A DNA stretch of 62,863 nt from Alphaproteobacteria bacterium (lineage in GTDB: Bacteria; Pseudomonadota; Alphaproteobacteria; Rickettsiales; JABCZZ01): the NCBI GenBank assembly GCA_013288985.1, contig JABDAT010000004.1:1-62863 (forward strand), read 5' to 3'. Below the pieces are notes generated by a model. The model had not been told where the DNA came from, ran no database searches, and saw only the letters and a list, made by a program, of their open reading frames with translations. The position numbers and the translations under genes are program-made. Within the stretch, counting starts at the first letter, position 1; each line of letters begins with the position of its first letter. Positions 1-62,863 of the stretch are shown here, piece after piece.

Positions 1-455
1 TTGCTGATCTGAAAATTCTGACCTCAAACACTCCGCTTATCGTCCTTGTGAAATATGGTGATTATAATAATGCGACTGAAGCAATGAGCGCAGGCGCCCA
101 GGACTTCCTATGTAAACCGGTGGCAGCGGAACGCATGCGTACTACGCTTTCTAATGCATTTTTACTGCGTGATGCCTGCCGCGATCAGGAATTGTTGCGT
201 CGTGAGCAGATAAATGAAGCAAACCCAATATATCCTGCAATAAAAGGATTAAATAATAATATAAGTCTTGTTTCCATGATTGGCACCGATGGCAATATCC
301 GCCGCATGGAAGAACTAGAAGCTGAAGCGATTCGCTGTGCCATGCAATATTATAATGGCCGCTTAACAGAAGTGGCGCGCAGATTGGGCATCGGACGCTC
401 TACGCTTTACCGGAAACTGCATGACCTCAATATCCGCCCGGCCGAAGCCGCTTAA
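1..455 (+). CDS. 5'-truncated response regulator: receiver C-terminal part joined directly to a Fis-type HTH (TacA/NtrC-like, no AAA+ domain)
   Basis: Frame is open from the window start. AMSAGAQDFLCKPV is a receiver end and EVARRLGIGRSTLYRKL is a Fis HTH, with only a short linker between them. Confidence 0.75.
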   Translation, partial: ADLKILTSNTPLIVLVKYGDYNNATEAMSAGAQDFLCKPVAAERMRTTLSNAFLLRDACRDQELLRREQINEANPIYPAIKGLNNNISLVSMIGTDGNIRRMEELEAEAIRCAMQYYNGRLTEVARRLGIGRSTLYRKLHDLNIRPAEAA

Positions 456-598
456 TTATTGAGAAAACACGGCATAATAATCCAGAATTCTTACTAATTA
501 CTTATTTTTGAAGAAAAAGATTTTTGTTAACCCTTCGTAAAGGATCTCCTTGTATCAATAATCGAGAAACTGTTTTTTGATGATGCAGGGGGTACACA

Positions 599-1261
599 TT
601 GGAAGCTAAACTAAAACTTGCTGAATTATTATGCACGCGTTTGTGTCATGATCTGACCGGGCCTATTGGCGCTATCGCTAACGGTGCTGAATTTTTAAGC
701 GAAGAAGGCTTTGATTTGCAAGGCCAGGCGGTTGAGCTTATCAATAGCAGCGCCGCGCAGGCGGTATCGCGGCTGCAATTTTACCGTAAAGCCTATGGCC
801 GTATCAATGACGATGGAGAAGCCAATCTTGCCGAGCAGAAAAAAATTACCAATGATTTTTTTCTGGGCAGTAAAGTAACGCTGGATTGGCCTGACACCCA
901 TACGGATGCATCAGGTGTATCGGTAAGTTATAAAATGGGCCGGATACTTCTCAATATGATTATTATTGCATCCGCAACCTTATTGCGTGGCGGCGCCCTT
1001 GCCATTCGTATTACCTCTGACAATAATATTAAAGAGATCCGTGTAACGGCTAATGGCACAACCCTGAAATGGGACAAGGAGATTGAAGAAGTGCTGGCGG
1101 GGCATGTGGAACTGATTGCCTTGGCTCCCAAAACGGTGCAAGCTTATCTTACAAAATCATTGGCCGAAGAACTTACGGTTAATCTGTCATGGCAGTTGAA
1201 TGATTCATCCTTTGAGTTAGTTGCACGTCAGCGTGTACAAGTGGAATTAAGTGAAGGTTAG
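599..1261 (+). CDS. chpT: Histidine phosphotransferase ChpT
   Basis: LLCTRLCHDLTGPIGAIANGAEFL and RLQFYRKAYG signatures; next to che genes and ctrA. Confidence 0.92.
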   Translation: MEAKLKLAELLCTRLCHDLTGPIGAIANGAEFLSEEGFDLQGQAVELINSSAAQAVSRLQFYRKAYGRINDDGEANLAEQKKITNDFFLGSKVTLDWPDTHTDASGVSVSYKMGRILLNMIIIASATLLRGGALAIRITSDNNIKEIRVTANGTTLKWDKEIEEVLAGHVELIALAPKTVQAYLTKSLAEELTVNLSWQLNDSSFELVARQRVQVELSEG

Positions 1262-1289
1262 TTGGAGTGAGGGCATGAAGGGTTAAGGC

Positions 1290-3929
1290 ATGGATGATCT
1301 AATCAGCGAATTTATCACTGAGACGTCGGAAAGCATACAGCTCCTTGACTCTGAGCTGGTCAAACTGGAACAAGATCCAGGCAATGCTACTATCCTTGGT
1401 AATATATTCCGGCTTGTCCATACCATCAAAGGAACCTGCGGATTCCTGGGCCTGCCCAGGCTGGAAATGATTGCACATGCTTCGGAGAATGTACTTGGGA
1501 AAATCCGCGACAAGGTGATTCCTGTATCTGCTCAGGCGATTTCACTGATTCTTGAATCGCTGGATTGCATCCGCAGTATTATAGATTACCTGGGTACGCA
1601 TAGCGCAGAGCCTGAAGGCAATGATTCCGGATTAATTGCCAGACTTAACGCATTTGCTGAATCCAAGGGAGTAAGCCAGGGCGCTGCGCCGTCAGCACAA
1701 ACGGAGATTGTAAGCGAAAAAGAAGTGAAGATTGCTGAGCCTCCTGTTCAGGCTTTAGTTGTGGTGCCTTCTGCGTCTGCGCTTCCAGAGGCGATAGATA
1801 TTACCACCAAAGCCAAAGAAACCGCGATTATGGAAGGATTGGCTGCGGGGGCAAAAGAACAGGGTAATGTTGCCGGTGGCGCAGCGCAGATGCAGTCAAT
1901 ACGCGTCAATATAGATGTGCTGGAAAATCTCATGCAGATGGTAAGTGAACTGGTCCTTACCCGCAATCAATTGCTCCAGATTGTCAAAGCGCGCAATGAT
2001 CATGTTTTTGCTGCGCCCTTACAGCATTTGAGCCATATCACTTCCGAACTGCAGGAAGGCATTATGAAAACGCGCATGCAGCCTATTGGCAATGCCTGGG
2101 CCAATTTTCCGCGTCTCATACGCGATTTATCGCATGATCTTGGCAAGAAAGTGGATTTGCGCATGATAGGCGCGGAAACAGAACTTGATCGCCAACTGCT
2201 GGAAATGATTAAGGATCCGCTTACTCATATGGTGCGCAATTCAGCCGATCATGGCCTTGAGCTGCCGGCTGAACGCATAAAAGCAGGCAAGCCTGAGATG
2301 GGTGTGGTTACGATTTCCGCGTTTCATGAAGGCGGGCATATTATCATTGAGATTATGGATGACGGGCGTGGCCTCCATATCGAAAAAATCAAACAAAAAG
2401 CCATTGCAAACGGCATTACTACGGAAGCGGAGCAGGCCATGCTCAGCGATCAGCAAATCATGCAGTTTATTTTCCGCCCTGGTTTTTCGACGGCAGAGAA
2501 AGTTACCAGTATATCCGGCCGCGGTGTCGGCATGGATGTAGTGCGCACAAATATTGAGAAAATAGGCGGTACCGTTGAGCTCAGCTCCACGTTTGGCAAG
2601 GGGTCTAAATTCAGTATTAAAATCCCGCTGACGCTGGCTATTATCTCCGTTCTCATTGTCGAATCCGGCGGAGAACGGTTTGCGTTGCCGCAGATTAATG
2701 TCCAGGAGTTGGTGCGCGTGGGAGGGGATTCCACATACAATGTTGAACGCATTAATAATGCCTCAGTACTGCGTTTGCGCGAGAAATTATTGCCGATGGT
2801 ATCGCTGGCGCAGATTCTGGAATTACCTGTGAGGCCGCAATCGGAAAATGAAACGGCTTTTGTCGCCGTGTGCCGGGTGGGTGGGTATAGTTTTGGCCTC
2901 ATAGTGGATCGCGTGTTCGATACCGAAGAAATCGTAGTGAAACCCACGTCGGAAGTTTTGAAAAACATTCCGCTTTATGCCGGGAATACTATTCTTGGGG
3001 ATGGGAATGTTATCATGATTCTCGATCCTAACGGCCTTGCACGCGCTACCGGCGAACGTGAAATTACCGGCGATGGCAATGATACTGCAAATCTCCAGGA
3101 TACTGCAAAGAATGCTAATCTTATCGATTTTCTTCTCTTCAAGGCAGGCAAGGGGTCGCGCAAGGCCGTGCCGCTTGAATTAGTATCGCGTCTTGAAGAA
3201 ATTGATATGACCCAGGTTGAGATGTCAGGTGATCATCCGGTGGTGCAATACCGCGGCGAACTTATGCGGCTGCAATTTCTGGAGGCATCGGAAATGCTGC
3301 CTAAGGAAGGCACAAAAGAAATAGTGGTTTTTACGTATGACAATCATACGCTGGGATTAGTGGTGGACGAAATTATCGATATTGTCAGTGCGCCTTATGA
3401 GATTAAATTACTGTCGACGGAAAAAGGATTCCTGGGCAGTATGGTAATTGAAGAAAAGACGACGGATATTGTAGACGTGACGTTCCTGTTGCGTGATATT
3501 GTGCCTCATGAAAGTATAGATGAAAATGCTTTCAAGCATGTAAGGGGCGCTAAGCTGTTGTTAGTAGAGGACAGTCCCTTCTTCCGCAGTCTTACCGTCC
3601 CGTTCCTGGCGTCATCTGGTTATAAAGTAAGCGCGGTGGGCAGTGCCAAAGAAGCATTGCAGTTGCTTGAGTCGGAACCTGATTTTGATGTCATTGTCAG
3701 TGATATAGAGATGCCGGAAATGGATGGTTACGCCTTTGCTGAAGCCTGCTGCCATCATCCTAAATTATCGCATATACCTTTGTTCGCATTCAGCGCGACC
3801 AAAAATGAAGAAAATGTTCAAAAAGGCAAACGCGCCGGTTTTAAGGACTTTATTATCAAGACCGATAGGGCGGCTTTATTACAAGCCATTGCGGCGACAT
3901 TACGCTCCACTATGAAGGAGGATGCTTAA
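1290..3929 (+). CDS. cheA: Chemotaxis histidine kinase CheA (Hpt, HATPase, two CheW domains, C-terminal receiver)
   Basis: IFRLVHTIKGTCGF Hpt, HMVRNSADHG, SGRGVGMDVV, and LLVEDS...SDIEMPEMDG receiver. Confidence 0.97.
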   Translation: MDDLISEFITETSESIQLLDSELVKLEQDPGNATILGNIFRLVHTIKGTCGFLGLPRLEMIAHASENVLGKIRDKVIPVSAQAISLILESLDCIRSIIDYLGTHSAEPEGNDSGLIARLNAFAESKGVSQGAAPSAQTEIVSEKEVKIAEPPVQALVVVPSASALPEAIDITTKAKETAIMEGLAAGAKEQGNVAGGAAQMQSIRVNIDVLENLMQMVSELVLTRNQLLQIVKARNDHVFAAPLQHLSHITSELQEGIMKTRMQPIGNAWANFPRLIRDLSHDLGKKVDLRMIGAETELDRQLLEMIKDPLTHMVRNSADHGLELPAERIKAGKPEMGVVTISAFHEGGHIIIEIMDDGRGLHIEKIKQKAIANGITTEAEQAMLSDQQIMQFIFRPGFSTAEKVTSISGRGVGMDVVRTNIEKIGGTVELSSTFGKGSKFSIKIPLTLAIISVLIVESGGERFALPQINVQELVRVGGDSTYNVERINNASVLRLREKLLPMVSLAQILELPVRPQSENETAFVAVCRVGGYSFGLIVDRVFDTEEIVVKPTSEVLKNIPLYAGNTILGDGNVIMILDPNGLARATGEREITGDGNDTANLQDTAKNANLIDFLLFKAGKGSRKAVPLELVSRLEEIDMTQVEMSGDHPVVQYRGELMRLQFLEASEMLPKEGTKEIVVFTYDNHTLGLVVDEIIDIVSAPYEIKLLSTEKGFLGSMVIEEKTTDIVDVTFLLRDIVPHESIDENAFKHVRGAKLLLVEDSPFFRSLTVPFLASSGYKVSAVGSAKEALQLLESEPDFDVIVSDIEMPEMDGYAFAEACCHHPKLSHIPLFAFSATKNEENVQKGKRAGFKDFIIKTDRAALLQAIAATLRSTMKEDA

Positions 3930-4408
3930 TGACAAAGGCGCTGCAACGTATGTCTGATCTGAATGCATATAATGCTAAAGCGCAGGACAAAGAGTTTGTG
4001 ACCATGCGCGTGGCAGGCCAATTGTTTGGCATATCGGTGATGGAGGTGCAGGATGTCTTGCGCGGCCTTAAAGTGGCGCATGTTCCTCTTGCGCCTCAGG
4101 AAATAGTGGGATCACTTAATCTACGCGGGCGTATCGTAACAGCGATAGATATGCGTATCTGCCTTGGCCTTGCGCAAGGAGATCCCGTACCCAAACATAT
4201 GATTATGAGTGTAGTGGTGGAGCATAAGAATGAATGTTTCAGCCTCATAGTGGATTCTGTCGGCGAAGTGGTGAGCCTGCCCTTTGATCAGTTGGAAAAG
4301 AATCCCGCCAACCTCTCAGGTAGGTGGAAAGAAGTGGCATCGGGCATATATAAATTGCAGGACGATTTACTTATTATTCTTGATATACAGAAATTATTAA
4401 AATTTTGA
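3929..4408 (+). CDS. cheW: Chemotaxis coupling protein CheW
   Basis: GSLNLRGRIVTAIDMR and LIVDSVGEV motifs; overlaps the cheA stop. Confidence 0.95.
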   Translation: MTKALQRMSDLNAYNAKAQDKEFVTMRVAGQLFGISVMEVQDVLRGLKVAHVPLAPQEIVGSLNLRGRIVTAIDMRICLGLAQGDPVPKHMIMSVVVEHKNECFSLIVDSVGEVVSLPFDQLEKNPANLSGRWKEVASGIYKLQDDLLIILDIQKLLKF

Positions 4409-4415
4409 GCATGTT

Positions 4416-4631
4416 ATGAAATTAAAGACCCTTTTATTTCTTTTGCTGAGTTGTGGATTTGTTCTTTCTCTTGCTGGCTGTGCGGCCGATCAGGAAATGG
4501 GATTATGTACTACACTTGGATGGTGTGACTCCGAATGTGATGAAGATAGCGGTGATTGCGGCGATACGGCTCCGTCGCCGGAATCCAGCCACACTACGCA
4601 TCATGGCACCTATGAAGACATTGCCCATTAG
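4416..4631 (+). CDS. Small Cys/Asp/His-rich putative lipoprotein
   Basis: Signal peptide with LAGC lipobox; fills the cheW-cheY gap. Confidence 0.55.
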   Translation: MKLKTLLFLLLSCGFVLSLAGCAADQEMGLCTTLGWCDSECDEDSGDCGDTAPSPESSHTTHHGTYEDIAH

Positions 4632-4649
4632 ACACATTATAACTGCAGT

Positions 4650-5021
4650 ATGTTCATGAAACATTGTCTTATCGTTGATGATTCTCGGGTGGTGCGCAAG
4701 GTTGCAAGCCGCATAATCGATAAGCTCGGCTTTGCTATATCGGAAGCGGAAAACGGGCTTGCGGCGCTTGAGTCATGCAAACAGCAATTTCCCGATCTCA
4801 TCTTGCTTGACTGGTACATGCCCGTTATGGACGGCATTGAGTTTCTGCGTGAACTTCGGGCATTACAGGGAGGCGATAAACCCGTTGTTATATTCTGCAC
4901 CACCGAGAATGAAATGGGGCATATTCAGCAAGCGCTCATCGCGGGTGCAAATGAATATATCATGAAGCCTTTTGATGAAGAAATACTGACCAGCAAGCTC
5001 TCTGAAGCGGGAATGCTGTAG
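4650..5021 (+). CDS. cheY: Chemotaxis response regulator CheY
   Basis: CLIVDDS, LLDWYMPVMDG, FCTTEN, YIMKPFD. Confidence 0.93.
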   Translation: MFMKHCLIVDDSRVVRKVASRIIDKLGFAISEAENGLAALESCKQQFPDLILLDWYMPVMDGIEFLRELRALQGGDKPVVIFCTTENEMGHIQQALIAGANEYIMKPFDEEILTSKLSEAGML

Positions 5022-6077
5022 GTGACAGCACATCCGCCATGTCCCGTTCGTGTAATGATTGTAGAAGATTCAGCCGTCATGCGCGGGCTGATAACACATG
5101 CACTGGAAGATGTGCCGGAAATTCAAATTGTGGCTACGGCATTTGATGGAGCCATGGCCATTGAGAATCTCAAGCATACGCAAGCCGATGTTATTTTGCT
5201 TGATATTGAAATGCCTTGCATGGATGGCATTACGGCGCTTCCGCAATTGCTTAAAATTTCTCCGCAATCGCGTGTCATTATGGTGTCAGATTTAATGTTG
5301 CCTAATGCAACTATCACGCTGCGAGCTCTTGAACTAGGTGCCTCAGATTATATTGCCAAACCCAGTGCGCGTAATAATCAAAACGAAACGCAGCAATTTT
5401 ATCGCGATCTCATACAAAAGATCAAAGCACTGACACCCCACCGTCATATGGACAGCGTATCTGCAGAATTACTACGTTACCATGCGCTCGCTTATCCTAC
5501 GATTCCTGTGAAGGCCATTGCTATCGGCTCCTCTACAGGCGGGCCGCAGGCGCTTGGTACTATATTTGAAGGGCTTGCCTCCCAGTTTCCGCGCCAGCCT
5601 GTGTTTATTACCCAGCATATGCCCTCTGGTTTTACAACGATTCTTGCCCGGCATCTCAGTCAACTTGTTCAGCACCCATGTGTGGAAGGCAAGGACGGCG
5701 AAGTGGTGCAGGATAGTTCAGTTTATCTGGCGCCTGGCGATTATCATATGGTGCCGGAAAAATTGGGCAGCAAAACGATTATCCGCATCAATCAGGATCC
5801 TTTGGTAAATTTCTGCCGCCCTGCGATTGATCCCATGCTGCACGCACTCTTGAAAATTTATGGCAAACATCTTCTTGTGGTAATTCTGACGGGTATGGGG
5901 TGTGATGGATTGGCAGGTTCGCGTGCGATAGCGGCACAAGGAGGCACTATAATCGCCCAGGATGCGGGTACGTCTGTAGTGTGGGGAATGCCGCGCGCTG
6001 TCACAGAAAGTAAGTTATGCAGTGCTGTGCTGCCTGTCAATGAGATCGCCCCTTATATTATAAGGGCCTGTATATGA
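5022..6077 (+). CDS. cheB: Chemotaxis methylesterase CheB
   Basis: Receiver plus IGSSTGGPQAL, TQHMP, LTGMGCDG, VVWGMP. Confidence 0.96.
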   Translation: MTAHPPCPVRVMIVEDSAVMRGLITHALEDVPEIQIVATAFDGAMAIENLKHTQADVILLDIEMPCMDGITALPQLLKISPQSRVIMVSDLMLPNATITLRALELGASDYIAKPSARNNQNETQQFYRDLIQKIKALTPHRHMDSVSAELLRYHALAYPTIPVKAIAIGSSTGGPQALGTIFEGLASQFPRQPVFITQHMPSGFTTILARHLSQLVQHPCVEGKDGEVVQDSSVYLAPGDYHMVPEKLGSKTIIRINQDPLVNFCRPAIDPMLHALLKIYGKHLLVVILTGMGCDGLAGSRAIAAQGGTIIAQDAGTSVVWGMPRAVTESKLCSAVLPVNEIAPYIIRACI

Positions 6078-6886
6078 ATGCTGAGGAATTTAATTTTATC
6101 AGTCTGCTGCTTAAGAAACGTTCTGGTCTTGCGATTGACACCGATAAAACCTATCTTCTGGAAAGCCGCCTGCTTCCCATTGCCCGCCAGTGCGGTGTGC
6201 AGGATCTATCTGAATTTGTACAATTATTGAAAACAAAACCTGCCGAAAATGTTATTGCGGAAGTGGTGGATGCAATGACTACGAATGAGTCCATGTTTTT
6301 TCGTGACAAGAAGCCGTTTGATCAGCTTCGCCAAATTATACTTCCGCGAATAAAGAAAATACACCGCAGTGGTAAGATACGCATCTGGTGTGCAGCCTGT
6401 TCTAACGGTCAGGAGCCTTATTCTGTTGCCATGGCACTGCTTGAGGAGGCGGAAAATATGGCGGGATTTACGTATGAAATACTCGCAACTGATATTTCAT
6501 TGCGTGTGCTTGCAAAAGCAAAAGAAGGATTATACAGCCAATTCGAAGTGCAGCGCGGACTTCCCGTTCAAATGCTTCTTAAATATTTTCAGCAAAAACC
6601 GGGAGCTCTTTGGCAGGTGAATGCTATTTTACAGGATATGGTGACGTTCCGGCAGCAGAACTTATTGGATGATCTGACAAAACTTGGAAAGTTTGATATT
6701 ATTTTGTGCCGCAATGTGCTTATTTATTTTGATGACCCTATGAAACGCGCTATCCTCGGCAGGATAAGCCAACTGCTGCATCCGGAAAGCGTATTGATGC
6801 TGGGAAGTGCAGAAACAGTTATTGGAATAAGTGATAAATATCAATTACTTGGTAATGAGCGCGGCATACATATACTCGCCGTTTAA
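6074..6886 (+). CDS. cheR: Chemotaxis methyltransferase CheR
   Basis: MTTNESMFFRD, IWCAACSNGQEPYS, FDIILCRNVLIYF. Confidence 0.96.
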   Translation: MNAEEFNFISLLLKKRSGLAIDTDKTYLLESRLLPIARQCGVQDLSEFVQLLKTKPAENVIAEVVDAMTTNESMFFRDKKPFDQLRQIILPRIKKIHRSGKIRIWCAACSNGQEPYSVAMALLEEAENMAGFTYEILATDISLRVLAKAKEGLYSQFEVQRGLPVQMLLKYFQQKPGALWQVNAILQDMVTFRQQNLLDDLTKLGKFDIILCRNVLIYFDDPMKRAILGRISQLLHPESVLMLGSAETVIGISDKYQLLGNERGIHILAV

Positions 6887-6902
6887 AAAACGGCGAGTAT
6901 AT
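6870..6902. terminator. Bidirectional hairpin between convergent cheR and ctrA
   Basis: ATATACTCGCCGTTT-AAA-AAACGGCGAGTATAT, a perfect 15-bp stem. Confidence 0.75.
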
Positions 6903-6911
6903 TAGTAATGC

Positions 6912-7637
6912 CTATACCGCAGCTTCTTCAATATCTTCTTCGATATATTTGTTGCCCAGACCGTCGGGTTCTTTGAGTACGTAACCACGTCCCCATACCG
7001 TTTCAATGTAATTCTCTCCGCCGGCTGCATGCGCAAGTTTTTTGCGCAGCTTACAGACGAAGACGTCGATGATTTTAAGTTCAGGTTCGTCAATGCCACC
7101 GTAAAGATGATTTAAGAACATTTCTTTTGTAAGCGTTGAACCCTTACGCAAACTTAAGAGTTCAATAATACCATATTCTTTGCTGGTGAGATGCAGGGGC
7201 TTGCTATCGACTTCAACAGAGCGCGTGTCAAGATTGACGGAAAGCTTGCCGGTGCGGATAACCGACTCAGAGTGGCCTTTTGAGCGGCGCACAATGGCCT
7301 GGATACGAGCGATGAGCTCACCTTTGTTAAAGGGTTTGGTAAGATAATCGTCGGCGCCATAACCCAATCCTTTGATTTTTTGATCAGGACCGGAGAGGCC
7401 AGAAAGAATGAGGATTGGCGTGGTGATTTTTGCAGCACGGAAGCGGCGTAATACTTCATACCCATCAATATCCGGTAGCATCAAATCAAGGATTATGATA
7501 TCATAATCGTAAATTTTACCAATTTCCAAGCCCTCTTCTCCGAGTTCGGTTGTATCACAGATGATACCCTCAGACGCGAGCGAGAGCTCGATTGCCTTGG
7601 CGGTAGATGAATCGTCTTCTACTAATAGAACGCGCAT
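6912..7637 (-). CDS. ctrA: Cell-cycle master response regulator CtrA
   Basis: MRVLLVEDD...[34 protein letters not shown]...[10 protein letters not shown]. Confidence 0.97.
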
Positions 7638-7701
7638 TGTGCCCCCAATTGTTAATTTTCAGTATTCAGCAAAGGTTAATATATAACCATATTTTGTATA
7701 A

Positions 7702-7716
7702 TTAAACAACTGTTAA
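7702..7716. promoter_or_regulatory. CtrA box upstream of ctrA (autoregulation)
   Basis: TTAA-ACAACTG-TTAA is a perfect TTAA-N7-TTAA. Further half-sites lie at about 7674 and 7751. Confidence 0.7.
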
Positions 7717-7855
7717 TATTTGCCGTAAGACACAATGCATTATTTGATATTTAACCATAAGTTGAGGTTTTATGGCCCCTCCTCATAGAGGAAGGGAGGA
7801 GACAATTGGTTAATATACTCTAAAATTTAGATTAATTGCGTTGGATTGCCCGTTT

Positions 7856-8134
7856 CTATCGCCCTCTTCCGCCGCCGTCGCTTGTGCCGGCAAACCGATT
7901 CCAGCGATCGTCTGAAAGACGTTTACTGTTATTCAGCCGGTTGCGGATGGAAACAAGCTGGGCGCTCCAGATTTTTTCTTCTTCTTTAAGCCTTTTCTCG
8001 GTAGGCTTTATTTCAATTTCAGGCGCGCCTATATCTACCTTTTCACGATGCAATTCAGCATGCTGGAATATCATCCAGTTGCGCTTATTGCGCTCGCGAA
8101 TCTTCTTCTTTTTATCTTCTTCCTGGCGTGACAA
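7856..8134 (-). CDS. Hypothetical basic protein
   Basis: 92-aa ORF with a GGAGA RBS, following the 8150-8305 ORF. Confidence 0.55.
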   Translation of the reverse strand: MSRQEEDKKKKIRERNKRNWMIFQHAELHREKVDIGAPEIEIKPTEKRLKEEEKIWSAQLVSIRNRLNNSKRLSDDRWNRFAGTSDGGGRGR

Positions 8135-8149
8135 CGATGGAGTCTCCCC

Positions 8150-8305
8150 TTAAATATTTTTGCTGTCGCCGCGCGAGTCTTTTATTTGCTTGCGCCGCAA
8201 CAGATTGCGCCGCAATGCTATAGCAAGCTTTTCCTTTTGTTGGACAGATTTCTTAGAAGATGCATCAGATTTATTATCCGCTATGGGTTGGTTTTTTGTA
8301 TCCAT
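8150..8305 (-). CDS. Small conserved-type alphaproteobacterial hypothetical protein
   Basis: EKLAIALRRNLLRRK motif; ATG at 8305; divergent from tRNA-Thr. Confidence 0.6.
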   Translation of the reverse strand: MDTKNQPIADNKSDASSKKSVQQKEKLAIALRRNLLRRKQIKDSRGDSKNI

Positions 8306-8460
8306 ATGATTTTTCTTTTTTCTTTGACTCTTTACTACTTTATCTAAATTACACGTTGGGGCCATTAAGGTCAAATGACGCTTGCGTTACGAATAGGGTT
8401 GTGGCATTTTCGCGCGCGTTTAGCAAACGCCTGATAATTTCAGGCTTTTTTAATGAAGCC

Positions 8461-8497
8461 GCCGCTATAGCTCAGGGGCAGAGCACGTCATTGGTAA
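8461..8497 (+). pseudogene. Orphan 5' half of tRNA-Thr(GGT), ending in the anticodon loop
   Basis: 37 nt identical to 8596-8632, followed by non-tRNA sequence. Confidence 0.9.
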
Positions 8498-8595
8498 GGG
8501 TAAGCTCTGGGTTATATTGGTAAGAGAATAGAAGAAGTTAACTAAAACCAATTTCTTCCGGGTAGTGTACGGGGGAGTTTGGAATGAGTAAAAAG

Positions 8596-8670
8596 GCCGC
8601 TATAGCTCAGGGGCAGAGCACGTCATTGGTAATGACGGGGTCGCATGTTCGATTCATGCTAGCGGCACCA
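8596..8670 (+). tRNA. tRNA-Thr(GGT); its 3' part is attL of the satellite
   Basis: GCCGCTA/TAGCGGC acceptor stem, CGTCA-TTGGTAA-TGACG anticodon arm, GTTCGATTC T-loop, encoded CCA. Confidence 0.97.
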
Positions 8671-8724
8671 TTTTAATAAATATAAATTGCCCTGATTAAG
8701 CCGTTTATTTGGCTTGGAGCATTT

Positions 8725-9417
8725 TTATCCTATATATTCCCTAAATAAGACCTTTGCATAATTTTTACCGTAGAATCCGATAATAACTTTGCTAAACGCA
8801 ATTAGCATTAAATATGTGAGCAATGTACAGATGCTGATTAACACCGCCAAATAAATCTTAACGTATGTACTGAAGAAAACTATATTGATAATAGAAAAAC
8901 ATATTCCAAGGACTGCCCCGCCAATTACATTTCGCATCGCTCCATATTCAATATTATGTTGTAATAAGAAGGAGTTTTTATGCAGTTTTTTTCTAATAAG
9001 CGCCATCGTTTCAACAATTCTTGTGCGCGCTGAATTTTCGTCTTTGGTTTCCTCTTTTTTAGTAGGTAATTTAATATTAAAATCGTGAGAAACTTTATCA
9101 CGAAATTTATTTTTATAGTCATCACTATAGGTTTTATCTCCGAACATCATAAACGTTGTTGTGGGCATTTGTGATTCTTCTTTGAAATACGCACGTTCAA
9201 ACACATTTTTGCCAAATAATCGACCTGTTTCAGATAAAAAATATAAGCATACACCTGATATAGTCAGATTGGATATAATCTTAGCACCCAAAACACCGCC
9301 AACAAATTTTGCAAATTCCTCACTTACGAAGAAGTGGTTAAATACCATTATTGGAAGAATGATTGAAAAAATAGCAGGTAAAATACGTCCCTTTAAAGCA
9401 TAAGCACTGAATACCAT
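8725..9417 (-). CDS. Putative 4-TM membrane protein (candidate defence effector)
   Basis: Two N-terminal and two C-terminal hydrophobic segments around a soluble domain (HNIEYGAMRN); starts 1 nt after the upstream MBL gene stop. Confidence 0.75.
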   Translation of the reverse strand: MVFSAYALKGRILPAIFSIILPIMVFNHFFVSEEFAKFVGGVLGAKIISNLTISGVCLYFLSETGRLFGKNVFERAYFKEESQMPTTTFMMFGDKTYSDDYKNKFRDKVSHDFNIKLPTKKEETKDENSARTRIVETMALIRKKLHKNSFLLQHNIEYGAMRNVIGGAVLGICFSIINIVFFSTYVKIYLAVLISICTLLTYLMLIAFSKVIIGFYGKNYAKVLFREYIG

Positions 9418-9418
9418 A

Positions 9419-10282
9419 TTAAATCCATACTCTCTGGGGTTTTGTCACTTCAAGTCGAGTTGGACCCCATGACCCTTGATGAAAATCAAAAGTAATTTCT
9501 CCATCACTTCGTGTGGTAAGTACATGGCGAATTTTCTCATTTCTGAATGGCCCACCTTTTTTTGCAATACGTCTGTAAAAAGGAATAGTTTTTTGCGTAT
9601 CGTATTGATAGCCCTTATCAGAAATCACAACATAATAAACATTAGAGAGATATTGGATTGCCTCTTCACAGCAAGCAGGTTCGCGCCCATGGTGTGGTGC
9701 AACAAATACATTTGTTTCTGATAAAGCTTTCCTAAAAGCATCATTTTTTAACAACTCTTTGCATCCAGCGCGCTCTAAATCTCCCGTAAACATAACGCCT
9801 ATGCCATGACATTTTAAGAAAACGATCATGCTTAAATTATTTTCATCATCAAATGTTGGATAATCATTATTAAATAACTGATACTTCATGCCAGTAAATT
9901 GGGGCCATGCAGGTTGCCCCAAGAGAGTGCCGCCTCCAGAAAAAGTTGTATCTATGGTTTTAACTAACCGTTCAATGCCCGCCCCCATTCCATCTTCACT
10001 TTTAAGTCTTTTGATTGTCGATGATGTCACCGAAGTATTACGAAACAGCCACTGCACATTAATTATATCAAAAAGATCATTTGCTCCGCTTACATGGTCT
10101 TCATCATAATTTGTGATTGCTAACATTTCGATTGAGGATACATTTTGCTGCTTTAAATACGTACCTGGTTTCCATCCCGTTGTTGCGTTGTGCCCACAAT
10201 CTATCATCATGCGAGCACCATTATCATCCGTTAACAACGCACATGCGCCATGTTCAACATCAAAGATCTGTAATTTTACCAT
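9419..10282 (-). CDS. ComEC/Rec2-type MBL-fold hydrolase with a variant metal motif
   Basis: FDVEHGACAL, TNYDEDH (H to N), FTGD, PHHG; lacks the final GHP motif. Confidence 0.8.
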   Translation of the reverse strand: MVKLQIFDVEHGACALLTDDNGARMMIDCGHNATTGWKPGTYLKQQNVSSIEMLAITNYDEDHVSGANDLFDIINVQWLFRNTSVTSSTIKRLKSEDGMGAGIERLVKTIDTTFSGGGTLLGQPAWPQFTGMKYQLFNNDYPTFDDENNLSMIVFLKCHGIGVMFTGDLERAGCKELLKNDAFRKALSETNVFVAPHHGREPACCEEAIQYLSNVYYVVISDKGYQYDTQKTIPFYRRIAKKGGPFRNEKIRHVLTTRSDGEITFDFHQGSWGPTRLEVTKPQRVWI

Positions 10283-10297
10283 TATAGCATCCTGTTA

Positions 10298-11140
10298 TTA
10301 ATTTTCTTTTGTAAGCGACCAACTTCCGCCGTCTTTCAGTTCAGCGCACATATGTCCCTGCTCATCAGTACGATAAACTTTATTACCTTTATTTGACCCT
10401 TTGGAGTGTTTCTCGTAATATTCGAGCGCTTTTTCATGTGGATGACCATGGGCATTGTCACCAACTGATAAAATGGTCATATCCGGATTTTTAGTGCGTA
10501 TATGATGGGTATAGTAATAGTCATCATTTGGGTCATCGAAATACGTGAGTGAGCCATGATGGCTTCCTAAAAGCAATGAGCAGGATAAATCACTGTCGTC
10601 ATAATGTTTATGAATATGTTTCCATGTCGCGGCGTCCGTATCACCCGTTAGAAGAATACTTCCATGATTAATATCATTTACCCTATCACGATGCACCACT
10701 TTTACCACGATGCTTTGAGCATTAGCATTATCGGCTAAATCATCATTTTTTGAATTTAGTATGCGTAATCGTGTATTTCCATAATCGTAACGCGTCTTCC
10801 ATTTCACCTCTGTAAAACCAATCTTGCGACGAAGTTCCATATATTGTCTGTATTCAGTGCTGTCTGGTGTTGTACCTATAACGCCAGAATCCCAGATATG
10901 TTTAATGGGGAACCATTCATGGACTTTTTTAATACCACGCATGTGGTCAGCATCACGATGAGAGCAGATAAACACATCAATATTTGTAAGCCAACCAATG
11001 TGCTCTGCTATATAACCAAGCACCATATCTTCATTGTCATTGGTAACATTGCAATCATATAAGAAGATTTTGCCGTTATCGAGCTGCAACAATGTCATAT
11101 TGCCTTGACCAACATTAATAAAATGCGCTTTTGTTGGCAT
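10298..11140 (-). CDS. ComEC/Rec2-type MBL-fold metallo-hydrolase
   Basis: FINVGQGN, SHRDADH, LLTGD, SHHGS, HGHPH. Confidence 0.87.
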   Translation of the reverse strand: MPTKAHFINVGQGNMTLLQLDNGKIFLYDCNVTNDNEDMVLGYIAEHIGWLTNIDVFICSHRDADHMRGIKKVHEWFPIKHIWDSGVIGTTPDSTEYRQYMELRRKIGFTEVKWKTRYDYGNTRLRILNSKNDDLADNANAQSIVVKVVHRDRVNDINHGSILLTGDTDAATWKHIHKHYDDSDLSCSLLLGSHHGSLTYFDDPNDDYYYTHHIRTKNPDMTILSVGDNAHGHPHEKALEYYEKHSKGSNKGNKVYRTDEQGHMCAELKDGGSWSLTKEN

Positions 11141-11350
11141 TACACACGCCCTTATAAAAATTTATAAAGGTTCGATATAGAATTGATATTTAATATTTCA
11201 AGGGTAGTTGAACTCAAATTTTAAATTCGCCCTTTAGTTTAGTTAAGCAAATTTTGCATAAATACCGATATAAGTTGCTCCCAATAAAAAACTGCTTTGC
11301 CACTGCGCAAAAGTAACATATCTTTCTCACAGAGCCAGTGATTCTGGTTC

Positions 11351-11527
11351 CGGGTCTTTGAAAACCCTCGATGAACGGTAAGGCATCAAACCGTGATTGG
11401 TGCCGTCTCTCGACCTTTGGGTCGGGCCGACGGCGCACATATAACAGGCCTATGGCTGAAAACGCCGTGGCTGTTTCATCGCAGCTTTCAAACGACCCGA
11501 TCACCACCGAGATTATCTCGGTGGTTT
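11351..11527 (+). ncRNA. C4/CI-like antisense RNA with upstream target and downstream hairpin
   Basis: GGGTCTTTGAAAACCCTCGATGAAC (11352-76) is near-complementary to GTTTCATCGCAGCTTTCAAACGACCC (11473-98); ACCACCGAGAT-T-ATCTCGGTGGT hairpin follows. Confidence 0.55.
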
Positions 11528-11550
11528 CTCTTAACGTTCGGGAGGTTGTT

Positions 11551-11769
11551 ATGAAAATAAACCAAATTCTTATTATAGCGATAATTGCTGCGGGTCTTTC
11601 TGGCTGTGCCAATTCAGGACAACAGCCGACATTAGTAATGCTCCAAAATCCACAAACCAAAGAGATAGTTAAATGTGATGACGACATTTATGCGAAAACA
11701 AAAACATGTGCAGAAGCTTACGAAAAAGGAGGATGGGTACGATTAGGAGCCTATGTACCTAAATTTTGA
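11551..11769 (+). CDS. Small lipoprotein (72 aa)
   Basis: GGAGG RBS before ATG 11551; LSGC lipobox. Confidence 0.7.
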   Translation: MKINQILIIAIIAAGLSGCANSGQQPTLVMLQNPQTKEIVKCDDDIYAKTKTCAEAYEKGGWVRLGAYVPKF

Positions 11770-11779
11770 GTGAATATTT

Positions 11780-12262
11780 ATGAAACGGAACTTGATTCTA
11801 ACCATACTTATTATTGGCCTCTCTGCCTGTCAGCCAATACAGCAAAAATCTTGGTATAAAGAAGGGGCAACACAACAGGATTTTGCAATGGATATGGGGC
11901 AATGTAGGGCCCAAGCATTTAGTATAAGTGGGGGAAGCTTATTGCAAATAGCAATAGTTCAGAATGCTTGTATGCAGGGTAAGGGTTGGAGCCTACAACA
12001 GCAAATGAATGCGGTGTCTGCTGATTCTGCCCCTGCAGTTGTTACAAATTCCAGTGAGGGCTGTATTTTGGATGAAGGTAAGGTCGTATACCCTTTAGAT
12101 AAAGTTCTATATTGCAGCAAAGAACATTTAAATCTGGCGGCAATAGCGTCTGGAGTATCACCACCGAATCGAACTGGGCACGGCTGTGTTTTAGAAAAAG
12201 GCGATGTAATATTACCGCTGAGCCTTTTGCTTTATTGTGATCCTGGGCATATACGCCGTTAA
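11780..12262 (+). CDS. Cys-rich lipoprotein with an internal duplicated motif
   Basis: LSAC lipobox; GCILDEGKVVYPLDKVLYC / GCVLEKGDVILPLSLLLYC repeats. Confidence 0.7.
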   Translation: MKRNLILTILIIGLSACQPIQQKSWYKEGATQQDFAMDMGQCRAQAFSISGGSLLQIAIVQNACMQGKGWSLQQQMNAVSADSAPAVVTNSSEGCILDEGKVVYPLDKVLYCSKEHLNLAAIASGVSPPNRTGHGCVLEKGDVILPLSLLLYCDPGHIRR

Positions 12263-12351
12263 TTTAAGTGTTACGGTAAGTAACTGTAAAATGTTCTCTA
12301 CCAGAGCCATTTCTATTAGAATTCATGATTTTTAATCAATGGAAAATCAAA

Positions 12352-12735
12352 AAATGGTTGCGGGTGCTTACGGAGAAATACTGCAGGATGTCCCGCGATA
12401 ATCTGATTTCTTCAAAATAATCAAATTTACTGCTCCAGATAAAGTTCCCAGTCTATATGGGAATGAATACAGCTTCTTAATTGAACTTTTCAATTTTATT
12501 CAAAAAACAGCAAAATGGTTACGGGCGCATACGAGAGAATGTTGCCGGATGTCTGATGTTATCTTGCGTTCTTAAATCAGTTTTATCGTACCAGTAATCG
12601 GAGCTCACTTGTATATAGGGTAAGCTCTATACAAGATTTCTTATTACATAACAGATTGTTACTCTAAGGTAGTCGCGAGCGGGGGTAGTACAGGGGGAGC
12701 GCCAGTATAAAAACGGACTGGGCGGACTGGGTTTA
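12352..12735. repeat. Putative replication origin region: diverged direct repeats, a hairpin and short tandem repeats
   Basis: AAATGGTT(G/A)CGGG..GGATGTC at about 12352 and 12513; CTTGTATA..TATACAAG inverted repeat 12608-12635; CGGACTGGG x2 at about 12714-12731. Confidence 0.5.
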
Positions 12736-12819
12736 TTCCGATAACATTCTTTCTTATAAAAAAAGAACCACACTAAAGTACCATACTCAAAGAACATCAC
12801 TCAGGTCGCTCGGTCCGTT

Positions 12820-15204
12820 TTATCTGAACGGGACACCGTCTTGTGATGCGTGCAATAGACTAATGCCTTTATAACAAGGGGTTCGTTTATCTGCCCCACG
12901 AGGTCTTGTCGGATGTACTTTAGGGAATGCTTCGCGCAGCTTCTTGGTAAATAGTTCTTTTGTTCCTGTCGATGTATTGCCATTTTTTACACACCAATAT
13001 TTATATGCCTCAAACAGGGAGTCTTTGGTAACGAATTCTCTTGGCCCCAGAACACAGCACTCAGATACGAAGCTGCGAATCGGTGCACTAAGGGTCATTA
13101 TCGTTTGTCGTGCTTCTGACGATGAGGAGGGTTCTATGAAGTGACCTCTTTCCCGTAACCGCCGCCATCCGACAATAGCCCAGTGAAGAATACCTGTCAT
13201 TTCGGGAATAAGTTTTTCAAGTAAGCCGGAATCTTCACGACCGAGGAAGCTTTGATGCATCTGGAGAATTATAAAGCGATTCCCTAGGGCACCACTACTA
13301 TCGGAAAAACAGGGTAGCTCGTTTGTTATAATAAAAAACCGTGCGGCAATCCGACCTTCCCACGTCGCCTTATATTTACGCTGAACTGATACGCTGTCTT
13401 CTCCACTTATGCGCAGCAAGGTTTCTGCTATGGATGCAGTATCGGATTTTCGTCCAAGACGCATGTCCGAAATAACTGCAAGCTGGCGTCCAATTAAGGG
13501 CTGTAACCCGAAATTTTCACCTAATCCATTAAGCGTAGGAGAACAAACATTCCGTTCACCCACAAGACGTTGGAGAATACGAGCTATTGTTCCCTTCCCT
13601 GACCTTGTGGGGCCGATAAGCAGAAAGATTTTCTGCTGAGAAGTATCAGGTATCAGAAGGTAGCCAAATATTTCCTGCAAAGCTGAAATTGCCTTAATGT
13701 CCCTCGGCCATACTTCTTTGAGAAAGGCTAACCATTTCACAGGCTCCGAAGCATTCTGGTCATAATCAAAATCGAGCGCGTTCCGGGTAAAGAATGTAGG
13801 GGAAGAAGGTAACAATTTGTCTGTTGGAAGGTGCAGTAAGCCATTACGGACAGCAATAATTTCGTGTGCAGGAAGTTGTTCATCACGACCAATCCATGCA
13901 GGAGGAGATACATTTTCTCGGTCTAAATGGGCGATCGCTTGTAAGGCTTCCAGCGTATTGGCGACCTTATTTTTATTAGGCTGGAATGGAACAGGGGGCT
14001 TATCCAACTGATATTGCACGCTGCGGTCAAGAAAATGCCACATCCATGCACGAACAGTTCCATCCTCAATTTCCCGGTAGCAGCCCCCATCATATTCTAG
14101 AAAATCGCCATTATACCGTTTAAGGCTAACATGTTCGCGCGCAATAAACTCACGGGCGCATAACATAGGGTCATTGTGATTGAGTATTGGGCCGGGCCGG
14201 GGTTGACGTTCTAATGCACGATTTATCTGACGTTCAGCATACTTTTGGGGAGTGTGCTCCCCCTTTTCGTAGATGTGGGCACTAATGCCAAGCTCGCGGT
14301 TTAGCAGGATACCCAGAATTTTTTCATCAGGCACATCTGCCTTAATCAGCGTACAACACACCCAAAACACTGCATCGCTTCTATCGCCATCAAAATCGTA
14401 TTCTGGCGTTAGGCCATGAAGACATACTGCGGTAACCTTGTTTCTTTTTTCCTCGTCCAGTCTTGAAAGGTCAAGCGTTTCAGGTCGTACAGTGATGGAG
14501 GGCACATTCTGGATATTGTTTTGAGCTTTGTGCTTATCCGTAGTGACTCGTATTGGTACAGACGCAGTAAATTGATTCAGGGAATAAGAGTGTTCTGTCA
14601 TCTCTACCACATCTGCCAGCGCAGGCACGCGCCCCTTGCTGGCCTTCTTTTTGTTGGGAATATTGATAGTGCCCGGCAAACGCATAATGCGGTCAATGTT
14701 CTGACAGTTATCGCCGCCAAGCGTGTTCGCAAGATGGATATTATAGCGCTCTACTTCTGCTGCCTTAGTCAAATCGCCATCAATCAGCACGGGTTCTTTA
14801 AGTTTCCAGAACGCCTGATATCCGCCGCCACTGAAATTGATAATCGTGGGCACTGGAATTCCGTCCGGAGGATTACGCAGTAAATCCAATATTCTGACTT
14901 GCTCATCTTTAATATCTTCACCAGCGCGGGGGTCTATATCCACATGCAGCTCGCGCACTTCTTTGATGTCAGTTTTTTCAGCCTTTTTATCGCGGAGTGT
15001 GATGGTAGGGTTTACGTGGAAATATAAATTCTCCTTACCGTTGCGAGTGGCAATCCAGTCGTATAAGGCAGTGGTATTATTTAAGTCTGAAAATGCTTTG
15101 GCCGTCAGCGTGCCAGTCTCAGGGTGTATTGCAACTAAGATGCAGTTGGTATCATACCACTTTAAAAAATCGACTGCTTGCTCGTTATTAGGCTGTATTG
15201 TCAT
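12820..15204 (-). CDS. Phage/plasmid primase-helicase (RepB-type primase + D5/SF3 helicase, P4 family)
   Basis: FSGGGYQAFWKL and DRIMRLPGT primase motifs; AVRNGLL D5_N; GPTRSGKGT Walker A; ITNELP. Confidence 0.9.
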   Translation of the reverse strand: MTIQPNNEQAVDFLKWYDTNCILVAIHPETGTLTAKAFSDLNNTTALYDWIATRNGKENLYFHVNPTITLRDKKAEKTDIKEVRELHVDIDPRAGEDIKDEQVRILDLLRNPPDGIPVPTIINFSGGGYQAFWKLKEPVLIDGDLTKAAEVERYNIHLANTLGGDNCQNIDRIMRLPGTINIPNKKKASKGRVPALADVVEMTEHSYSLNQFTASVPIRVTTDKHKAQNNIQNVPSITVRPETLDLSRLDEEKRNKVTAVCLHGLTPEYDFDGDRSDAVFWVCCTLIKADVPDEKILGILLNRELGISAHIYEKGEHTPQKYAERQINRALERQPRPGPILNHNDPMLCAREFIAREHVSLKRYNGDFLEYDGGCYREIEDGTVRAWMWHFLDRSVQYQLDKPPVPFQPNKNKVANTLEALQAIAHLDRENVSPPAWIGRDEQLPAHEIIAVRNGLLHLPTDKLLPSSPTFFTRNALDFDYDQNASEPVKWLAFLKEVWPRDIKAISALQEIFGYLLIPDTSQQKIFLLIGPTRSGKGTIARILQRLVGERNVCSPTLNGLGENFGLQPLIGRQLAVISDMRLGRKSDTASIAETLLRISGEDSVSVQRKYKATWEGRIAARFFIITNELPCFSDSSGALGNRFIILQMHQSFLGREDSGLLEKLIPEMTGILHWAIVGWRRLRERGHFIEPSSSSEARQTIMTLSAPIRSFVSECCVLGPREFVTKDSLFEAYKYWCVKNGNTSTGTKELFTKKLREAFPKVHPTRPRGADKRTPCYKGISLLHASQDGVPFR

Positions 15205-15283
15205 ATCCGATTCTTCTTAAAAAATGTGTGTGTTGTCTCTCATACGGGCACCATCGGTTCCGTATTCAAGTAGGCTACTTGTC

Positions 15284-15562
15284 TTATGCTGATTGTGTGT
15301 GCCTTGCCTTTGCTGCACGCTGCGCTAATGCCTTACGTGCGATAGCCTCAACGCTGGCAGAATTCATGTCGCGGTTCTGCATACGGGATGCAATCCACTC
15401 ATCAATTTCTTTTTCCACAAATGCTATACGTTGTGCCCCAACTTGCACAGAGCGCGGGAATTTACCCTGCTCCATAAGCCGGTATATATGGACTTTGCTA
15501 TAGGGAATTCGGTCGATCACTTCATCGAGGGTTATCAGACGGACGTTAGCGGTGTTGGACAT
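15284..15562 (-). CDS. alpA: AlpA family regulator/excisionase
   Basis: LITLDEVIDRIPYSKVHIYRLMEQGKFPRSVQVG...EIDEWI. Confidence 0.9.
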   Translation of the reverse strand: MSNTANVRLITLDEVIDRIPYSKVHIYRLMEQGKFPRSVQVGAQRIAFVEKEIDEWIASRMQNRDMNSASVEAIARKALAQRAAKARHTQSA

Positions 15563-15621
15563 ATCTTTTACCTCAAGTAATGTTTAACTCAAGGTACTGT
15601 ACCGTTGCTTGTAAGTGTCCG

Positions 15622-16118
15622 CCCGGAGTTTAATCGGCATAAATTCATGCCGATAGATTTGCTTTTTCATATATCTGCTTTTCGAGCTTAAATAAAAAAT
15701 GCCAAATTTTATCAATTGCACGCGCAGTGCTTTTATCAATGCCCCTAGTGGTACAGGCGTATCCTACTATATCACGAGCGTAAGTTAGGAATGACAAAGG
15801 ATTCTTACACATATCGGGTTCCAAATCCTCTAGTACCAGTTCAAGACCTATTCTAGTCATCGCAAATCGATGCAGGTCATACAAATTATCGCCAGCACAA
15901 TCATCTGAATCATACACATCATGCAGCTCTTGGAGCAATTCTATGACGTCTTTATGCTTCCAGTTTTTCCAGCCGTATTTCTTCCAGTATTGAACGGGGT
16001 TATTTCTAATCTCAATTACTTTCATAATTTTCTCCACTAAGTGTTTATGCCAATTTGGCATTCTCATCTTAAGAAGAGAATTGAAGTTATTTCCCGGAGT
16101 TTAATCGATATAATTTCA
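15622..16118. repeat. 26-bp direct repeat pair (15622-15647 and 16093-16118)
   Basis: CCCGGAGTTTAATCGGCATAAATTCA vs CCCGGAGTTTAATCGATATAATTTCA, 23/26 identical; each includes an ORF stop codon. Confidence 0.75.
15645..16067 (-). CDS. Hypothetical protein
   Basis: 140-aa ORF in the int-alpA interval. Confidence 0.6.
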   Translation of the reverse strand: MRMPNWHKHLVEKIMKVIEIRNNPVQYWKKYGWKNWKHKDVIELLQELHDVYDSDDCAGDNLYDLHRFAMTRIGLELVLEDLEPDMCKNPLSFLTYARDIVGYACTTRGIDKSTARAIDKIWHFLFKLEKQIYEKANLSA

Positions 16119-16802
16119 AACCCAATAGCTAGGTGCGTTGAGTAATTTTTTAAAATCATTGTGTTCTAGTACCGTACGAACTTGCTCAGGTTTCATCTCT
16201 TTATTGGCAGTAAGCACATCACAGCAAAATTTGGTAAACGAATTTCCGGCTTCGTAGGTGCCTTCTTTAAAGTATGGGTTCGGTTTTTTACCCTTAATAT
16301 TATTATCGCGCCAGAAATGTGCAACGGATTGGACAGCCATTTCCATCCAAAGGGGTAGAGGTCTATTCCCTGCTGTGCCTTTAACCTGTACTATCTTGTC
16401 CGTAATATCCCGCAACTCTGTCAGCCCGGAAATAAGATCAGGTAAACGGTCATTATAATCAGCATATGATAATACCTCTACCAGATGCCAAGTATTACGC
16501 TTTCCAGACTTGTCATCCTCCACAATATCAATAATTTCACTAAGAAGTTTTGCTACTTGCTTTAGTTTCTTCCGAGTTTGCTTCCATTCAGGTAAATCCT
16601 TTGGAACTATTAATTTTCCAGATTCAGAAGCTATACCAGAGCCATATTTTGGTGCCACTTCAACTTTGAATAAGACCTGACACAATGCGGCACAGCATTC
16701 CGCGTCTTGTTGCAACTCTGGATATTTTTGCAGGAGCTGCTTCGCAGATTCTTCGCGCACGCGTGTCCAGCGTTTCATAAATTCTTCTAATTGTTTATTC
16801 AC
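16116..16802 (-). CDS. Hypothetical protein coupled to the integrase
   Basis: 228-aa ORF overlapping the integrase stop. Confidence 0.7.
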   Translation of the reverse strand: MNKQLEEFMKRWTRVREESAKQLLQKYPELQQDAECCAALCQVLFKVEVAPKYGSGIASESGKLIVPKDLPEWKQTRKKLKQVAKLLSEIIDIVEDDKSGKRNTWHLVEVLSYADYNDRLPDLISGLTELRDITDKIVQVKGTAGNRPLPLWMEMAVQSVAHFWRDNNIKGKKPNPYFKEGTYEAGNSFTKFCCDVLTANKEMKPEQVRTVLEHNDFKKLLNAPSYWV

Positions 16803-18063
16803 TCACCACCCCCATCACATGTTGTGCCCAGCGCTCCAGCGCGGTGCGTTTTTCGTCCAGATAATCGTGTTTGTTATATGTTTTTTGCAATCCGGGTTTA
16901 GCGTGGCCTAACACTGCATCACGGGCTTCGCGGCCAACACCCAATGCGGCCATCCCACTTTCGCACGTCACGCGGAAGTCATGTACCCGATAGGCAGCCA
17001 GTGTTTTTACTTCTACACCTTCTGGGGTGCTTTCCTGTACAATCTTCTGTGCCAATGTATCCAATCGTGCCTTGGCCTTACTGAAGCCACTTATCGGGCA
17101 TTCTCCAGCAGTGGTGGTAAACAGAAAATCGCCTCTGTTCCAGCGTGGCAATTTTTCCAGAATGTCCCAGACCTGCGGTGCCAGCGGCACTACATGGTCA
17201 CGTTTTCCTTTGTAACGTTCGCGTGGAATATCAAGGCATTTCTGCCGCTCACTGATTTCTGGCCTGCTTGCGTCGGCAATTTCGCGCAGACGCTGACCTG
17301 TTAGCATAAGAACCTTATACATCGATCCAAAGGGGTATTCCATTTGTTCTGCAGCCTTCCAGATAGCACGCAATTCCCAATCTGCTAATGCCCGTCCGGC
17401 CTCCTGCACCGGACGCAGGTCGCGCCGCGCCATTCCGGCCAGTGGATTTGCAGATATTATTTCACGGTCTGCAGCAAAGTTAAATATCCGGGACAGGTGT
17501 TTGCGTATCTCGCGGGCAATACCTACACGCTTATCCTTTATTAAATTATCCAGCAGCTCATGCACATCGCTACGGCGGATTCCACTGATGGGACGATTTC
17601 TCCATTCAGGGAATACATGTAATTCCATCATCCGTTGTGTAGCGTGCCAGTTTCTTGTGCTGGGCTTAGCGTGTAATTCAATAAAGCGCTTTACTACGCT
17701 TTCCATGCTATTGGTGACGCGTTGCAATAATTCCTGCTGTCGCAGTACAATTGGGTCACGGCCTTCTGACGCAAGCCGTAATGCATCGCGTGCTTTCTCC
17801 CGAGCTTTTACCAAATCTACTATAGGCCACACGCCTAATGTCAGACGCTGCTGCTTGCCTTTTAGAATATGACCTTTGCTACTTAATCCACCTGCTCCGT
17901 CAACACGGTATATAAGCGACCAGCTTTTTACGCCTTTTTCAGTAACCCGGATACAAAGACCAGGTACTGTTGTATCTCCGAGTTCTAACCTTCCTGTAGG
18001 GGGAGGGCGGAGGCGTTCTATGGCAAGCGAGGTAAAAGTCTTATTCATCGTTTTCTCAGGCAA
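16795..18063 (-). CDS. int: Tyrosine integrase, P4-like, with an N-terminal arm-binding domain
   Basis: GLCIRVT..GVKSW arm domain; LTGQRLREI, HDFRVT, LGH, TYNKHDY catalytic motifs. Confidence 0.93.
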   Translation of the reverse strand: MPEKTMNKTFTSLAIERLRPPPTGRLELGDTTVPGLCIRVTEKGVKSWSLIYRVDGAGGLSSKGHILKGKQQRLTLGVWPIVDLVKAREKARDALRLASEGRDPIVLRQQELLQRVTNSMESVVKRFIELHAKPSTRNWHATQRMMELHVFPEWRNRPISGIRRSDVHELLDNLIKDKRVGIAREIRKHLSRIFNFAADREIISANPLAGMARRDLRPVQEAGRALADWELRAIWKAAEQMEYPFGSMYKVLMLTGQRLREIADASRPEISERQKCLDIPRERYKGKRDHVVPLAPQVWDILEKLPRWNRGDFLFTTTAGECPISGFSKAKARLDTLAQKIVQESTPEGVEVKTLAAYRVHDFRVTCESGMAALGVGREARDAVLGHAKPGLQKTYNKHDYLDEKRTALERWAQHVMGVVSE

Positions 18064-18263
18064 AGCATATTAAGGTAACTAACTACAGAACGTTGCTGTC
18101 AGTTACTCGAATATACCTAATAACATTCAGAAAAACAATGATAATATGTCACACTCGGTGTAACCTGAGGTTGCTTTGTGTTGCAGGAAATTAAAAACCA
18201 ATGCCACAAGCTTATTAACAATTTCTTCAGTAAAAATAGGCATAATGGTCAAAAGAGCAATTT

Positions 18264-19370
18264 ATGACTATAACATCCAAAATGAAAACAGAATCACTGA
18301 TTCCAGAATTAAGCACAATTGTTGGTGATGTAACTGAACACCGCTTAAATCCAGAACAATTAGCTGCTGCCGATAAGGTGATTGATAAGAATCTTATGAC
18401 TGCCAATGCCAGCGATGCGGATAAACTCACAGGCTCTATGATAAAAGCCTTTCTTCAATTGCCTTTTGAGGATGGAAACATTACAGAGGCGTTGACCCAT
18501 TTTGTGCAAGCTGATTATGAGATAAGTAACGAAAAACTCATCCATAATGGAAAAATGGCTACTACCGATACACGCATAGCAGTTGGTGGGCTGGCATCTG
18601 ATGCTTGGTCAATCAGTCACGTTATCACGGATGCATTATCTACCAATTCCTCTCCCTATCAAAGTATTAGCAATAATGTGGGCAAGCAAATGGCTATGCT
18701 TATATATGGTTGTGAGAAGGTAGTTTCTTATTATCCTCATCCTTTCGATGTACTAGAGGAAGAATTCAAGAAAAATGGCATTTCACCTTTTAAAGATATC
18801 CATATGCTTGAATTTGCCGGTAACCGCCATTCCGTTGTTGCAAATCAGAAACGGGGCGTTGCCAAATTGTTTGGCAGTTTTAATTTACATAATGGAGCAG
18901 CGGAAGGTCGGGCAAGAGTGGATGGCCAAGGATTTGTTTCATTAGCTAATCCAGCAGGTCTTCCTAACCGTGAATCTGGGGTTAATTATATAATTGCACG
19001 TAATGTGTTTAATGACGGTGCAATGGAGGAAGCTAGCCTAGCTTATGATAATGTACGTAATTTGCTTTGCGTATTTTCCAATGCGTTACCGGATACCGGA
19101 AGACTTTATATATCTACCAGTATCAGTGATATAATAGATGTCAGCCACTCAAAGGAGTTGTTGGAATTTACGGGATTTAAATTGGTTGGAGATATCAGTC
19201 ATAACAATAATTCTACGCCTTCTTATGTTTTAGCACGCGATTATCAGATTAAAGGCCCAGAGTTGATTAAGCCTGCTGAATTGGATGAATTACCGCACGG
19301 CAATTGGACAAAAATGGACCAAGACAGAGGAGCAAATATGGTAGGCAGGATAACTAAGGTGAGCTTGTAA
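18264..19370 (+). CDS. Hypothetical protein, possibly a divergent class I SAM-methyltransferase fold
   Basis: MLEFAG, YIIARNVF, NALPDTGRLYIS, LLEFTGF occur in methyltransferase motif order. Confidence 0.45.
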   Translation: MTITSKMKTESLIPELSTIVGDVTEHRLNPEQLAAADKVIDKNLMTANASDADKLTGSMIKAFLQLPFEDGNITEALTHFVQADYEISNEKLIHNGKMATTDTRIAVGGLASDAWSISHVITDALSTNSSPYQSISNNVGKQMAMLIYGCEKVVSYYPHPFDVLEEEFKKNGISPFKDIHMLEFAGNRHSVVANQKRGVAKLFGSFNLHNGAAEGRARVDGQGFVSLANPAGLPNRESGVNYIIARNVFNDGAMEEASLAYDNVRNLLCVFSNALPDTGRLYISTSISDIIDVSHSKELLEFTGFKLVGDISHNNNSTPSYVLARDYQIKGPELIKPAELDELPHGNWTKMDQDRGANMVGRITKVSL

Positions 19371-19443
19371 CCCTTACCTAAATTATTTCTCGTAGCTGCT
19401 CGATAAGTATCGTTAGCTATTTAATTTAAAAATGCTGCTGAAT

Positions 19444-21885
19444 TTATAATTTTTGCCCAGTACCATCCGGCTTGCGGGGATCACGTTTAGGGTGTTTTCC
19501 CGCGTGAGAGGTAGACTGCCCTTGCAATTTAGGAACTAAAATGCCCCGTGCTTCCAATTCCGCTATAGCTTGTGGACTAACATAAAGCGCTTCTTTTCCG
19601 GTACTGCCAGTATATAGCCCTACCCATTCTGTTCGTACAGTTTCTTCTGGTATTCCTTTTGCAATCAACTCATCGCGAAATGCTTCGAGCTTTTTATTGA
19701 TAGCTACACTATAACCCAAGTATTTTTCTTGTAGTACGACTGCGTGTTGCCAGTTTTTTGGCACAGAAGGTGGTCTTTTCTCATTTAGGACAAGAATACC
19801 TCTTTCCTCTAATGCAGCAATAGCTTTTAGGCTTGCAAAAAGCGCATCTCTTCCTTTACTACCAGTATATCTACCTACCCATTCTGTTCGTACAGTTTCT
19901 TCTGGTATTCCTTTTGCAATCAACTCATCACGAAATGCTTCGAGTTTTTTATTGATATTCACATCCCCGCCCACGTATTTTTTTTGTAGTGCAGCTACGC
20001 TTTGCCAATTTTCTGGTGCAGGGCGTGGTTTTTCTTTATCCTTTACGATAAGAATGCCGCTTTTTTCTAATGCAGCAATTGCCTGTAGACTAGCATAAAG
20101 AGCATCTCTACTACCGTTGCCAGTATATAGTCCTATCCATTCTGTTCGTACAGTTTCTTCTGGCACTCCTTTTGCAATCAGTTCATCACGAAATGCTTCG
20201 AGTTTTTTATTAATAGTTTCACTGCTGCCAATATATTTATCTTGTAGTGCAGCTGCGCTATACCAGTTTTTTGGCACAGGAGGCGGCCTTTTTTCATTTG
20301 GAACAAGAATGCCTCTTTCCTCTAATATAGAGATGGTTTTCGGGCTAACATAAAGAATCTCTCTTCCATTATCACCTGTATATAGCCCAATCCATTCCTT
20401 CCACACAGTTTCTTTAGGTGTTTCTTGTGCAAGCAGCTCGTTCCGGAATGATTCAAGTTTTTTATTAATAGTGCTACTGTCGCCCACATATCGTTCAACT
20501 ATCATAGATGTATTTTGCCACCATTCGGGTGGCGGTGGCAGCCTTGTATCCGTATGTGCCTCTTGTGCCGCAGTGATCAGTTTTGCCATTTCTGTGTAGT
20601 CACTGTAAACGGTAAAATCTGGCAGTGTTATTTTTTCTGGATGCAACAATGTGGCAGGTTGTGGAGGCTCTCCTTTATGAGTATTTCGTACGGCAGTAGG
20701 GGAATAGATGGCGGCGTCTCCCAAAACTTCACCAAAAAGCACGGGCTGCATACCTTTAGGATAAAAATTCACGCCAAGGGCAATCTTGTCGCCATGCATA
20801 CGTGTAACGCGTCCCAACTGCTGTGAAGCAATCCAGGCTTGATTAGTAGGACGCAAAGATAAACAGACCTGTGCGTTTGTCGCGTCAAAACCTTCAATCA
20901 ATAAGTCGGCATTGCACAACACTTTGATTTTGCCACTTTCAAAATCCGCCTTTATTCTCTTGCGCTCGGCAACAGGTGTATCGCCACTGATGGCAACGGC
21001 AAATCCTTTTCCAAATTGCTTATTAAACTTGTCAGCCGTTTTTTGGGCCGCTTCTACTCCTTGCGTAAAAAGCATAGTAGACTTGCCAAAAACCTGGCCA
21101 ATATCGTCATCATGATGCGTGGCATAGAAATGTATGGCACTGTTAATCATTGCATCATTATTGGCAATCCGCTCCAATTCTGCGATTGGAATGTCGCTAT
21201 CCTGCTTGTATGCAGAGAATTCCTCCTCGTCGATGGTCACTTCCATCGCTGCTGTTTTGGCTCCTTTACATACGATGTTATCGCGCAAAATAGCTTCGCG
21301 CAGTTTCAAGTGATATGCAGGTGATTTGCCGCCGAATAATTTCACTGCAGGGCCAGGTGTTGCACTGCATCCGATAACAACTGAATTTTCTAAAAACGGT
21401 TGTATTTGAGCTTCGCGCACCTCTCCTGTAGCGCGATGCATTTCATCAAAAATTACTAGCGGGCGGTTTTCGGGATTAATGAGGCCTGCTTTAGCCAAGT
21501 TAACAAAACCATCATAGCTTGTAATGAGTCCTTGAGCAGCCAGTGCTGTGGATTTTTCTGTGTCACCTCGTGTGCTGTCGTATACGCCGAATTTATTGGG
21601 ATTAACTTTAAGTTTATTGGCAAGCGTATGTTCGCTGTCTTCATTCAGCCCTTGACGCGGAGTCACTACAATAAATGGTACACCTGCGGCAATGGCTGCT
21701 GTCATAAAGGTCATGGTTTTGCCAGACCCGGTAGCCATATCGAGATATAAAGTATTATCACCTTTATCCAGCGTATCAGCGATTGCCTGACAAGCTTCTG
21801 TCTGGTGAGGACGCAAAATATGCATGCCATGATCAAGCACGTTTTGGATGTTGCGGGCGATTTGTTGTAATATGGTCAGTTGCAT
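19444..21885 (-). CDS. SF2 (ResIII-like DEAD/DEAH) helicase with four C-terminal ~85-aa repeats
   Basis: LRPHQ, MATGSGKT, DEMH, SATP, LIEGFD, QQLGRVTR. Confidence 0.88.
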   Translation of the reverse strand: MQLTILQQIARNIQNVLDHGMHILRPHQTEACQAIADTLDKGDNTLYLDMATGSGKTMTFMTAAIAAGVPFIVVTPRQGLNEDSEHTLANKLKVNPNKFGVYDSTRGDTEKSTALAAQGLITSYDGFVNLAKAGLINPENRPLVIFDEMHRATGEVREAQIQPFLENSVVIGCSATPGPAVKLFGGKSPAYHLKLREAILRDNIVCKGAKTAAMEVTIDEEEFSAYKQDSDIPIAELERIANNDAMINSAIHFYATHHDDDIGQVFGKSTMLFTQGVEAAQKTADKFNKQFGKGFAVAISGDTPVAERKRIKADFESGKIKVLCNADLLIEGFDATNAQVCLSLRPTNQAWIASQQLGRVTRMHGDKIALGVNFYPKGMQPVLFGEVLGDAAIYSPTAVRNTHKGEPPQPATLLHPEKITLPDFTVYSDYTEMAKLITAAQEAHTDTRLPPPPEWWQNTSMIVERYVGDSSTINKKLESFRNELLAQETPKETVWKEWIGLYTGDNGREILYVSPKTISILEERGILVPNEKRPPPVPKNWYSAAALQDKYIGSSETINKKLEAFRDELIAKGVPEETVRTEWIGLYTGNGSRDALYASLQAIAALEKSGILIVKDKEKPRPAPENWQSVAALQKKYVGGDVNINKKLEAFRDELIAKGIPEETVRTEWVGRYTGSKGRDALFASLKAIAALEERGILVLNEKRPPSVPKNWQHAVVLQEKYLGYSVAINKKLEAFRDELIAKGIPEETVRTEWVGLYTGSTGKEALYVSPQAIAELEARGILVPKLQGQSTSHAGKHPKRDPRKPDGTGQKL
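19520..20545 (-). repeat. Four intragenic tandem repeats (255/258/255-bp period)
   Basis: CATTCTGTTCGTACAGTTTCTTCTGG anchors at 19625, 19880 and 20138, with a diverged copy at 20393. Confidence 0.92.
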
Positions 21886-22150
21886 GCAATCTATGAGTAA
21901 TGGTCAGTGATAGCGCTGATATTACATCACATTATTGTTAATTTATTGTTACAGTTTGATGAAAATAGAGATAAATGCAGAGAATTAGATAAATAATACT
22001 TGGATTATAGGGTATCTCTGGGGGAGTAGGGAGTGAGGGTATTCAGTGTTATCCGAAGTTACCGTAGGAGACCAATCTGTTCGGTGTTGCACCCTATTAG
22101 TATAGGTATAACGTTGCTGCGTGTAACCGAGCGTTTCCGCGGATTGGTAA

Positions 22151-22196
22151 ATTGGTAATGACGGGGTCGCATGTTCGATTCATGCTAGCGGCACCA
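22151..22196 (+). other. attR: displaced 3' half of tRNA-Thr
   Basis: 46/46 identical to 8625-8670; preceded by a tandem ATTGGTAA. Confidence 0.93.
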
Positions 22197-22267
22197 TAAC
22201 ACACACTATTATAGTAATGATTCCGGTATAAGCTCTGTGAGCGGCGGGATTAGTAGAAGTGAAGGAG

Positions 22268-24094
22268 TTATTTCACAAACACATAGGTTCCCGGCGCATC
22301 GGCCAGCGGGGCATAACCCTCTGATTTATTGCCCATAGCAGGTGGCTTGTGCTTGCCTTTTGAGTGACCCACCAGCCATTTCTGCCATGATTCCCACCAC
22401 GAGCCTTCCTGCATGGGCGTTTGGTGCTGCCATTGGCCGGGAGGAATATAGCGCGCTGTGTGCTTTGCGGTGGCAATCTGGTAATTGCGGCCTTTATGAC
22501 CTGGCTCACTGACAATACCAGCATTATGCCCGCCACTCGTTAGCACGAACGTCACTTCGCTATCAGTCAGCAGATGAATCTTATAGACCGATTTCCAGGG
22601 AGCCACATGGTCGCGCACAGTGCCCACGCTGAAGATAGGGATATCGATATCCTCTAACGCCACAGGCTCACCGTTTACTTCATAGCGCCCTTCAGCCAGA
22701 TCGTTTTTAAGAAATAAATGGCTCAGATATTCACTATGCATGCGGTAAGGCATGCGCGTGGCGTCAGCGTCCCATGCCATGAGATCGTTCATATCCCTGC
22801 GCTTACCTTGCATATAATCATTGATAAGATGTGACCAGACTAAATCATTGGAACTTAGCATCTGGAATGCACCCGCCATCTGGGTTTTATCGAGATATCC
22901 CTGCTGCGACATCACATCTTCAAGGAAAGCAAGCTGGCTATCATCAACAAAAAGCAGTAACTCGCCCGCTTCCTGAAAATCCGTCTGGGTGGCAAAAAGC
23001 GTCATGGTTTTGAAAGAAATATCGCCTTTGCGTGCAAGCACCGCGGCCATGATGGAAAGGAGCGTTCCTCCGATGCAATAACCGGCTGCATGAACGGGTT
23101 GGCCGGTGATGGCTTTAATCGCTTTTAATGCTTCTTCGACACCCATATGCACATAATCTTCCATGCCTACGTCGCGGTCGGCGGCATCTGGATTTTTCCA
23201 TGAAATCATAAATACGGTATGGCCTTTATCCACCAGGTATTTGACCATCGAATTGTGAGGAGAAAGATCGAGGATATAATATTTCATAATCCATGCCGGA
23301 ACGATGAGAAGGGGCTCTGCATAAACCTCGGATGTCGTAGGCTCATATTGAATCAGCTCAATAAGCCGGTTGCGGAAAACCACCTTACCCTTAGTTACAG
23401 CAATATTTTCTCCGACTTTAAATGCTTCGGTTCCTGCCAGTGGCTGGCCAGTGGCATTACGTCTCTGATCATCCGCCCAATTGAGGCAGCCCTGCCAAAG
23501 ATTGGCGCCCCCTTCGCTTAAAGTGGTGGCGAGTGCGTCCGGGTTAGTCAGCAGATAATTGGAAGGCGAAAACACGTCTAGTAATTGCCGCGCAGTAAAA
23601 GATACAACATCCAGATGATGAGGCGATACGCCACGGACATTACTGGTAGCTTCCTTCCACCAATCCTCATACAGCAGAAATCCCTGATAGAGAAAATTAT
23701 ACGGCCAGTGCTGCCATCCGTTACTTTGGAAGCGCCTATCACCAGGAGATGGTAATATTAGCGGTTCGATTACTTTGTCTGCTGTGGCTTGCATTCCATA
23801 CCGGCCAAGCTTTCCAATTTTCTCAACCAGGCTTTTATGCAAGGAGAGTATCTTGTCAGGTGAAAATACCAGATGCATCAGCCAATCATGCCTCGCCATA
23901 TCGAGCGATGCGGGCGAAAGATTGCCGGTTAGCTTGGCAAGCTCGGCATGCAATATATGATCCAGTGTATAATTTTTCGGGGAGGGGACTATAGGCTTAA
24001 TTTGACCATTCTGCGCTACTTCAGTTACGTTCCTATTGTTGGAAATAATGACAGGCTTCTTTTTGGATAGGGGATTGGCCTCCATGGTTTTCAT
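22268..24094 (-). CDS. phaC: Polyhydroxyalkanoate synthase (class I, PhaC2-like)
   Basis: PAWIMKYYILDL, GYCIGG lipase box, DHVAPW, GGHNAG. Confidence 0.93.
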   Translation of the reverse strand: MKTMEANPLSKKKPVIISNNRNVTEVAQNGQIKPIVPSPKNYTLDHILHAELAKLTGNLSPASLDMARHDWLMHLVFSPDKILSLHKSLVEKIGKLGRYGMQATADKVIEPLILPSPGDRRFQSNGWQHWPYNFLYQGFLLYEDWWKEATSNVRGVSPHHLDVVSFTARQLLDVFSPSNYLLTNPDALATTLSEGGANLWQGCLNWADDQRRNATGQPLAGTEAFKVGENIAVTKGKVVFRNRLIELIQYEPTTSEVYAEPLLIVPAWIMKYYILDLSPHNSMVKYLVDKGHTVFMISWKNPDAADRDVGMEDYVHMGVEEALKAIKAITGQPVHAAGYCIGGTLLSIMAAVLARKGDISFKTMTLFATQTDFQEAGELLLFVDDSQLAFLEDVMSQQGYLDKTQMAGAFQMLSSNDLVWSHLINDYMQGKRRDMNDLMAWDADATRMPYRMHSEYLSHLFLKNDLAEGRYEVNGEPVALEDIDIPIFSVGTVRDHVAPWKSVYKIHLLTDSEVTFVLTSGGHNAGIVSEPGHKGRNYQIATAKHTARYIPPGQWQHQTPMQEGSWWESWQKWLVGHSKGKHKPPAMGNKSEGYAPLADAPGTYVFVK

Positions 24095-24145
24095 CTCGTA
24101 CTATTTGAATAAGACCGCACTTTACCTTCTATTTATGCAAAACAT

Positions 24146-24159
24146 TTGACCTGCATCAA
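24146..24159. promoter_or_regulatory. FNR/FixK box upstream of phaC
   Basis: TTGAC-CTGC-ATCAA. Confidence 0.65.
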
Positions 24160-24177
24160 AATGAGAGAAAAACAGAT

Positions 24178-25083
24178 TTAGGATTTCTGCTTTATATGTT
24201 TTTCTTCCATCGATACTACATATCCGGCAATGACATCAAAAAGCTCTTCGTCAATGGAACTTTGACGTAAGGTGCGGGAGTTTTGTTTTAAATCCTCCAG
24301 CAATTTATCGATATTTTTCTCCGCGCGCTGCATAGCAGCAAGGCGGCTGGTGTTTTCACTGGCCAGAGATTCGGCGCAAGCCCTAAACAGCGAGATAAAA
24401 AGATACTCACGTAGTAGCGTATATAAAAGCGGTGCCGTGTTGTCCCCAATGATTTCAGGCAAATTCCCCGTTGGCCATGCTGCCTGCGCTAAGGAATGTT
24501 GCCATGTTGCGTCAAGCGGCAGCAGCTTCTGACATGCCGGTTCATAGACAGTGCCGGAATCAGGACGATTATGAAATATATACATGCGTGAATACTCATC
24601 CTGCGTGAAACTAGCCGTGCTCTCCATCAGTATCTGCCCCACAAGCGATGTGATGGAAGTAATAGCGCCCGGCACTTCAAATGTTTTCTTTACCTTAAAG
24701 CTTGCGTCGCTCAGGCGTCCGTAAATACGTTCTCCCACGGCCCAGAGTGTTTTTGTACCCGGCAATGTATCAAGTTGTGTATGCACATAATCTGCCAACT
24801 GGTCATTAAACTGACCCACAAGACCTTGATCCGAGCCAAAAACAATCACAGTGATTTCCTGCGTCTTCTGTCCTGACCACTCACTCGCAACTATGGGTGC
24901 GCTTTGGCGGAAGCAGGCTGTCAGTCCAAGCTCCACCGTATGATAATAGTCCCCGAGCGCTTTGGTTGCCATCTCATACTGTCCGATATTGGAGGCGGCC
25001 TGCACCTTCATCGTACGCACCACAGATTCAAGCTGCTCTGCTCCAGTTATTTTGCGACGCAGATTTTCCAGCGTATTACTCAT
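24178..25083 (-). CDS. atpG: N-ATPase gamma subunit
   Basis: [38 protein letters not shown]. Confidence 0.93.
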
Positions 25084-26627
25084 TGTGTTTTCTTTGTATC
25101 CGGCACCGGTTGGAATGGCGCCAAAACGTTGCCTGCGATTTGCACCATTACGCTACGGTCGGCATCGTTTAATGTCTCATTGGAAGAAAATCGCTGGAGT
25201 ATGGCTGCGGGAATCTCTGTCACTGTCGCGCAGAGGATATGCTGCGCGTCGTCCATTTTATCGTCCGGTATATTGTCAAACAATCCTTCGCCAAGTGCCA
25301 GCAGCATAGTAATCTGTTCAGTTACGCAGAGTGGTTCAGATTCCCCTTGCACCAGGCAACTGCGGATGCGCTTTCCATGAGCAATAATTTTGCTGGTGTG
25401 CGCGTCAAGCCTTGTGCCGAAACGGGCAAAGGTTTCAAGTTCCAGAAACTGGGCATAAGCAAGCTTGAGATCACCAGTGACAGCGCGGTAAGACGCGAGC
25501 TGCGCTTTGCTGCCGACGCGGGAGACAGATTTGCCTACATCTATCGCCGGTAAAATGCCAAGCTCAAACAATGTCGGCGAAAGATATATCTGGCCGTCCG
25601 TGATAGAAATAAGATTCGTCGGGATATAAGCCGAAATATCCTGCGCTTCAGTTTCGATGATGGGCAGTGCCGTCAGTGACCCGCCACCTTTCTCCTTACA
25701 TAAATGCGTTACACGCTCGAGCAGGCGTGAATGAATGTAAAAAATATCACCGGGGAAAGCTTCGCGTCCCGGTGGACGGCGCAGCAGAAGCGAAATCTCC
25801 CGGTAAGCGCGCGCATGATGCGTCAGATCATCATAGACGATGAGCACGTTATGGCCTTCTTCCATGAAATGCTCGGCAATGCTGGTAGCAGCATAAGGCG
25901 CGATATAGGTGAGGCCGGGTGGATCATTTCCTTCACTTACCACCACAATGGTATACTCCATTGCCCCATGCTCACGCAGGCGTGCAATAACCTTAGCGAC
26001 GGAAGAGGCGCGCTGGCCGATAGCGCAGTAAACGCATAACACATCCTTGCCCTTTTGATTCAGGATCGTATCAATAGCGATTGCGGTCTTTCCCGTCTGC
26101 CGGTCGCCCAGAATCAATTCACGCTGGCCGCGTCCGATAGGAATCAACGCATCAATAGCCATAATGCCGGTCTCAAGCGGCACGGTGACGGATGATCGGT
26201 CCATAATGGAAGGTGCCGGGCGTTCGATAGGAAGACGTTTACTGAAGACCACCGGGCCTTTATCATCAAGCGCGGCACCAAGCGGGTTAATGACGCGTCC
26301 GATTAAGCCGTCGCCCACCGGCACATCCATAACGCGCCCGGTACGCAAAACTTCAGACCCCGTCTGGAGCTGCCAGTAATTGCCGAGGAGAACGACGCCT
26401 ACCTCTTCTTCATCGACGTTAAACGCAATCCCGTAGATTTCGCCTGGAAACTTTACCAACTCCTCAAACCCGACATTCGGCAGGCCTGTAATCGTTGCAA
26501 TGCCGGTCGCTATATTCGCAAGTACACCTACTTCACGAAATTTCAGTTGCGGGGTTAATCTTTCCCGCGACTGCTTCATATCAGCGAAAGTTTTATCTAT
26601 AATGCTATGCAGGCTATCAGGCAGCAT
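25080..26627 (-). CDS. atpA: N-ATPase alpha subunit
   Basis: [20 protein letters not shown]; start placed at MLPDS (26627). Confidence 0.95.
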
Positions 26628-27384
26628 GGGCTGGCTCCTGGCCGGCTTTTTCTGCCATAGATTCAGCAACGGTTTTTTCAAGCGTTGCAAGGTAATCCGT
26701 TATGCTCCAGGCGAGCTTATGTCCATTCAAAGACAGTTCAATGCCACTTATCAGTTCCGGTACTATTTTAAACTGGAGCTTATCCGTGCCGGAAATTTCT
26801 TTGATTGCTGCTTTAATCGTATCCTGCACTAGTTGTGACAGGGCAAATGCGCTGGTAATGAGCATAACAGGCGAGGAAGAAAGCATATACTTCTCTTCAT
26901 CCGTCAGGCTTTGCAAATGCCTGATGAATACCGCACTCATCTCTTCTTCCAGACTGCTATCCGCCAAATCATGCAATACCTTTGCAGTAAGGGCAAAAAC
27001 TTCCTGTCTGGTTCGCTGTACGATTTCCTGGGTCAGGTTATCTTCTTCATTCCTTAAAGCCTCTTTCCTTTTCGTGCGTATTGCCTCTGCTTCGGTCTGC
27101 ACTTCCTTTAAAAGTTGCTGACGCGACTCTTCGGCCTCTTTCTTTGCATTATTTATGAGTTCCGACTTTTGCTTGTCGAACGCTTCATTTTTTTGCCGGA
27201 AATCATCCTGTTCCTTTTGCGCTTCAGCTTTTTTAGCACTTGCATCGGCAAGTTTATCGGCAATGTTCTTTTCGCGCGCAGCAATAGCATCTAAAATGGG
27301 CTTATAAAGGAATCGCTTCAGCAACCACATCAAAATGAGAAAGTTGACGGCTTGGGCAGCGACGGTGAACCAATCAATCAACAT
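26617..27384 (-). CDS. atpF: N-ATPase b subunit (extended, with a delta-like C-terminus)
   Basis: [23 protein letters not shown]; coiled coil; [15 protein letters not shown]. Confidence 0.92.
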
Positions 27385-27388
27385 AACA

Positions 27389-27670
27389 TTAATGCCCCGC
27401 TGCTTGGGTGATGGCGTGATTCCAGAACGGATTGGCAAAGATAAGAATCATCGACACTACAAAACAATAAATGGCGGTGGATTCAATCATGGCCAGTCCC
27501 ACGAACAAAGTCCGTGTAATAGTAGTAGAAGCATCAGGCTGTTGCGCAAGCGAGCGCAGCGCCGTCGCAACGGAATAGCCTTCACCGAGTGCTGGGCCCA
27601 GGCAGCCAAATCCGGTGGTAATCCCTGCGGTGACAATTGAAGCCACTGCAATTAAGGTCATGCTATCCAT
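27389..27670 (-). CDS. atpE: N-ATPase c subunit, Na+-type signature
   Basis: GPALGEG and MIESTAIY (E32, ESTxxY). Confidence 0.95.
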   Translation of the reverse strand: MDSMTLIAVASIVTAGITTGFGCLGPALGEGYSVATALRSLAQQPDASTTITRTLFVGLAMIESTAIYCFVVSMILIFANPFWNHAITQAAGH

Positions 27671-28373
27671 GGTGTGTCCTTTCGTTGTTGTTATCGATTG
27701 GTGAATCTTTGCGATGTCCTATGGCACCCGCAATGTAAACAGTGGCAAGGATGCTGAAGATATAAGCCTGCACCAGGCTGATGAGCAGACCAAGTGCTGT
27801 CATGACGGCAGGGAAAAGAAAAGGCGTGATGCTGAGCAAAATACCTACAATCATGCCGCCACTCATCATATTGCCGAACAAGCGTATCGCCATTGCCAGT
27901 GTGCGTGAAAACTCACTGATGATGTTAAAGGGTAGCATGATAAAAGTAGGTTGTGTGTAAGACACAAGGTAGCCACTTAAGCCTTGCGCCTGAATGCCAA
28001 AAAATGGCACGGCAATAAATACGCAAAGCGCAAGCGCTACAGTAGTTGAGAGCGACCCTGTTGGTGGTTCATATCCTGGAATGAGGGTGCAGATACCCGA
28101 TATAGCGATAAACAGAAATAACGTGCCAATAAAACCTATGTATTTTTCCGGATGTGCCAGACCGGCCTCTTCGATTTGGGTGTTGATACCGGTGACGATG
28201 ATTTCAAGAAAACTTTGCCAGTCTGAAACGGCACCATCTCGCACCAGTTTACGCGTAACAAGCATTGCACTTACGGTGAGTAGCAACATTAATGCCCAGC
28301 TTGTGAGAATAGTGCTGTTAAGCTTTAGGAAGCCATGTTGCCATACTATCAGCTGATCAGGGCTAATCCGCAT
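27663..28373 (-). CDS. atpB: N-ATPase a subunit
   Basis: PPTGSLSTT, SRTLAMAIRLFGN, VQAYIF. Confidence 0.93.
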   Translation of the reverse strand: MRISPDQLIVWQHGFLKLNSTILTSWALMLLLTVSAMLVTRKLVRDGAVSDWQSFLEIIVTGINTQIEEAGLAHPEKYIGFIGTLFLFIAISGICTLIPGYEPPTGSLSTTVALALCVFIAVPFFGIQAQGLSGYLVSYTQPTFIMLPFNIISEFSRTLAMAIRLFGNMMSGGMIVGILLSITPFLFPAVMTALGLLISLVQAYIFSILATVYIAGAIGHRKDSPIDNNNERTHHG

Positions 28374-28644
28374 ATTTAGGCTCCTGTGCCAGCCTTGTGA
28401 TAATAAACCGTGCAATGATAAAACCACCAAGGCATGCGAGCAGTCTTTTCCAGTCACTGTCTGCAACTGCATAAAACCCAGCCATAGTGATACTAATGCG
28501 TAACCAGAAACTGCCCATAAACCATAACGCCGGGTGCGCGCCGGCCATGGCTTTTTGAACCGTCCACCACAGGCCGCCGTAAAAAGCGGTTCCGAGCAGG
28601 CATCCACTACATAGCGCCAATACCAGACTTTCCATTTCATTCAT
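28363..28644 (-). CDS. atpR: N-ATPase accessory subunit AtpR
   Basis: FYGGLWWTV...SFWLR...GFIIAR; position in the operon. Confidence 0.85.
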   Translation of the reverse strand: MNEMESLVLALCSGCLLGTAFYGGLWWTVQKAMAGAHPALWFMGSFWLRISITMAGFYAVADSDWKRLLACLGGFIIARFIITRLAQEPKYAD

Positions 28645-28952
28645 CTTTTGCCTCTTCTTCCAGCATTTCCTTACTTTCTTTGGCGACCCAATGCGCTGCA
28701 TTCCAGCAACCGGTGAAGAGACCAATAATCAGCAGTGTCAGCGTCCATGAATGGGTTCCGGGATAGCGTCTATCCAGCCAGATGCCCAGCATCGCGCCTA
28801 ACAACGTCGGAACCGTTACTGACCAGCCGATAAGTCCGAACATGCCAAATCCAGACCAGATACTTCGTCCCGTTTTGCGCTGCGCTTTTAGCTTACGGTT
28901 TGCCTGCGCGCTTACTTGCTGACTGAGTATCTGGTTTTGCATTTCCTGATTC

Positions 28953-28960
<8 letters not shown>
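28637..28960 (-). CDS. atpQ: N-ATPase AtpQ (AtpZ/AtpI-like)
   Basis: GFGMFGLIGWSVTVPTLLG..LGIWLD...GCWNAAHWV. Confidence 0.85.
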
Positions 28961-31858
<2,898 letters not shown>

Positions 31859-31862
<4 letters not shown>

Positions 31863-33265
31863 TTGATTTCCCCCGCGCGTCTTGCTGCAGCTATTTTTAC
31901 AGCCAGCGCGCAGGATAGAAGTTTAGTATATACCGAGTCAGCACGGCTTGTGAGGATAATAGGAACGCGCGCACCTAAAACGATGCCAGCCGCATCTGCA
32001 CCGCCCAGAAAGGTCAGTTGCTTAGCCAGCACATTGCCGGTTTCTATTTCCGGTACGAGAAGAATATCGGCGTCACCTGCAACAAGGGAATGGATTCCTT
32101 TTTCCTCTGTCGCGTGTTTACTGATAGCATTATCAAACGCTAATGGCCCATCAAGTATGCCGCCCGTTATCTGACCCCGGTCAGCCATTTTGCACAAGAT
32201 TGCGGCGTCAACGGTTGCCTGCATCTTTGGATTAACTGTCTCTACGGCAGCAAGTATTGCCACTTTGGGCATTGTCTCCTCACCGTATAATGTGCGCCAT
32301 AAGGTAATCGAGTTCTGGCAGATATCGGCCTTGGTCGCAGCGTCGGGTGCGATATTAATAGCAGCATCAGTGATAATCAGTGGTTTATGATAAGACGGTG
32401 AATCAATAAGGTAGGCATGACTGATGCGGTATTCTGTACGCAAACCTGACGATTGAGGCACAATGGCTGCCAGCAATTCTTCTGTATGCAGCGAACCTTT
32501 CATAATAGCAGCGACTTTTCCTGCGGCAGCCAATTCTACGGCCTTGATTGCCGCTGCATGACTGTGTTCGGTATCAATGATTTCCCACCCTGATAAATCT
32601 ATTTTCGCTTCCTTAGCGGCTACTTTAATTTTATCTATCGGGCCGATAAGCACAGGCACAATTAAACCAGCCTTTACAGCATCGGCCGTAGCCTGCAATG
32701 TGTCTGCTTGCACCGGATGGACGATGGCTGTGCGCAGGGCTTCCAATTCCTCGCAGGATTGGATAATAGTGTGAAATCGGCTGTCTCTAGGAATTATAAT
32801 ATTTGGCAAAGTGGCACGTGCTACACGGAGTTTGTCTTTTGGTGCAAGAACTGTGGCCAGACCTTCAGCGACTATTTCTCCGCGCTGATTTACTGCCTTA
32901 CAATCCAAGGTAACAATCAGCTTGTCGGCGCGCTTATCGCGCACGATAGCGGTCACGGTAATGGTATCGCCGATACGCACCGGTTTTTTAAATTTTATAT
33001 CCTGCTCAAGATAAATCGTGCCAACCCCTGGCATTACCGTTCCAAGTAACGCGGAAATGAGCGATGCTGTCCATATTCCCTGGCCAACAATACCATGGAA
33101 TACATCGCTTTTGGCATATTCGGCATCCATATGCGCAGGATTGACATCCCCCGACATCACCGCAAAAAGCGTGATATCATCCTGCGTTAACGTCCGGGTT
33201 AAAACGTCTTGGCGGCCGACGGCAAGCTCATCGAAAGTGATATTTTCAAGAAATTGCTCGTCCAT
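31859..33265 (-). CDS. Bifunctional MaoC enoyl-CoA hydratase / phosphate acetyl(butyryl)transferase
   Basis: SGDVNPAHMD MaoC motif; DGPLAFDNAIS and PIILTSRAD PTA/PTB motifs. Confidence 0.92.
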
Positions 33266-33333
33266 TGTTGTTTCCTTTGCTTAAATGCATCACCTCATTC
33301 TTCTGGGCATGACATCGGAGACAGAAAATTGAT

Positions 33334-33843
33334 TTAAGCAGCTAAAGGCCGCAGGAATTGCTCTGAAGCAAGCGCAACGCGCCCCTGTATGGATTCCAGC
33401 GTATCAGTACAGGATTCAAATACTATTTCGCGCAGTTTGTTTCCGGTATTGAAGTAACTATCGCATAATTGCTGTGCCACTTTATTTTGCAATTCGATCA
33501 TATCTTTGTATCTGCGGCAGGCAAAAATATCGCGTGAAAGTTCTAGGGATTCTGAAATAGCCTGGTTACAGTTTTTTATTATTTCATTACTCATATTGCG
33601 AAAAATAAAAGAGCTCATATTGCCGGACTCAGCGAGCGCACTGACATTTTCAGAACAGACACTCATGCATTCCACTGCACCACGAGTATAATTCTCAGCA
33701 GAACGAAGAATATTTTCTGCACTCTCCCGTTCTATTTCAAATGTTTTCCCCGCAGCTTTTTGAATAAATTTTGCTGGTTGGGTCGCAGAATCATGCTTTT
33801 TGAGAGATACTGCATTTGTGTGTTTCTGCGCTTGTTTGGCCAT
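33334..33843 (-). CDS. Phasin-like protein
   Basis: Helical protein with DIFACRRYKDMIELQ phasin-like segment, inside a PHA cluster. Confidence 0.6.
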   Translation of the reverse strand: MAKQAQKHTNAVSLKKHDSATQPAKFIQKAAGKTFEIERESAENILRSAENYTRGAVECMSVCSENVSALAESGNMSSFIFRNMSNEIIKNCNQAISESLELSRDIFACRRYKDMIELQNKVAQQLCDSYFNTGNKLREIVFESCTDTLESIQGRVALASEQFLRPLAA

Positions 33844-33944
33844 AAAATTATTCCTTATTATATGTTGAATATTAAAAATGATCACGGTATCGGCACGAGC
33901 CGCAATAATCCAAATCATGTTGCCATTAATCGGAATAATAGAAT

Positions 33945-33958
33945 TTGATCTTAATCAA
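33945..33958. promoter_or_regulatory. FNR/FixK box
   Basis: TTGAT-CTTA-ATCAA, perfect consensus, upstream of the phasin/pta/ack/atp run. Confidence 0.75.
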
Positions 33959-33975
33959 ATTTTTGCGGGGCTAAA

Positions 33976-34746
33976 CTATCCTGCTATAATATTATACCCC
34001 GCATCAATGTAAGCAATGCTGCCAGTCACCAGACGCGCATCATCACTGACCAGAAAACGTGCATACGCACCCACACCATCAATAGAGATATTTTCATGCC
34101 CAGGTGTTTTCTGACGTGCGAGTGCAAGCAATTCATCAAAATGAGCAATACCTCCTGCTGCGCGCGTAGCAATAGGCCCGGGCGACAAAGCATTAACCCT
34201 GATATTCTTCGCACCTAATTCCGCCGCCAGGTATTTAACCGCCCCTTCGAGCGCTGATTTTACCGGTCCCATCAGGCCGTAATGTTCAATTACTTTTTCA
34301 CCGCCATAATAGGTAGTGGTAAGCAGGCACCCGCCATCCTTCATTAGCGGTTCAGCTAAATGGCTCAAATGAATAAAGGAATAGCATGAAATATCCATGG
34401 CCTCTAAAAAGCCCGCACGTGACGCATCAACAACACGCCCCTGTAAATCCTTTTGAGGTGCAAAAGCAATGGCGTGCAGCAGAAAATCCAACTTGCCCCA
34501 TTTGGTTTTGATAGCATCAAATAATGCTTCCGCCTGCGCATCATCACGAACGTCAAGTGGCAGGATAATGGGAGCGTTTATCTGTTCTGCCAGCGGGCAC
34601 ACGTAAGGTGCCGCTTTTTCATTAAGGTACGTAACGGCTACTTCCGCACCCGCTTCATGGAATGCTTTCGCACAACCCCAGGCAATCGAATGTTCATTGG
34701 CGATACCGATTACCAATCCTTTTTTACCCGCCAGAAAAGTGCTCAT
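33976..34746 (-). CDS. fabI: Enoyl-ACP reductase FabI (second-type paralog)
   Basis: GIANEHSIAWG, YGLMGPVKSALE, SPGPIATRAA. Confidence 0.92.
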   Translation of the reverse strand: MSTFLAGKKGLVIGIANEHSIAWGCAKAFHEAGAEVAVTYLNEKAAPYVCPLAEQINAPIILPLDVRDDAQAEALFDAIKTKWGKLDFLLHAIAFAPQKDLQGRVVDASRAGFLEAMDISCYSFIHLSHLAEPLMKDGGCLLTTTYYGGEKVIEHYGLMGPVKSALEGAVKYLAAELGAKNIRVNALSPGPIATRAAGGIAHFDELLALARQKTPGHENISIDGVGAYARFLVSDDARLVTGSIAYIDAGYNIIAG

Positions 34747-34804
34747 TATATTTCCTTAAAGTTTAATCGCATTGATCGAACTAGTAAGACTATTGGACTT
34801 GCAA

Positions 34805-34993
34805 TTAATCCGTGGCTGAATCGCAGGCTTCCTCTTCAGCCTTACTGAGCACGTGATATAAGAATTTTGGGATGTCGCTTATATTTTCAGGAATCTGCAT
34901 CAGATCCGAATCATGAGATAAAGGACCGAATTGCTCTGTTACAGGACTTATATTTTTGGTAATCAACGGAACCGATGTAGGTGTATTTTTCAT
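34805..34993 (-). CDS. Small hypothetical protein
   Basis: AGGAGA RBS upstream of the ATG; 62 aa. Confidence 0.5.
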   Translation of the reverse strand: MKNTPTSVPLITKNISPVTEQFGPLSHDSDLMQIPENISDIPKFLYHVLSKAEEEACDSATD

Positions 34994-35086
34994 GAGATAT
35001 TCTCCTTGTTGCCATTAAAATAATTACCTGTCCCGGCAATCGTAAGATCGCCGGGTCAAGCAAGTATTCGTCTTTAGAGTGCAGGC

Positions 35087-35338
35087 TTAACTAGCTTTGG
35101 CTGTTGGAGCAGCAGCTTTATCTTTGGTGCAAGCGGCAGTGCATTCAGCATCCAGTTTCTTCACTGTTTTTTCAGCATCTTCTTTTTTGACACCTAATTT
35201 CGTAGTTGCAGCATAGAACTTGTCAGGATTGGTTTTATAAAAACCAATTTCTTCATCAGTCAATTTAGTCCAGGTTTTTTTGATCTCAGCGCTTAATTTC
35301 TGAGTGTGGGTATTGCTGTTTACGAGTTGATTATCCAT
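35087..35338 (-). CDS. CsbD-like small stress protein, copy 1
   Basis: IKKTWTKLTDEEI..LGVKKEDAEKTV; AGGAGA RBS. Confidence 0.7.
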   Translation of the reverse strand: MDNQLVNSNTHTQKLSAEIKKTWTKLTDEEIGFYKTNPDKFYAATTKLGVKKEDAEKTVKKLDAECTAACTKDKAAAPTAKAS

Positions 35339-35476
35339 AACGTATCTCCTTGAAGGAAGTTCTGCATAATCCAGGACGGAAAATAAAAGCCTATTGTCGC
35401 TGCCATGCGAGAGAGAATATGAGCGTCTACTCATCTTTTCTCTATGTGGATTTCCAGGGAAAATCGAACGATTTTT

Positions 35477-35490
35477 TTGATGTAAATCAA
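35477..35490. promoter_or_regulatory. FNR/FixK box
   Basis: TTGAT-GTAA-ATCAA, perfect consensus. Confidence 0.75.
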
Positions 35491-35631
35491 AACTAGTATC
35501 GCAGTGCGATGCTATAAAGAGTGCGAGGCATAGATAATGTGGAAGTTATAATTAGAATGCTGCCGCCAGCACAAAGATTGAGCATAAGAAATCAGATATA
35601 TAACGCCGCGCAAGCAAAAGGAATGCACTCA

Positions 35632-36111
35632 ATGGATTCAATACAAGTTCAAGAGATCATGGCTCATGATCTCATCATTATCAGTCCAGAAAAAATGGTG
35701 AACTCTGCCGCAAAACTGATGAAAGAAATGAACTGCGGCTCTTTGCCGGTTGGCAATGGCCCTAAACATATTGTGGGGATGATTACGGATCGGGATATTA
35801 CGCTGCGCGTTACCGCAGAAGGCAAAGATGCTTCTAATATGCCTATAGCGGATGCAATGACCCAGAAGGTTTATAGTTGCGATGTGGCAACGGATATTGA
35901 GGATGCCGCAGAGCAAATGCGCGAATACGATGTCCGCCGTCTTATAGTAACGAGAGAAGGAAGGGCAACCGGCATCGTTACTCTCGCTCAACTTCTTTGC
36001 AATCAAGATAAATTACGTATCAGCGATAAAGTGCTGCATGATTTGCTGAGAGGTAAAAAGAAGAGTCCTGTGAAACACGTTAGGACAATCAAGCCTGAAG
36101 AAGGGTATTGA
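35632..36111 (+). CDS. CBS-pair domain protein
   Basis: VQEIM..CGSLPV..VGMITDRDI..AMT..VRRLIV..GIVT; start chosen from the AAGGA RBS. Confidence 0.88.
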   Translation: MDSIQVQEIMAHDLIIISPEKMVNSAAKLMKEMNCGSLPVGNGPKHIVGMITDRDITLRVTAEGKDASNMPIADAMTQKVYSCDVATDIEDAAEQMREYDVRRLIVTREGRATGIVTLAQLLCNQDKLRISDKVLHDLLRGKKKSPVKHVRTIKPEEGY

Positions 36112-36145
36112 AGTTTGTCATTTCTAGAACTCTATTTACGTCACA

Positions 36146-36359
36146 TAATTCCCTGCCTAATGATTTAAAGTCCCTGATATACTAAAAATATTCCCTGTTA
36201 TCTGGAGCAGGGAATTCTTCTTTAACTCACTGGAATAATGCGTCATATCGACGGCATATTATCCATTCTGGCACCAGAACGCTAATATTCCCTGTATCTC
36301 CCTGATAAACAGGGAATTATGGACAGAGACTGGTTCACCGCAGACTCCGTGCTGCACCA
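36146..36359 (+). repeat. Conserved module right end, copy 1
   Basis: TCCCTG at 36150/36171/36192/36289/36299, CAGGGA at 36208/36310, then GAGACTGGTTC..CAGACTCCGTGCTGCACCA. Confidence 0.88.
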
Positions 36360-36435
36360 TAACACTCACTATTACAGCAATGATTCCAGCATACGCTCTG
36401 TGAGTGGCGGGATTCCCGGACGTTCGGCAGGAAAC

Positions 36436-37041
36436 CTACGCTGCATGCCGCGTTAGTAAGCCCGCCTGTTGTTTCGCCTGCGCCAAAGCAGCTGCCGCCT
36501 TGTCAGGCCCCAGCGCCACACCTTCGATACGGATGACTTCTATGTCGGTGATGCCGAGGAATGCGAGGAACGTGCGCAGATAGCTTTCCTGATGTTCCAT
36601 CGCTTTCATCGGGCCGTCGCTATAGATGCCGCCGCTTCCCAGCACGAGAATCACCTGTTTGCCTTTGAGGAACCCTTCCGGTCCAGTCGGGGTATAGCGG
36701 AAAGTCTTCCCTGCACGCGCCACATGGTCAACCCATGCCTTGAGCACGGAGGGAATGCTTAAGTTATACATTGGCGCTTCCAACACAATGATGTCGCTGG
36801 CGAATAATTCATCTATCAGCTGATTGGACAGCAACAGGCCTGCTGCATCTTCATTGCTGGAAAACATCGCCCCCAGGAACTGCGGACTGACATGCGGAAT
36901 CGATGTTTTTACCAGATCGCGCTCAATGACCTTTGCATCGGGATTCTGGGCCTTCAGCTTTTCCACCGCTACCGCACCTATCTGTCTGCTCACGGAACCC
37001 TGCAGATTGCTACTGGACTTGATATTCAGAATCGTGGTCAT
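36436..37041 (-). CDS. azoR: FMN-dependent NADH-azoreductase
   Basis: APMYNLSIPSVLKAWVDHVARAGKTFRYTPTGPEG, SGGIYS. Confidence 0.92.
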   Translation of the reverse strand: MTTILNIKSSSNLQGSVSRQIGAVAVEKLKAQNPDAKVIERDLVKTSIPHVSPQFLGAMFSSNEDAAGLLLSNQLIDELFASDIIVLEAPMYNLSIPSVLKAWVDHVARAGKTFRYTPTGPEGFLKGKQVILVLGSGGIYSDGPMKAMEHQESYLRTFLAFLGITDIEVIRIEGVALGPDKAAAALAQAKQQAGLLTRHAA

Positions 37042-37134
37042 ATGCCTTCTCCTTTTTTACTATAAATTTATTGGTTATCCTTAGTAATATGGTATATTAT
37101 AGTAACTATTAAACCATCACAAGAAGGCACAATA

Positions 37135-37536
37135 ATGTCAGAAGGTTACACAGATGTTACTATGGCTGATTCCACCCATTCTCAAGGACAATGTTGCGGT
37201 CCTATCCGCGAAACACTGAGCCGTGTCGGCGATAAATGGAGCCTGCTTATTATCAGTATCCTGAGTGATGCGCCATTGCGCTTCAACGAATTGCGCCGCC
37301 GCATCGATGGTATTTCCCAACGCATGCTTACCCGCACGTTACGTGAGCTTGAACGCGATGGTCTGGTGACACGCACCGTCACCCCTACGACGCCGCCAAG
37401 TGTTGAATATGCCCTCAATGATCTGGGGCGAAGTTTGCTGGAGCCGGTCAAGGCTCTCGTTACCTGGACAATGGCCAACTATCCGCAGATCAGCAAATCG
37501 CAGCAGCGTTTTGACAAGCGTCTTAAAAGTATATAG
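37135..37536 (+). CDS. HxlR-family transcriptional regulator
   Basis: GDKWSLLI, RFNELRR, ISQRMLTRTLRELERDG, PPSVEYAL. Confidence 0.92.
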   Translation: MSEGYTDVTMADSTHSQGQCCGPIRETLSRVGDKWSLLIISILSDAPLRFNELRRRIDGISQRMLTRTLRELERDGLVTRTVTPTTPPSVEYALNDLGRSLLEPVKALVTWTMANYPQISKSQQRFDKRLKSI

Positions 37537-37546
37537 TGCATTTATC

Positions 37547-37858
37547 CTATTTCACTGTAACGCTACCCAGCATGGTGGGATGGAGCGTGCAAAAGTATTT
37601 ATACGTTCCCGGCGTCGTAAATGTGTAGGAATAATTGTCGTTCGTATCCAATGCGGCGGAATGAAACTTATTGTTTTCCTCTACTACTGTATGGGGATCG
37701 GCATCATGATTTATCCAGGTAACTTTAGTGCCTGCTGTAATGGTTATGTCTGAAGGCGTGAAAATGTGATCCTTTATTCCAATTTGCTGGTCATTCGCCA
37801 ATGTTGGGGTTGAGATCATGAGAAAGCAAAAAGCAAGAACATATGAGAGTTTTTTCAT
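37547..37858 (-). CDS. Periplasmic cupredoxin (amicyanin/plastocyanin-like)
   Basis: Signal peptide; PHTV; YFCTLHPTM type-1 Cu ligands. Confidence 0.92.
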   Translation of the reverse strand: MKKLSYVLAFCFLMISTPTLANDQQIGIKDHIFTPSDITITAGTKVTWINHDADPHTVVEENNKFHSAALDTNDNYSYTFTTPGTYKYFCTLHPTMLGSVTVK

Positions 37859-37867
37859 GAGAGACTC

Positions 37868-38848
37868 CTAGGATAATGTTGAATTGACAAGTGCCAGGGG
37901 ATGATTGCCTTGCACAGTTACGACATCGGTAATACCTAAGTAGCTGCGCAACTGTTCTGCAGGAACGGTCATAGGTCCTGGTGCGGATGCCGCGCCGGGC
38001 GCAGGTTGTGGATAGGCCGTGCCACGCGCGGTGTGGAAAGTGATATTGCCTTCCACCTTCTGAATCACCTGATGGATGTGGCCGTTTAAAATTGTCACTG
38101 AGCCATATTTTTTGAGCATAGTGATGGCCTGATCGGCGTCTCCTGTTGACCATCCCCAGGGATCATAGATTGTCCACAATGGCATATGCGCAAACACCAC
38201 AATCGGTGTGCTTGTGGGAACCGCACTCAGATCATCTGCCAGCCATTTAAGCTGATCGGTTCCAAGTGTTGCTGGCTTGCCGGGCTGAAAGTTAAACACG
38301 TTGACGAGCGCGATGAAATGCACGCCATGATCGTCAAAGCTATACCAGCCATTGCCTTTGGTGCCCTTGCCGTAACGCTCCAGATAGAGTTTACCGCCGC
38401 CTTCATCCAGCGTGTCATGTTCGCCCGGCACGTAATGCACTGGTGCTGGCAATGTCCCTAGAACTTGCGCGGCAGTGTCGAACTCGGATGCTTTGGAAAG
38501 ATGCGTAATATCGCCAGTATGCAGTATGAGAGATGGCTTCTTTGGGAAGGCATTGATTTTACCGATGGCTTCCTGCAGGGTTTTGATCGGTTCTGGATTG
38601 GCCTCTTTATTAAAACCTATATGGCTGTCGCTGATCTGCACGAAATGGAAATTGCTGGCCAATGCTGTACTGTCGCTCATGCTGCCCGCAGTATCCAATG
38701 CAAAAGCCTTTGGTATACCACCTACCAATGCCCATAACACGCCGGTGCCCGCCCAGGCGGAACATTTGAGAAACTCCCGGCGATCGAGTTCGGGTTTGAT
38801 TAAGGATTGTTTTGTGCCTTTACCGGACTTTGGTGAATCAATTGTCAT
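37868..38848 (-). CDS. Tat-exported metallophosphoesterase
   Basis: RREFLK Tat motif; SDSHIG, HTGD, PGEHD, NGHIH. Confidence 0.9.
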   Translation of the reverse strand: MTIDSPKSGKGTKQSLIKPELDRREFLKCSAWAGTGVLWALVGGIPKAFALDTAGSMSDSTALASNFHFVQISDSHIGFNKEANPEPIKTLQEAIGKINAFPKKPSLILHTGDITHLSKASEFDTAAQVLGTLPAPVHYVPGEHDTLDEGGGKLYLERYGKGTKGNGWYSFDDHGVHFIALVNVFNFQPGKPATLGTDQLKWLADDLSAVPTSTPIVVFAHMPLWTIYDPWGWSTGDADQAITMLKKYGSVTILNGHIHQVIQKVEGNITFHTARGTAYPQPAPGAASAPGPMTVPAEQLRSYLGITDVVTVQGNHPLALVNSTLS

Positions 38849-38895
38849 AAAACTCCGTAGGTTAATAGTTACTTAAAGATTGCACTCACGGTATA

Positions 38896-38975
38896 TAACC
38901 AACGGAGGATCATTTTTATTCCCAACTCATGAAAATATTTTTCTTGGGAATAAAACTTCGCGCATCGGGGTTTCA
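38896..38975. promoter_or_regulatory. Back-to-back ECF-type promoters (GGGAATAAAA...GTT), pair 1
   Basis: Minus-strand GGGAATAAAAA (38923 leftward)..GGTTAT; plus-strand GGGAATAAAA at 38946..GGTTTCAT. Confidence 0.65.
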
Positions 38976-39084
38976 TATATAACCTGTGTTACAGGCAGCT
39001 GAACTATTTTATTCTGGGGGATAATATGGAACTTAGTTTGTTTAAACTGTTACTCATTTTAGTCTCAGAATCTGGCTTCACAGG

Positions 39085-39444
39085 TTATTGTCCTGTTACG
39101 GTAAATTTATAAGTGCCTGGGCTAATGCTTCCGCAATCTTTCCAGAGTACATTCCAGCTGACCTTATATTTTCCAGGAGCCAAGGGCTGACTTGTTTTTA
39201 GCGTAAGCACCGTATCGCCGTCGCTGCCTACCGGCTTGACCGCCATCACTACATTTCCAGCGGCATTAATGATTCTAATATTGCTGGAGGCTGGAACAAT
39301 TACTTGGCTGAACGTCAGCGTCACATGATCCGCTGACTCAACCATGCTGCCTACCTTTGGATCGGCTTTTTCCATGATACCGCAGGCAAATGCGGGCGAT
39401 GCCATAAGCAGGCTGCAGAATAATACAATGGCAACTCTTACCAT
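39085..39444 (-). CDS. CopC-like periplasmic metal-binding protein (Cys-substituted)
   Basis: Signal peptide; ADPKVGS, VTLTFSQ, LAPGKYKVSWNV..YKFTV CopC fold; His ligands absent. Confidence 0.8.
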   Translation of the reverse strand: MVRVAIVLFCSLLMASPAFACGIMEKADPKVGSMVESADHVTLTFSQVIVPASSNIRIINAAGNVVMAVKPVGSDGDTVLTLKTSQPLAPGKYKVSWNVLWKDCGSISPGTYKFTVTGQ

Positions 39445-40340
39445 AGCGGCCTCCCAATGGTGGTAGGGAAAATATTGTCCAGGTAGAAATGCACCTGTAG
39501 CAGATAACCGATGCCGTTTCCCGAATCATGGTTAAGGGGAATCTGCGCCTCCAGTCCCAGTTGTTCTTCCTGTCCCATAAAAATAACGCCGGGGTTGACC
39601 GTGCCGGTTGTCTGATGTGAATCGCCGCCGGTGGGAGTCTGCATGCTGAACTCGACAATAGGTATAGCCGTGCTGAACGGCGCGCCAAGTCCAATATCTT
39701 TTACGTGCTGCTGCAGGTAAGGCAGGCTGTACTGAAGGGTAAATCCCCATTGCAGGACGTTAGGATTAAAATTTGTGCCGGAATCATCGGTGGAGAAACG
39801 CTCGGTTGGCACGTTCAAACCTAGCGTACCCGTGATTGCAAAAGGCTTAAAATAGTCCATGGAATCCGACAAGTCGCCCATCCCCTTGCCGAAAAGCAGG
39901 GATGGGGTCAGCGTGTTGAAATTATTCGCAATACGTTTCGCGCCGGTATTGCCGATTTCCCAAATCAGTTCCGACGAAAGCATAAGTTCATGTTCGGGGT
40001 TTTTCAGAAAAACATATTTTGTGCCGAGATCGTAATTGTCGAACCCCGAGCTTCCACTGGAATCTTGCCAATTTGCATTCGCGGAAATCCCCCAATCTTC
40101 GGTCAGTGTTTTGTCGAATTCGCTTGTTGCGGTGGTCGTCCACGTTCCGGCATTGTTAGAGCGGCCTACCTGGGGCAGATTCAGTTCATCATTAACGCCC
40201 GGATCGTCAATGGTAAGCGTTGCCGGAAATATACGGTCACCGACTATAGCGTGTGCAAAGGCAGAAGGTGCTGCCAGAACAATGGCAACACAAAAAAATA
40301 TGTGGTGTAGCTTAAACAATCTCATATGCAGAATATCCAC
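39438..40340 (-). CDS. Putative outer-membrane beta-barrel linked to copC
   Basis: Signal peptide followed by HAIVGDRIFPATLTIDDPGV; alternating beta-strand pattern. Confidence 0.7.
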   Translation of the reverse strand: MDILHMRLFKLHHIFFCVAIVLAAPSAFAHAIVGDRIFPATLTIDDPGVNDELNLPQVGRSNNAGTWTTTATSEFDKTLTEDWGISANANWQDSSGSSGFDNYDLGTKYVFLKNPEHELMLSSELIWEIGNTGAKRIANNFNTLTPSLLFGKGMGDLSDSMDYFKPFAITGTLGLNVPTERFSTDDSGTNFNPNVLQWGFTLQYSLPYLQQHVKDIGLGAPFSTAIPIVEFSMQTPTGGDSHQTTGTVNPGVIFMGQEEQLGLEAQIPLNHDSGNGIGYLLQVHFYLDNIFPTTIGRPLW

Positions 40341-40359
40341 GACAAACCCTCATTGACCA

Positions 40360-41469
40360 TTAACACTTAAGCAACATGCCTTCTGCCATAAGACCTGGCC
40401 CCAGACCAATGGCAACGAACGGGCCGCGAAGCCCTTGGGCAATCATTTGTTCCAAGACAAACAGTACTGTTGCAGATGACATGTTGCCGTGACGCGATAA
40501 CACATCATGGGAATAACTCAGGGCACTGGGCTTAAGTTTTAGTGCATCGGCAACGGCAGAAAGTATTTTTGGGCCGCCAGGATGAACGGCCCATCCGGCA
40601 ACGTTTTCCAGACCGATGCTGTGTTGCGCCAGCCAGGGCTCACACCAACTGCGCAGGTTTCGTCGGATGATATCCGGTATGCTCTGCGATAGAGTCATCT
40701 CAAAGCCGTGATCACCAATGCGCCATGCCATCGCATCCTGCGAGTCGGGCAGCAGGAGACTGGTCAGGTCAATCAACTGCCCCATACCATTTTTCTGATG
40801 TGGCGGATGGCCGATGACTACTGCTGAAGCGCCATCGGCAAAGAGCGCGTTAGCGACAATCTGCTCTGGTTTCCACCCGTAGGCTAAATGCAGGCTGCAC
40901 AGCTCGACACAGCAAACCAGCACTTTCGCGTTTCTGTCGGCCATCACTGCATCATGTGCCGCAGAAAGCGCATTGAAAGCGGCATGACATCCCATGAATC
41001 CCACATGCAGACGGGTTACATCCGGCTTCAAATCAAGGGAATTAATGAGTGATACATCCAGGCCCGGTGCAACAAAGCCGGTGCAGGAGACGGTTATCAG
41101 ATGTGTAATCGCCTGAGGGGATATGTCAGATTGCGCTAGTGCCCGCGATGCGGCCTTAATACCTAAGGCCGGAGCATGCTGTGCGTAGCGAATCATGCGA
41201 TTGGCGGTAGATGGGCCTTTGTCCGTAGAATTCAATGGTGGCGGATAGAATTCCTGCAGCGTTTTAAGCGCGTGATCTTCGTCAACGAGGACAGAACCGC
41301 GTGTCTGGATGCCGCAGTGATGAAAAACGCGTTCAATCCATGCCTGTTGGCGGGGCGTTGCACAGGCGACGCTGGCTGCAAACTCAAGGGTTTGCTCCTG
41401 TTTCAGGGACGGCGGTGTTGCCGTGCCAATTCCTAACAGTACTGGATTGTCGTTTGAAGATAATATCAT
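40360..41469 (-). CDS. Type III polyketide synthase
   Basis: GFMGCHA (Cys), VHPGGPKIL (His), GNMSSA (Asn) triad. Confidence 0.93.
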   Translation of the reverse strand: MILSSNDNPVLLGIGTATPPSLKQEQTLEFAASVACATPRQQAWIERVFHHCGIQTRGSVLVDEDHALKTLQEFYPPPLNSTDKGPSTANRMIRYAQHAPALGIKAASRALAQSDISPQAITHLITVSCTGFVAPGLDVSLINSLDLKPDVTRLHVGFMGCHAAFNALSAAHDAVMADRNAKVLVCCVELCSLHLAYGWKPEQIVANALFADGASAVVIGHPPHQKNGMGQLIDLTSLLLPDSQDAMAWRIGDHGFEMTLSQSIPDIIRRNLRSWCEPWLAQHSIGLENVAGWAVHPGGPKILSAVADALKLKPSALSYSHDVLSRHGNMSSATVLFVLEQMIAQGLRGPFVAIGLGPGLMAEGMLLKC

Positions 41470-41513
41470 AAATTCTATAGGTTACAGTTTACAAAAATCG
41501 TTATCACATTGTA

Positions 41514-41595
41514 TAACCGCCGCAGGCCTGTTTTTATTCCCATGCTAGAGATATTATTAAATCCGGGAATAAAAGAGGGTGAATGGTAGTTTTAT
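41514..41595. promoter_or_regulatory. Back-to-back ECF-type promoters, pair 2 (PKS and sigma autoregulation)
   Basis: Minus-strand GGGAATAAAAA (41541 leftward)..GGTTAT; plus-strand GGGAATAAAA at 41565..GTTTTAT. Confidence 0.65.
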
Positions 41596-41609
41596 TATTA
41601 AGGCGATGA

Positions 41610-42140
41610 ATGAATCATAGAGCCGATGTAAAACGTTTTGAGGAGCTGTTTGCCCCACATATGAACGCAGCCTATAATCTTGCGCGCTGGCTCACTGGCA
41701 ATGAGAGCGCAGCGCATGATGTTGTTCAAGAGAGTGCCTTAAGAGCTTTTAAATTTATGCATCGCTTTGCTGGCGGAAATGCACGTGCCTGGCTGCTCGC
41801 CATTACTCGCAACCAGAGCTATACGTGGCTTAAGCAGGCGGCGGGCAACAAATGGGTTAGTATTGGCGACGAAATGCCTGAGGATGATCTGGCGCTGGGC
41901 CATACGGAAACGCCGGAGCTTTCGGCGATACGCAGTCAGGATACGGCATTGGTGCGGCAAGCGCTTGCGGCGCTGCCACCGCAATTTCGTGAGGTCATTG
42001 TGCTGAAGGAGCTGGAGGGTATGGCCTACAAGGATATTGCGACGGTGGCGGATATTCCGGTCGGCACGGTCATGTCCCGTTTAGCACGCGGGCGGACAAT
42101 GCTGAAAACAGAGTTACTGAAGTTATACGCTCATGAATGA
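41610..42140 (+). CDS. ECF RNA polymerase sigma factor
   Basis: AYNLARWL, DVVQE, RAWLLAITRN, PVGTVMSRLARGR. Confidence 0.93.
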   Translation: MNHRADVKRFEELFAPHMNAAYNLARWLTGNESAAHDVVQESALRAFKFMHRFAGGNARAWLLAITRNQSYTWLKQAAGNKWVSIGDEMPEDDLALGHTETPELSAIRSQDTALVRQALAALPPQFREVIVLKELEGMAYKDIATVADIPVGTVMSRLARGRTMLKTELLKLYAHE

Positions 42141-42900
42141 AATGAATTGCAATAATTGCCAACGCTGGCTGCATGGGTATCTGGACAATGAACTGGATAC
42201 GGCGACCGCTACGCTTGTTGCGGCGCACCTGGAAGCTTGCCTCAAATGCAAACACCAATATGAAGAAATGAAAACGCTGATAGCTGACGTAAAAGAGCAT
42301 GTGCCTTATTACGAGGCACCCGCTTCGCTCACCAGAAATGTGTTCTCTGCCATCCAGGCGCAGGCTTCCCCTGCAGCCAGCATATGGCAAACGATACAGG
42401 ATAGATCACGGAATTGGTTTGTGCCAGCTTTCTCTATGGCAGTGCTTGCTGCTTCGGTGCTTCTTTATATTGCTGTACCAACAAACCAGAATCTTTGGGT
42501 GGATGAAGCGGTATCGGAGCATGTGCGCTCGCTGATGGCGGAGCATTTGAACGACGTGGCTTCCTCCGACAAGCATACAGTCAAGCCGTGGTTTACAGGT
42601 AAGCTCGACTTTTCCCCCCCGGTGTATGATTTCACAGCGCAGGGCTATCCCCTGCTTGGCGGACGGTTGGATTATCTGCAGCATCAGACCGTCGCGGCGC
42701 TCATCTATCGGTATAACAAGCATATCATTAATGTGTTCATCATGCCTACAGGCGAGGCTGACAGCTCACCGGCAAGCCTGTCTGCGCGCGGTTATAATAT
42801 CGTCTGCTGGCAGCAGAATCATATGCGTTTTATTGCAGTATCCGATCTGAATAGGGGTGAGCTAATGACTTTCAGTCAGCTTGTACAGAAAGGGATGTGA
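42133..42900 (+). CDS. Transmembrane zinc-finger anti-sigma factor
   Basis: HLEACLKC, TM segment, SSDKHTVKPWF, LLGGRLDYL. Confidence 0.92.
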   Translation: MNEMNCNNCQRWLHGYLDNELDTATATLVAAHLEACLKCKHQYEEMKTLIADVKEHVPYYEAPASLTRNVFSAIQAQASPAASIWQTIQDRSRNWFVPAFSMAVLAASVLLYIAVPTNQNLWVDEAVSEHVRSLMAEHLNDVASSDKHTVKPWFTGKLDFSPPVYDFTAQGYPLLGGRLDYLQHQTVAALIYRYNKHIINVFIMPTGEADSSPASLSARGYNIVCWQQNHMRFIAVSDLNRGELMTFSQLVQKGM

Positions 42901-42939
42901 TATTAAACGCAGCATGCCGGGAAGTGCATTATATCGCGG

Positions 42940-43821
42940 CTAGCTTACCGGAAGCCTTTCCAGTATAAGGCGGGTCATTGCTTCAATGCAGGACTTTCTG
43001 GTAGTGGTTTTGCGCCATACAAGGCCGATAGTACGGGAAATAGCAGGCTTTGCGAACGGAATATAGGCGATGCCATCTTTCTTTCTCATAGCCAATTTGG
43101 GAATCAAAGTAATGCCCACACCTGAAGCCACCATCTGGCGCAAGGTTTCAAGGCTGGTAGCTCGAAAATCTTGCTGTTCAAACCCTCCCATCAGGCTGCA
43201 TACCTCTAGCGCCTGATTGCGAAGACAATGGCCTTCCTCAAGAAGCAGCAATCGCTCTCCTTTGAGATCATTTTGATTGACGTGCTTGTGCTTTGCAAGG
43301 GGATGGCTGAGTGGTACCGCCAGAAGAAACGGATCGTCAAATAGAGCGGCGCTGCCAAATCCTTCTTCTTCAATGGGTAAAGCCACCAGGGCAGCATCGA
43401 GAGTCCCGGCCTTAAGTTTATCCAGCAACTGCTCGGTCTTTTCCTCAACCAATAATAATTTCAGCTTAGGAAGTTTCCTGGCAATTGCAGGGAGTACCTG
43501 CGGCAAAAAATAAGGGGCCAATGTAGGGAAAGCTCCTAAACGGAATTCTCCTGCATAGGGATCCTGTGCTGTTTTGGCGATATCCCGAATTTCCTGAGTA
43601 TCGCGCAAAACCTGTCGTGCGCGTTCAGCGATCTTCTCTCCGGTTGGCGTGATCATTACCCGTTTATTGGTGCGCTCGAATAGTTGTACTCCAAGATATT
43701 CCTCCATTTTCTTTAACTGCATGGAAAGTGTCGGCTGGCTTACATGGCATTGCTCTGCTGCTTTGCCAAAGTGCTGCTGGTCTGCCACTGCCACCAGATA
43801 CTGTAAATCCCTGAGATTCAT
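42940..43821 (-). CDS. oxyR: Peroxide-responsive LysR regulator OxyR
   Basis: MNLRDLQYL, LEEGHCLRNQALEVC, ATSLETLRQMV. Confidence 0.94.
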   Translation of the reverse strand: MNLRDLQYLVAVADQQHFGKAAEQCHVSQPTLSMQLKKMEEYLGVQLFERTNKRVMITPTGEKIAERARQVLRDTQEIRDIAKTAQDPYAGEFRLGAFPTLAPYFLPQVLPAIARKLPKLKLLLVEEKTEQLLDKLKAGTLDAALVALPIEEEGFGSAALFDDPFLLAVPLSHPLAKHKHVNQNDLKGERLLLLEEGHCLRNQALEVCSLMGGFEQQDFRATSLETLRQMVASGVGITLIPKLAMRKKDGIAYIPFAKPAISRTIGLVWRKTTTRKSCIEAMTRLILERLPVS

Positions 43822-43833
43822 GAACCCCTTATA

Positions 43834-43870
43834 ATAGTTTCTATCTATCGTTATAATATAATAATTAGAT
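43834..43870. promoter_or_regulatory. OxyR-binding site
   Basis: ATAG-N7-CTAT at 43834-48 with a degenerate second half, between divergent oxyR and ahpC. Confidence 0.55.
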
Positions 43871-43932
43871 TATACTTATCATAGAGGATTAGATAAGGTC
43901 AATATCACGAACACAAAAGTGATGGAGGTCAC

Positions 43933-44082
43933 ATGAGCAGCAATAACCCGGAATTCATCAAATGTGCCATGGAAGCCATAGAAGAAGGCATCAGGGCAGA
44001 AGAGATTAAAGAGGAATGCGCCTGCCGCATGGGGCTGCAATCACGTGAGTTCGACGAAGAAACCAACAACCAGCAATCATAA
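43933..44082 (+). CDS. 49-aa acidic Cys-containing peptide upstream of ahpC (not in the ORF track)
   Basis: GGAGG RBS; MSSNNPEFIKCAMEAIEEGIRAEEIKEECACRMGLQSREFDEETNNQQS; its stop overlaps the ahpC RBS. Confidence 0.6.
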   Translation: MSSNNPEFIKCAMEAIEEGIRAEEIKEECACRMGLQSREFDEETNNQQS

Positions 44083-44094
44083 GGAGAATCTATC

Positions 44095-44685
44095 ATGTTA
44101 GGCGTAGGCGATAAACTTCCGGTATTCAATGTCAAGGCGACGGCTTCACTGCCGCTTAAAGACATCACCATCGATAACGTCTTTATCGATGTGAACAACC
44201 AGAGTTACAAAGGCAAGTGGTTGGTGCTGTTCTTCTACCCGAAAGACTTCACATTCGTCTGCCCAACTGAGATAGCGGCGTTTGGCGAGCTGAATGAAGA
44301 ATTTAAGGATCGTGAAACCCAAGTGCTTGGTGGCAGTACGGACAGTGAATTTGTGCACTGGGCATGGCGTAAACACCAGGAGGAGTTGCGCGATCTCCCA
44401 TTTCCTCTCTTGGCAGACGTGAAGCGCGAACTGACTACGGCGCTTGGCATTCTCGATAAAAACGAGGGTGTGGCACAGCGCGCGACTTACATCGTGGACC
44501 CCGATGGCGTTATCCGCTTTGCCATGGTGACTGACCTCAATGTGGGGCGCAATCCGAAAGAGGTGCTTCGTGTACTGGACGCGCTACAGACCGATGAACT
44601 CTGCCCCTGCAACTGGAAAAAGGGCGACGAGACTATCGATCTGAAAGAGGTAACATCCGACAAACTGGGCAAGAAAGCAGCATAA
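44095..44685 (+). CDS. ahpC: Peroxiredoxin AhpC
   Basis: FYPKDFTFVCPTE, ELCPCNW. Confidence 0.96.
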   Translation: MLGVGDKLPVFNVKATASLPLKDITIDNVFIDVNNQSYKGKWLVLFFYPKDFTFVCPTEIAAFGELNEEFKDRETQVLGGSTDSEFVHWAWRKHQEELRDLPFPLLADVKRELTTALGILDKNEGVAQRATYIVDPDGVIRFAMVTDLNVGRNPKEVLRVLDALQTDELCPCNWKKGDETIDLKEVTSDKLGKKAA

Positions 44686-44742
44686 CTAATAGTGGGGAGG
44701 CAATGCCTCCCCGCTTCCCAAATAGAACTTATGGAGAATAAG

Positions 44743-45306
44743 ATGAATATGCAGCAACTAAAATCACAACTTGGGGAATACGCTAAAGATACTAAATTAA
44801 ATCTGGGCAGCGTCCTGACAGAAGAAGGCGCACCGGACCTGCGACAGAACCAGATTTACGGCATTGCGCTGGCATCGGCATATGCCACGAAGAATGCTGC
44901 CGTGGTGCAGGCGGTACTGAGCGATGCAGCGTCCGCGCTGTCGGAAGCAGAAGTCAATGCAGCCAAGAGTGCTGCCACTATTATGGCGATGAATAATATC
45001 TATTACCGTTTTGTACATCTGGTGAGCGATAAGGAATTCGGAAAAATGCCTGCCAAATTGCGCATGAATGTGATTGGCAGCCCTGGCATTGAAAAAGTCG
45101 ATTTTGAGCTTTATTCCCTTGCCGTATCTGCCATCAATGGTTGTGGCATGTGCATGGATGCCCATGTGCATGAAGTCACCAAGGCAGGCACCAGCAAAAC
45201 CGGCGTGCAATCCTGCATTCGTATTGCTTCGGTTATCAATGCCGCATCCCAGGCAACAGTCATTGGCAGTATGGAGAGTACTGAGAGACAACAAATAGTA
45301 GCTTAA
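44743..45306 (+). CDS. ahpD: Alkyl hydroperoxide reductase AhpD
   Basis: MAMNNIYYRF, SAINGCGMCMDAH. Confidence 0.94.
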   Translation: MNMQQLKSQLGEYAKDTKLNLGSVLTEEGAPDLRQNQIYGIALASAYATKNAAVVQAVLSDAASALSEAEVNAAKSAATIMAMNNIYYRFVHLVSDKEFGKMPAKLRMNVIGSPGIEKVDFELYSLAVSAINGCGMCMDAHVHEVTKAGTSKTGVQSCIRIASVINAASQATVIGSMESTERQQIVA

Positions 45307-45406
45307 GCAATAATATCAGCCGGTACTTGCTGCAGAGTCGCGGTATTATTGACATTCGTTTCCAAAAACTTATGGGGAGTAGTTTTACTAATCTCTCTGC
45401 TCTCTG

Positions 45407-45623
45407 ATAATCCCTTGCTTTGCGATTTAGAATCCTTGATATGCTAAAAATATTCCCTGTTACTTGGAGCAGGGAATTCTTATGTAACTCACTGGGATCG
45501 GCCATCATATCGATGACATAATTATCTATTCTTGCACCAGAAATGTAATATTCCCTGTATTTTCCCTGATAAGCAGGGATTTGACATGAGAGACTGGTTC
45601 ACAGCAGACTCTATGCTGCACTA
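45407..45623 (+). repeat. Conserved module right end, copy 2
   Basis: Co-linear with 36146-36359; ends GAGACTGGTTCACAGCAGACTCTATGCTGCACTA. Confidence 0.88.
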
Positions 45624-45852
45624 TATCTTTGTATTTTAATTTTATGGACGCGCTGTGAGCGTCGCAAGCGGATGTGCAAAATATTGTTCATCAAGAATTT
45701 TTATTATCCCTGGATAGCTAAGTCCCTTAGAATAATTGCGCACTTGTTTTCCATCTTTCCAGTTAATCGAGTATCTTACTATAAATAATACCACCTGTCC
45801 CGGCAATCATAGATCGCCGGGTCAAGCAGACATTCGTGTTTAGAGTGTAGGC

Positions 45853-46107
45853 TTAGCTGGCTTTGGCTGTGGGAGCAGCGGCTTTATCTTTAGTGCAGGT
45901 TGCAGCGCATTCAGCATCCAGTTTCTTCACTGTTTTTGCAATTTCATCCTTGTCGATGCTGTATTTCGCTTTTACAGCTTCGTTGAACTTATCCGGATTG
46001 GTTGTCTGGAAGGCAAGTTCAGCTGGTGTCAGCTTATTCCAGGTTTCTGCAATCTTAGCGCTTAATTTCTGAGCGTGGGTACTGCTGTTTGCGGGTTGAT
46101 TATCCAT
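45853..46107 (-). CDS. CsbD-like small stress protein, copy 2
   Basis: Paralog of 35087-35338, sharing the C-terminus CTKDKAAAPTAKAS. Confidence 0.72.
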   Translation of the reverse strand: MDNQPANSSTHAQKLSAKIAETWNKLTPAELAFQTTNPDKFNEAVKAKYSIDKDEIAKTVKKLDAECAATCTKDKAAAPTAKAS

Positions 46108-46243
46108 AACGTATCTCCTTTAAGGAAGTTCTGCATAATCTAGGACGAAAGGCAAAAGCCTGTCGCTGCCATGCGAGAGAAAATATGAGCTTCTGCTCAT
46201 CTTTTCTCTATGTGGTTTATGATAAGAAAAGTGGCTAATTTAT

Positions 46244-46257
46244 TTGATGTAGGTCAA
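46244..46257. promoter_or_regulatory. FNR/FixK box
   Basis: TTGAT-GTAG-GTCAA, at the position equivalent to 35477. Confidence 0.7.
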
Positions 46258-46314
46258 AGTATAGCTTCCCACTAGTGCTATGGATAGAAATGGGTTTTTC
46301 AGGGATAAGTAAAT

Positions 46315-46701
46315 ATGAAATCGGCAAAAGAAATTAAAGATGCACAGGAGTATGAAAAAATATTTCAGCAATATTTAGAAATATGCAACCGGGCTATTGA
46401 GCAGAACAAAAAGAAATTCCCTTATACCGAAATCTGGGGTGCCAGATTTAACGCCTTGAAAGAAGAAGCAACACTTCAGGCTATTGTTTATGATGACCGA
46501 CCTAAGGTAGCATTTACGCTCAGGCTCACCAAAGACATGAAAATTGAAATTGTGGAAAAGAAGCCACTTCCGGCTGAAGACGAATGGCCTTTTACCTATC
46601 AATATTTGAAGCGCGTAGTGGATAATCCCAAAGAATACATCGAAAATCCAGCAAAGCTTGAATGGGGATGGCTGAAAGAAGTGTTTGGCTCAAAAGTTTA
46701 A
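46315..46701 (+). CDS. Hypothetical protein
   Basis: 128 aa with RBS; C-terminal YLKRVVDNPKEYIENPAKLEWGWL. Confidence 0.7.
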   Translation: MKSAKEIKDAQEYEKIFQQYLEICNRAIEQNKKKFPYTEIWGARFNALKEEATLQAIVYDDRPKVAFTLRLTKDMKIEIVEKKPLPAEDEWPFTYQYLKRVVDNPKEYIENPAKLEWGWLKEVFGSKV

Positions 46702-46740
46702 ATCCTATGCCGATGAAAAATAGCAGCTTCGGAAAGGAAG

Positions 46741-47988
46741 ATGTTTATGGTAAAAAGCCCGAAGGTTCAACTCGCAAAACCGGTTTTGGTATCGCACCAA
46801 CCCAAAAAAGAGCGTTCCGAAACTTCATCCGAAGATGATAAAATAAGGCTGGCTGATTTTATTCATGAAAATACGAACCATATAGTTCAAGAATGGGAAG
46901 CGTTTGCAAGGACACTGAAAGCTACCAATAATCATATGACACCACTTGCATTAAGGGATCATATCTATGAGTTGCTCGCTTTCATAGTCAGTGACATACA
47001 ATCACCGCAAACCCGCCAGGAACAGATTCAAAAATCGCAGGGGGAAAAAGCAAGAACCTCCACACCCACAGCAGCTGAAACCCACGCGGCTTTGCGGTTA
47101 GCGGGTGGTTTTGATATTGACCAGATGGTTTCGGAATACCGCGCACTGCGTGCCAGCGTTATCAAATTGTGGAGTAAGGCCAATCCTATTATGAATAGTA
47201 CCGATATATTAGACCTTACCAGATTCAATGAGTCTGTTGATCAGGAACTGGCAGAATCGGTCAGCCATTACACAGAAAAAGTCAATTATTCCAAAGACCT
47301 TTTTATGGGTATATTAAGCCATGATCTTGCCACACCGCTTAATGTGATAGCGATGTCTGCTCAGCTTATGCTGAATATCGGAGCATTGAATAAGCAACAG
47401 ATGCTTGATAACCGACAGACGATGCTCGTTACACAGATTCGTGAAAGCACATCCCGTATTACCAAAATTATTACCGATCTCCTTGATGTAACCCGTGCGC
47501 GATTCGGAGCCGGACTCCCCGTTGTTCTTGCCCCCATGGATATGGGGTTAGTGGCTCAGCAATTGGTGGACGAAATGCGTGTTGCTCATCCCACACGTAC
47601 AATCCTGCTTGAAGTTCTGGGAGATACAAAAGGAGATTGGGATAAAGCTCGTATCGGACAGGTCTTCTCAAATCTGATCGGCAATGCTGTCCAATATAGT
47701 TTTAAGGATTCACCTATTGATGTTGCCGTAAAAGACAACGCAGAAGAAGTAGTATTATCCGTACATAATCAAGGTATTCCTGTTCCTGCAGAAAAACTCA
47801 AAACTATATTCGATGCCTTATCCCGTGCCAGTATAGATCAAGGGGATCATCCAGTAGCAGTTAATCTAGGGTTAGGTCTTTATATTACCAATGATATTGT
47901 AGTTTCCCATGGCGGCACTATTGATGTAACATCATCTGAGAAAGATGGCACCACCTTTACTGCAAAATTTCCGCGAGTAGTATCATGA
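46741..47988 (+). CDS. Soluble histidine kinase with an RsbRD-N-like input domain
   Basis: RLADFI..EWEAFAR..EYRALRASV; LSHDLATPL H-box; NLIGNAVQY; LGLGL. Confidence 0.9.
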   Translation: MFMVKSPKVQLAKPVLVSHQPKKERSETSSEDDKIRLADFIHENTNHIVQEWEAFARTLKATNNHMTPLALRDHIYELLAFIVSDIQSPQTRQEQIQKSQGEKARTSTPTAAETHAALRLAGGFDIDQMVSEYRALRASVIKLWSKANPIMNSTDILDLTRFNESVDQELAESVSHYTEKVNYSKDLFMGILSHDLATPLNVIAMSAQLMLNIGALNKQQMLDNRQTMLVTQIRESTSRITKIITDLLDVTRARFGAGLPVVLAPMDMGLVAQQLVDEMRVAHPTRTILLEVLGDTKGDWDKARIGQVFSNLIGNAVQYSFKDSPIDVAVKDNAEEVVLSVHNQGIPVPAEKLKTIFDALSRASIDQGDHPVAVNLGLGLYITNDIVVSHGGTIDVTSSEKDGTTFTAKFPRVVS

Positions 47989-48416
47989 GTGTAACTCAGC
48001 TTGCCACAGCACCCGATGAAGAATTAGCAGTAGAAAACTTGCCTAGCTATCGTGTGCTTGTGGTAGACGATAATGAAGCTTCTGCCAGAACTATATTGTG
48101 GACAATGGAAATGCTGGGGCATACGGCACAAATGGCTCATGACGGTGAAACTGCTATTGCGCTCGCCAAGTCATTTCATCCTGATGTTGTCTTCCTGGAT
48201 ATTGGAATACCATTAATGAATGGCTATGAAATATGCGAGGCTATGCGCCTTGAGCCCACTCTTCAGAATACAGTTTTTATAGCCCAGACCGGATGGGGGC
48301 AAAAGGAACATCGGGAACGCTCAAAGGAAGCGGGGTTTGACCATCATTTAGTGAAGCCATTAAATATTGAAGTGCTTCAAAACATTCTTTCTCTATTGGA
48401 TAAAGAAAGGCTTTAA
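47985..48416 (+). CDS. Single-domain response regulator
   Basis: LVVDDN, FLDIGIP, QTGWG, FDHHLVKP. Confidence 0.92.
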   Translation: MSVTQLATAPDEELAVENLPSYRVLVVDDNEASARTILWTMEMLGHTAQMAHDGETAIALAKSFHPDVVFLDIGIPLMNGYEICEAMRLEPTLQNTVFIAQTGWGQKEHRERSKEAGFDHHLVKPLNIEVLQNILSLLDKERL

Positions 48417-48468
48417 ATTAATTCTATAATAATAACTCATAGGAGTTATTATTATAGAATTAATTTAA
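48413..48468. terminator. Perfect 26-bp inverted repeat between convergent genes
   Basis: TTAAATTAATTCTATAATAATAACTC-ATAG-GAGTTATTATTATAGAATTAATTTAA. Confidence 0.8.
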
Positions 48469-49214
48469 CAAATCTTTGGCAAATGAGAATGTGAATAACA
48501 TCCATTCACAAATTTGAGCAATCGTTCCATGGAATCGATCGTAACACGTGTCCCGATAATCTGGATGCCGGTCTCTTCTCTTAATATATTAAGAGCGCGG
48601 GAAAAGGTTGCTCCTTTCATGCCGAGCGTAGATGCAATAAGCGTCTTATCGTAAGGAAGGTTAAGTATAGCACCGTCTTTTTGATCCAGCACCGGGCAGA
48701 GCCCGAGCAGGAAACATCCGATACGCTGAGGGGCACTATAGAGAAGATATTGTTCCAATTGCAATTCATGGCGGCGTTGATACTGCACCATGGAAGTCAG
48801 CATGTTGAAGGCAAGCTGATTATTCACACGCAGTTGCTCTTTAAGTAAGGAAAGAGGCACATTGAGTATCTGTGAATCTTCCACCACTTGCGCACTGCTC
48901 GTAAAGCGCCCCTCTTCAAAAATTGCATTTTCGCCTGTAACGCTATCTCTTGTAAGCATAGCCAGACTTACTTCTTCACCTTCTTCTGTGGTATGGAACA
49001 ACTTCAGCCACCCATTGCAGATGATATAAAAGGAATTCGCCTTCTCGCCTTCGAGATAAAGAAGCTTACCTTTTTTGTAACTTTTAATTTGGGCCGCATC
49101 GGTGAAACGCGCAATATCCTCATCCGGCATATGGCTAAACAGCGTAAGGCTCTTAAAGAATGCAAGCGATTTACATTGTTTTGAACCTGCCTCTTGTTCT
49201 TTGCTTGCCTTCAT
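48465..49214 (-). CDS. Crp/Fnr family regulator (Dnr/NnrR/FixK-like)
   Basis: cNMP beta-roll (GWLKLF, VTGE), SAPQRIGCFLL, LPYDKTLIASTLGMKGATFSRAL HTH. Confidence 0.9.
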   Translation of the reverse strand: MKASKEQEAGSKQCKSLAFFKSLTLFSHMPDEDIARFTDAAQIKSYKKGKLLYLEGEKANSFYIICNGWLKLFHTTEEGEEVSLAMLTRDSVTGENAIFEEGRFTSSAQVVEDSQILNVPLSLLKEQLRVNNQLAFNMLTSMVQYQRRHELQLEQYLLYSAPQRIGCFLLGLCPVLDQKDGAILNLPYDKTLIASTLGMKGATFSRALNILREETGIQIIGTRVTIDSMERLLKFVNGCYSHSHLPKIC

Positions 49215-49273
49215 AAGCAGGTACGCCTTTGGTAAAATTACCCGACACTGTACAACATCTTTACACCAATTCT

Positions 49274-49325
49274 TTGATATAAGTCAAAAATGCAAATTTC
49301 CTTATGCTCCCTTGATGTTGGTCAA
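49274..49325. promoter_or_regulatory. Two FNR/FixK boxes in a divergent promoter
   Basis: TTGAT-ATAA-GTCAA (49274-87) and TTGAT-GTTG-GTCAA (49312-25). Confidence 0.72.
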
Positions 49326-49415
49326 ATACACATTATTGAAAATTATTATTACTTACTGCCCAGTCATTCTTCCACAGAGAAGAAACCTCATAATCAAACC
49401 AAACAGGAGATTATT

Positions 49416-50198
49416 ATGCATTCCATCAATCAGATCAAAGATGTTCCGGGTTTTCTTCCTGCGACATCTCGCTCCAAATTTGAAGATGCGGACTATCTTG
49501 CTATATTATGCCATGAAATCCGCACACCCCTTGGTGCCATTGTTGGCCTTGCCGATATTCTTGCCAGCACAAAATGCAGCCCCAAGCAGCAAACCGAATG
49601 TGCGGACATGCTGCATGACAGCTCTAAAATGCTGATGGGATTGCTCAATGATTTACTGGATTCCTTTAAGTTGGATAATGGCAAAGTAGAATTGGAACAT
49701 ACCACTTTTGATCTGGCTCAGGTGCTGGAAGAGGCTAAAAATATTGCGATGGTCAAGGCAAGAGAAAAAGGCTTAAGCATATATACGCGCATCGGAAAAC
49801 CAGCTTCTGCCTTGTTTATGGGCGATCCACTTCGTATTCGCCAGATTATTCTAAACCTGCTTGGAAATGCCGTAAAATTTACCGCTAAGGGAATTATTTC
49901 TCTTTATATGACTGAAGAAGTGAATTCACATGGACAGTCTGAAGTATGTATCACGGTTGCAGATTCGGGTATCGGTATTGAAAAAGAGAAGCTTGGAAAG
50001 ATTTTTGACAAATATACCCAAGGCGATGCCAGCACTACCAGACAATATGGTGGGACAGGCCTGGGGCTGTTTATCAGCCAGGAACTTGCACATTTAATGA
50101 AGGGTACCATTACCGTAAAAAGCTGGCCACAAATGGGCTCGCATTTCATCGTAACTTTGCCGCTGCAAAAAGCTCCAGCGCTGCTGGCTATCGTGTAA
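49416..50198 (+). CDS. Sensor-less histidine kinase (HisKA + HATPase only)
   Basis: AGGAGA RBS before ATG 49416; CHEIRTPL, NLLGNAVKFT, DSGIGI, GGTGLGL. Confidence 0.87.
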   Translation: MHSINQIKDVPGFLPATSRSKFEDADYLAILCHEIRTPLGAIVGLADILASTKCSPKQQTECADMLHDSSKMLMGLLNDLLDSFKLDNGKVELEHTTFDLAQVLEEAKNIAMVKAREKGLSIYTRIGKPASALFMGDPLRIRQIILNLLGNAVKFTAKGIISLYMTEEVNSHGQSEVCITVADSGIGIEKEKLGKIFDKYTQGDASTTRQYGGTGLGLFISQELAHLMKGTITVKSWPQMGSHFIVTLPLQKAPALLAIV

Positions 50199-50271
50199 TA
50201 ATCCCTATGGCCTGCTTATAAGCATTCCTGCATACTTATTATGAACCGCCTACCATAAGGAGATTAATATT

Positions 50272-50460
50272 ATGGCCAGTAAAAAAGAAATTCATCCGCA
50301 TAGAGGCGGAGAACAAATGAGTTCTGAAATGGCTGATTTTTTATCCGAAAAACAAGCTGCTTATCAGAAATCCGAGCAACAACATTTTCCTGTCGAAGAT
50401 AAAAGGGGAACTGCGCGCAAAGTGCACACAAATGGCTCAACCCCTCGTAAAGATATTTAA
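50272..50460 (+). CDS. Small hydrophilic hypothetical protein
   Basis: AGGAGA RBS; 62 aa. Confidence 0.55.
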   Translation: MASKKEIHPHRGGEQMSSEMADFLSEKQAAYQKSEQQHFPVEDKRGTARKVHTNGSTPRKDI

Positions 50461-50472
50461 ATGGGGATTTCT

Positions 50473-50631
50473 ATGTCTGAGCATAAAGAGAAACATAAGT
50501 ATAAACATCACAGTGATGTTGCCAAAATTAAAGAGCTAAATGCAATAGAAGCAGAAATTGCCGCAACACAAAGTCACAGCCAGGATGCTGATAGGCATCG
50601 CAAGACGGAGCATCAGAAATCAGATAAGTAA
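50473..50631 (+). CDS. Small His/Lys-rich hypothetical protein (not in the ORF track)
   Basis: MSEHKEKHKYKHHSDVAK...; GGGGA RBS. Confidence 0.45.
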   Translation: MSEHKEKHKYKHHSDVAKIKELNAIEAEIAATQSHSQDADRHRKTEHQKSDK

Positions 50632-50659
50632 TATCATGGCGATAAAGGATCAAGCGCAC

Positions 50660-50734
50660 TATTCCCTGTATCTGCGCTGATAAACAGTGAATTAATGATA
50701 GAGACTTGGTTCGCTACAGACTCCACCCGCACCG
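50660..50734 (+). repeat. Conserved module right end, copy 3 (partial, degenerate)
   Basis: TATTCCCTGTATCTGCGCTGATAAACAGTGAATT..GAGACTTGGTTCGCTACAGACTCCACCCGCACCG. Confidence 0.8.
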
Positions 50735-50846
50735 TTTCTCATTTATATATAAATTATATTCCGCCAATAGATCCCTCATTGATTCATGATGTTGCCTCTA
50801 CCAGTATCGTGGATACCTAATTTGGGCCACAACAGGAGAAATACTA

Positions 50847-51278
50847 ATGAAAAAACTCATTCTAATTACGGCAATGCTGGGTGTATTGCATTTGCCAACG
50901 CTCGCATTTGCCAATGATGGCGATGGCCTGCCTCCCACACTCATGGAAAAAGCCATATCCAAATTGCCCAGTGACAAGGCTGAACAATTCCGCGATGCAC
51001 TGCAGTCCGCGCATGAAGAAAACGCGCCACTGTATGACCAGGCCAAGCAGCTGCACACGCAAATACATGACATCCTTGCCGCCGATAATTTTGACAGAGA
51101 CGCGTTTAATGCCAAAAACCAGGAACTGCGACAAGTGCATGATAAAATACGCACGAATCTAGACGATGCATTTGGCGCCGCGGTTTCGGATCTTTCCACT
51201 AGCGAACGCCAGACGCTACTGACTGCTCTGGAGCACCAGGAGCATAAAGTTCACAAGGCAGTAAAGAACGCAGGATAA
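50847..51278 (+). CDS. Periplasmic Spy/CpxP/ZraP-like helical protein
   Basis: Signal peptide; ILAADNFDRDAF; LSTSERQTL. Confidence 0.7.
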   Translation: MKKLILITAMLGVLHLPTLAFANDGDGLPPTLMEKAISKLPSDKAEQFRDALQSAHEENAPLYDQAKQLHTQIHDILAADNFDRDAFNAKNQELRQVHDKIRTNLDDAFGAAVSDLSTSERQTLLTALEHQEHKVHKAVKNAG

Positions 51279-51282
51279 TCAT

Positions 51283-51534
51283 ATGTTCATCACACAGAAG
51301 CATAAGATAATTGCACTTGCTCTTGGCACCTGTTGCATGCTTGCGAGTACGCCTGCCAATGCACGTCTCGACGTAGGCATCAACATCGGCGTTCCCGGTC
51401 CCGTGTATGCGGAGCCGAGCTACGTGGCACCAGTGTATGCTGAGCCCACCTATGCTGCGCCCGTTGTCTATCCTGCCTATTACCATAACCGGCATTATTT
51501 TCATGGCAGACGGGATTTCCATCATCGGCACTAG
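51283..51534 (+). CDS. Small secreted Pro/Tyr/His-rich protein
   Basis: Signal peptide, VGINIGVPGPVY, PVY repeats, His/Arg tail. Confidence 0.65.
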   Translation: MFITQKHKIIALALGTCCMLASTPANARLDVGINIGVPGPVYAEPSYVAPVYAEPTYAAPVVYPAYYHNRHYFHGRRDFHHRH

Positions 51535-51609
51535 TTGTTTTATGTGCAGCGGTGAGATTATTTGCTAAGGCCAGGACTCATGCGTTACCGCACCGAGGCC
51601 AAATCGCCT

Positions 51610-51629
51610 CAGACTCCGTGCTGCACCAT
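51610..51629 (+). repeat. Conserved module right end, copy 4 (terminal 20 bp only)
   Basis: CAGACTCCGTGCTGCACCAT identical to 36341-36360. Confidence 0.8.
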
Positions 51630-51775
51630 TTCTTATAGTGATTATTATGGCTGTTTTAAGCCAGGAAGGGTAGTTTATCTTGCTGAGCCGTGCCATCTCT
51701 TTGAATAAAGATGCTAATAACTTGATATAGACAAGCTCTTCATCATCTTTTATAACCCGGACTTCTTCTTATCCG

Positions 51776-51862
51776 GCCCGGATGGTGGAATTGGTAGACG
51801 CGCTAGCTTCAGGTGCTAGTGGCCGCAAGGTCGTGGAGGTTCGAGTCCTCTTCCGGGCACCA
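51776..51862 (+). tRNA. tRNA-Leu(CAG)
   Basis: GCCCGGA/TCCGGGC acceptor, CTAGC-TTCAGGT-GCTAG anticodon arm, long variable arm, CCA. Confidence 0.97.
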
Positions 51863-51916
51863 GCTATATTATATAAAGCATTTAGAATTATTATTGAGCA
51901 ATCAATAAGATAAACT

Positions 51917-54091
51917 CTATGCGCGTTTGCGGGCTCTCGTTGCTGCAAGCGATGCGGGAATCCAGCGTACGGTGGAAATAGGAATGATTTCTGCATTGTG
52001 GAATGCATTACGCCAACGCGCGCGCAGACCTGCAACCATGTCTTCCGCTACGGCTCTGATGCCAATGAAATGAACCAAAGCATAGGTAAAAAGCGCGGCA
52101 TTAAAACTTGCAAATGCCGCCTGCGGCAAGCGTGCCTGTTCGATATCCTGAACAGCAAAGGCTGTAAAGGCGATGGGAAGTATCACTTCTATCACGCAAT
52201 AAATAGCAGGCGCTGCAGTTCTTCCGGTGACTTTAGGTGTGCGTCCGAAGGGAATCTTCTTGCCTGTGATCATCTGTTGGAATTGTTTGAGTACGCCGCC
52301 CGTTACAATGGGAAACAGCATAAGATTAAGAGAGCATATGCGTAATACATCAGAGTAACGGTATCCGGCATTCTTCAGATCGCGGGCATAGAGAATAAAG
52401 AAAGGAATGGTGGAAAGGGGAAGCCATGAAGTTGAAGAAATATCCCCGAATGGATATACGAAAAACAATAGTGCCACTACGCATCCGCTGGTAGTGGAAG
52501 CCAGGTAATGAAAGCGCATGAACATTTCCTTAAGGAGCATGATATTCTTAGGCGCCCTGACAAGGTAACGCAGTAATTTGGGCAGAATAATAAGTCCACC
52601 GTTAGACCAGCGGCGGCGCTGAATGAGCAGAGAGCCAAAGTCAGGCGGCGTTGCGCTGAAAGTCATTCTTTCCGGATAGTTATAGAGCTTCCAGCCTTTA
52701 TCCACGAGATCGATAGTCGACTCGGTATCCTCAATCACAGTGCGATCCTGGATATAGATAGCCACCTGGTTTTTACCTTCCTGCTGTATTTCCTTAATGT
52801 CCTCTAATGCAGCTTTACGCAACATGGCGTTTGCACCTACCCAAAATGTTGCATTCCAATGTGTGTATCCCTGATGGGTCAGGAACTGCACATCAATGCA
52901 GGCGCCTGCCGTGCGTTCAATCGGATTCGGGCATCCGGGAAAAGACGAGCAGGGAGATTGAATAACCGCCAGCTGCCGGTTTTCCGGCTGTTCCATGATA
53001 TGAATCAGGCGCAGCGCATAATCGGAAAGCATTAAACTGTCAGCGTCGATAGTGTCCACATAATCGGAATCAGGAATGGTAAAGTCGGCATTTTCGTCAA
53101 AAGATTCGTGCAATTCCCAGCCATTATCTGTTTCGACTTCTGCCCATGATTTTCCCATCAATGCGATATAGCTGTTGAGATTCATTGCTTTATTGGATTG
53201 CTGCGAAAGGTTGCTGTATTTCTTGCGCTCAAAGCTCGTAAAGCGAACATTAAAAAAGCTTGCCAGGCGCGCATAATGTTGATTAAGCAATGCTTCATCC
53301 GTTATTTCTTCATCCGCAATTTTTTGGCGCAGTTCGCAAGCGGTGCTTTGATGCTGTTTTGCAAGCGTATCTATAATCGAATCCACAAAGAAACGGTCGG
53401 CATAAGGCAATGCCTCCAGTGTCCGCCCTGCCATAAAATCAAGCGCAAGCTTTTCCAGCCATTCTGCAACTTCTTCGTACAGCATGGATAGGCGGTTAAG
53501 TTCAATGCCTGTGTGAATAGCCTGCGTGTTTTGGCGTTGCAGGAATAATTCATGTTCCATGTTAAAGCGTTTGGCCTGTGCATCGAACAGGGTTTGCAAT
53601 TCTGCAGGGATAAGACGTGTATCTTCCAGCTTTAGCATGTCTTCCAGAGCTTTGGCGTGATAGGGGTCGTCAATAAGCAGCACAACATTCTTGCCGGGAT
53701 ATTCTGCCAGCGCCGCTGAGATTAGTGTCTGCCAGATTACGGTGCGTTCTTCTTTGTAGGAGGGGACTAAGACAGAAAGGGTGGGGGCATCTATTCTGCT
53801 GTATATGGTCTCCAGTATTTCACGGGAGACGGGGACATGTTTCTCACGGCGTTTGTAATATCCCAGCAGGCAAATCTGATAAAGAAGCGTGCTATAGACC
53901 ATAAAAACTATGCAGACAGCGAAGAAAGCCGTTTCTAATACTAAATGGGTATTACCAGCAAGATACGCGTTATAGCTCTTTTGTGCCAGAAAATGGAATA
54001 ATCCTGCAAGCAAACCAAGGGTCATGAACAGAGCGGCAGTGGTTATGTATTTTTCACGCGTATAGTTTATTACTCTGTTACTGACGGCCAT
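51917..54091 (-). CDS. Processive GT2 glycosyltransferase (cellulose-synthase-like)
   Basis: LIDD, NKAMNLN, IDADS, IEDT, QRRRW; TM segments at both ends. Confidence 0.88.
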   Translation of the reverse strand: MAVSNRVINYTREKYITTAALFMTLGLLAGLFHFLAQKSYNAYLAGNTHLVLETAFFAVCIVFMVYSTLLYQICLLGYYKRREKHVPVSREILETIYSRIDAPTLSVLVPSYKEERTVIWQTLISAALAEYPGKNVVLLIDDPYHAKALEDMLKLEDTRLIPAELQTLFDAQAKRFNMEHELFLQRQNTQAIHTGIELNRLSMLYEEVAEWLEKLALDFMAGRTLEALPYADRFFVDSIIDTLAKQHQSTACELRQKIADEEITDEALLNQHYARLASFFNVRFTSFERKKYSNLSQQSNKAMNLNSYIALMGKSWAEVETDNGWELHESFDENADFTIPDSDYVDTIDADSLMLSDYALRLIHIMEQPENRQLAVIQSPCSSFPGCPNPIERTAGACIDVQFLTHQGYTHWNATFWVGANAMLRKAALEDIKEIQQEGKNQVAIYIQDRTVIEDTESTIDLVDKGWKLYNYPERMTFSATPPDFGSLLIQRRRWSNGGLIILPKLLRYLVRAPKNIMLLKEMFMRFHYLASTTSGCVVALLFFVYPFGDISSTSWLPLSTIPFFILYARDLKNAGYRYSDVLRICSLNLMLFPIVTGGVLKQFQQMITGKKIPFGRTPKVTGRTAAPAIYCVIEVILPIAFTAFAVQDIEQARLPQAAFASFNAALFTYALVHFIGIRAVAEDMVAGLRARWRNAFHNAEIIPISTVRWIPASLAATRARKRA

Positions 54092-54227
54092 GGTATCTTG
54101 CTCTCTTAAAATAGTTCGATTTTCGGCTTATCTTATTGATTATTAATGATAAGCTCTGTAGTGTCCCAAGGGGCACTGTATAGATTTCAGCGCCGCATTC
54201 AAATTAACATTTTGTAATAATTGGGCT

Positions 54228-55112
54228 CTAGCGAGTGCGGCCTATTATCCCTGACGCAAGAAAAACACCGCTGGAAACCGCTGCTACACCCGTCCATTCC
54301 AGGGCGGAAGGGATCTCCCCCAGTACGGGGATGGCAAGCAGGGTGGAAAATACCGGGACCAGTGGAATAAGCGCGCCGGCACGCGATGCGCCCAGTATAT
54401 GAATGCCAGCATTAAAGGAAATAAGCGCTATGATCGCTGTTAATATGCCTTGGTAAAAAGATTGGAATGCTACTTCATGCCAGTTTTGCATGCTGATATG
54501 GCTATGCACGAACAGCAGGTAAAACGGCATATAAAATATCATCGAAAGAACGCATACGGCAGTGGCAGCCTGAAGCGCGTTGGCTTTCCAGGCACGCACC
54601 AGAATTACGTACCCGGCCCATAAGCTGCCGCTTATTACAAACAGCAAATGCCCGAACCATTGATCGGACCCGCCATATGCGTTTTTGGCGGCAAGCATGC
54701 AGCAAATGCCAAGCACGCTGCAGGCGACACCGGCAATCCGCAATAAAGAGGTGGGTTCGCGCAGGGCATAAATACCCGCTATCGTAGTGAACACTAATAA
54801 TGTGCCGTTAATAACGGTGCTGGCATGCGAAGCGGGGGCAAATGCCATGCCGGCAATTGCAATATTGGTATAGGGCGCTCCCATTAACAGCGATAATATG
54901 AAACCTCCCAGCAGGCCTTTGGGCCCAATGCGCAGCCCATGTTTGAATGCAAATGGCAATAGCAATATTCCGCTTACGGTAAAGCGTATGGCGGTGATAT
55001 CGTAAGCGGTTAAAGTGCCTTTGACTGCAAAGCGGCTTGCAACCATCCATCCCGACCAGACGCAGATCGAAAACAGCACATAGGCAAATCCTTTAAACAT
55101 ATTGGATTGCAT
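54228..55112 (-). CDS. DMT/EamA family transporter
   Basis: About 10 hydrophobic segments; IRF, APASHA, LGASRA, VLGE. Confidence 0.88.
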   Translation of the reverse strand: MQSNMFKGFAYVLFSICVWSGWMVASRFAVKGTLTAYDITAIRFTVSGILLLPFAFKHGLRIGPKGLLGGFILSLLMGAPYTNIAIAGMAFAPASHASTVINGTLLVFTTIAGIYALREPTSLLRIAGVACSVLGICCMLAAKNAYGGSDQWFGHLLFVISGSLWAGYVILVRAWKANALQAATAVCVLSMIFYMPFYLLFVHSHISMQNWHEVAFQSFYQGILTAIIALISFNAGIHILGASRAGALIPLVPVFSTLLAIPVLGEIPSALEWTGVAAVSSGVFLASGIIGRTR

Positions 55113-55750
55113 TATAGTGCCGTTTCCTTAAGTGCCGCCTGATACCATTCCTGGAAAATGGGCAGATTAACAATGGCATCCATATAATGTTTACTCGTAT
55201 CAGAAAGAGTAAAGCCGTACGTTATGAAGCGGCTTACGACGGGGGCATACATTGCATCGGCGATGGTGAAGTTGCCATAAAGGAATGGGCCGCCAGCGGA
55301 GATGCCAAATTGCCCGCGCGCTTCACGCCATATCTGTTCGATACGATTGATATCGAGATGTACATCAGCATCAGGCCGCATGATTTCGCGTTTGCTCATT
55401 TCCATAGGGTGTTTGCTGCGCAATGCCTGAAAGCTGGAATGCATCTCGGCGCTGGCGCTGCGCGCATGCATGCGCGCAGCCGTCTCCGTGGGCCAGAGTT
55501 TGGCATCTGGAAATTGTTCGGCAAGCGTTTCCGCGATCGCAAGTGAATCCCATACCGGACGATTGTCTATGAATAACATAGGCACTGAGCCGGAAGGAGA
55601 ATATTGCAGTATATTCTGTTTGCTGTCTTTTTGGCGCAGGACAATATTCACCTCTTTAAAAGAAACGCCCGTAGCCTTTAGTGCAAGCCAGGCGCGCATT
55701 GACCAGGAGGAATAATTCTTGTTGCCGATAACGATTGTGTAGGAAGTCAT
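55112..55750 (-). CDS. Glutathione S-transferase family protein
   Basis: IGNKNYSSWSMRAWL, WDSLAIAE, SAEMHSSF, FTIADAMYAPV. Confidence 0.92.
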   Translation of the reverse strand: MTSYTIVIGNKNYSSWSMRAWLALKATGVSFKEVNIVLRQKDSKQNILQYSPSGSVPMLFIDNRPVWDSLAIAETLAEQFPDAKLWPTETAARMHARSASAEMHSSFQALRSKHPMEMSKREIMRPDADVHLDINRIEQIWREARGQFGISAGGPFLYGNFTIADAMYAPVVSRFITYGFTLSDTSKHYMDAIVNLPIFQEWYQAALKETAL

Positions 55751-55850
55751 GAATTCGTATCCTTTATTAATATGTATGAGTCAGCCATTGCATAAATCCG
55801 GCTTGACCGCTAGATAGAAAGTGATCAATGCAGCTATGAAGGGAACGCGC

Positions 55851-56258
55851 ATGTGGAAAGAATTTAAAGAATTCGCCATGAAAGGCAATGTAGTCGACCT
55901 TGCCGTCGGTGTTATCATTGGCGCGGCCTTCGGCCAGATCGTGACGTCGCTGGTCACCGACATCATTATGCCGCCGATAGGCCTCCTTCTTGGCGGAATC
56001 GATTTTTCCGATTTCTATATCAATCTTTCGCACACGGCTTATGCAACGCTTGCGGATGCAAAAAAGGCGGGTGCGCCGACTATCAATTACGGCATTTTCT
56101 TAAACCAGGTGATTCATTTCCTGATTGTCGCCTTCGCCATATTTATTGTCGTTAAACAGGTGAATCGCTTTAAAAGCAAACAGGCGGCAGAGCCCCAGAC
56201 GATGCCTGCGCAGGAAAAACTGCTCACCGAAATTCGCGATTTATTAAAAGGGAAATAA
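55851..56258 (+). CDS. mscL: Large-conductance mechanosensitive channel
   Basis: [33 protein letters not shown]. Confidence 0.96.
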
Positions 56259-56259
56259 C

Positions 56260-57663
56260 ATGACAGATACAACCTACGATCTCATAGTCATTGGCGGTGG
56301 CCCGGGCGGTTACGTCGCTGCTATTCGCGCAGCGCAGCTGGGCATGAAGGTGGCTTGCGTGGAAAAACGCGGGAGCCTGGGCGGCACCTGTCTCAATGTC
56401 GGCTGCATTCCTTCCAAGGCGCTGTTGCATTCATCCGAGTTATTTGAAGAAGCCAAACACGGCCAGAAGCACGGCATCGTCGGCAAGATAAGCCTGGATC
56501 TTAAAGCATTGCTTGCTCGTAAAGACGAAGTGGTGGTGAATCTTACCAAAGGCATCGAAGGGTTGTTTAAGAAAAATAAAGTCGATTACGTTATCGGCTC
56601 CGGCATGATTGCCAAACCAGGGCAGGTGGGCGTTACCACTCCTGACGGCAAATCACTTCTGCTGGTGGCTAAGAATATTCTGATTGCCACCGGTTCTGAA
56701 GTGACGCCGCTGCCAGGCGTGACGGTAGATGAAAAACGTGTGGTGTCTTCTACAGGTGCGCTTAGTTTGCCTAATGTTCCCAAAAAACTGGTCATCATTG
56801 GTGCGGGTGTGATTGGTCTGGAGCTTGGTTCCGTATGGCGCAGGTTGGGCGCTGAAGTAACGGTGATTGAATTTTTGGATCGCATTACTCCTGCTATGGA
56901 TATGGAAGTTTCGCGTCAGTTCCAGAAAATTTTGGAAAAGCAGGGCATTCAGTTTAAACTCGCTATGAAAGTATCCGGCGTCAAGGCATCCAATAAAGAT
57001 GTGGTGGTAAGCGCTGAACCGGTTGCCGGTGGTAAAGCGGAAGATTTCAAAGCGGATTATGCATTGGTTGCCATTGGCCGCCGTCCTTACACGCAAGGGC
57101 TGGGCTTGAAGGAAATTGGTGTTGAGCTCGATGAACGCGGACGCGTGAAAGTGGATGGCCATTTCCAGACGAATGTGGCGGGTATTTACGCGATTGGCGA
57201 CGTTATTGCCGGGCCCATGCTTGCGCACAAGGCAGAAGAAGACGGTATTGCGGCGGTTGAAACCATGGCGGGGCAGTCAGGGCATGTAAATTATAACCTG
57301 GTGCCAAGCGTCGTCTATACTATGCCGGAAGTGGCCTGCGTCGGCAAAACCGAAGAGCAGTTAAAGAGCGAGAATGTGCAATATAAAGTCGGTAAATTCC
57401 CTTTCCTTGCCAATTCGCGCGCGCGCACGATGGGCAATACCGACGGCTTCGTGAAAATACTGGCGGATGCCAAAACTGATGAAGTATACGGCGTCCATAT
57501 CATTGGCCCGCAAGCCGGCACCATGATCGCCGAAGCTGCCATCGCCATGGAATTCCGCGCATCATCTGAAGATATCGCCCGCACCTGCCATTCGCATCCG
57601 GATTTGAATGAAGCGATTAAAGAGGCGGCATTGGCAGTGGATGGCAGAGCGATACATATTTAG
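56260..57663 (+). CDS. lpdA: Dihydrolipoyl dehydrogenase
   Basis: GGGPGGY, GGTCLNVGCIPSK, MLAHKA, HSHPDLNE. Confidence 0.96.
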   Translation: MTDTTYDLIVIGGGPGGYVAAIRAAQLGMKVACVEKRGSLGGTCLNVGCIPSKALLHSSELFEEAKHGQKHGIVGKISLDLKALLARKDEVVVNLTKGIEGLFKKNKVDYVIGSGMIAKPGQVGVTTPDGKSLLLVAKNILIATGSEVTPLPGVTVDEKRVVSSTGALSLPNVPKKLVIIGAGVIGLELGSVWRRLGAEVTVIEFLDRITPAMDMEVSRQFQKILEKQGIQFKLAMKVSGVKASNKDVVVSAEPVAGGKAEDFKADYALVAIGRRPYTQGLGLKEIGVELDERGRVKVDGHFQTNVAGIYAIGDVIAGPMLAHKAEEDGIAAVETMAGQSGHVNYNLVPSVVYTMPEVACVGKTEEQLKSENVQYKVGKFPFLANSRARTMGNTDGFVKILADAKTDEVYGVHIIGPQAGTMIAEAAIAMEFRASSEDIARTCHSHPDLNEAIKEAALAVDGRAIHI

Positions 57664-57670
57664 TATTTTT

Positions 57671-57913
57671 AGGGGGCGAGCATAGTTCGCCCCCGCTGCC
57701 GCTCCCCCTTGCGCTTTGCGCGGGGTCGTCGTAAAGAACTCCTCCTCGCGTACGGATAGGTCTGCGTCAATTCCCGTGTCATCCCGGAAGGTGAGCCAGC
57801 AGGCAAACCTGTCCAGTTTGTCATGCCGCACGTGTTGCGGCATCTCCCGCTGCTGAAGGAGACCCCGCAACACGTGCGGGGTGACAGTAAGGAGGCGGGG
57901 ACTCGCAATGACA
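57671..57913. repeat. Composite palindromic REP/RPE-like repeats
   Basis: CATGCCGCAC.TGTTGCGGCATCTCCC..GGAGACCCCGCAA...TGCGGGGTGACA (about 57826-57886) is nearly identical to about 62589-62652; flanked by GTCAT..CTCGCAATGAC and a GGTCGTCG..CTCCTCC unit. Confidence 0.8.
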
Positions 57914-57914
57914 A

Positions 57915-58823
57915 CTACTCCCTCGTAATCATCGTCCCGGCGCCGTGTTCGGTGAAGGTCTCAACCAGCAATACATGTTCCACCCGGCCATCTAAGATAT
58001 GCGCGGCACCGCAACCATTTTCCACCGCATGAATGCAGGTTTCGATCTTGGGAATCATGCCGCCGGTGATGGTACCGTTCTTGGTGAGCTTGCGCGCTTC
58101 TTTTGGCGTCAACTGGCTGATGAGGTTTTTGTCTTTATCAAGCAAGCCTGCAACATCGGTCAGGATAATCAGTTTGGATGCCTGGATTGCCGAAGCGATT
58201 GCGCCAGCGGCAGTATCAGCATTGATATTATAGGTTTCGCCTTTATCGCCTACGCCAATGGGCGCGATAACCGGCACAATGTCGGACTGATAGAGCGAAT
58301 CAAGAATGTCAGGATCGATGGCGCTGGGCTCGCCGACAAAACCCAAATCGAGCACGCGCTCAATATTGGAATCGGGATCTTTCATTTTTCGCGTTACGCG
58401 CTTGGCGCGGATGAGATTCGCATCCTTGCCCGATAATCCCACTGCTTTGCCGCCGGCTTCGTTGATAGCGGTAACGATTTGCTTATTGATGGAGCCGGAA
58501 AGCACCATCTCGACAATCTCAACGGTTGCCGCATCGGTTACGCGTAATCCATCGATAAACGAGCTTTTGATTTTGAGGCGCTCCAGCATCTTACCAATCT
58601 GCGGGCCGCCGCCATGCACGACTACGGGATTGATGCCGACCTGCTTCATGAGGATCACATCACGTGCAAACTTTTTCAGCAGCGCTTCTTCGCCCATGGC
58701 GTGGCCGCCGTATTTAATCACGAAGGTTTCCCCAGCGAACTGGCGCATATAGGGCAGGGCCTCGGACAAGGTTTTTGCCGTCTTAAGCCAGGTATCGGGA
58801 GTTTTGGAATCTCTGTTCTTCAT
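57915..58823 (-). CDS. argB: Acetylglutamate kinase
   Basis: [29 protein letters not shown]. Confidence 0.96.
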
Positions 58824-58834
58824 CGTTTTCTCAC

Positions 58835-59446
58835 TTATTGTACAAATCGCGCAAGTTCAGCTCTTAAATCGCTAATACCATCTTTAGTATTGGAACTGGT
58901 AGCAATAATTTCGGGATGCGCCGCCGGGTGCTTTTTAAGCTTAAGGAGCGTTGCTTCCTTCACCTGCTCAAGTTCAATCGGTTTTATCTTATCGCCCTTG
59001 GTGAGCACAAGCTGGTAGCTGACAGCCACTTTATCGAGCAGTTTCATAATCTCAATATCGGTATCTTTCAGGCCATGGCGCGAGTCAATCAGCACACAGA
59101 CGCGCTGCAGATTAGGCCTGCCTGCCAGATAATCTTTTACAAGCTTTGTCCACACCGCCACATCTTTTTTGGATGCTTTCGCGTAGCCATATCCCGGCAA
59201 GTCCACCATCATCAAGGCATCGGCCAGCAGGAAGAAGTTGATTTCGCGCGTGCGCCCCGGGGTGTTGGAGGATTTGGCAAGCGTGCTCTTGCCGGTGAGC
59301 GCATTGACCAGGCTGGATTTGCCGACATTAGAGCGCCCGGCAAATGCCACTTCGGGGTAATGCATCGGAGGCAGCAGGTCGAGCGCTACGCCGCCCATAA
59401 CAAAATTACAGGGTTTGGCAAAGAAACTATCAGGTGAAATATCCAT
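58835..59446 (-). CDS. engB: Ribosome biogenesis GTPase YihA/YsxC
   Basis: [23 protein letters not shown]. Confidence 0.95.
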
Positions 59447-59496
59447 AATGAGTGTGTAATAGCCGGGACTCACCCGACTATCCATCAAAAAATAAG

Positions 59497-59524
59497 GGGG
59501 ATTCCCGCCTATGCGGGAATGACG
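59497..59524. repeat. Short REP-like palindrome
   Basis: GATTCCCGCCTATGCGGGAATGAC. Confidence 0.6.
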
Positions 59525-59562
59525 CTTTAAAAGAAGGGGTTATATTGCTATATGTTTTCATT

Positions 59563-60588
59563 ATGACCCCACTCACACGCCGCAGGTTAAGACTTTTTTG
59601 CGCCAATTCGCGCGGGTACTGGTCATTTTGGATATTTGGGTGTTTGTTTCTGGTGAGCCTGTTTGCCGAATTCATCGCCAACGACAAACCTATACTTCTT
59701 AAGTATCATGATCATTATTATTTCCCGGTGGTGCGGTTTTACCCGGAAACCACTTTTGGCGGCGATTTCCTGACCGAAACCGATTACCGGGAGCCGTATA
59801 TAGTTCAAAAAATAAACCAGGATGGCTGGATGCTATGGCCGCCAATCCATTACAGCTACCAGAGCATCAATTATGACGCTGTGCCTGCACCTTCCAGGCC
59901 CACGAGTGAGAATCTGCTGGGTACTGACGATCAAGGGCGCGACGTGCTGGCGCGTCTCATTTATGGCTTTCGCATCTCGGTATTATTTGGCCTTGCGCTT
60001 ACCATTATCAGTTCGGTTATCGGCATTGCGGCAGGCGCAGTTTCAGGTTATTTCGGCGGGCTTACCGATTTGCTGTTGCAACGCTTCATGGAAATCTGGG
60101 GCGGGTTGCCGGAACTCTATCTGCTCATTATTCTGGCAAGCATCGTTGAGCCTAATTTCTGGTGGCTTTTAAGCCTTATGATTTTGTTTTCCTGGATGTC
60201 GCTGGTGCATGTGGTGCGCGCGGAATTCCTGCGCACGCGCAACTTCGATTATGTCCGCGCCGCGCGCGCGCTGGGAGTGGGAGAGTGGACGATATTGCGC
60301 CGCCATGTATTGCCCAATGCGTTCGTTTCCGCGCTGACGTTTATCCCGTTCATTCTCAATGGCTCCATCACTACTTTAACGTCATTGGATTTTCTTGGGT
60401 TCGGATTGCCGCCGGGTTCGCCTTCGCTGGGCGAATTGCTGGCGCAGGGCAAAACCAATCCGCAAGCGCCGTGGCTTGGCATCACCGGATTTATGACGCT
60501 GGCCATTATGCTGAGCCTGCTTGTTTTTATCGGCGAAGCGGTGCGTGATGCGCTCGATCCGCGCAAGACGTTGAGCAAACCCGTATGA
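59563..60588 (+). CDS. yejE: Peptide/microcin C ABC transporter permease
   Basis: AEFIANDKP, LGTDDQGRDV, LDFLGFGLPPGSPSLGELL. Confidence 0.9.
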   Translation: MTPLTRRRLRLFCANSRGYWSFWIFGCLFLVSLFAEFIANDKPILLKYHDHYYFPVVRFYPETTFGGDFLTETDYREPYIVQKINQDGWMLWPPIHYSYQSINYDAVPAPSRPTSENLLGTDDQGRDVLARLIYGFRISVLFGLALTIISSVIGIAAGAVSGYFGGLTDLLLQRFMEIWGGLPELYLLIILASIVEPNFWWLLSLMILFSWMSLVHVVRAEFLRTRNFDYVRAARALGVGEWTILRRHVLPNAFVSALTFIPFILNGSITTLTSLDFLGFGLPPGSPSLGELLAQGKTNPQAPWLGITGFMTLAIMLSLLVFIGEAVRDALDPRKTLSKPV

Positions 60589-62141
60589 GCATCATTTCCG
60601 TTTCCAACCTGCAAATTGATGCTGATGTTGCGTTAGTAAAAGGCGTATCATTTGAGATTAAAAAGGGCGAAATCCTGGCGCTGGTCGGCGAGTCAGGATC
60701 GGGCAAAACGCTTACTGCGCTTTCCGTTATGGGCCTGCTGCCTGCGGGATTGCAGCAAAGCGGAAAGATAGTGTTTGAGCAAGGCCGCATTCCCATACGC
60801 GGGCGCGATATGGGCATGATTTTCCAGGAGCCGATGACCTCGCTTAATCCGCTCCATACGCTTGGCAAACAGATTGGCGAAGCGGTGCGGATTCATGATA
60901 AAACCATTTCCAAATCCAGGCTCAATGCCAGGGTTCTGGAACTTCTGGATGCAGTGGGGCTTGGCCATTTCAGCGCGCGCCTTAACGCCTATCCGCATCA
61001 GCTTTCCGGCGGCGAGCGCCAGCGCGTGATGATTGCGATGGCGATTGCCAATAACCCGGCGCTACTCATCGCCGATGAACCCACCACTGCGCTTGACGTT
61101 ACCATTCAGGCGCAAATTTTGACCTTGCTTAAGGAGTTGCAAAGTAAACTGGGAATGTCTGTGCTGCTTATCACCCACGACCTCACCATTGTGCGCAGGA
61201 TTGCCGGTCGCGTGGCGATTATGGCGCAAGGGGAGATTGTTGAAACCGGCGTGACTACGGATATTTTCAAGAACCCGCAACATTCTTATACCAAACATTT
61301 ACTCGCCTCTGAGCCCAAATCGGCTCCGGGCGCCCAATCCGTCAATGCCCAAGCACTTCTGGAATGCAGCGATCTCAGTGTCGCTTATCCCAAAGCCCAG
61401 CCTTTCTTTACCCTGAAAAAAACTTATCAAACGGTGCTCAATCAGGTTTCATTTTTAGTTCCTGAAGGTTCTACGCTTGGCATTGTCGGTGAATCGGGAT
61501 CGGGCAAAACCACGCTGGCACTGGCGTTGCTGCGTCTTGCTCCCAGCACTGGCAAAATCGTATTTGCAGGTATGGCGATTGATGGGCTTCAAGGCCGCGA
61601 TTTGCGCGCCAAACGCCGCGACATGCAGATCGTGTTTCAGGACCCTTATGGCAGCCTCAATCCGCGCATGACGATTGACAGCATCATCCGCGAGGGGCTG
61701 GATGTGCATGAGCCCGCTGCCAGCGTTACTGAGCGTGAAGCAAGAGTGAAAGTCATTTTGCAGGAGGTCGGACTCACCCCTGACATGGGCCAGCGCTACC
61801 CGCATGAATTCTCCGGCGGCCAGCGCCAGCGCATCAGTATCGCGCGCGCGCTCATCCTGAAGCCTAAGCTAATCATTCTCGATGAGCCGACTTCAGCGCT
61901 CGATCTTTCCGTCCAGGCGCAAATCCTTGCATTGCTCAAAGACCTGCAACAAAAACATGGACTTACTTACATTTTCATCAGCCATGATTTGCGCACTATC
62001 CGCTCCATCAGTCACCATATCTTAGTGCTGCAAAAAGGCGAAGTGGTTGAAACCGGCAGCGCTGAACAGATATTCACCGCGCCGAAAGCAGAGTATACGC
62101 GTCAACTGCTCGAAGCTGCTTTTGGAGAAGTTGATGGTTAG
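60585..62141 (+). CDS. yejF: ABC transporter double-ATPase
   Basis: Two GESGSGKT motifs; LSGGERQR and FSGGQRQR. Confidence 0.88.
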
Positions 62142-62144
62142 AAG

Positions 62145-62863
62145 CGGGCGAGTATAGTGCGTCGCCTTCGCTGACGCTGACCTCCTCTAAAGCGGTCGTC
62201 GCAAATGCTTCTCTGCGCTCCATGTTAGATATGTTTCATTTTAATACGCTCTTAATACGTTGTTCCTCGATTTATTATGTTTTGTTGAATCGCTCCTGCT
62301 TCGGACTCCTGTCCTGTGCAATAAGCCTAAGGGCTTGCGCCCACTGAAGATTCGGCCTTCTGGCCTCGATATGTCCCAAAATATAACACGTTGTTCCTCG
62401 ATTTTTATGTTTTTGATTGAAGGGGGGCAAAGGATTGCCCCCGCTACCACTCCTCCTCTAAAGAGGTCGTCGCAAGTGCTCCTCCGCGTATCCATGATAA
62501 ATGTGTAGCCTTTGCGCACTTCTTGTTCCTCTTATTTCCGTTATTGCGAGGAGTCGGAGACGACGTGACGATCCAGTCTTCCTGTCTCATGCCGCACTTG
62601 TTGCGGCATCTCCCAGTGCTGAAGGAGACCCCGCAATAAATGCGGGGTGACAATAGAGAGTATGTATTGCCACGCTCTCGCTGTGCGCTCGCAATGATGA
62701 TTAGAGTGTATCAGGGAATAGTCCCTATTTCAATACCCTAAGATAAAAAATGAGTGCAGAATAGCGATCGTCTGAGGTCCCGGCTTTCGCCGGGACGACG
62801 GAATATAGGGGACAAGAAGCGTGGGCAGGAGGCCACGCCCTTCAGCCGCGAAGCGTCAGGTTC
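62145..62863. repeat. Cluster of nested REP/MITE-like palindromic elements
   Basis: CCTCTAAAG.GGTCGTCGCAA.TGCT units at about 62185 and 62455; TTGCGAG..CTCGCAATGA enclosing the 57826-type element; GTCCCGGCTTTCGCCGGGACGAC; 17-bp direct repeat at 62257/62388. Confidence 0.72.

Follow-up and report, generated by a model that had tools for sequence, protein, structure and literature searches.

The window analysed here is a stretch of 62,863 nucleotides from an alphaproteobacterium (GCA_013288985.1, JABDAT010000004.1:1-62863), and it carries on its minus strand a tight operon of three genes, which encode two ComEC-type metallo-beta-lactamase-fold (MBL) proteins, MBL-1 and MBL-2, and a four-helix membrane protein, TM230 (Table 1). 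We consider it about as probable as not that this operon is a defence module whose membrane protein governs the activity or the placement of DNases of the ComEC type. The evidence consists of the order of the genes and the families to which their products belong, a linkage between MBL and membrane protein genes that is seen from both sides, a patchy distribution, and frequent defence neighbours. The gene pair at its core belongs to a widespread and horizontally moving family, in which a small four-helix inner-membrane protein accompanies a cytoplasmic ComEC-type MBL phosphodiesterase that is most likely a metal-dependent DNase.

Table 1. Features of the operon and of the island that carries it (window coordinates).
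Feature	Position	Strand	Basis or remark
tRNA-Thr(GGT)	8596..8670	+	ARAGORN; left copy of the island direct repeat (8625-8671) formed by the 3' half
TM230, four-helix membrane protein	8725..9417	-	230 aa; no Pfam or PADLOC family
MBL-2, ComEC-type MBL-fold protein with variant motif	9419..10282	-	287 aa; PADLOC PDC-M48B match
MBL-1, stand-alone ComEC-type MBL-fold protein	10298..11140	-	280 aa; ORF and translation
Primase-helicase, island replication module	12820..15204	-	Pfam RepB_primase N-terminus, D5_N, DUF5906, Pox_D5; PHROG DNA primase 4.5e-90
AlpA-type excisionase/regulator	15284..15562	-	Pfam Phage_AlpA 7.3e-14; PHROG excisionase 1.1e-11
Tyrosine integrase	16795..18063	-	Pfam Arm-DNA-bind_3, Phage_int_M, Phage_integrase; PHROG integrase 3.5e-47
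47-bp direct repeat, right copy, attR-like	22151..22197	+	other end of the 13.5-kb island

The open reading frames, their junctions and the base composition bear out what a sequence-only reading of the same DNA had described, namely a tightly coupled, AT-rich three-gene operon with gaps of 15 and 1 nt. The junction between MBL-1 and MBL-2 consists of a TAA stop codon, 15 nt and an ATG, with an AGGA sequence 8-11 nt upstream of the latter, and at the junction between MBL-2 and TM230 the TAA and ATG codons are separated by a single nucleotide. GC content is 0.34-0.39 over positions 8501-11000, versus 0.42-0.53 over positions 1-8500. Because the scan of positions 8500-12400 for promoter-like sites (17 versus 13.8 expected) and terminator-like sites (6 versus 3.1 expected) gave nothing above chance, we claim no promoter for the operon.

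Translations and family alignments likewise agree with the motif assignments of that reading for both MBL proteins. MBL-1 has the intact set (SHRDADH, TGD, SHHGS, and GHP), and across 22 homologs there is no variation at H61, D65, H66, D167, H194, H195, H233, or P234. It matches Pfam Lactamase_B (2.7e-5), and its family profile aligns over the full length with the MBL domain of ComEC (9ic4_A, E 2.4e-15), so that all the motifs and an end-to-end alignment place it among the ComEC-type MBL domains. The first motif of MBL-2 is NYDEDH (NxDxDH), with an asparagine in place of the first histidine, and the profile alignment shows no histidine at the position of the MBL-1 GHP motif, an absence that is invariant in the family. 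Since two canonical metal-ligand histidines are thus absent, MBL-2 may not be catalytic. Residues N58, D60, D62, H63, D168, H197, and H198 are invariant in 23 MBL-2 homologs. MBL-1 and MBL-2 can be aligned with each other (hhalign probability 95.9%), and both belong to large families: 662 homologs were found for MBL-1, the best 120 at 56-75% identity, and 1459 for MBL-2, the best 120 at 59-72% identity. The AF2 model of MBL-2 (pLDDT 88.5) has the ComEC MBL domain as its best fold match in the PDB (9ic4, E 6.3e-16, TM 0.68/0.73), and the phosphorylcholine esterase Pce as its second-best match (E 5.6e-12). Neither MBL-1 nor MBL-2 contains a signal peptide or hydrophobic segment, and therefore both are predicted to be cytoplasmic.

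The likeness to the ComEC/Rec2 nuclease domain is thus close, as MBL-1 aligns with it end to end and shares the HxDxDH, HHGS, and GHP motifs, and MBL-2 superposes best on it. However, the proteins in the window are stand-alone, 280-287 aa long and devoid of an OB fold or fused channel, and their membrane partner is a separate protein of another family. An assignment as ComEC/Rec2 competence proteins was rejected: the TIGR00361 model scores the two at 47.7 and 36.2 bits, where its cut-off is 190.05, and neither has a TM segment. The protease-activated MBLs of Avs, Hachiman, DRT and similar modules, remote homologs of ComEC, have been shown to be Zn-dependent dsDNA nucleases that act as effectors (Evans et al., bioRxiv 10.1101/2025.11.14.688446). 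These have in common with the window proteins an MBL fold that is homologous to ComEC and associated with defence, but their partner is a serine, caspase or subtilisin protease whereas that in the window is a membrane protein, and no protease gene or domain was found in the operon or among the island ORFs scanned. MBL-2 also cross-matches the PADLOC models of the MBL effectors LmuA (8e-12) and RTasMBL (9e-11). Two further candidates were discarded on scores: an Avs1a-type MBL (for MBL-2, PADLOC E 0.027, and NCBIfam 8.9e-4 with 18.1 bits against a cut-off of 420), and 6A-MBL (NF058524, 52.5 bits for MBL-1 and 20.1 bits for MBL-2, against a cut-off of 220). The E1, E2, and JAB genes that partner 6A are absent from the island.

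For TM230, the AF2 model (pLDDT 91.9) shows a pair of hydrophobic helices on each side of a soluble helical segment some 85 residues long, which is the 2TM-soluble-2TM layout proposed earlier; a hydropathy script gave three strong windows, the second helix being weaker. The family alignment contains the conserved motifs PTT and QHNIEYGxxRNxxGG. This family is large and unannotated, with 639 cluster representatives at E<=1e-3. TM230 itself matches no Pfam family and no PADLOC family at E<=1, and when 37 family members were searched against Pfam only sub-threshold matches of TM type were obtained (e.g., DUF2207_C in 9 of the 37). Structure comparisons gave a similar picture: a Foldseek search of the model against the PDB returned nothing at E<=0.001 (the best matches being PomA, ExbB, and bestrophin at E ~1 and TM ~0.25), VIA-align wide reached a best Z of 7.4 with designed helical bundles and GPCR-like proteins, a range that is common for helical proteins, and the ESM Atlas contained unannotated look-alike clusters only. 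The homolog search revealed no longer forms of TM230, which is weak evidence, and the representative search revealed one homolog (P0340) fused to a PNP_UDP_1 domain (4.9e-18). Domains of the PNP_UDP_1 type are among the modules reused in defence (bioRxiv 10.1101/2025.09.30.679545). A complex prediction for MBL-2 with TM230, run without controls, gave a score of 0.00 and speaks neither for nor against an interaction.

The sequence-only reading had not recognised the operon as a named system. This stands with regard to published systems, since our literature search retrieved no paper describing a pair of ComEC-type MBL and TM protein and no published named system matching the operon. Yet the operon is not wholly unnamed, because MBL-2 matches the B component of the PADLOC candidate PDC-M48 (PDLC04674, 8.6e-71 and 236 bits over positions 2-256 of the 270 in the profile); MBL-1 matches a PDC-M48B model only weakly (PDLC04673, 3.6e-9). 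PDC-x systems are described as unpublished candidates (PMC11811056), and no publication naming PDC-M48 was found in the literature search. As modelled, PDC-M48 consists of a 4TM protein of about 164 aa (A) and an MBL-fold protein (B), and the window resembles it in having an MBL gene next to a small multi-TM gene on the same strand, with MBL-2 as the B component. It differs in having two MBL genes and in its membrane protein, as TM230, with 230 aa and an inserted cytoplasmic stretch, does not match the A component: TM230 gave no profile match to PDC-M48A at E<=1, six further members of its family gave none either, and when the two families were compared directly with hhalign the probability was a non-significant 1.8%. 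Iterated TM230 and PDC-M48A-type profiles converge on 36 shared ORFs, which may reflect drift or a remote homology. Judging from these matches, the window operon looks like a three-gene variant of the already listed candidate PDC-M48. One PDC-M48A protein also showed a faint match to KwaA (E 0.0047).

We then considered the neighbourhoods of homologous genes. A script found a small TM gene adjoining on the same strand at 59 of 80 MBL-2 genome loci, and six more loci (L010, L011, L013, L036, L054, and L056) have the order TM - second MBL - MBL-2, so that an adjacent small multi-TM gene is present at no fewer than 65 of the 80; the remaining 15 have no such gene on the same strand. A TM gene is also adjacent to MBL-2 on 10 of 13 viral contigs, and the sole carrier of MBL-2 among 40 relatives has an upstream TM gene. 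The same linkage appears when the other genes are taken as the starting point, as 9 of 13 loci with close MBL-1 homologs (12 metagenome loci and L084) contain an adjacent TM gene, and all 3 plasmid matches of TM230 that were examined (5 records) adjoin MBL genes. A second MBL, on the other hand, adjoins MBL-2 at only 9 of the 80 loci. The conserved core is therefore a two-gene pair of MBL and TM protein, to which the second MBL is a minority addition; of the set of three genes, for which conservation across homologs had been put forward as a check, the pair is maintained and the trio is not general. Trios of two MBLs and a TM protein do occur in varying gene orders, as TM - MBL-2 - MBL-1 in L008 and L014, where a true PDC-M48A (E ~1e-61) accompanies MBL-2 and a close MBL-1 homolog, as MBL-1 - TM - MBL-2 in L087, in L091 and L179, and on a Runella plasmid in the order MBL - SEC-C - TM - MBL. 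By direct profile match, the TM partner at the 80 MBL-2 loci is of the PADLOC type in 6 and of the TM230 type in 14, and divergent in the remainder. Modules are thus swapped in both directions, MBL-2 being also paired with other TM families.

These neighbourhoods bear on the mechanism that the sequence-only reading had inferred, in which a nucleotide signal made, sensed or removed by the MBL pair gates a membrane effector, which would here be TM230 acting as a killing pore. MBL-fold enzymes do include phosphodiesterases, with Pce as the second fold match of MBL-2, several systems are described in which a small TM protein counts as the abortive effector (PMC9122126), and the pairing of an active with a variant MBL is real. 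However, among the larger ORFs covered by the profile scan, the 80 MBL-2 genome loci, the 13 viral contigs and the 13 MBL-1 loci have no cyclase, TIR or other gene for making a signal as a conserved part of the cluster, and the idea is for this reason unsupported. Since most loci have a single MBL, a pair of maker and remover cannot be how the family works in general. For both MBLs the ComEC nuclease domain is the nearest relative, the defence MBLs that have been assayed are dsDNA nucleases (bioRxiv 10.1101/2025.11.14.688446), and the TM230 model matches no solved pore or channel structure. We regard a nucleotide signal as improbable.

Defence genes are frequent near the pair. The MBL-2 and TM genes sit between HmaA and HmaB in L049 and L051, follow HmaB-HmaC in L010, L011, and L013, and come directly after a type I restriction-modification (R-M) operon (hsdR-M-S) in L004; a DUF499/HmaC-like protein is encoded near the pair in L054. 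Using crude ORF calling, a strong PADLOC neighbour was found at 14 of 28 loci (ORFs >=330 aa, E<=1e-15) and at 10 of 37 loci (ORFs >=480 aa, E<=1e-40), which makes 24 of the 65 loci scanned, with none at the other 41, as raw counts without a background control. It is conceivable that the MBL and TM pair is an auxiliary nuclease arm of DNA-modification systems, either the Hma/DUF499-centred BREX-related ones or type I R-M, and that the copy in the window is an orphan or cooperates with host systems encoded at other genomic sites. The positions of the pair inside or abutting Hma operons and after hsdR-M-S fit this idea, and BREX-related loci are described as recruiting auxiliary nucleases of several superfamilies in a preprint whose main text contains neither 'metallo' nor 'membrane' (bioRxiv 10.1101/2025.10.09.681413). 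Nevertheless, Hma proteins occur at 5 of the 65 scanned loci, in addition to the HmaC-like protein of L054, and for the majority of loci the 6 kb around the pair contain neither an Hma nor an R-M gene. PADLOC models the pair as a separate two-gene candidate, and the window operon, which lacks HmaA, HmaB, and HmaC, lies alone on a small island where a Pfam and PADLOC scan of the island ORFs identified no methylase. We regard it as improbable that the pair is an arm of such systems and not a system of its own.

The island that carries the operon was delimited by exact 47-bp direct repeats enclosing 13,526 bp; the 33-nt core of the repeat has 2 exact matches in the window, versus 0 expected from 100 shuffles. 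The operon lies at one end of the island, with the TM230 stop codon 54 nt from the 3' end of the tRNA-Thr gene. With its integrase, AlpA and primase-helicase, its small size, its integration at a tRNA gene and its direct-repeat ends, the element has the layout of P4-like or PICI-like satellites. The earlier proposal of an att-proximal cargo slot in a satellite is thus upheld for the att-like end and the replication and integration genes, but no capsid or packaging PHROG families were matched by the 12 island ORFs scanned, 5 of which match no family at all. We conclude that the island is a tRNA-Thr-integrated, satellite-like element carrying the operon as cargo, its satellite status being demonstrated in part. 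At its opposite end, an 813-aa helicase shows weak matches (1e-12) to PbeA and a type IV REase. Cargo of a comparable kind has been described in a hotspot of P4-like satellites, where Rst_Hydrolase-3Tm, a HAD-like hydrolase with a TM protein, blocks phage T7 (Rousset et al. 2022, PMC9122126). The window operon resembles it in combining hydrolases with a transmembrane protein in a satellite cargo slot; it was rejected as a match, as both window enzymes have the MBL fold and no sequence relation was found.

A location on a mobile element beside an att site would also suit a selfish or element-serving role, be it an addiction module of toxin-antitoxin type, interference with helper phages or competitors, or ComEC-like DNA processing while the element itself is transferred. 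To judge by the family names of the PDB matches, MBL domains of the ComEC type act on membrane-crossing DNA, both MBLs match the PHROG 'tail protein' family phrog_7043 through its MBL domain (4.8e-15), and NCBIfam gives a faint ComEC N-terminal match for TM230 (E 0.035). That match, however, is far below threshold (14.4 bits versus a cut-off of 36.5), and many homologous loci are chromosomal and defence-island-like, with no mobility genes adjacent. A DNA-uptake nuclease acts outside the cytoplasm, unlike the two MBLs, which are predicted to be cytoplasmic. We consider a role in the service of the element itself unlikely. A point against our preferred reading as a defence module is that MBL-2 relatives are very rare among sequenced plasmids, with 9 such records in 72,556, and almost missing from phage records, where 3 weak matches were obtained; relatives of MBL-1 were not found on viral contigs or, at E<=1e-20, among plasmids. 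Among cellular genomes the distribution is patchy: one of 40 relatives encodes MBL-2, and one of 400 genomes sampled from the phylum encodes MBL-1. Together with the AT-rich island context, the lack of export signals and the frequency with which Hma and R-M neighbours recur, this distribution speaks against a phosphodiesterase of ordinary kind that is associated with the membrane, serves housekeeping or the envelope and has nothing to do with conflict over foreign DNA, such as a Pce-like esterase; the second-best fold match of MBL-2 is in its favour, and we judge it very improbable indeed.

Returning to a defence module built on ComEC-type DNases, we infer nuclease activity, physical contact between the partners, a trigger and protection as follows. 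Both ends of TM230 and its conserved helical stretch would lie in the cytoplasm, where the protein would hold, position or switch on the MBL nuclease or nucleases on the cytoplasmic side of the membrane. The trigger would be the entry of phage or other foreign DNA or the perturbation that it causes in the envelope, and the nucleases would then cut DNA, either that of the invader or that of the whole cell, the latter as abortive infection. Besides the rarity on plasmids and in phage records, the histidines missing from MBL-2, the lack of a PDC-M48A match for TM230, the 15 MBL-2 loci with no TM neighbour on the same strand and the 41 scanned loci with no strong PADLOC neighbour weigh against this reading. 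By analogy and in view of the module swapping, TM230 may be a sensor or anchor rather than an effector. Kiwa and Zorya combine a membrane sensor with a cytoplasmic DNA-targeting effector (bioRxiv 10.1101/2024.10.26.620412), and the likeness is confined to the proposed logic, in which soluble proteins that act on DNA are tied to a small component in the membrane, as neither shows a significant sequence or fold relation to TM230.

More speculatively, and with considerable doubt, TM230 could represent a modular family of inner-membrane sensors wired to ComEC-type MBL DNases of several subfamilies or to a PNP-type nucleosidase. With one or two MBLs it would form a nuclease system coupled to the membrane, which would respond to the entry of DNA or to a perturbed envelope by destroying the incoming DNA there, and this module would also provide the nuclease arm of some Hma/BREX-related systems. 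On this view the trio in the window, in which a canonical MBL is combined with an Asn variant, would be a heteromeric nuclease similar to the active/variant pairs of other MBL nucleases. If the operon proves protective, it would stand for a widespread type of defence that couples a small membrane protein to ComEC-type nucleases, PDC-M48 as modelled would capture part of the family only, and wherever the pair is present in an Hma/BREX-related operon, it would be a testable candidate for the nuclease step. For the window, the operon would exemplify a cargo slot of defence-like character on the satellite-like island of an uncultured soil bacterium. A search of sequencing runs returned no RNA run and one DNA run with a match, which is possibly the source sample. 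Among the plasmid homologs of MBL-2, those of Rahnella and Agrobacterium are annotated as 'hypothetical protein', and the Agrobacterium record has a neighbour of the TM230 type.

The unit conserved around these genes is a pair of one MBL-fold enzyme and one small membrane protein. We analyzed 80 genome loci carrying MBL-2 homologs (numbered with an L below), calling ORFs crudely from the first start after a stop and detecting transmembrane (TM) segments with Kyte-Doolittle windows. A small multi-TM gene identified by script abutted MBL-2 on the same strand in 59 of them, and in six further loci (L010, L011, L013, L036, L054, and L056) a second MBL lay between the two, giving MBL-2 a TM partner, on either side, in at least 65 of the 80 loci. 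The 15 other loci included 2 with an opposite-strand TM-family ORF, 1 cut by the contig end, and 1 with a TM gene 475 nt away. Direct profile matches among the 80 loci assigned 14 partners to the type of TM230, the membrane protein of the operon, and 6 to PDC-M48A; the other partners were seen through iterated profiles or hydropathy alone. TM neighbors were also found at 10/13 MBL-2 loci on viral contigs and at 9/13 loci of close MBL-1 homologs (12 metagenome loci and L084, from the phylum genome search), mostly without MBL-2, and MBL genes adjoined all 3 plasmid matches of TM230 examined, out of 5 records. A second MBL abutted the pair in 9 of the 80 genome loci, and trios recurred in varied orders: TM - MBL-2 - MBL-1 (L008 and L014), MBL-1 - TM - MBL-2 (L087), and MBL - TM - MBL (L091, L179, and a Runella plasmid). 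This indicates that the trio of the window is a recurrent minority variant with its own combination of MBL-1, MBL-2, and TM230, so that of the three-gene conservation looked for after the sequence-only reading the pair stands and the second MBL does not. Of 40 relatives, one carried MBL-2, there too with a TM neighbor, and MBL-1 was present in one of 400 genomes sampled from the phylum.

In the window, the three ORFs follow one another head to tail on the minus strand, with TAA, 15 nt, and ATG at the MBL-1/MBL-2 junction (AGGA upstream of the ATG) and TAA, 1 nt, and ATG at the MBL-2/TM230 junction. Their GC content of 0.34-0.39, against 0.42-0.53 left of the operon, and the junctions read directly confirm the tightly spaced, AT-rich operon first described. 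The 47 bp at the 3' side of the tRNA-Thr region have an exact second copy at 22151-22197 (the 33-nt core had 0 matches in 100 shuffles), which together with the adjacent tRNA gene identifies the operon as cargo at the tRNA-proximal end of an integrated island of 13,526 bp, in the att-proximal position originally proposed. An integrase, AlpA, and a primase-helicase on a tRNA-integrated island agree with its description as a satellite; however, the island ORFs scanned yielded no capsid or packaging gene, and we therefore call it satellite-like, short of a proven satellite. An element-serving or addiction function of the cargo is an unlikely alternative to defense. At the far end, the 368-aa ORF and the helicase may form a second cargo slot; the C-terminal half of the helicase consists of three tandem repeats of ~255 nt with 70-78% identity (19540-20352), and the protein gave weak PADLOC matches to PbeA and a type IV REase (about 1e-12). 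The host is a metagenome-assembled genome of 1.31 Mb, 61% complete.

Features of the operon, the island, and the adjoining region
Feature	Coordinates	Strand	Remarks
tRNA-Thr(GGT)	8596-8670		54 nt from TM230 stop
TM230, membrane protein	8725-9417	-	ORF, 230 aa
MBL-2	9419-10282	-	ORF, 287 aa
MBL-1	10298-11140	-	ORF, 280 aa
D5/phage-type primase-helicase	12820-15204	-	Island
AlpA excisionase	15284-15562	-	Island
Two ORFs without known family		-	Island
Tyrosine integrase	16795-18063	-	Island
ORF without known family	18264-19370		368 aa; far (attR-proximal) end of island
SF2 helicase (ResIII/DEAD/Helicase_C)	19444-21885	-	813 aa; attR-proximal end of island
PhaC gene	22268-24094		Before ATP-synthase run; Pfam

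Pfam assigns both enzymes to the generic MBL family alone. The MBL-1 family profile aligned over its full length with the ComEC beta-lactamase-like domain 9ic4_A (E 2.4e-15), with which it shares HxDxDH, HHGS, and GHP. For the AlphaFold2 model of MBL-2 (pLDDT 88.5), that domain ranked first among PDB folds (9ic4, E 6.3e-16, TM 0.68/0.73), ahead of the esterase Pce and the CPSF73/RNase J nucleases; that the enzymes are housekeeping esterases is very improbable. The two families matched each other with 95.9% hhalign probability, H61/D63/D65/H66 of MBL-1 aligning with N58/D60/D62/H63 of MBL-2, which lacks a His where MBL-1 has GHP; the alignments agree with the motifs first read from the sequence (intact in MBL-1; NxDxDH and no GHP in MBL-2). 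All 23 MBL-2 homologs aligned share these departures and also keep D168 and H197-H198, which argues for a conserved variant, perhaps a non-catalytic one, and against a decayed copy. Both enzymes belong to large, tightly conserved families (662 matches for MBL-1, the best 120 at 56-75% identity; 1459 for MBL-2, the best 120 at 59-72%). Neither enzyme has a hydrophobic segment, and both are thus presumably cytoplasmic. Both also matched an MBL-like region (~620-870 of 1077) of phrog_7043, a 'tail protein' PHROG family (4.8e-15 and 1.6e-13), so ComEC-type MBL domains occur in phage tail proteins too.

TM230 has 639 cluster representatives (E<=1e-3), nearly all of about 230 aa, and no Pfam, NCBIfam, or PADLOC family. 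In a sampled alignment its homologs were 25-47% identical to it, and it evolves faster than the MBL enzymes, retaining PTT (85-87), QHNIEYG-x2-RN-x2-GG (152-167), and YA (220-221). It is confidently modeled by AF2 as all-helical (pLDDT 91.9, pTM 0.85), and the Lys/Arg distribution suggests cytoplasmic termini and a cytoplasmic central stretch, on the side where the MBLs would lie. A 500-aa cluster representative (P0340) fuses a PNP_UDP_1 domain (5-242, 4.9e-18) to a full TM230 domain (270-496), indicating that the module can be combined with another enzyme type, one reportedly reused in defense systems (bioRxiv 10.1101/2025.09.30.679545).

In PADLOC-DB 2.0.0, MBL-2 matched PDC-M48B, the MBL-fold component of a candidate defense system (E 8.6e-71), MBL-1 weakly matched a different PDC-M48B model, and TM230 had no match. 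The other component, PDC-M48A, a protein with 4 TM segments and a length of about 164 aa, neighbors the homologs in L008 and L014 (E about 1e-61), and its profile did not match TM230 significantly in direct comparison. Iterated profiles of the two families converged on 36 common ORFs; such profiles can drift for membrane proteins, and the families may or may not be remotely homologous. PDC entries are described as unpublished candidates (PMC11811056), and the name PDC-M48 was absent from all 8.4 million texts searched. Of the other names considered, 6A-MBL and Avs1a scored far under the cut-off, ComEC itself reached 47.7 against 190 bits, and the hydrolase of Rst_Hydrolase-3Tm is given as HAD-like (PMC9122126), whereas the operon enzymes are MBLs. 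The initial view that no named system is recognizable thus holds for published names but not for this database candidate: the operon is a variant with two MBLs and an unmodeled TM partner, of a kind existing solely as a database candidate, and no categorically new system.

Large flanking ORFs gave a non-MBL PADLOC match in 14/28 loci (90 ORFs >=330 aa, E<=1e-15) and, in a second set, a match in 10/37 loci (70 ORFs >=480 aa, E<=1e-40); these uncontrolled counts indicate frequent defense company, not measured enrichment. The pair lay within Hma operons (HmaA - MBL-2 - TM - HmaB - HmaC; L049, 2421-12771, and L051, 801-12765) or after HmaC (HmaB - HmaC - TM - an extra MBL of 318 aa - MBL-2; L010, L011, and L013), directly downstream of hsdR-M-S (L004), and upstream of a 1380-aa DrmMI/type IIG-like protein and GajA (L030). 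Other PADLOC neighbors were OLD, HEC-02, PDC-S24/S39/S73, and E1-E2/JAB proteins. Hma has been re-described as DUF499-centered BREX-related systems with auxiliary nucleases of several superfamilies (bioRxiv 10.1101/2025.10.09.681413), in a report whose main text mentions neither metallo-beta-lactamases nor membrane proteins. That the pair serves Hma or R-M systems as an auxiliary nuclease arm is, in our view, improbable.

Beyond the families, linkage, mobility, and context observed here, MBL-1 and MBL-2 would act as metal-dependent DNases, given their ComEC kinship and the assayed defense MBLs, reported to be Zn-dependent dsDNA nucleases (bioRxiv 10.1101/2025.11.14.688446), and the membrane protein would tether or gate them. 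At the level of class, a membrane sensor or anchor with nuclease effector(s) has about an even chance of being correct. We prefer it to the original interpretation, an MBL pair handling a nucleotide signal that gates a membrane effector, because no signal-making gene is conserved, a single MBL suffices at most loci, and the enzyme partner of TM230 is exchangeable (MBL subfamilies, PNP); we regard the signal idea as unlikely. Swapping runs in both directions, as MBL-2 likewise occurs with TM partners of other families, and the assignment of roles to the TM protein and the MBLs is therefore weak. The sequence-only reading was right in its observation and partly so in its interpretation, and the operon merits a cloning test.

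Several loci and neighboring regions showed further features. On Runella slithyformis plasmid pRUNSL03 (L180, 33700-43062), an MBL, a SEC-C-domain protein, a TM230 homolog, an MBL, and a small ORF lie on one strand, followed by an MBL and serine protease pair of the protease-activated MBL type, with an MvaI/BcnI restriction endonuclease upstream; two kinds of MBL defense module are thus adjacent. E1-E2 (and JAB) proteins adjoin the MBL-2/TM pair in L041 (1788-4743, with an additional 395-aa MBL) and L005 (7453-9348), an arrangement reminiscent of 6A-MBL-type modules. In the window, the 5' half of tRNA-Thr recurs as an exact 37-nt copy at 8461-8497 (repeat family D4), at a distance of 135 nt on the upstream side of the intact gene; this copy may be the scar of a former integration or excision at the site. 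Between operon and primase, two small plus-strand ORFs (11371-11769 and 11780-12262), without Pfam, PADLOC, or PHROG family, looked lipoprotein-like by eye, their hydrophobic leaders terminating in ...LSGC and ...LSAC. Minus-strand ATP-synthase genes at 24178-30738 (beta, epsilon, two small membrane ORFs, a, c, b, alpha, gamma) look, by eye from translations, like an N-type (Na+-type) ATPase operon.

Follow-up and report, generated by a model that had tools for sequence, protein, structure and literature searches.

Repeats and modules at a tRNA-Thr gene

How did four gene modules without a recombinase gene come to be stacked behind the 3′ end of a tRNA-Thr gene? The question is raised by the window, the whole stretch of 62,863 nt that was analysed; its source genome (G000) is a 61% complete assembly of 1.31 Mb with 61 contigs besides that of the window. 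Positions 22197-51629 are probably a composite island of four modules stacked 3′ of tRNA-Thr, with lengths of 14,163, 9,264, 5,111 and 895 bp for modules 1 to 4 (Table 1).

Table 1. Positions of the anchor, repeats, modules and selected genes in the window
Feature	Position	Strand	Basis or remark
tRNA-Thr(GGT), complete, anchor gene	8596..8670	+	ARAGORN; Rfam tRNA 67.6 bits
Satellite-like integrase/primase island, inserted in tRNA-Thr	8671..22150	.	Pfam, NCBIfam; 46-nt repeat flanking
D5-type primase of satellite-like island	12820-15204	-	Pfam, NCBIfam
Tyrosine integrase of satellite-like island	16795-18063	-	Pfam, NCBIfam
ResIII helicase of satellite-like island	19444-21885	-	Pfam, NCBIfam
tRNA-Thr 3′-end repeat, 46 nt, ends GCGGCACCA	22151..22196	+	46/46 identical to 8625-8670
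55-bp left-end repeat, copy a, directly after tRNA CCA	22197..22251	+	87% identical to 36360-36414
Module 1 cargo	22252..36144	.	Pfam; NCBIfam alt_F1F0 epsilon, PRK08190
geneX, small protein, module 1	35087-35434	-	
Terminus T1, complete, core ...GAGACTGGTTCACCGCAGACTCCGTGCTGCACCA	36145..36359	+	R1 58.9 bits, E 3.4e-16
55-bp left-end repeat, copy b, directly after T1 CCA	36360..36414	+	
Module 2 cargo	36415..45406	.	Pfam
Terminus T2, full length, outer repeats degraded, core ends GCACTA	45407..45623	+	81% to T1; R1 57.9 bits
Module 3	45624..50659	.	Pfam; repeat families D1, D2, D6, D11, D12
geneX paralogue, module 3	45853-46107	-	
Terminus T3, degraded hairpin and core only	50660..50734	+	85% over 65 nt; R1 41.5 bits
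Module 4	50735..51603	.	Pfam
Terminus T4, 26-nt core fragment ending GCACCAT	51604..51629	+	24/26 to T1, E 4.2e-4
tRNA-Leu(CAG), right-hand neighbour	51776..51862	+	ARAGORN

Between the complete tRNA gene and the array lies a satellite-like island of ~13.5 kb, which also contains MBL-fold genes (Pfam, NCBIfam). Its integrase (421 aa, P4-like) is the sole Phage_integrase-family match in the window. An earlier note on this DNA had proposed that a satellite split the tRNA after the array was in place. A 46-nt tRNA repeat indeed stands on either side of this island (8671-22196), which may have entered before or after the array; the right-hand copy is at once its border and the tRNA end that carries the array. 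The 'tRNA 3′ half' that the note placed at 22196 is an exact 46-nt copy of the tRNA-Thr(GGT) 3′ end; ARAGORN called no tRNA at 22140-22196. The tRNA-Leu(CAG) to the right was ruled out as the anchor, its 5′ end facing the array.

All repeats listed in the earlier note were recovered where it had placed them. A direct repeat of 64 nt with 88% identity (22188-22251 versus 36351-36414) brackets module 1, and within it the two copies of the 55 nt after CCA agree at 48 positions (blastn E 1.6e-13 against the 1.31-Mb genome). At the right ends, 36145-36361 matches 45407-45625 (81% across 222 columns, E 5.8e-53), 36286-36348 matches 50660-50724 (E 3e-12), and 36335-36360 matches 51604-51629, the final 20 nt (51610-51629) being exact. 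Modules 1 and 2 thus have both att-type ends and no recombinase; module 3 retains a 12-nt degenerate left-end motif (GCGCTGTGAGCG) at about 45650-45664, and in module 4 no left-end motif was found. The similarity of the two left ends stops at equivalent nucleotides, 22251 and 36414.

The right-end sequence, hereafter the terminus, is non-coding and ~215 bp long. TTCCCTG recurs in it four times at 21-bp intervals, and a hairpin and a core resembling a tRNA end follow. In T1 the TCCCTG repeats lie at −138, −117 and −96, with an inverted copy at −80, followed by hairpin and core; in T2 only the repeat at −97 and the inverted copy at −81 are left, so that three upstream repeats are kept in T1 and one in T2. 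We modelled the hairpin and core (~80 nt) as R1, trained on an alignment of 58 rows (A3) that includes T1 and T2 and does not include T3. The erosion with distance from the tRNA described in the earlier note is evident in the R1 scores: 58.9 bits for T1, 57.9 for T2 (E 7.1e-16) and 41.5 for the partial T3 (model positions 6-75, E 9.5e-11), with T4 missed by the model. Going by this erosion, the module nearest the tRNA may be the newest, as the note had it.

The alternative of scattered REP or MITE elements found no support, as every copy in the 61%-complete G000 lies within 36-52 kb of this contig (C4). On the other 61 contigs of this 61%-complete genome the window repeats had no match beyond chance (best E 0.14), and clusters of TTCCCTG/CAGGGAA occur in G000 solely at the two full termini, T1 and T2.

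Module 1 encodes PhaC, a complete N-type ATPase operon, acetate kinase, a MaoC-phosphate acyltransferase, a phasin, an enoyl reductase-like SDR, geneX and a CBS protein. Pfam matches in module 2 comprise a flavodoxin-like reductase, HxlR, cupredoxin, metallophosphoesterase, CopC, type III PKS, ECF sigma/anti-sigma, LysR, AhpC-like and CMD proteins. Module 3 holds the geneX paralogue (81% identical to the first copy), a 128-aa ORF, a histidine kinase, a receiver, a Crp/Fnr regulator, another histidine kinase and, at 50602-50631, a 30-nt remnant of the CBS-gene upstream region; module 4 has a Spy/CpxP-like 'Metal_resist' gene and an 83-aa ORF.

We found no recombinase in the modules, in agreement with the earlier note: none of the 35 non-overlapping ORFs of at least 70 aa (22268-51531) has a recombinase or transposase Pfam domain (E≤1e-4), and eight of the 35 have no Pfam match at all.

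The terminus marks the far end of recombinase islands in relatives

The terminus was found by blastn in 8 of 61 relatives, G000 included; relatives have 1-5 copies per genome. An exact-pattern scan of genome contigs yielded at least 120 stretches, mostly from Alphaproteobacteria and from several phyla among the matches listed, and six viral contigs also carry it. The canonical core, by our own pattern, is present in 53 of 126 listed loci. The spacing of the repeats is conserved as well: among 50 of the loci listed, TCCCTG occurs at −96 to −99 in 39 and at −117 to −120 in 34. R1 scores in relatives are 55-72 bits, and those of T1 and T2 are comparable. Large serine recombinases (LSRs) are not known to require phased accessory repeats.

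In relatives, islands of 10–43 kb have the terminus at their distal end and abut the 3′ end of a tRNA with the other. This opposite end carries a block of DUF2924, LSR, terminase and ParB-methylase genes, the gene order (Pfam, PHROGs) being LSR, DUF2924, terminase large subunit (TerL), DUF5681, methylase and then cargo. The same terminus is therefore the right end of recombinase-bearing islands; it is a defined element end, as the earlier note had argued, and the autonomous versions with a recombinase that the note predicted do exist. The islands of G002:C6, G002:C2 and G054:C6 (genome:contig) encode serine recombinases and have no Phage_integrase domain (Pfam).

An LSR of at least 40% identity is present in 17 of 125 other listed loci, and a ParB-methylase in 16 of the 125. 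In the host's order, the LSR was found in 12 of 21 terminus-positive genomes versus 20 of 129 terminus-negative ones, so that nine of the 21 have no LSR (cut-off E≤1e-60) and 20 of 32 LSR-positive genomes have no detectable terminus; the exact terminus pattern was absent from all five LSR-positive genomes tried. Six of nine same-contig pairs (G002:C6, G054:C6, G054:C1, G041:C12, G015:C103 and G020:C12) have the LSR on the left, pointing away, and the terminus on the right, pointing outward, 9.5-43 kb apart; three (G002:C2, G039:C49 and G089:C1) depart from this geometry. Another layout, with repeats between LSR and tRNA, was seen at four loci (L101, L025, L092 and L044).

A convergent tRNA lies 160-450 bp from the LSR stop in 9 of 15 loci with a near-full-length LSR, and any tRNA in 13 of 30 LSR loci overall; the anchors in G002, G041, G015 and G054 are tRNA-Ser, tRNA-Met and tRNA-Ile genes. 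In four of four cases the final 6 nt of the core are those of the anchoring tRNA: GCACCA in the window (tRNA-Thr ...GCGGCACCA versus T1 ...GCTGCACCA), CCGCCA in G002 and G041, and CCACCA in G015. This match makes GCACCA at the CCA end of tRNA-Thr a credible crossover region.

An array comparable to that of the window exists in G002:C6, where a single LSR block precedes two termini in direct orientation with 11 kb between them. Among the loci listed, 11 LSR-bearing ones have the 3′ end of an LSR within ~1 kb after the core, which is either an unsplit site or a head-to-tail tandem.

The left end is less general. The 55-bp sequence that the earlier note took for an element end is repeated after GCACCA in the window, but its match to the LSR-side arms of relatives is weak. 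Against G002 the 55-bp left end gave scores that 72 and 340 of 3000 shuffles attained, the 72 being for the weak likeness of copy a to the G002:C6 arm, and the best of 12 comparisons with G002 and G054 arms is marginal (19/3000). A profile of 13 LSR-side arms did not detect the window's 55-bp left end. Nor is a left end repeated in the G002:C6 array, where the sequence that follows the first terminus bears no likeness to the LSR-side arm of that genome.

Origin of the array

Twelve island proteins, among them LSR, DUF2924, methylase and TerL, served as tblastn queries, and none had a match in the window (1e-6) or in the 61%-complete G000 assembly (1e-4). The window has no LSR/DUF2924/TerL/DUF5681/ParB-methylase block, and its units are therefore derivatives rather than autonomous members. 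None of the relatives shares the flanks of the window and could thus supply an empty site.

We consider it fairly probable that 22197-51629 was built by repeated site-specific insertion of members of the LSR-island family at the 3′ end of tRNA-Thr(GGT). The conserved terminus, the tRNA anchoring and the matching core end are observed, as are the window repeats and the family architecture in relatives, so in our reading the window holds members of this family, or what is left of them, stacked in tandem at tRNA-Thr and without an LSR. A complete member starts at the tRNA 3′ end with a short arm, followed by the LSR and DUF2924 genes, both pointing back at the tRNA, then by the terminase large subunit, DUF5681 and ParB-methylase genes and variable cargo. 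Its distal ~215-bp end has a core that mimics the T-arm and acceptor end of a tRNA and finishes at ...NCCA; host DNA follows. The right end is still present in all four units of the window (T1-T4, increasingly eroded) and the 55-bp left end in two; none has the LSR/terminase block. The LSR would be the enzyme acting at these ends, the units probably entered successively, and they may be decayed islands or cis-mobilizable derivatives; that an incoming autonomous island could still move them is rather unlikely.

Arguably the closest rival is a working accretion system, a stronger form of the account in the earlier note, in which non-autonomous cassettes with functional ends on both sides would be captured, stacked and remobilised by the LSR of an autonomous island acting in trans, perhaps with packaging by the terminase. 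Hairpin and core of T1 and T2 are near intact by comparison with relatives, and the break in left-end similarity falls at the same nucleotide in both module 1 and module 2, which is easier to reconcile with a conserved functional end than with separate deletions of an LSR block in each. The family often shows junctions of the head-to-tail kind (the 11 loci above), and LSR-less tandem islands in Dehalococcoides are so interpreted in the accessible text of PMC3146451. On the other hand, no helper LSR was found in the 61%-complete G000 and no excision or circle joint in the contigs of sequencing run X1 (rare forms being invisible in contigs); T2 has CTA in place of the final CCA and keeps just one of its three outer repeats, T3 and T4 are fragments, and other members of the family do not generally have this left end. 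We regard such a system as unlikely. A broader proposal, which we judge as unlikely as the working system, is that the TTCCCTG terminus and the short left end are cis-acting signals of cross-phylum, tRNA-targeting LSR islands with terminase and without capsid genes, satellite-like and borrowing capsids from phages or gene transfer agents, so that any cargo of operon size between the ends could be captured, stacked at a tRNA, excised and packaged in trans. If true, this would be an integron-like system for whole operons.

Alternatively, the termini could be regulatory or structural DNA native to a stress/hypoxia locus and copied in place along with geneX and the CBS gene, so that no module was ever a separate mobile unit; geneX and the CBS-gene upstream region are indeed duplicated beside termini (families D1, D2, D6, D11 and D12), and the cargo is coherent in function (PHB, N-ATPase, acetate kinase/phosphate acyltransferase, redox and stress regulators). 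Yet the terminus occurs in many unrelated gene contexts, with no conserved neighbour within 3 kb at 18 loci, and across several phyla among the matches listed; it is also found where LSR islands end. Within the window the genes on either side of it converge, and so it is no promoter for its neighbours, and it has no Rfam match; we find duplication in place quite improbable. The array might partly be an assembly artefact, a metagenome contig joining segments of different strains at repeats. Contig depth in run X1 is unequal: 51.8 in the left flank, 75.4 at the satellite end, 65.6 in module 1, 26.3 from 35142 to about 45.9 kb, and 18.2 in module 3 and the right flank, with breaks at the 30-nt tRNA end and at a 31-mer common to both geneX copies. 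The step from 65.6 to 26.3 (35141-35171; one run, contigs) is the only hint of strain variation, and it lies inside module 1, away from GCACCA, where the earlier note had suggested looking for module indels; it could reflect strain heterogeneity or a chimeric join. However, with no more than 81% identity between them, the two geneX copies should be separable by reads or long k-mers; T1 plus left end b falls inside a single Logan contig, as does T2 (record 4), and the repeats and their order are independent of a join at 35170. An artefact is thus very improbable. Least probable of all is that the tyrosine integrase of the 8671-22196 island made or moves the array: it is the window's only recombinase and targets the same tRNA, but its own repeat is the 46-nt 3′ part of the tRNA rather than a 6-9-nt GCACCA junction with a 215-bp terminus, and the terminus islands of G002:C6, G002:C2 and G054:C6 encode serine recombinases instead. 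Repeated insertion of LSR-island family members accordingly stays our preferred reading. Of the account in the earlier note, the defined right ends, the tRNA anchoring and the autonomous kin have held, while the left end proved not to be general and the likeness to integrons is one of analogy.

Comparison with known systems

Since tRNA-inserting LSR islands in other bacteria have the same end piece at their far end, the array represents a known mode of stacking mobile islands in a form so far unrecorded. Close analogues are already published, namely the Dehalococcoides ssrA islands, tycheposons and cis-mobilizable elements.

Integrons stack recombinase-less cassettes at one site, with the newest expected beside the attachment point. 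The units of the window are 1-14 kb multi-gene modules with their own regulators, there is no IntI, attI with Pc promoter or attC, and the ends are a 215-bp phased-repeat module; the term 'integron-like' in the earlier note is thus an analogy only, the sole integrase being P4-like and in another island. In staphylococci, LSRs insert the cargo islands SCCmec and ccr-less pseudo-SCC at the 3′ end of a conserved gene, and recombinase-less SCC units, in tandem and bounded by repeats, can rely on the recombinase of another unit. The window family is alike in having LSR islands at a gene 3′ end and tandem recombinase-less units between repeats; in SCC the target is protein-coding (rlmH/orfX), the phylum is another, and there are no terminase genes and no phased-repeat end. 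Cis-mobilizable elements, in ICE accretion, are att-bounded units without recombination or transfer genes, stacked at the attachment site of an autonomous element. Modules 1 and 2 are similarly att-bounded and without integration genes, but the cases described involve tyrosine integrases and conjugation, whereas here an LSR and phage-type packaging genes are associated.

In the accessible text of the study on Dehalococcoides (McMurdie et al. 2011, PMC3146451), which also draws the SCC parallel and cites cis-mobilizable elements, islands insert at the 3′ end of the small RNA gene ssrA. A CcrB-like serine recombinase of ~540 aa lies on the reverse strand beside attL, and the integration module includes ParB-domain and methylase genes. 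Tandem islands are separated by short repeats of the ssrA end, a conserved motif immediately precedes each repeat, and 15 islands have no integration module, which the authors view as possible cis-mobilizable elements. The window family shares with these islands, as described there, the serine recombinase, the ParB/methylase genes, the 3′ end of an RNA gene, the tandem stacking and the recombinase-less units. It differs in its targets (tRNA genes for Thr, Ser, Met, Ala and Ile rather than ssrA), in the partner gene (DUF2924 rather than a small serine recombinase), in a block that includes the terminase large subunit and DUF5681, in the ~215-bp distal end with 21-bp-phased repeats conserved across many lineages, and in a common junction of about 6-9 nt rather than 20 bp.

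Tycheposons of Prochlorococcus, according to the accessible text of the preprint (bioRxiv 10.1101/2020.12.28.424599), are tRNA-anchored cargo islands in which new arrivals push older ones deeper; partial tRNA repeats and degenerate remnants are scattered in them, and some are satellite-like with terS. Anchoring and stacking at a tRNA are common to tycheposons and the window. However, 910 of 937 tycheposons use tyrosine recombinases, large serine recombinases being rare among them, and the repeats are ~40-nt partial tRNAs, whereas the junction repeat of the window is 6-9 nt of the tRNA, and that text describes no TTCCCTG-type end module. Among known systems, the closest are serine-recombinase island accretion and cis-mobilizable elements.

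Modules of the array and the tRNA-Thr junction

The repeats described in the earlier note were all recovered when the window was compared with itself and with G000, the genome to which it belongs; no further copies occur in the 1.31-Mb, 61%-complete G000. The 55-bp left end opens, and a full terminus closes, each of modules 1 and 2. In module 3 the left end amounts to a 12-nt echo (GCGCTGTGAGCG) and the terminus is truncated; module 4 closes with a 26-nt terminus fragment. The note's remark that the modules lack a recombinase also holds: none of the 35 ORFs between 22268 and 51531 carries a recombinase or transposase domain. Where it had placed a tRNA 3′ half, ending at 22196, the sequence is indeed present as an exact 46-nt copy of the tRNA-Thr 3′ end, but ARAGORN calls no tRNA gene at 22140-22196 and finds two in the whole window (Thr and Leu).

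Features of the window and of the stacked modules
Feature	Position	Description
Response regulator	6912-7634	CtrA equivalog (408.8 bits)
tRNA-Thr(GGT)	8596-8670	ARAGORN
Integrase island	8671-22196	13.5 kb
P4-type tyrosine integrase	16795-18063	Inside the 13.5-kb island
Left end a	22197-22251	55 nt following CCA at 22197
Module 1 cargo		PhaC, complete N-type ATPase operon, acetate kinase, MaoC-phosphate acyltransferase, phasin, SDR
ATPase region	24178-34746	Complete alternative (N-type) F1F0 ATPase operon beside PhaC, phasin and acetate kinase; bifunctional enoyl-CoA hydratase/phosphate acyltransferase; enoyl reductase-like SDR
geneX, module 1 copy	35087-35434	114 aa; conserved upstream region
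Terminus T1	36145-36359	Repeat of 217 nt, 36145-36361
Left end b	36360-36414	Repeat of left end a after CCA at 36360 (87%, E 1.6e-13)
Module 2 cargo		Redox and copper genes, type III PKS, ECF sigma pair
Terminus T2	45407-45623	Copy of the 217-nt terminus, 45407-45625 (81%, E 5.8e-53)
geneX, module 3 copy	45853-46107	83 aa; conserved upstream region
Module 3 cargo		Two histidine kinases, receiver, Crp/Fnr regulator
Inverted repeat	48413-48468	Perfect, 26 nt, 4-nt loop; between receiver gene and convergent Crp/Fnr gene
Terminus T3	50660-50734	Last 65 nt of the terminus, 50660-50724 (85%, E 3e-12)
Module 4 cargo		Spy/CpxP-like gene
Terminus T4	51604-51629	Last 26 nt of the terminus (24/26, E 4.2e-4), final 20 nt exact
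tRNA-Leu(CAG)	51776-51862	ARAGORN

The complete tRNA-Thr and its 46-nt copy enclose the 13.5-kb island, an arrangement typical of integrase islands in tRNA genes. Besides the integrase, the island encodes a D5-type primase, an 813-aa ResIII/DEAD helicase, two MBL-fold proteins that weakly match anti-phage MBL families, and several ORFs with no family assignment; it resembles a satellite-type element with defence cargo. The regulator to its left, which has a Che-type cluster upstream, is 92-96% identical in five relatives, and as a conserved CtrA equivalog it places the organism in Alphaproteobacteria.

Within the array, the gene combination of the ATPase region (N-ATPase, PhaC, phasin, acetate kinase, the bifunctional hydratase/acyltransferase and the SDR) presumably resembles the low-oxygen survival loci of Burkholderia. 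Duplicates of the small gene geneX and of the region upstream of a CBS gene lie in modules 1 and 3; geneX has no Pfam, NCBIfam or PHROG match and by eye resembles CsbD-type stress proteins. The inverted repeat of module 3 is probably a two-way terminator. Homologues of the cargo near termini elsewhere amounted to generic two-component and Crp matches, with no synteny.

Architecture and spread of the end module

The terminus has a regular architecture. TCCCTG is repeated at about −161, −140, −119 and −98, i.e. in steps of 21 bp, with an inverted copy at −82; a hairpin, TTCCCTGTnnnnnCCCTG-n5-CAGGGAA, occupies +1 to +30 and the core comes next. T1 fits this scheme exactly, and T2 fits it with degraded outer repeats. 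Of 50 loci among the matches listed, 39 have TCCCTG at −96 to −99 and 34 have it at −117 to −120; the canonical core continuation GAGACnGGTTCGC(n4)AGACTGCGnCCACC(G/A)CCA is found in 53 of the 126 loci listed. That the repeats keep a fixed 21-bp phase suggests an accessory DNA-binding factor; large serine recombinases (LSRs) are not known to need one.

The last ~65 nt of the terminus matched seven further genomes among 60 relatives, and the exact hairpin pattern was found in at least 120 stretches of a species-representative genome collection and in six viral contigs. By record titles most of the matches listed are alphaproteobacterial, the other labels being Myxococcota/deltaproteobacteria, Binatia, Acidobacteriota, Planctomycetota, Gemmatimonadaceae and Chloroflexia; the records are metagenome bins, whose labels may be mistaken. 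Genes within 3 kb of the terminus differ from locus to locus (18 loci among the matches listed).

In a Sulfitobacter sediminis record (L071) a 414-bp contig, titled with a coverage of about 736, consists of the terminus, and many other terminus loci lie at contig ends; in some genomes the end module is probably multi-copy and breaks assemblies. At ten loci (L014, L031, L074, L077, L089, L103, L115, L118, L120 and L124), mostly in Elusimicrobia records with one Muribaculaceae, the hairpin is followed by another conserved stretch (…CAGCATATTGCTG…ACTACACACTCCG…), which looks like a second family with the same hairpin.

Large serine recombinase islands in relatives

The full picture was seen in islands of two relatives. 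In the first, G002:C6, tRNA-Ser(GCT) is followed by a 162-bp spacer, an LSR, DUF2924, an unknown ORF, the terminase large subunit (TerL), DUF5681 and a methylase, all facing back to the tRNA except the unknown ORF. Distal to this block come ~20 kb of cargo (type I restriction subunit, sulfotransferase-TPR, autotransporter), a first terminus, 11 kb of cargo, a second terminus and ordinary genes. In the second, G054:C6, the same block precedes 27 kb of defence-type cargo (MmeI, Abi, GmrSD, NERD and a second serine recombinase) and a terminus. Defence systems and metabolic operons are carried by the islands of the relatives examined. When proteins of the viral contigs were used in tblastn searches against 125 other loci among the matches listed, an LSR preceded by a DUF2924 gene was present at 17, and a ParB_N-N6/N4 methylase, often with DUF5681 and the terminase large subunit, at 16.

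R1, a sequence model of the hairpin and core built from 58 sequences, was run on 151 genomes of the order and detected the terminus in 22, one of them G000, with weaker copies in G015, G016, G039 and G041; the exact hairpin pattern was found in none of five LSR-positive genomes. The LSR is present in 32 of the 151 genomes: in 12 of the 21 other terminus-positive ones versus 20 of 129 terminus-negative ones, a difference for which kinship inflates any test. Many LSR-positive genomes have no detectable terminus, and vice versa. Where both lie on one contig, six of nine pairs have the expected geometry and three deviate.

tRNA anchoring and a candidate attachment site

A tRNA (Ser, Ala or Ile) convergent with the LSR lies 160-450 bp from its stop in 9 of 15 loci that have near-full-length LSR homologues, and overall a tRNA is present in 13 of 30 LSR loci; at G015:C103 the anchor is tRNA-Met. 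The core looks like the T-arm and acceptor end of a tRNA, as seen from tRNA-Ser GAGTTCGAATCTCATCTCCTCCGCCA and terminus GGTTCGCAGCAGACTCTGTCCACCGCCA of G002, and in four of four islands it shares its last 6 nt with the anchoring tRNA (window, GCACCA; G002, CCGCCA; G041, CCGCCA; G015, CCACCA). Among the matches listed, AGTC(T/C), which repeats the AGACT of the core in inverted form, follows CCA within 12 nt in 14 of 55 canonical loci, and in 11 LSR-bearing loci the 3′ end of the LSR lies within about 1 kb after the core. Some loci carry matching changes in both arms (GGACTG...CAGTCC in L056, GGACT...AGTCC in L131). Judged by these sequences, the site looks like an imperfect palindromic attachment site whose left half integrated islands would keep distally. 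We infer that the LSR acts at this putative site from its position and from the lack of Phage_integrase domains in the annotated islands.

G054:C6 has, at about 10030-10094 (L148) between its tRNA-Ile and LSR, a core-like sequence that lacks hairpin and repeats, ends in GACCACCA and has CAGTCTC after it. An older insertion may have left it as a remnant, or it may be the true target half-site. Four loci (L101, L025, L092 and L044) have a variant layout, with TTCCCTG repeats and the hairpin in inverted orientation, placed between the LSR stop and a tRNA (Ser-CGA, Ser-TGA or Gln), and other sequence replacing the canonical core.

Other readings of the terminus were considered. A described RNA family is out, as no Rfam family matched: at gathering scores the window yields the two tRNAs only, and at E ≤ 10 the region 36000-36500 gives three chance matches. 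An RNA structure of the core was dropped, its 5′ flank showing no consistent pairing by eye. A transposon end (Tn7/Mu-like, TG...CA) would call for an inverted partner copy, and none is present in the window, G000 or the relatives' islands. As for a prophage scar, the G002:C6 and G054:C6 islands have a terminase but no recognised capsid or portal domain (Pfam), so 'island' is preferred to 'prophage'; one element (L135:1150-1480) had no blastn match in phage and plasmid collections.

Origin of the array

All four termini of the window are directed away from tRNA-Thr, as in the relatives' islands; tRNA-Leu is not the anchor, since its orientation is wrong. The most economical account would be that members of the island family were inserted serially at the tRNA-Thr end, the LSR/terminase block having been lost after insertion or the units having been recombinase-less from the start. 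In modules 1 and 2 the likeness of the left ends breaks off at one and the same nucleotide, which favours a shared and possibly functional short end rather than two independent deletions. Its similarity to LSR-side arms of G002 and G054 is weak (72, 340, 19 and 23 of 3000 shuffles reach the scores; 12 comparisons), a profile of 13 LSR-side arms has no match in the window, and G002's own array has no left-end-type repeat. No helper LSR was found in the incomplete G000. The recombinase-bearing versions that the earlier note predicted do exist, as the LSR-block islands with a terminus in G002:C6 and G054:C6; its reading is for the most part correct on the nature of the ends and the location of the units, and overreaches in the label 'integron-like' and in asserting mobilisation in trans.

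No relative shares the window flanks or the tRNA-Thr neighbourhood, which leaves no empty site for comparison; in relatives, CtrA of the left flank and the glycosyltransferase of the right flank have their orthologues on separate contigs. Metagenome scans with two junction patterns gave no matches. X1, the single public sequencing run with DNA of the window, is probably the source of the assembly. Its contigs, which cannot show rare forms, contain no excision, skip or circle joint beyond paralogue cross-mapping. Across 22000-42000 contig depth falls from 65.6 to 26.3 at 35141-35171, inside module 1, and the contig with module 3 and the right flank has a depth of 18.2. The step coincides with a 31-mer common to both geneX copies, with no CCA junction there, and may reflect a second strain, i.e. 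strain heterogeneity, or a chimeric join.

Relation to known systems

The ~215-bp end module and the five-gene block provide a sequence-level handle for finding a large, apparently unrecorded family of tRNA-anchored serine-recombinase islands. Such a family would help to account for the stacking of operon-sized accessory modules at one tRNA in small-genome Alphaproteobacteria, here for PHB metabolism, an N-type ATPase, and redox and stress regulators. More noteworthy than the stacking itself are the wide occurrence and regularity of the end module, with its phased repeats. The literature, within incomplete coverage, offers analogues; neither the TTCCCTG end module nor the DUF2924-LSR-TerL-DUF5681-methylase block as a tRNA-targeting island family was found described there.

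SCCmec with its pseudo-SCC units and ICE/CIME accretion are analogues of the array. DUF2924 beside a recombinase is mentioned for Wolbachia prophage regions (PMC10299305). Tycheposons (bioRxiv 2020.12.28.424599) are stacked at tRNAs, with newcomers pushing older elements inward and with degenerate remnants, and mostly use tyrosine recombinases. Of the published systems compared, the Dehalococcoides ssrA-specific islands are the closest. There, a CcrB-like 540-aa serine recombinase on the reverse strand adjoins attL, ParB-domain and methylase genes are carried, and tandem islands downstream of the RNA gene each end in its 3′-end repeat after a conserved motif; 15 islands without an integration module are discussed as cis-mobilizable elements spread by accretion (PMC3146451). 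If the recombinase-less units of the window are still movable, they would be a serine-recombinase counterpart of cis-mobilizable elements. The array is probably a new form of a known process, the accretion of serine-recombinase islands at an RNA gene, here with units that lack a recombinase.
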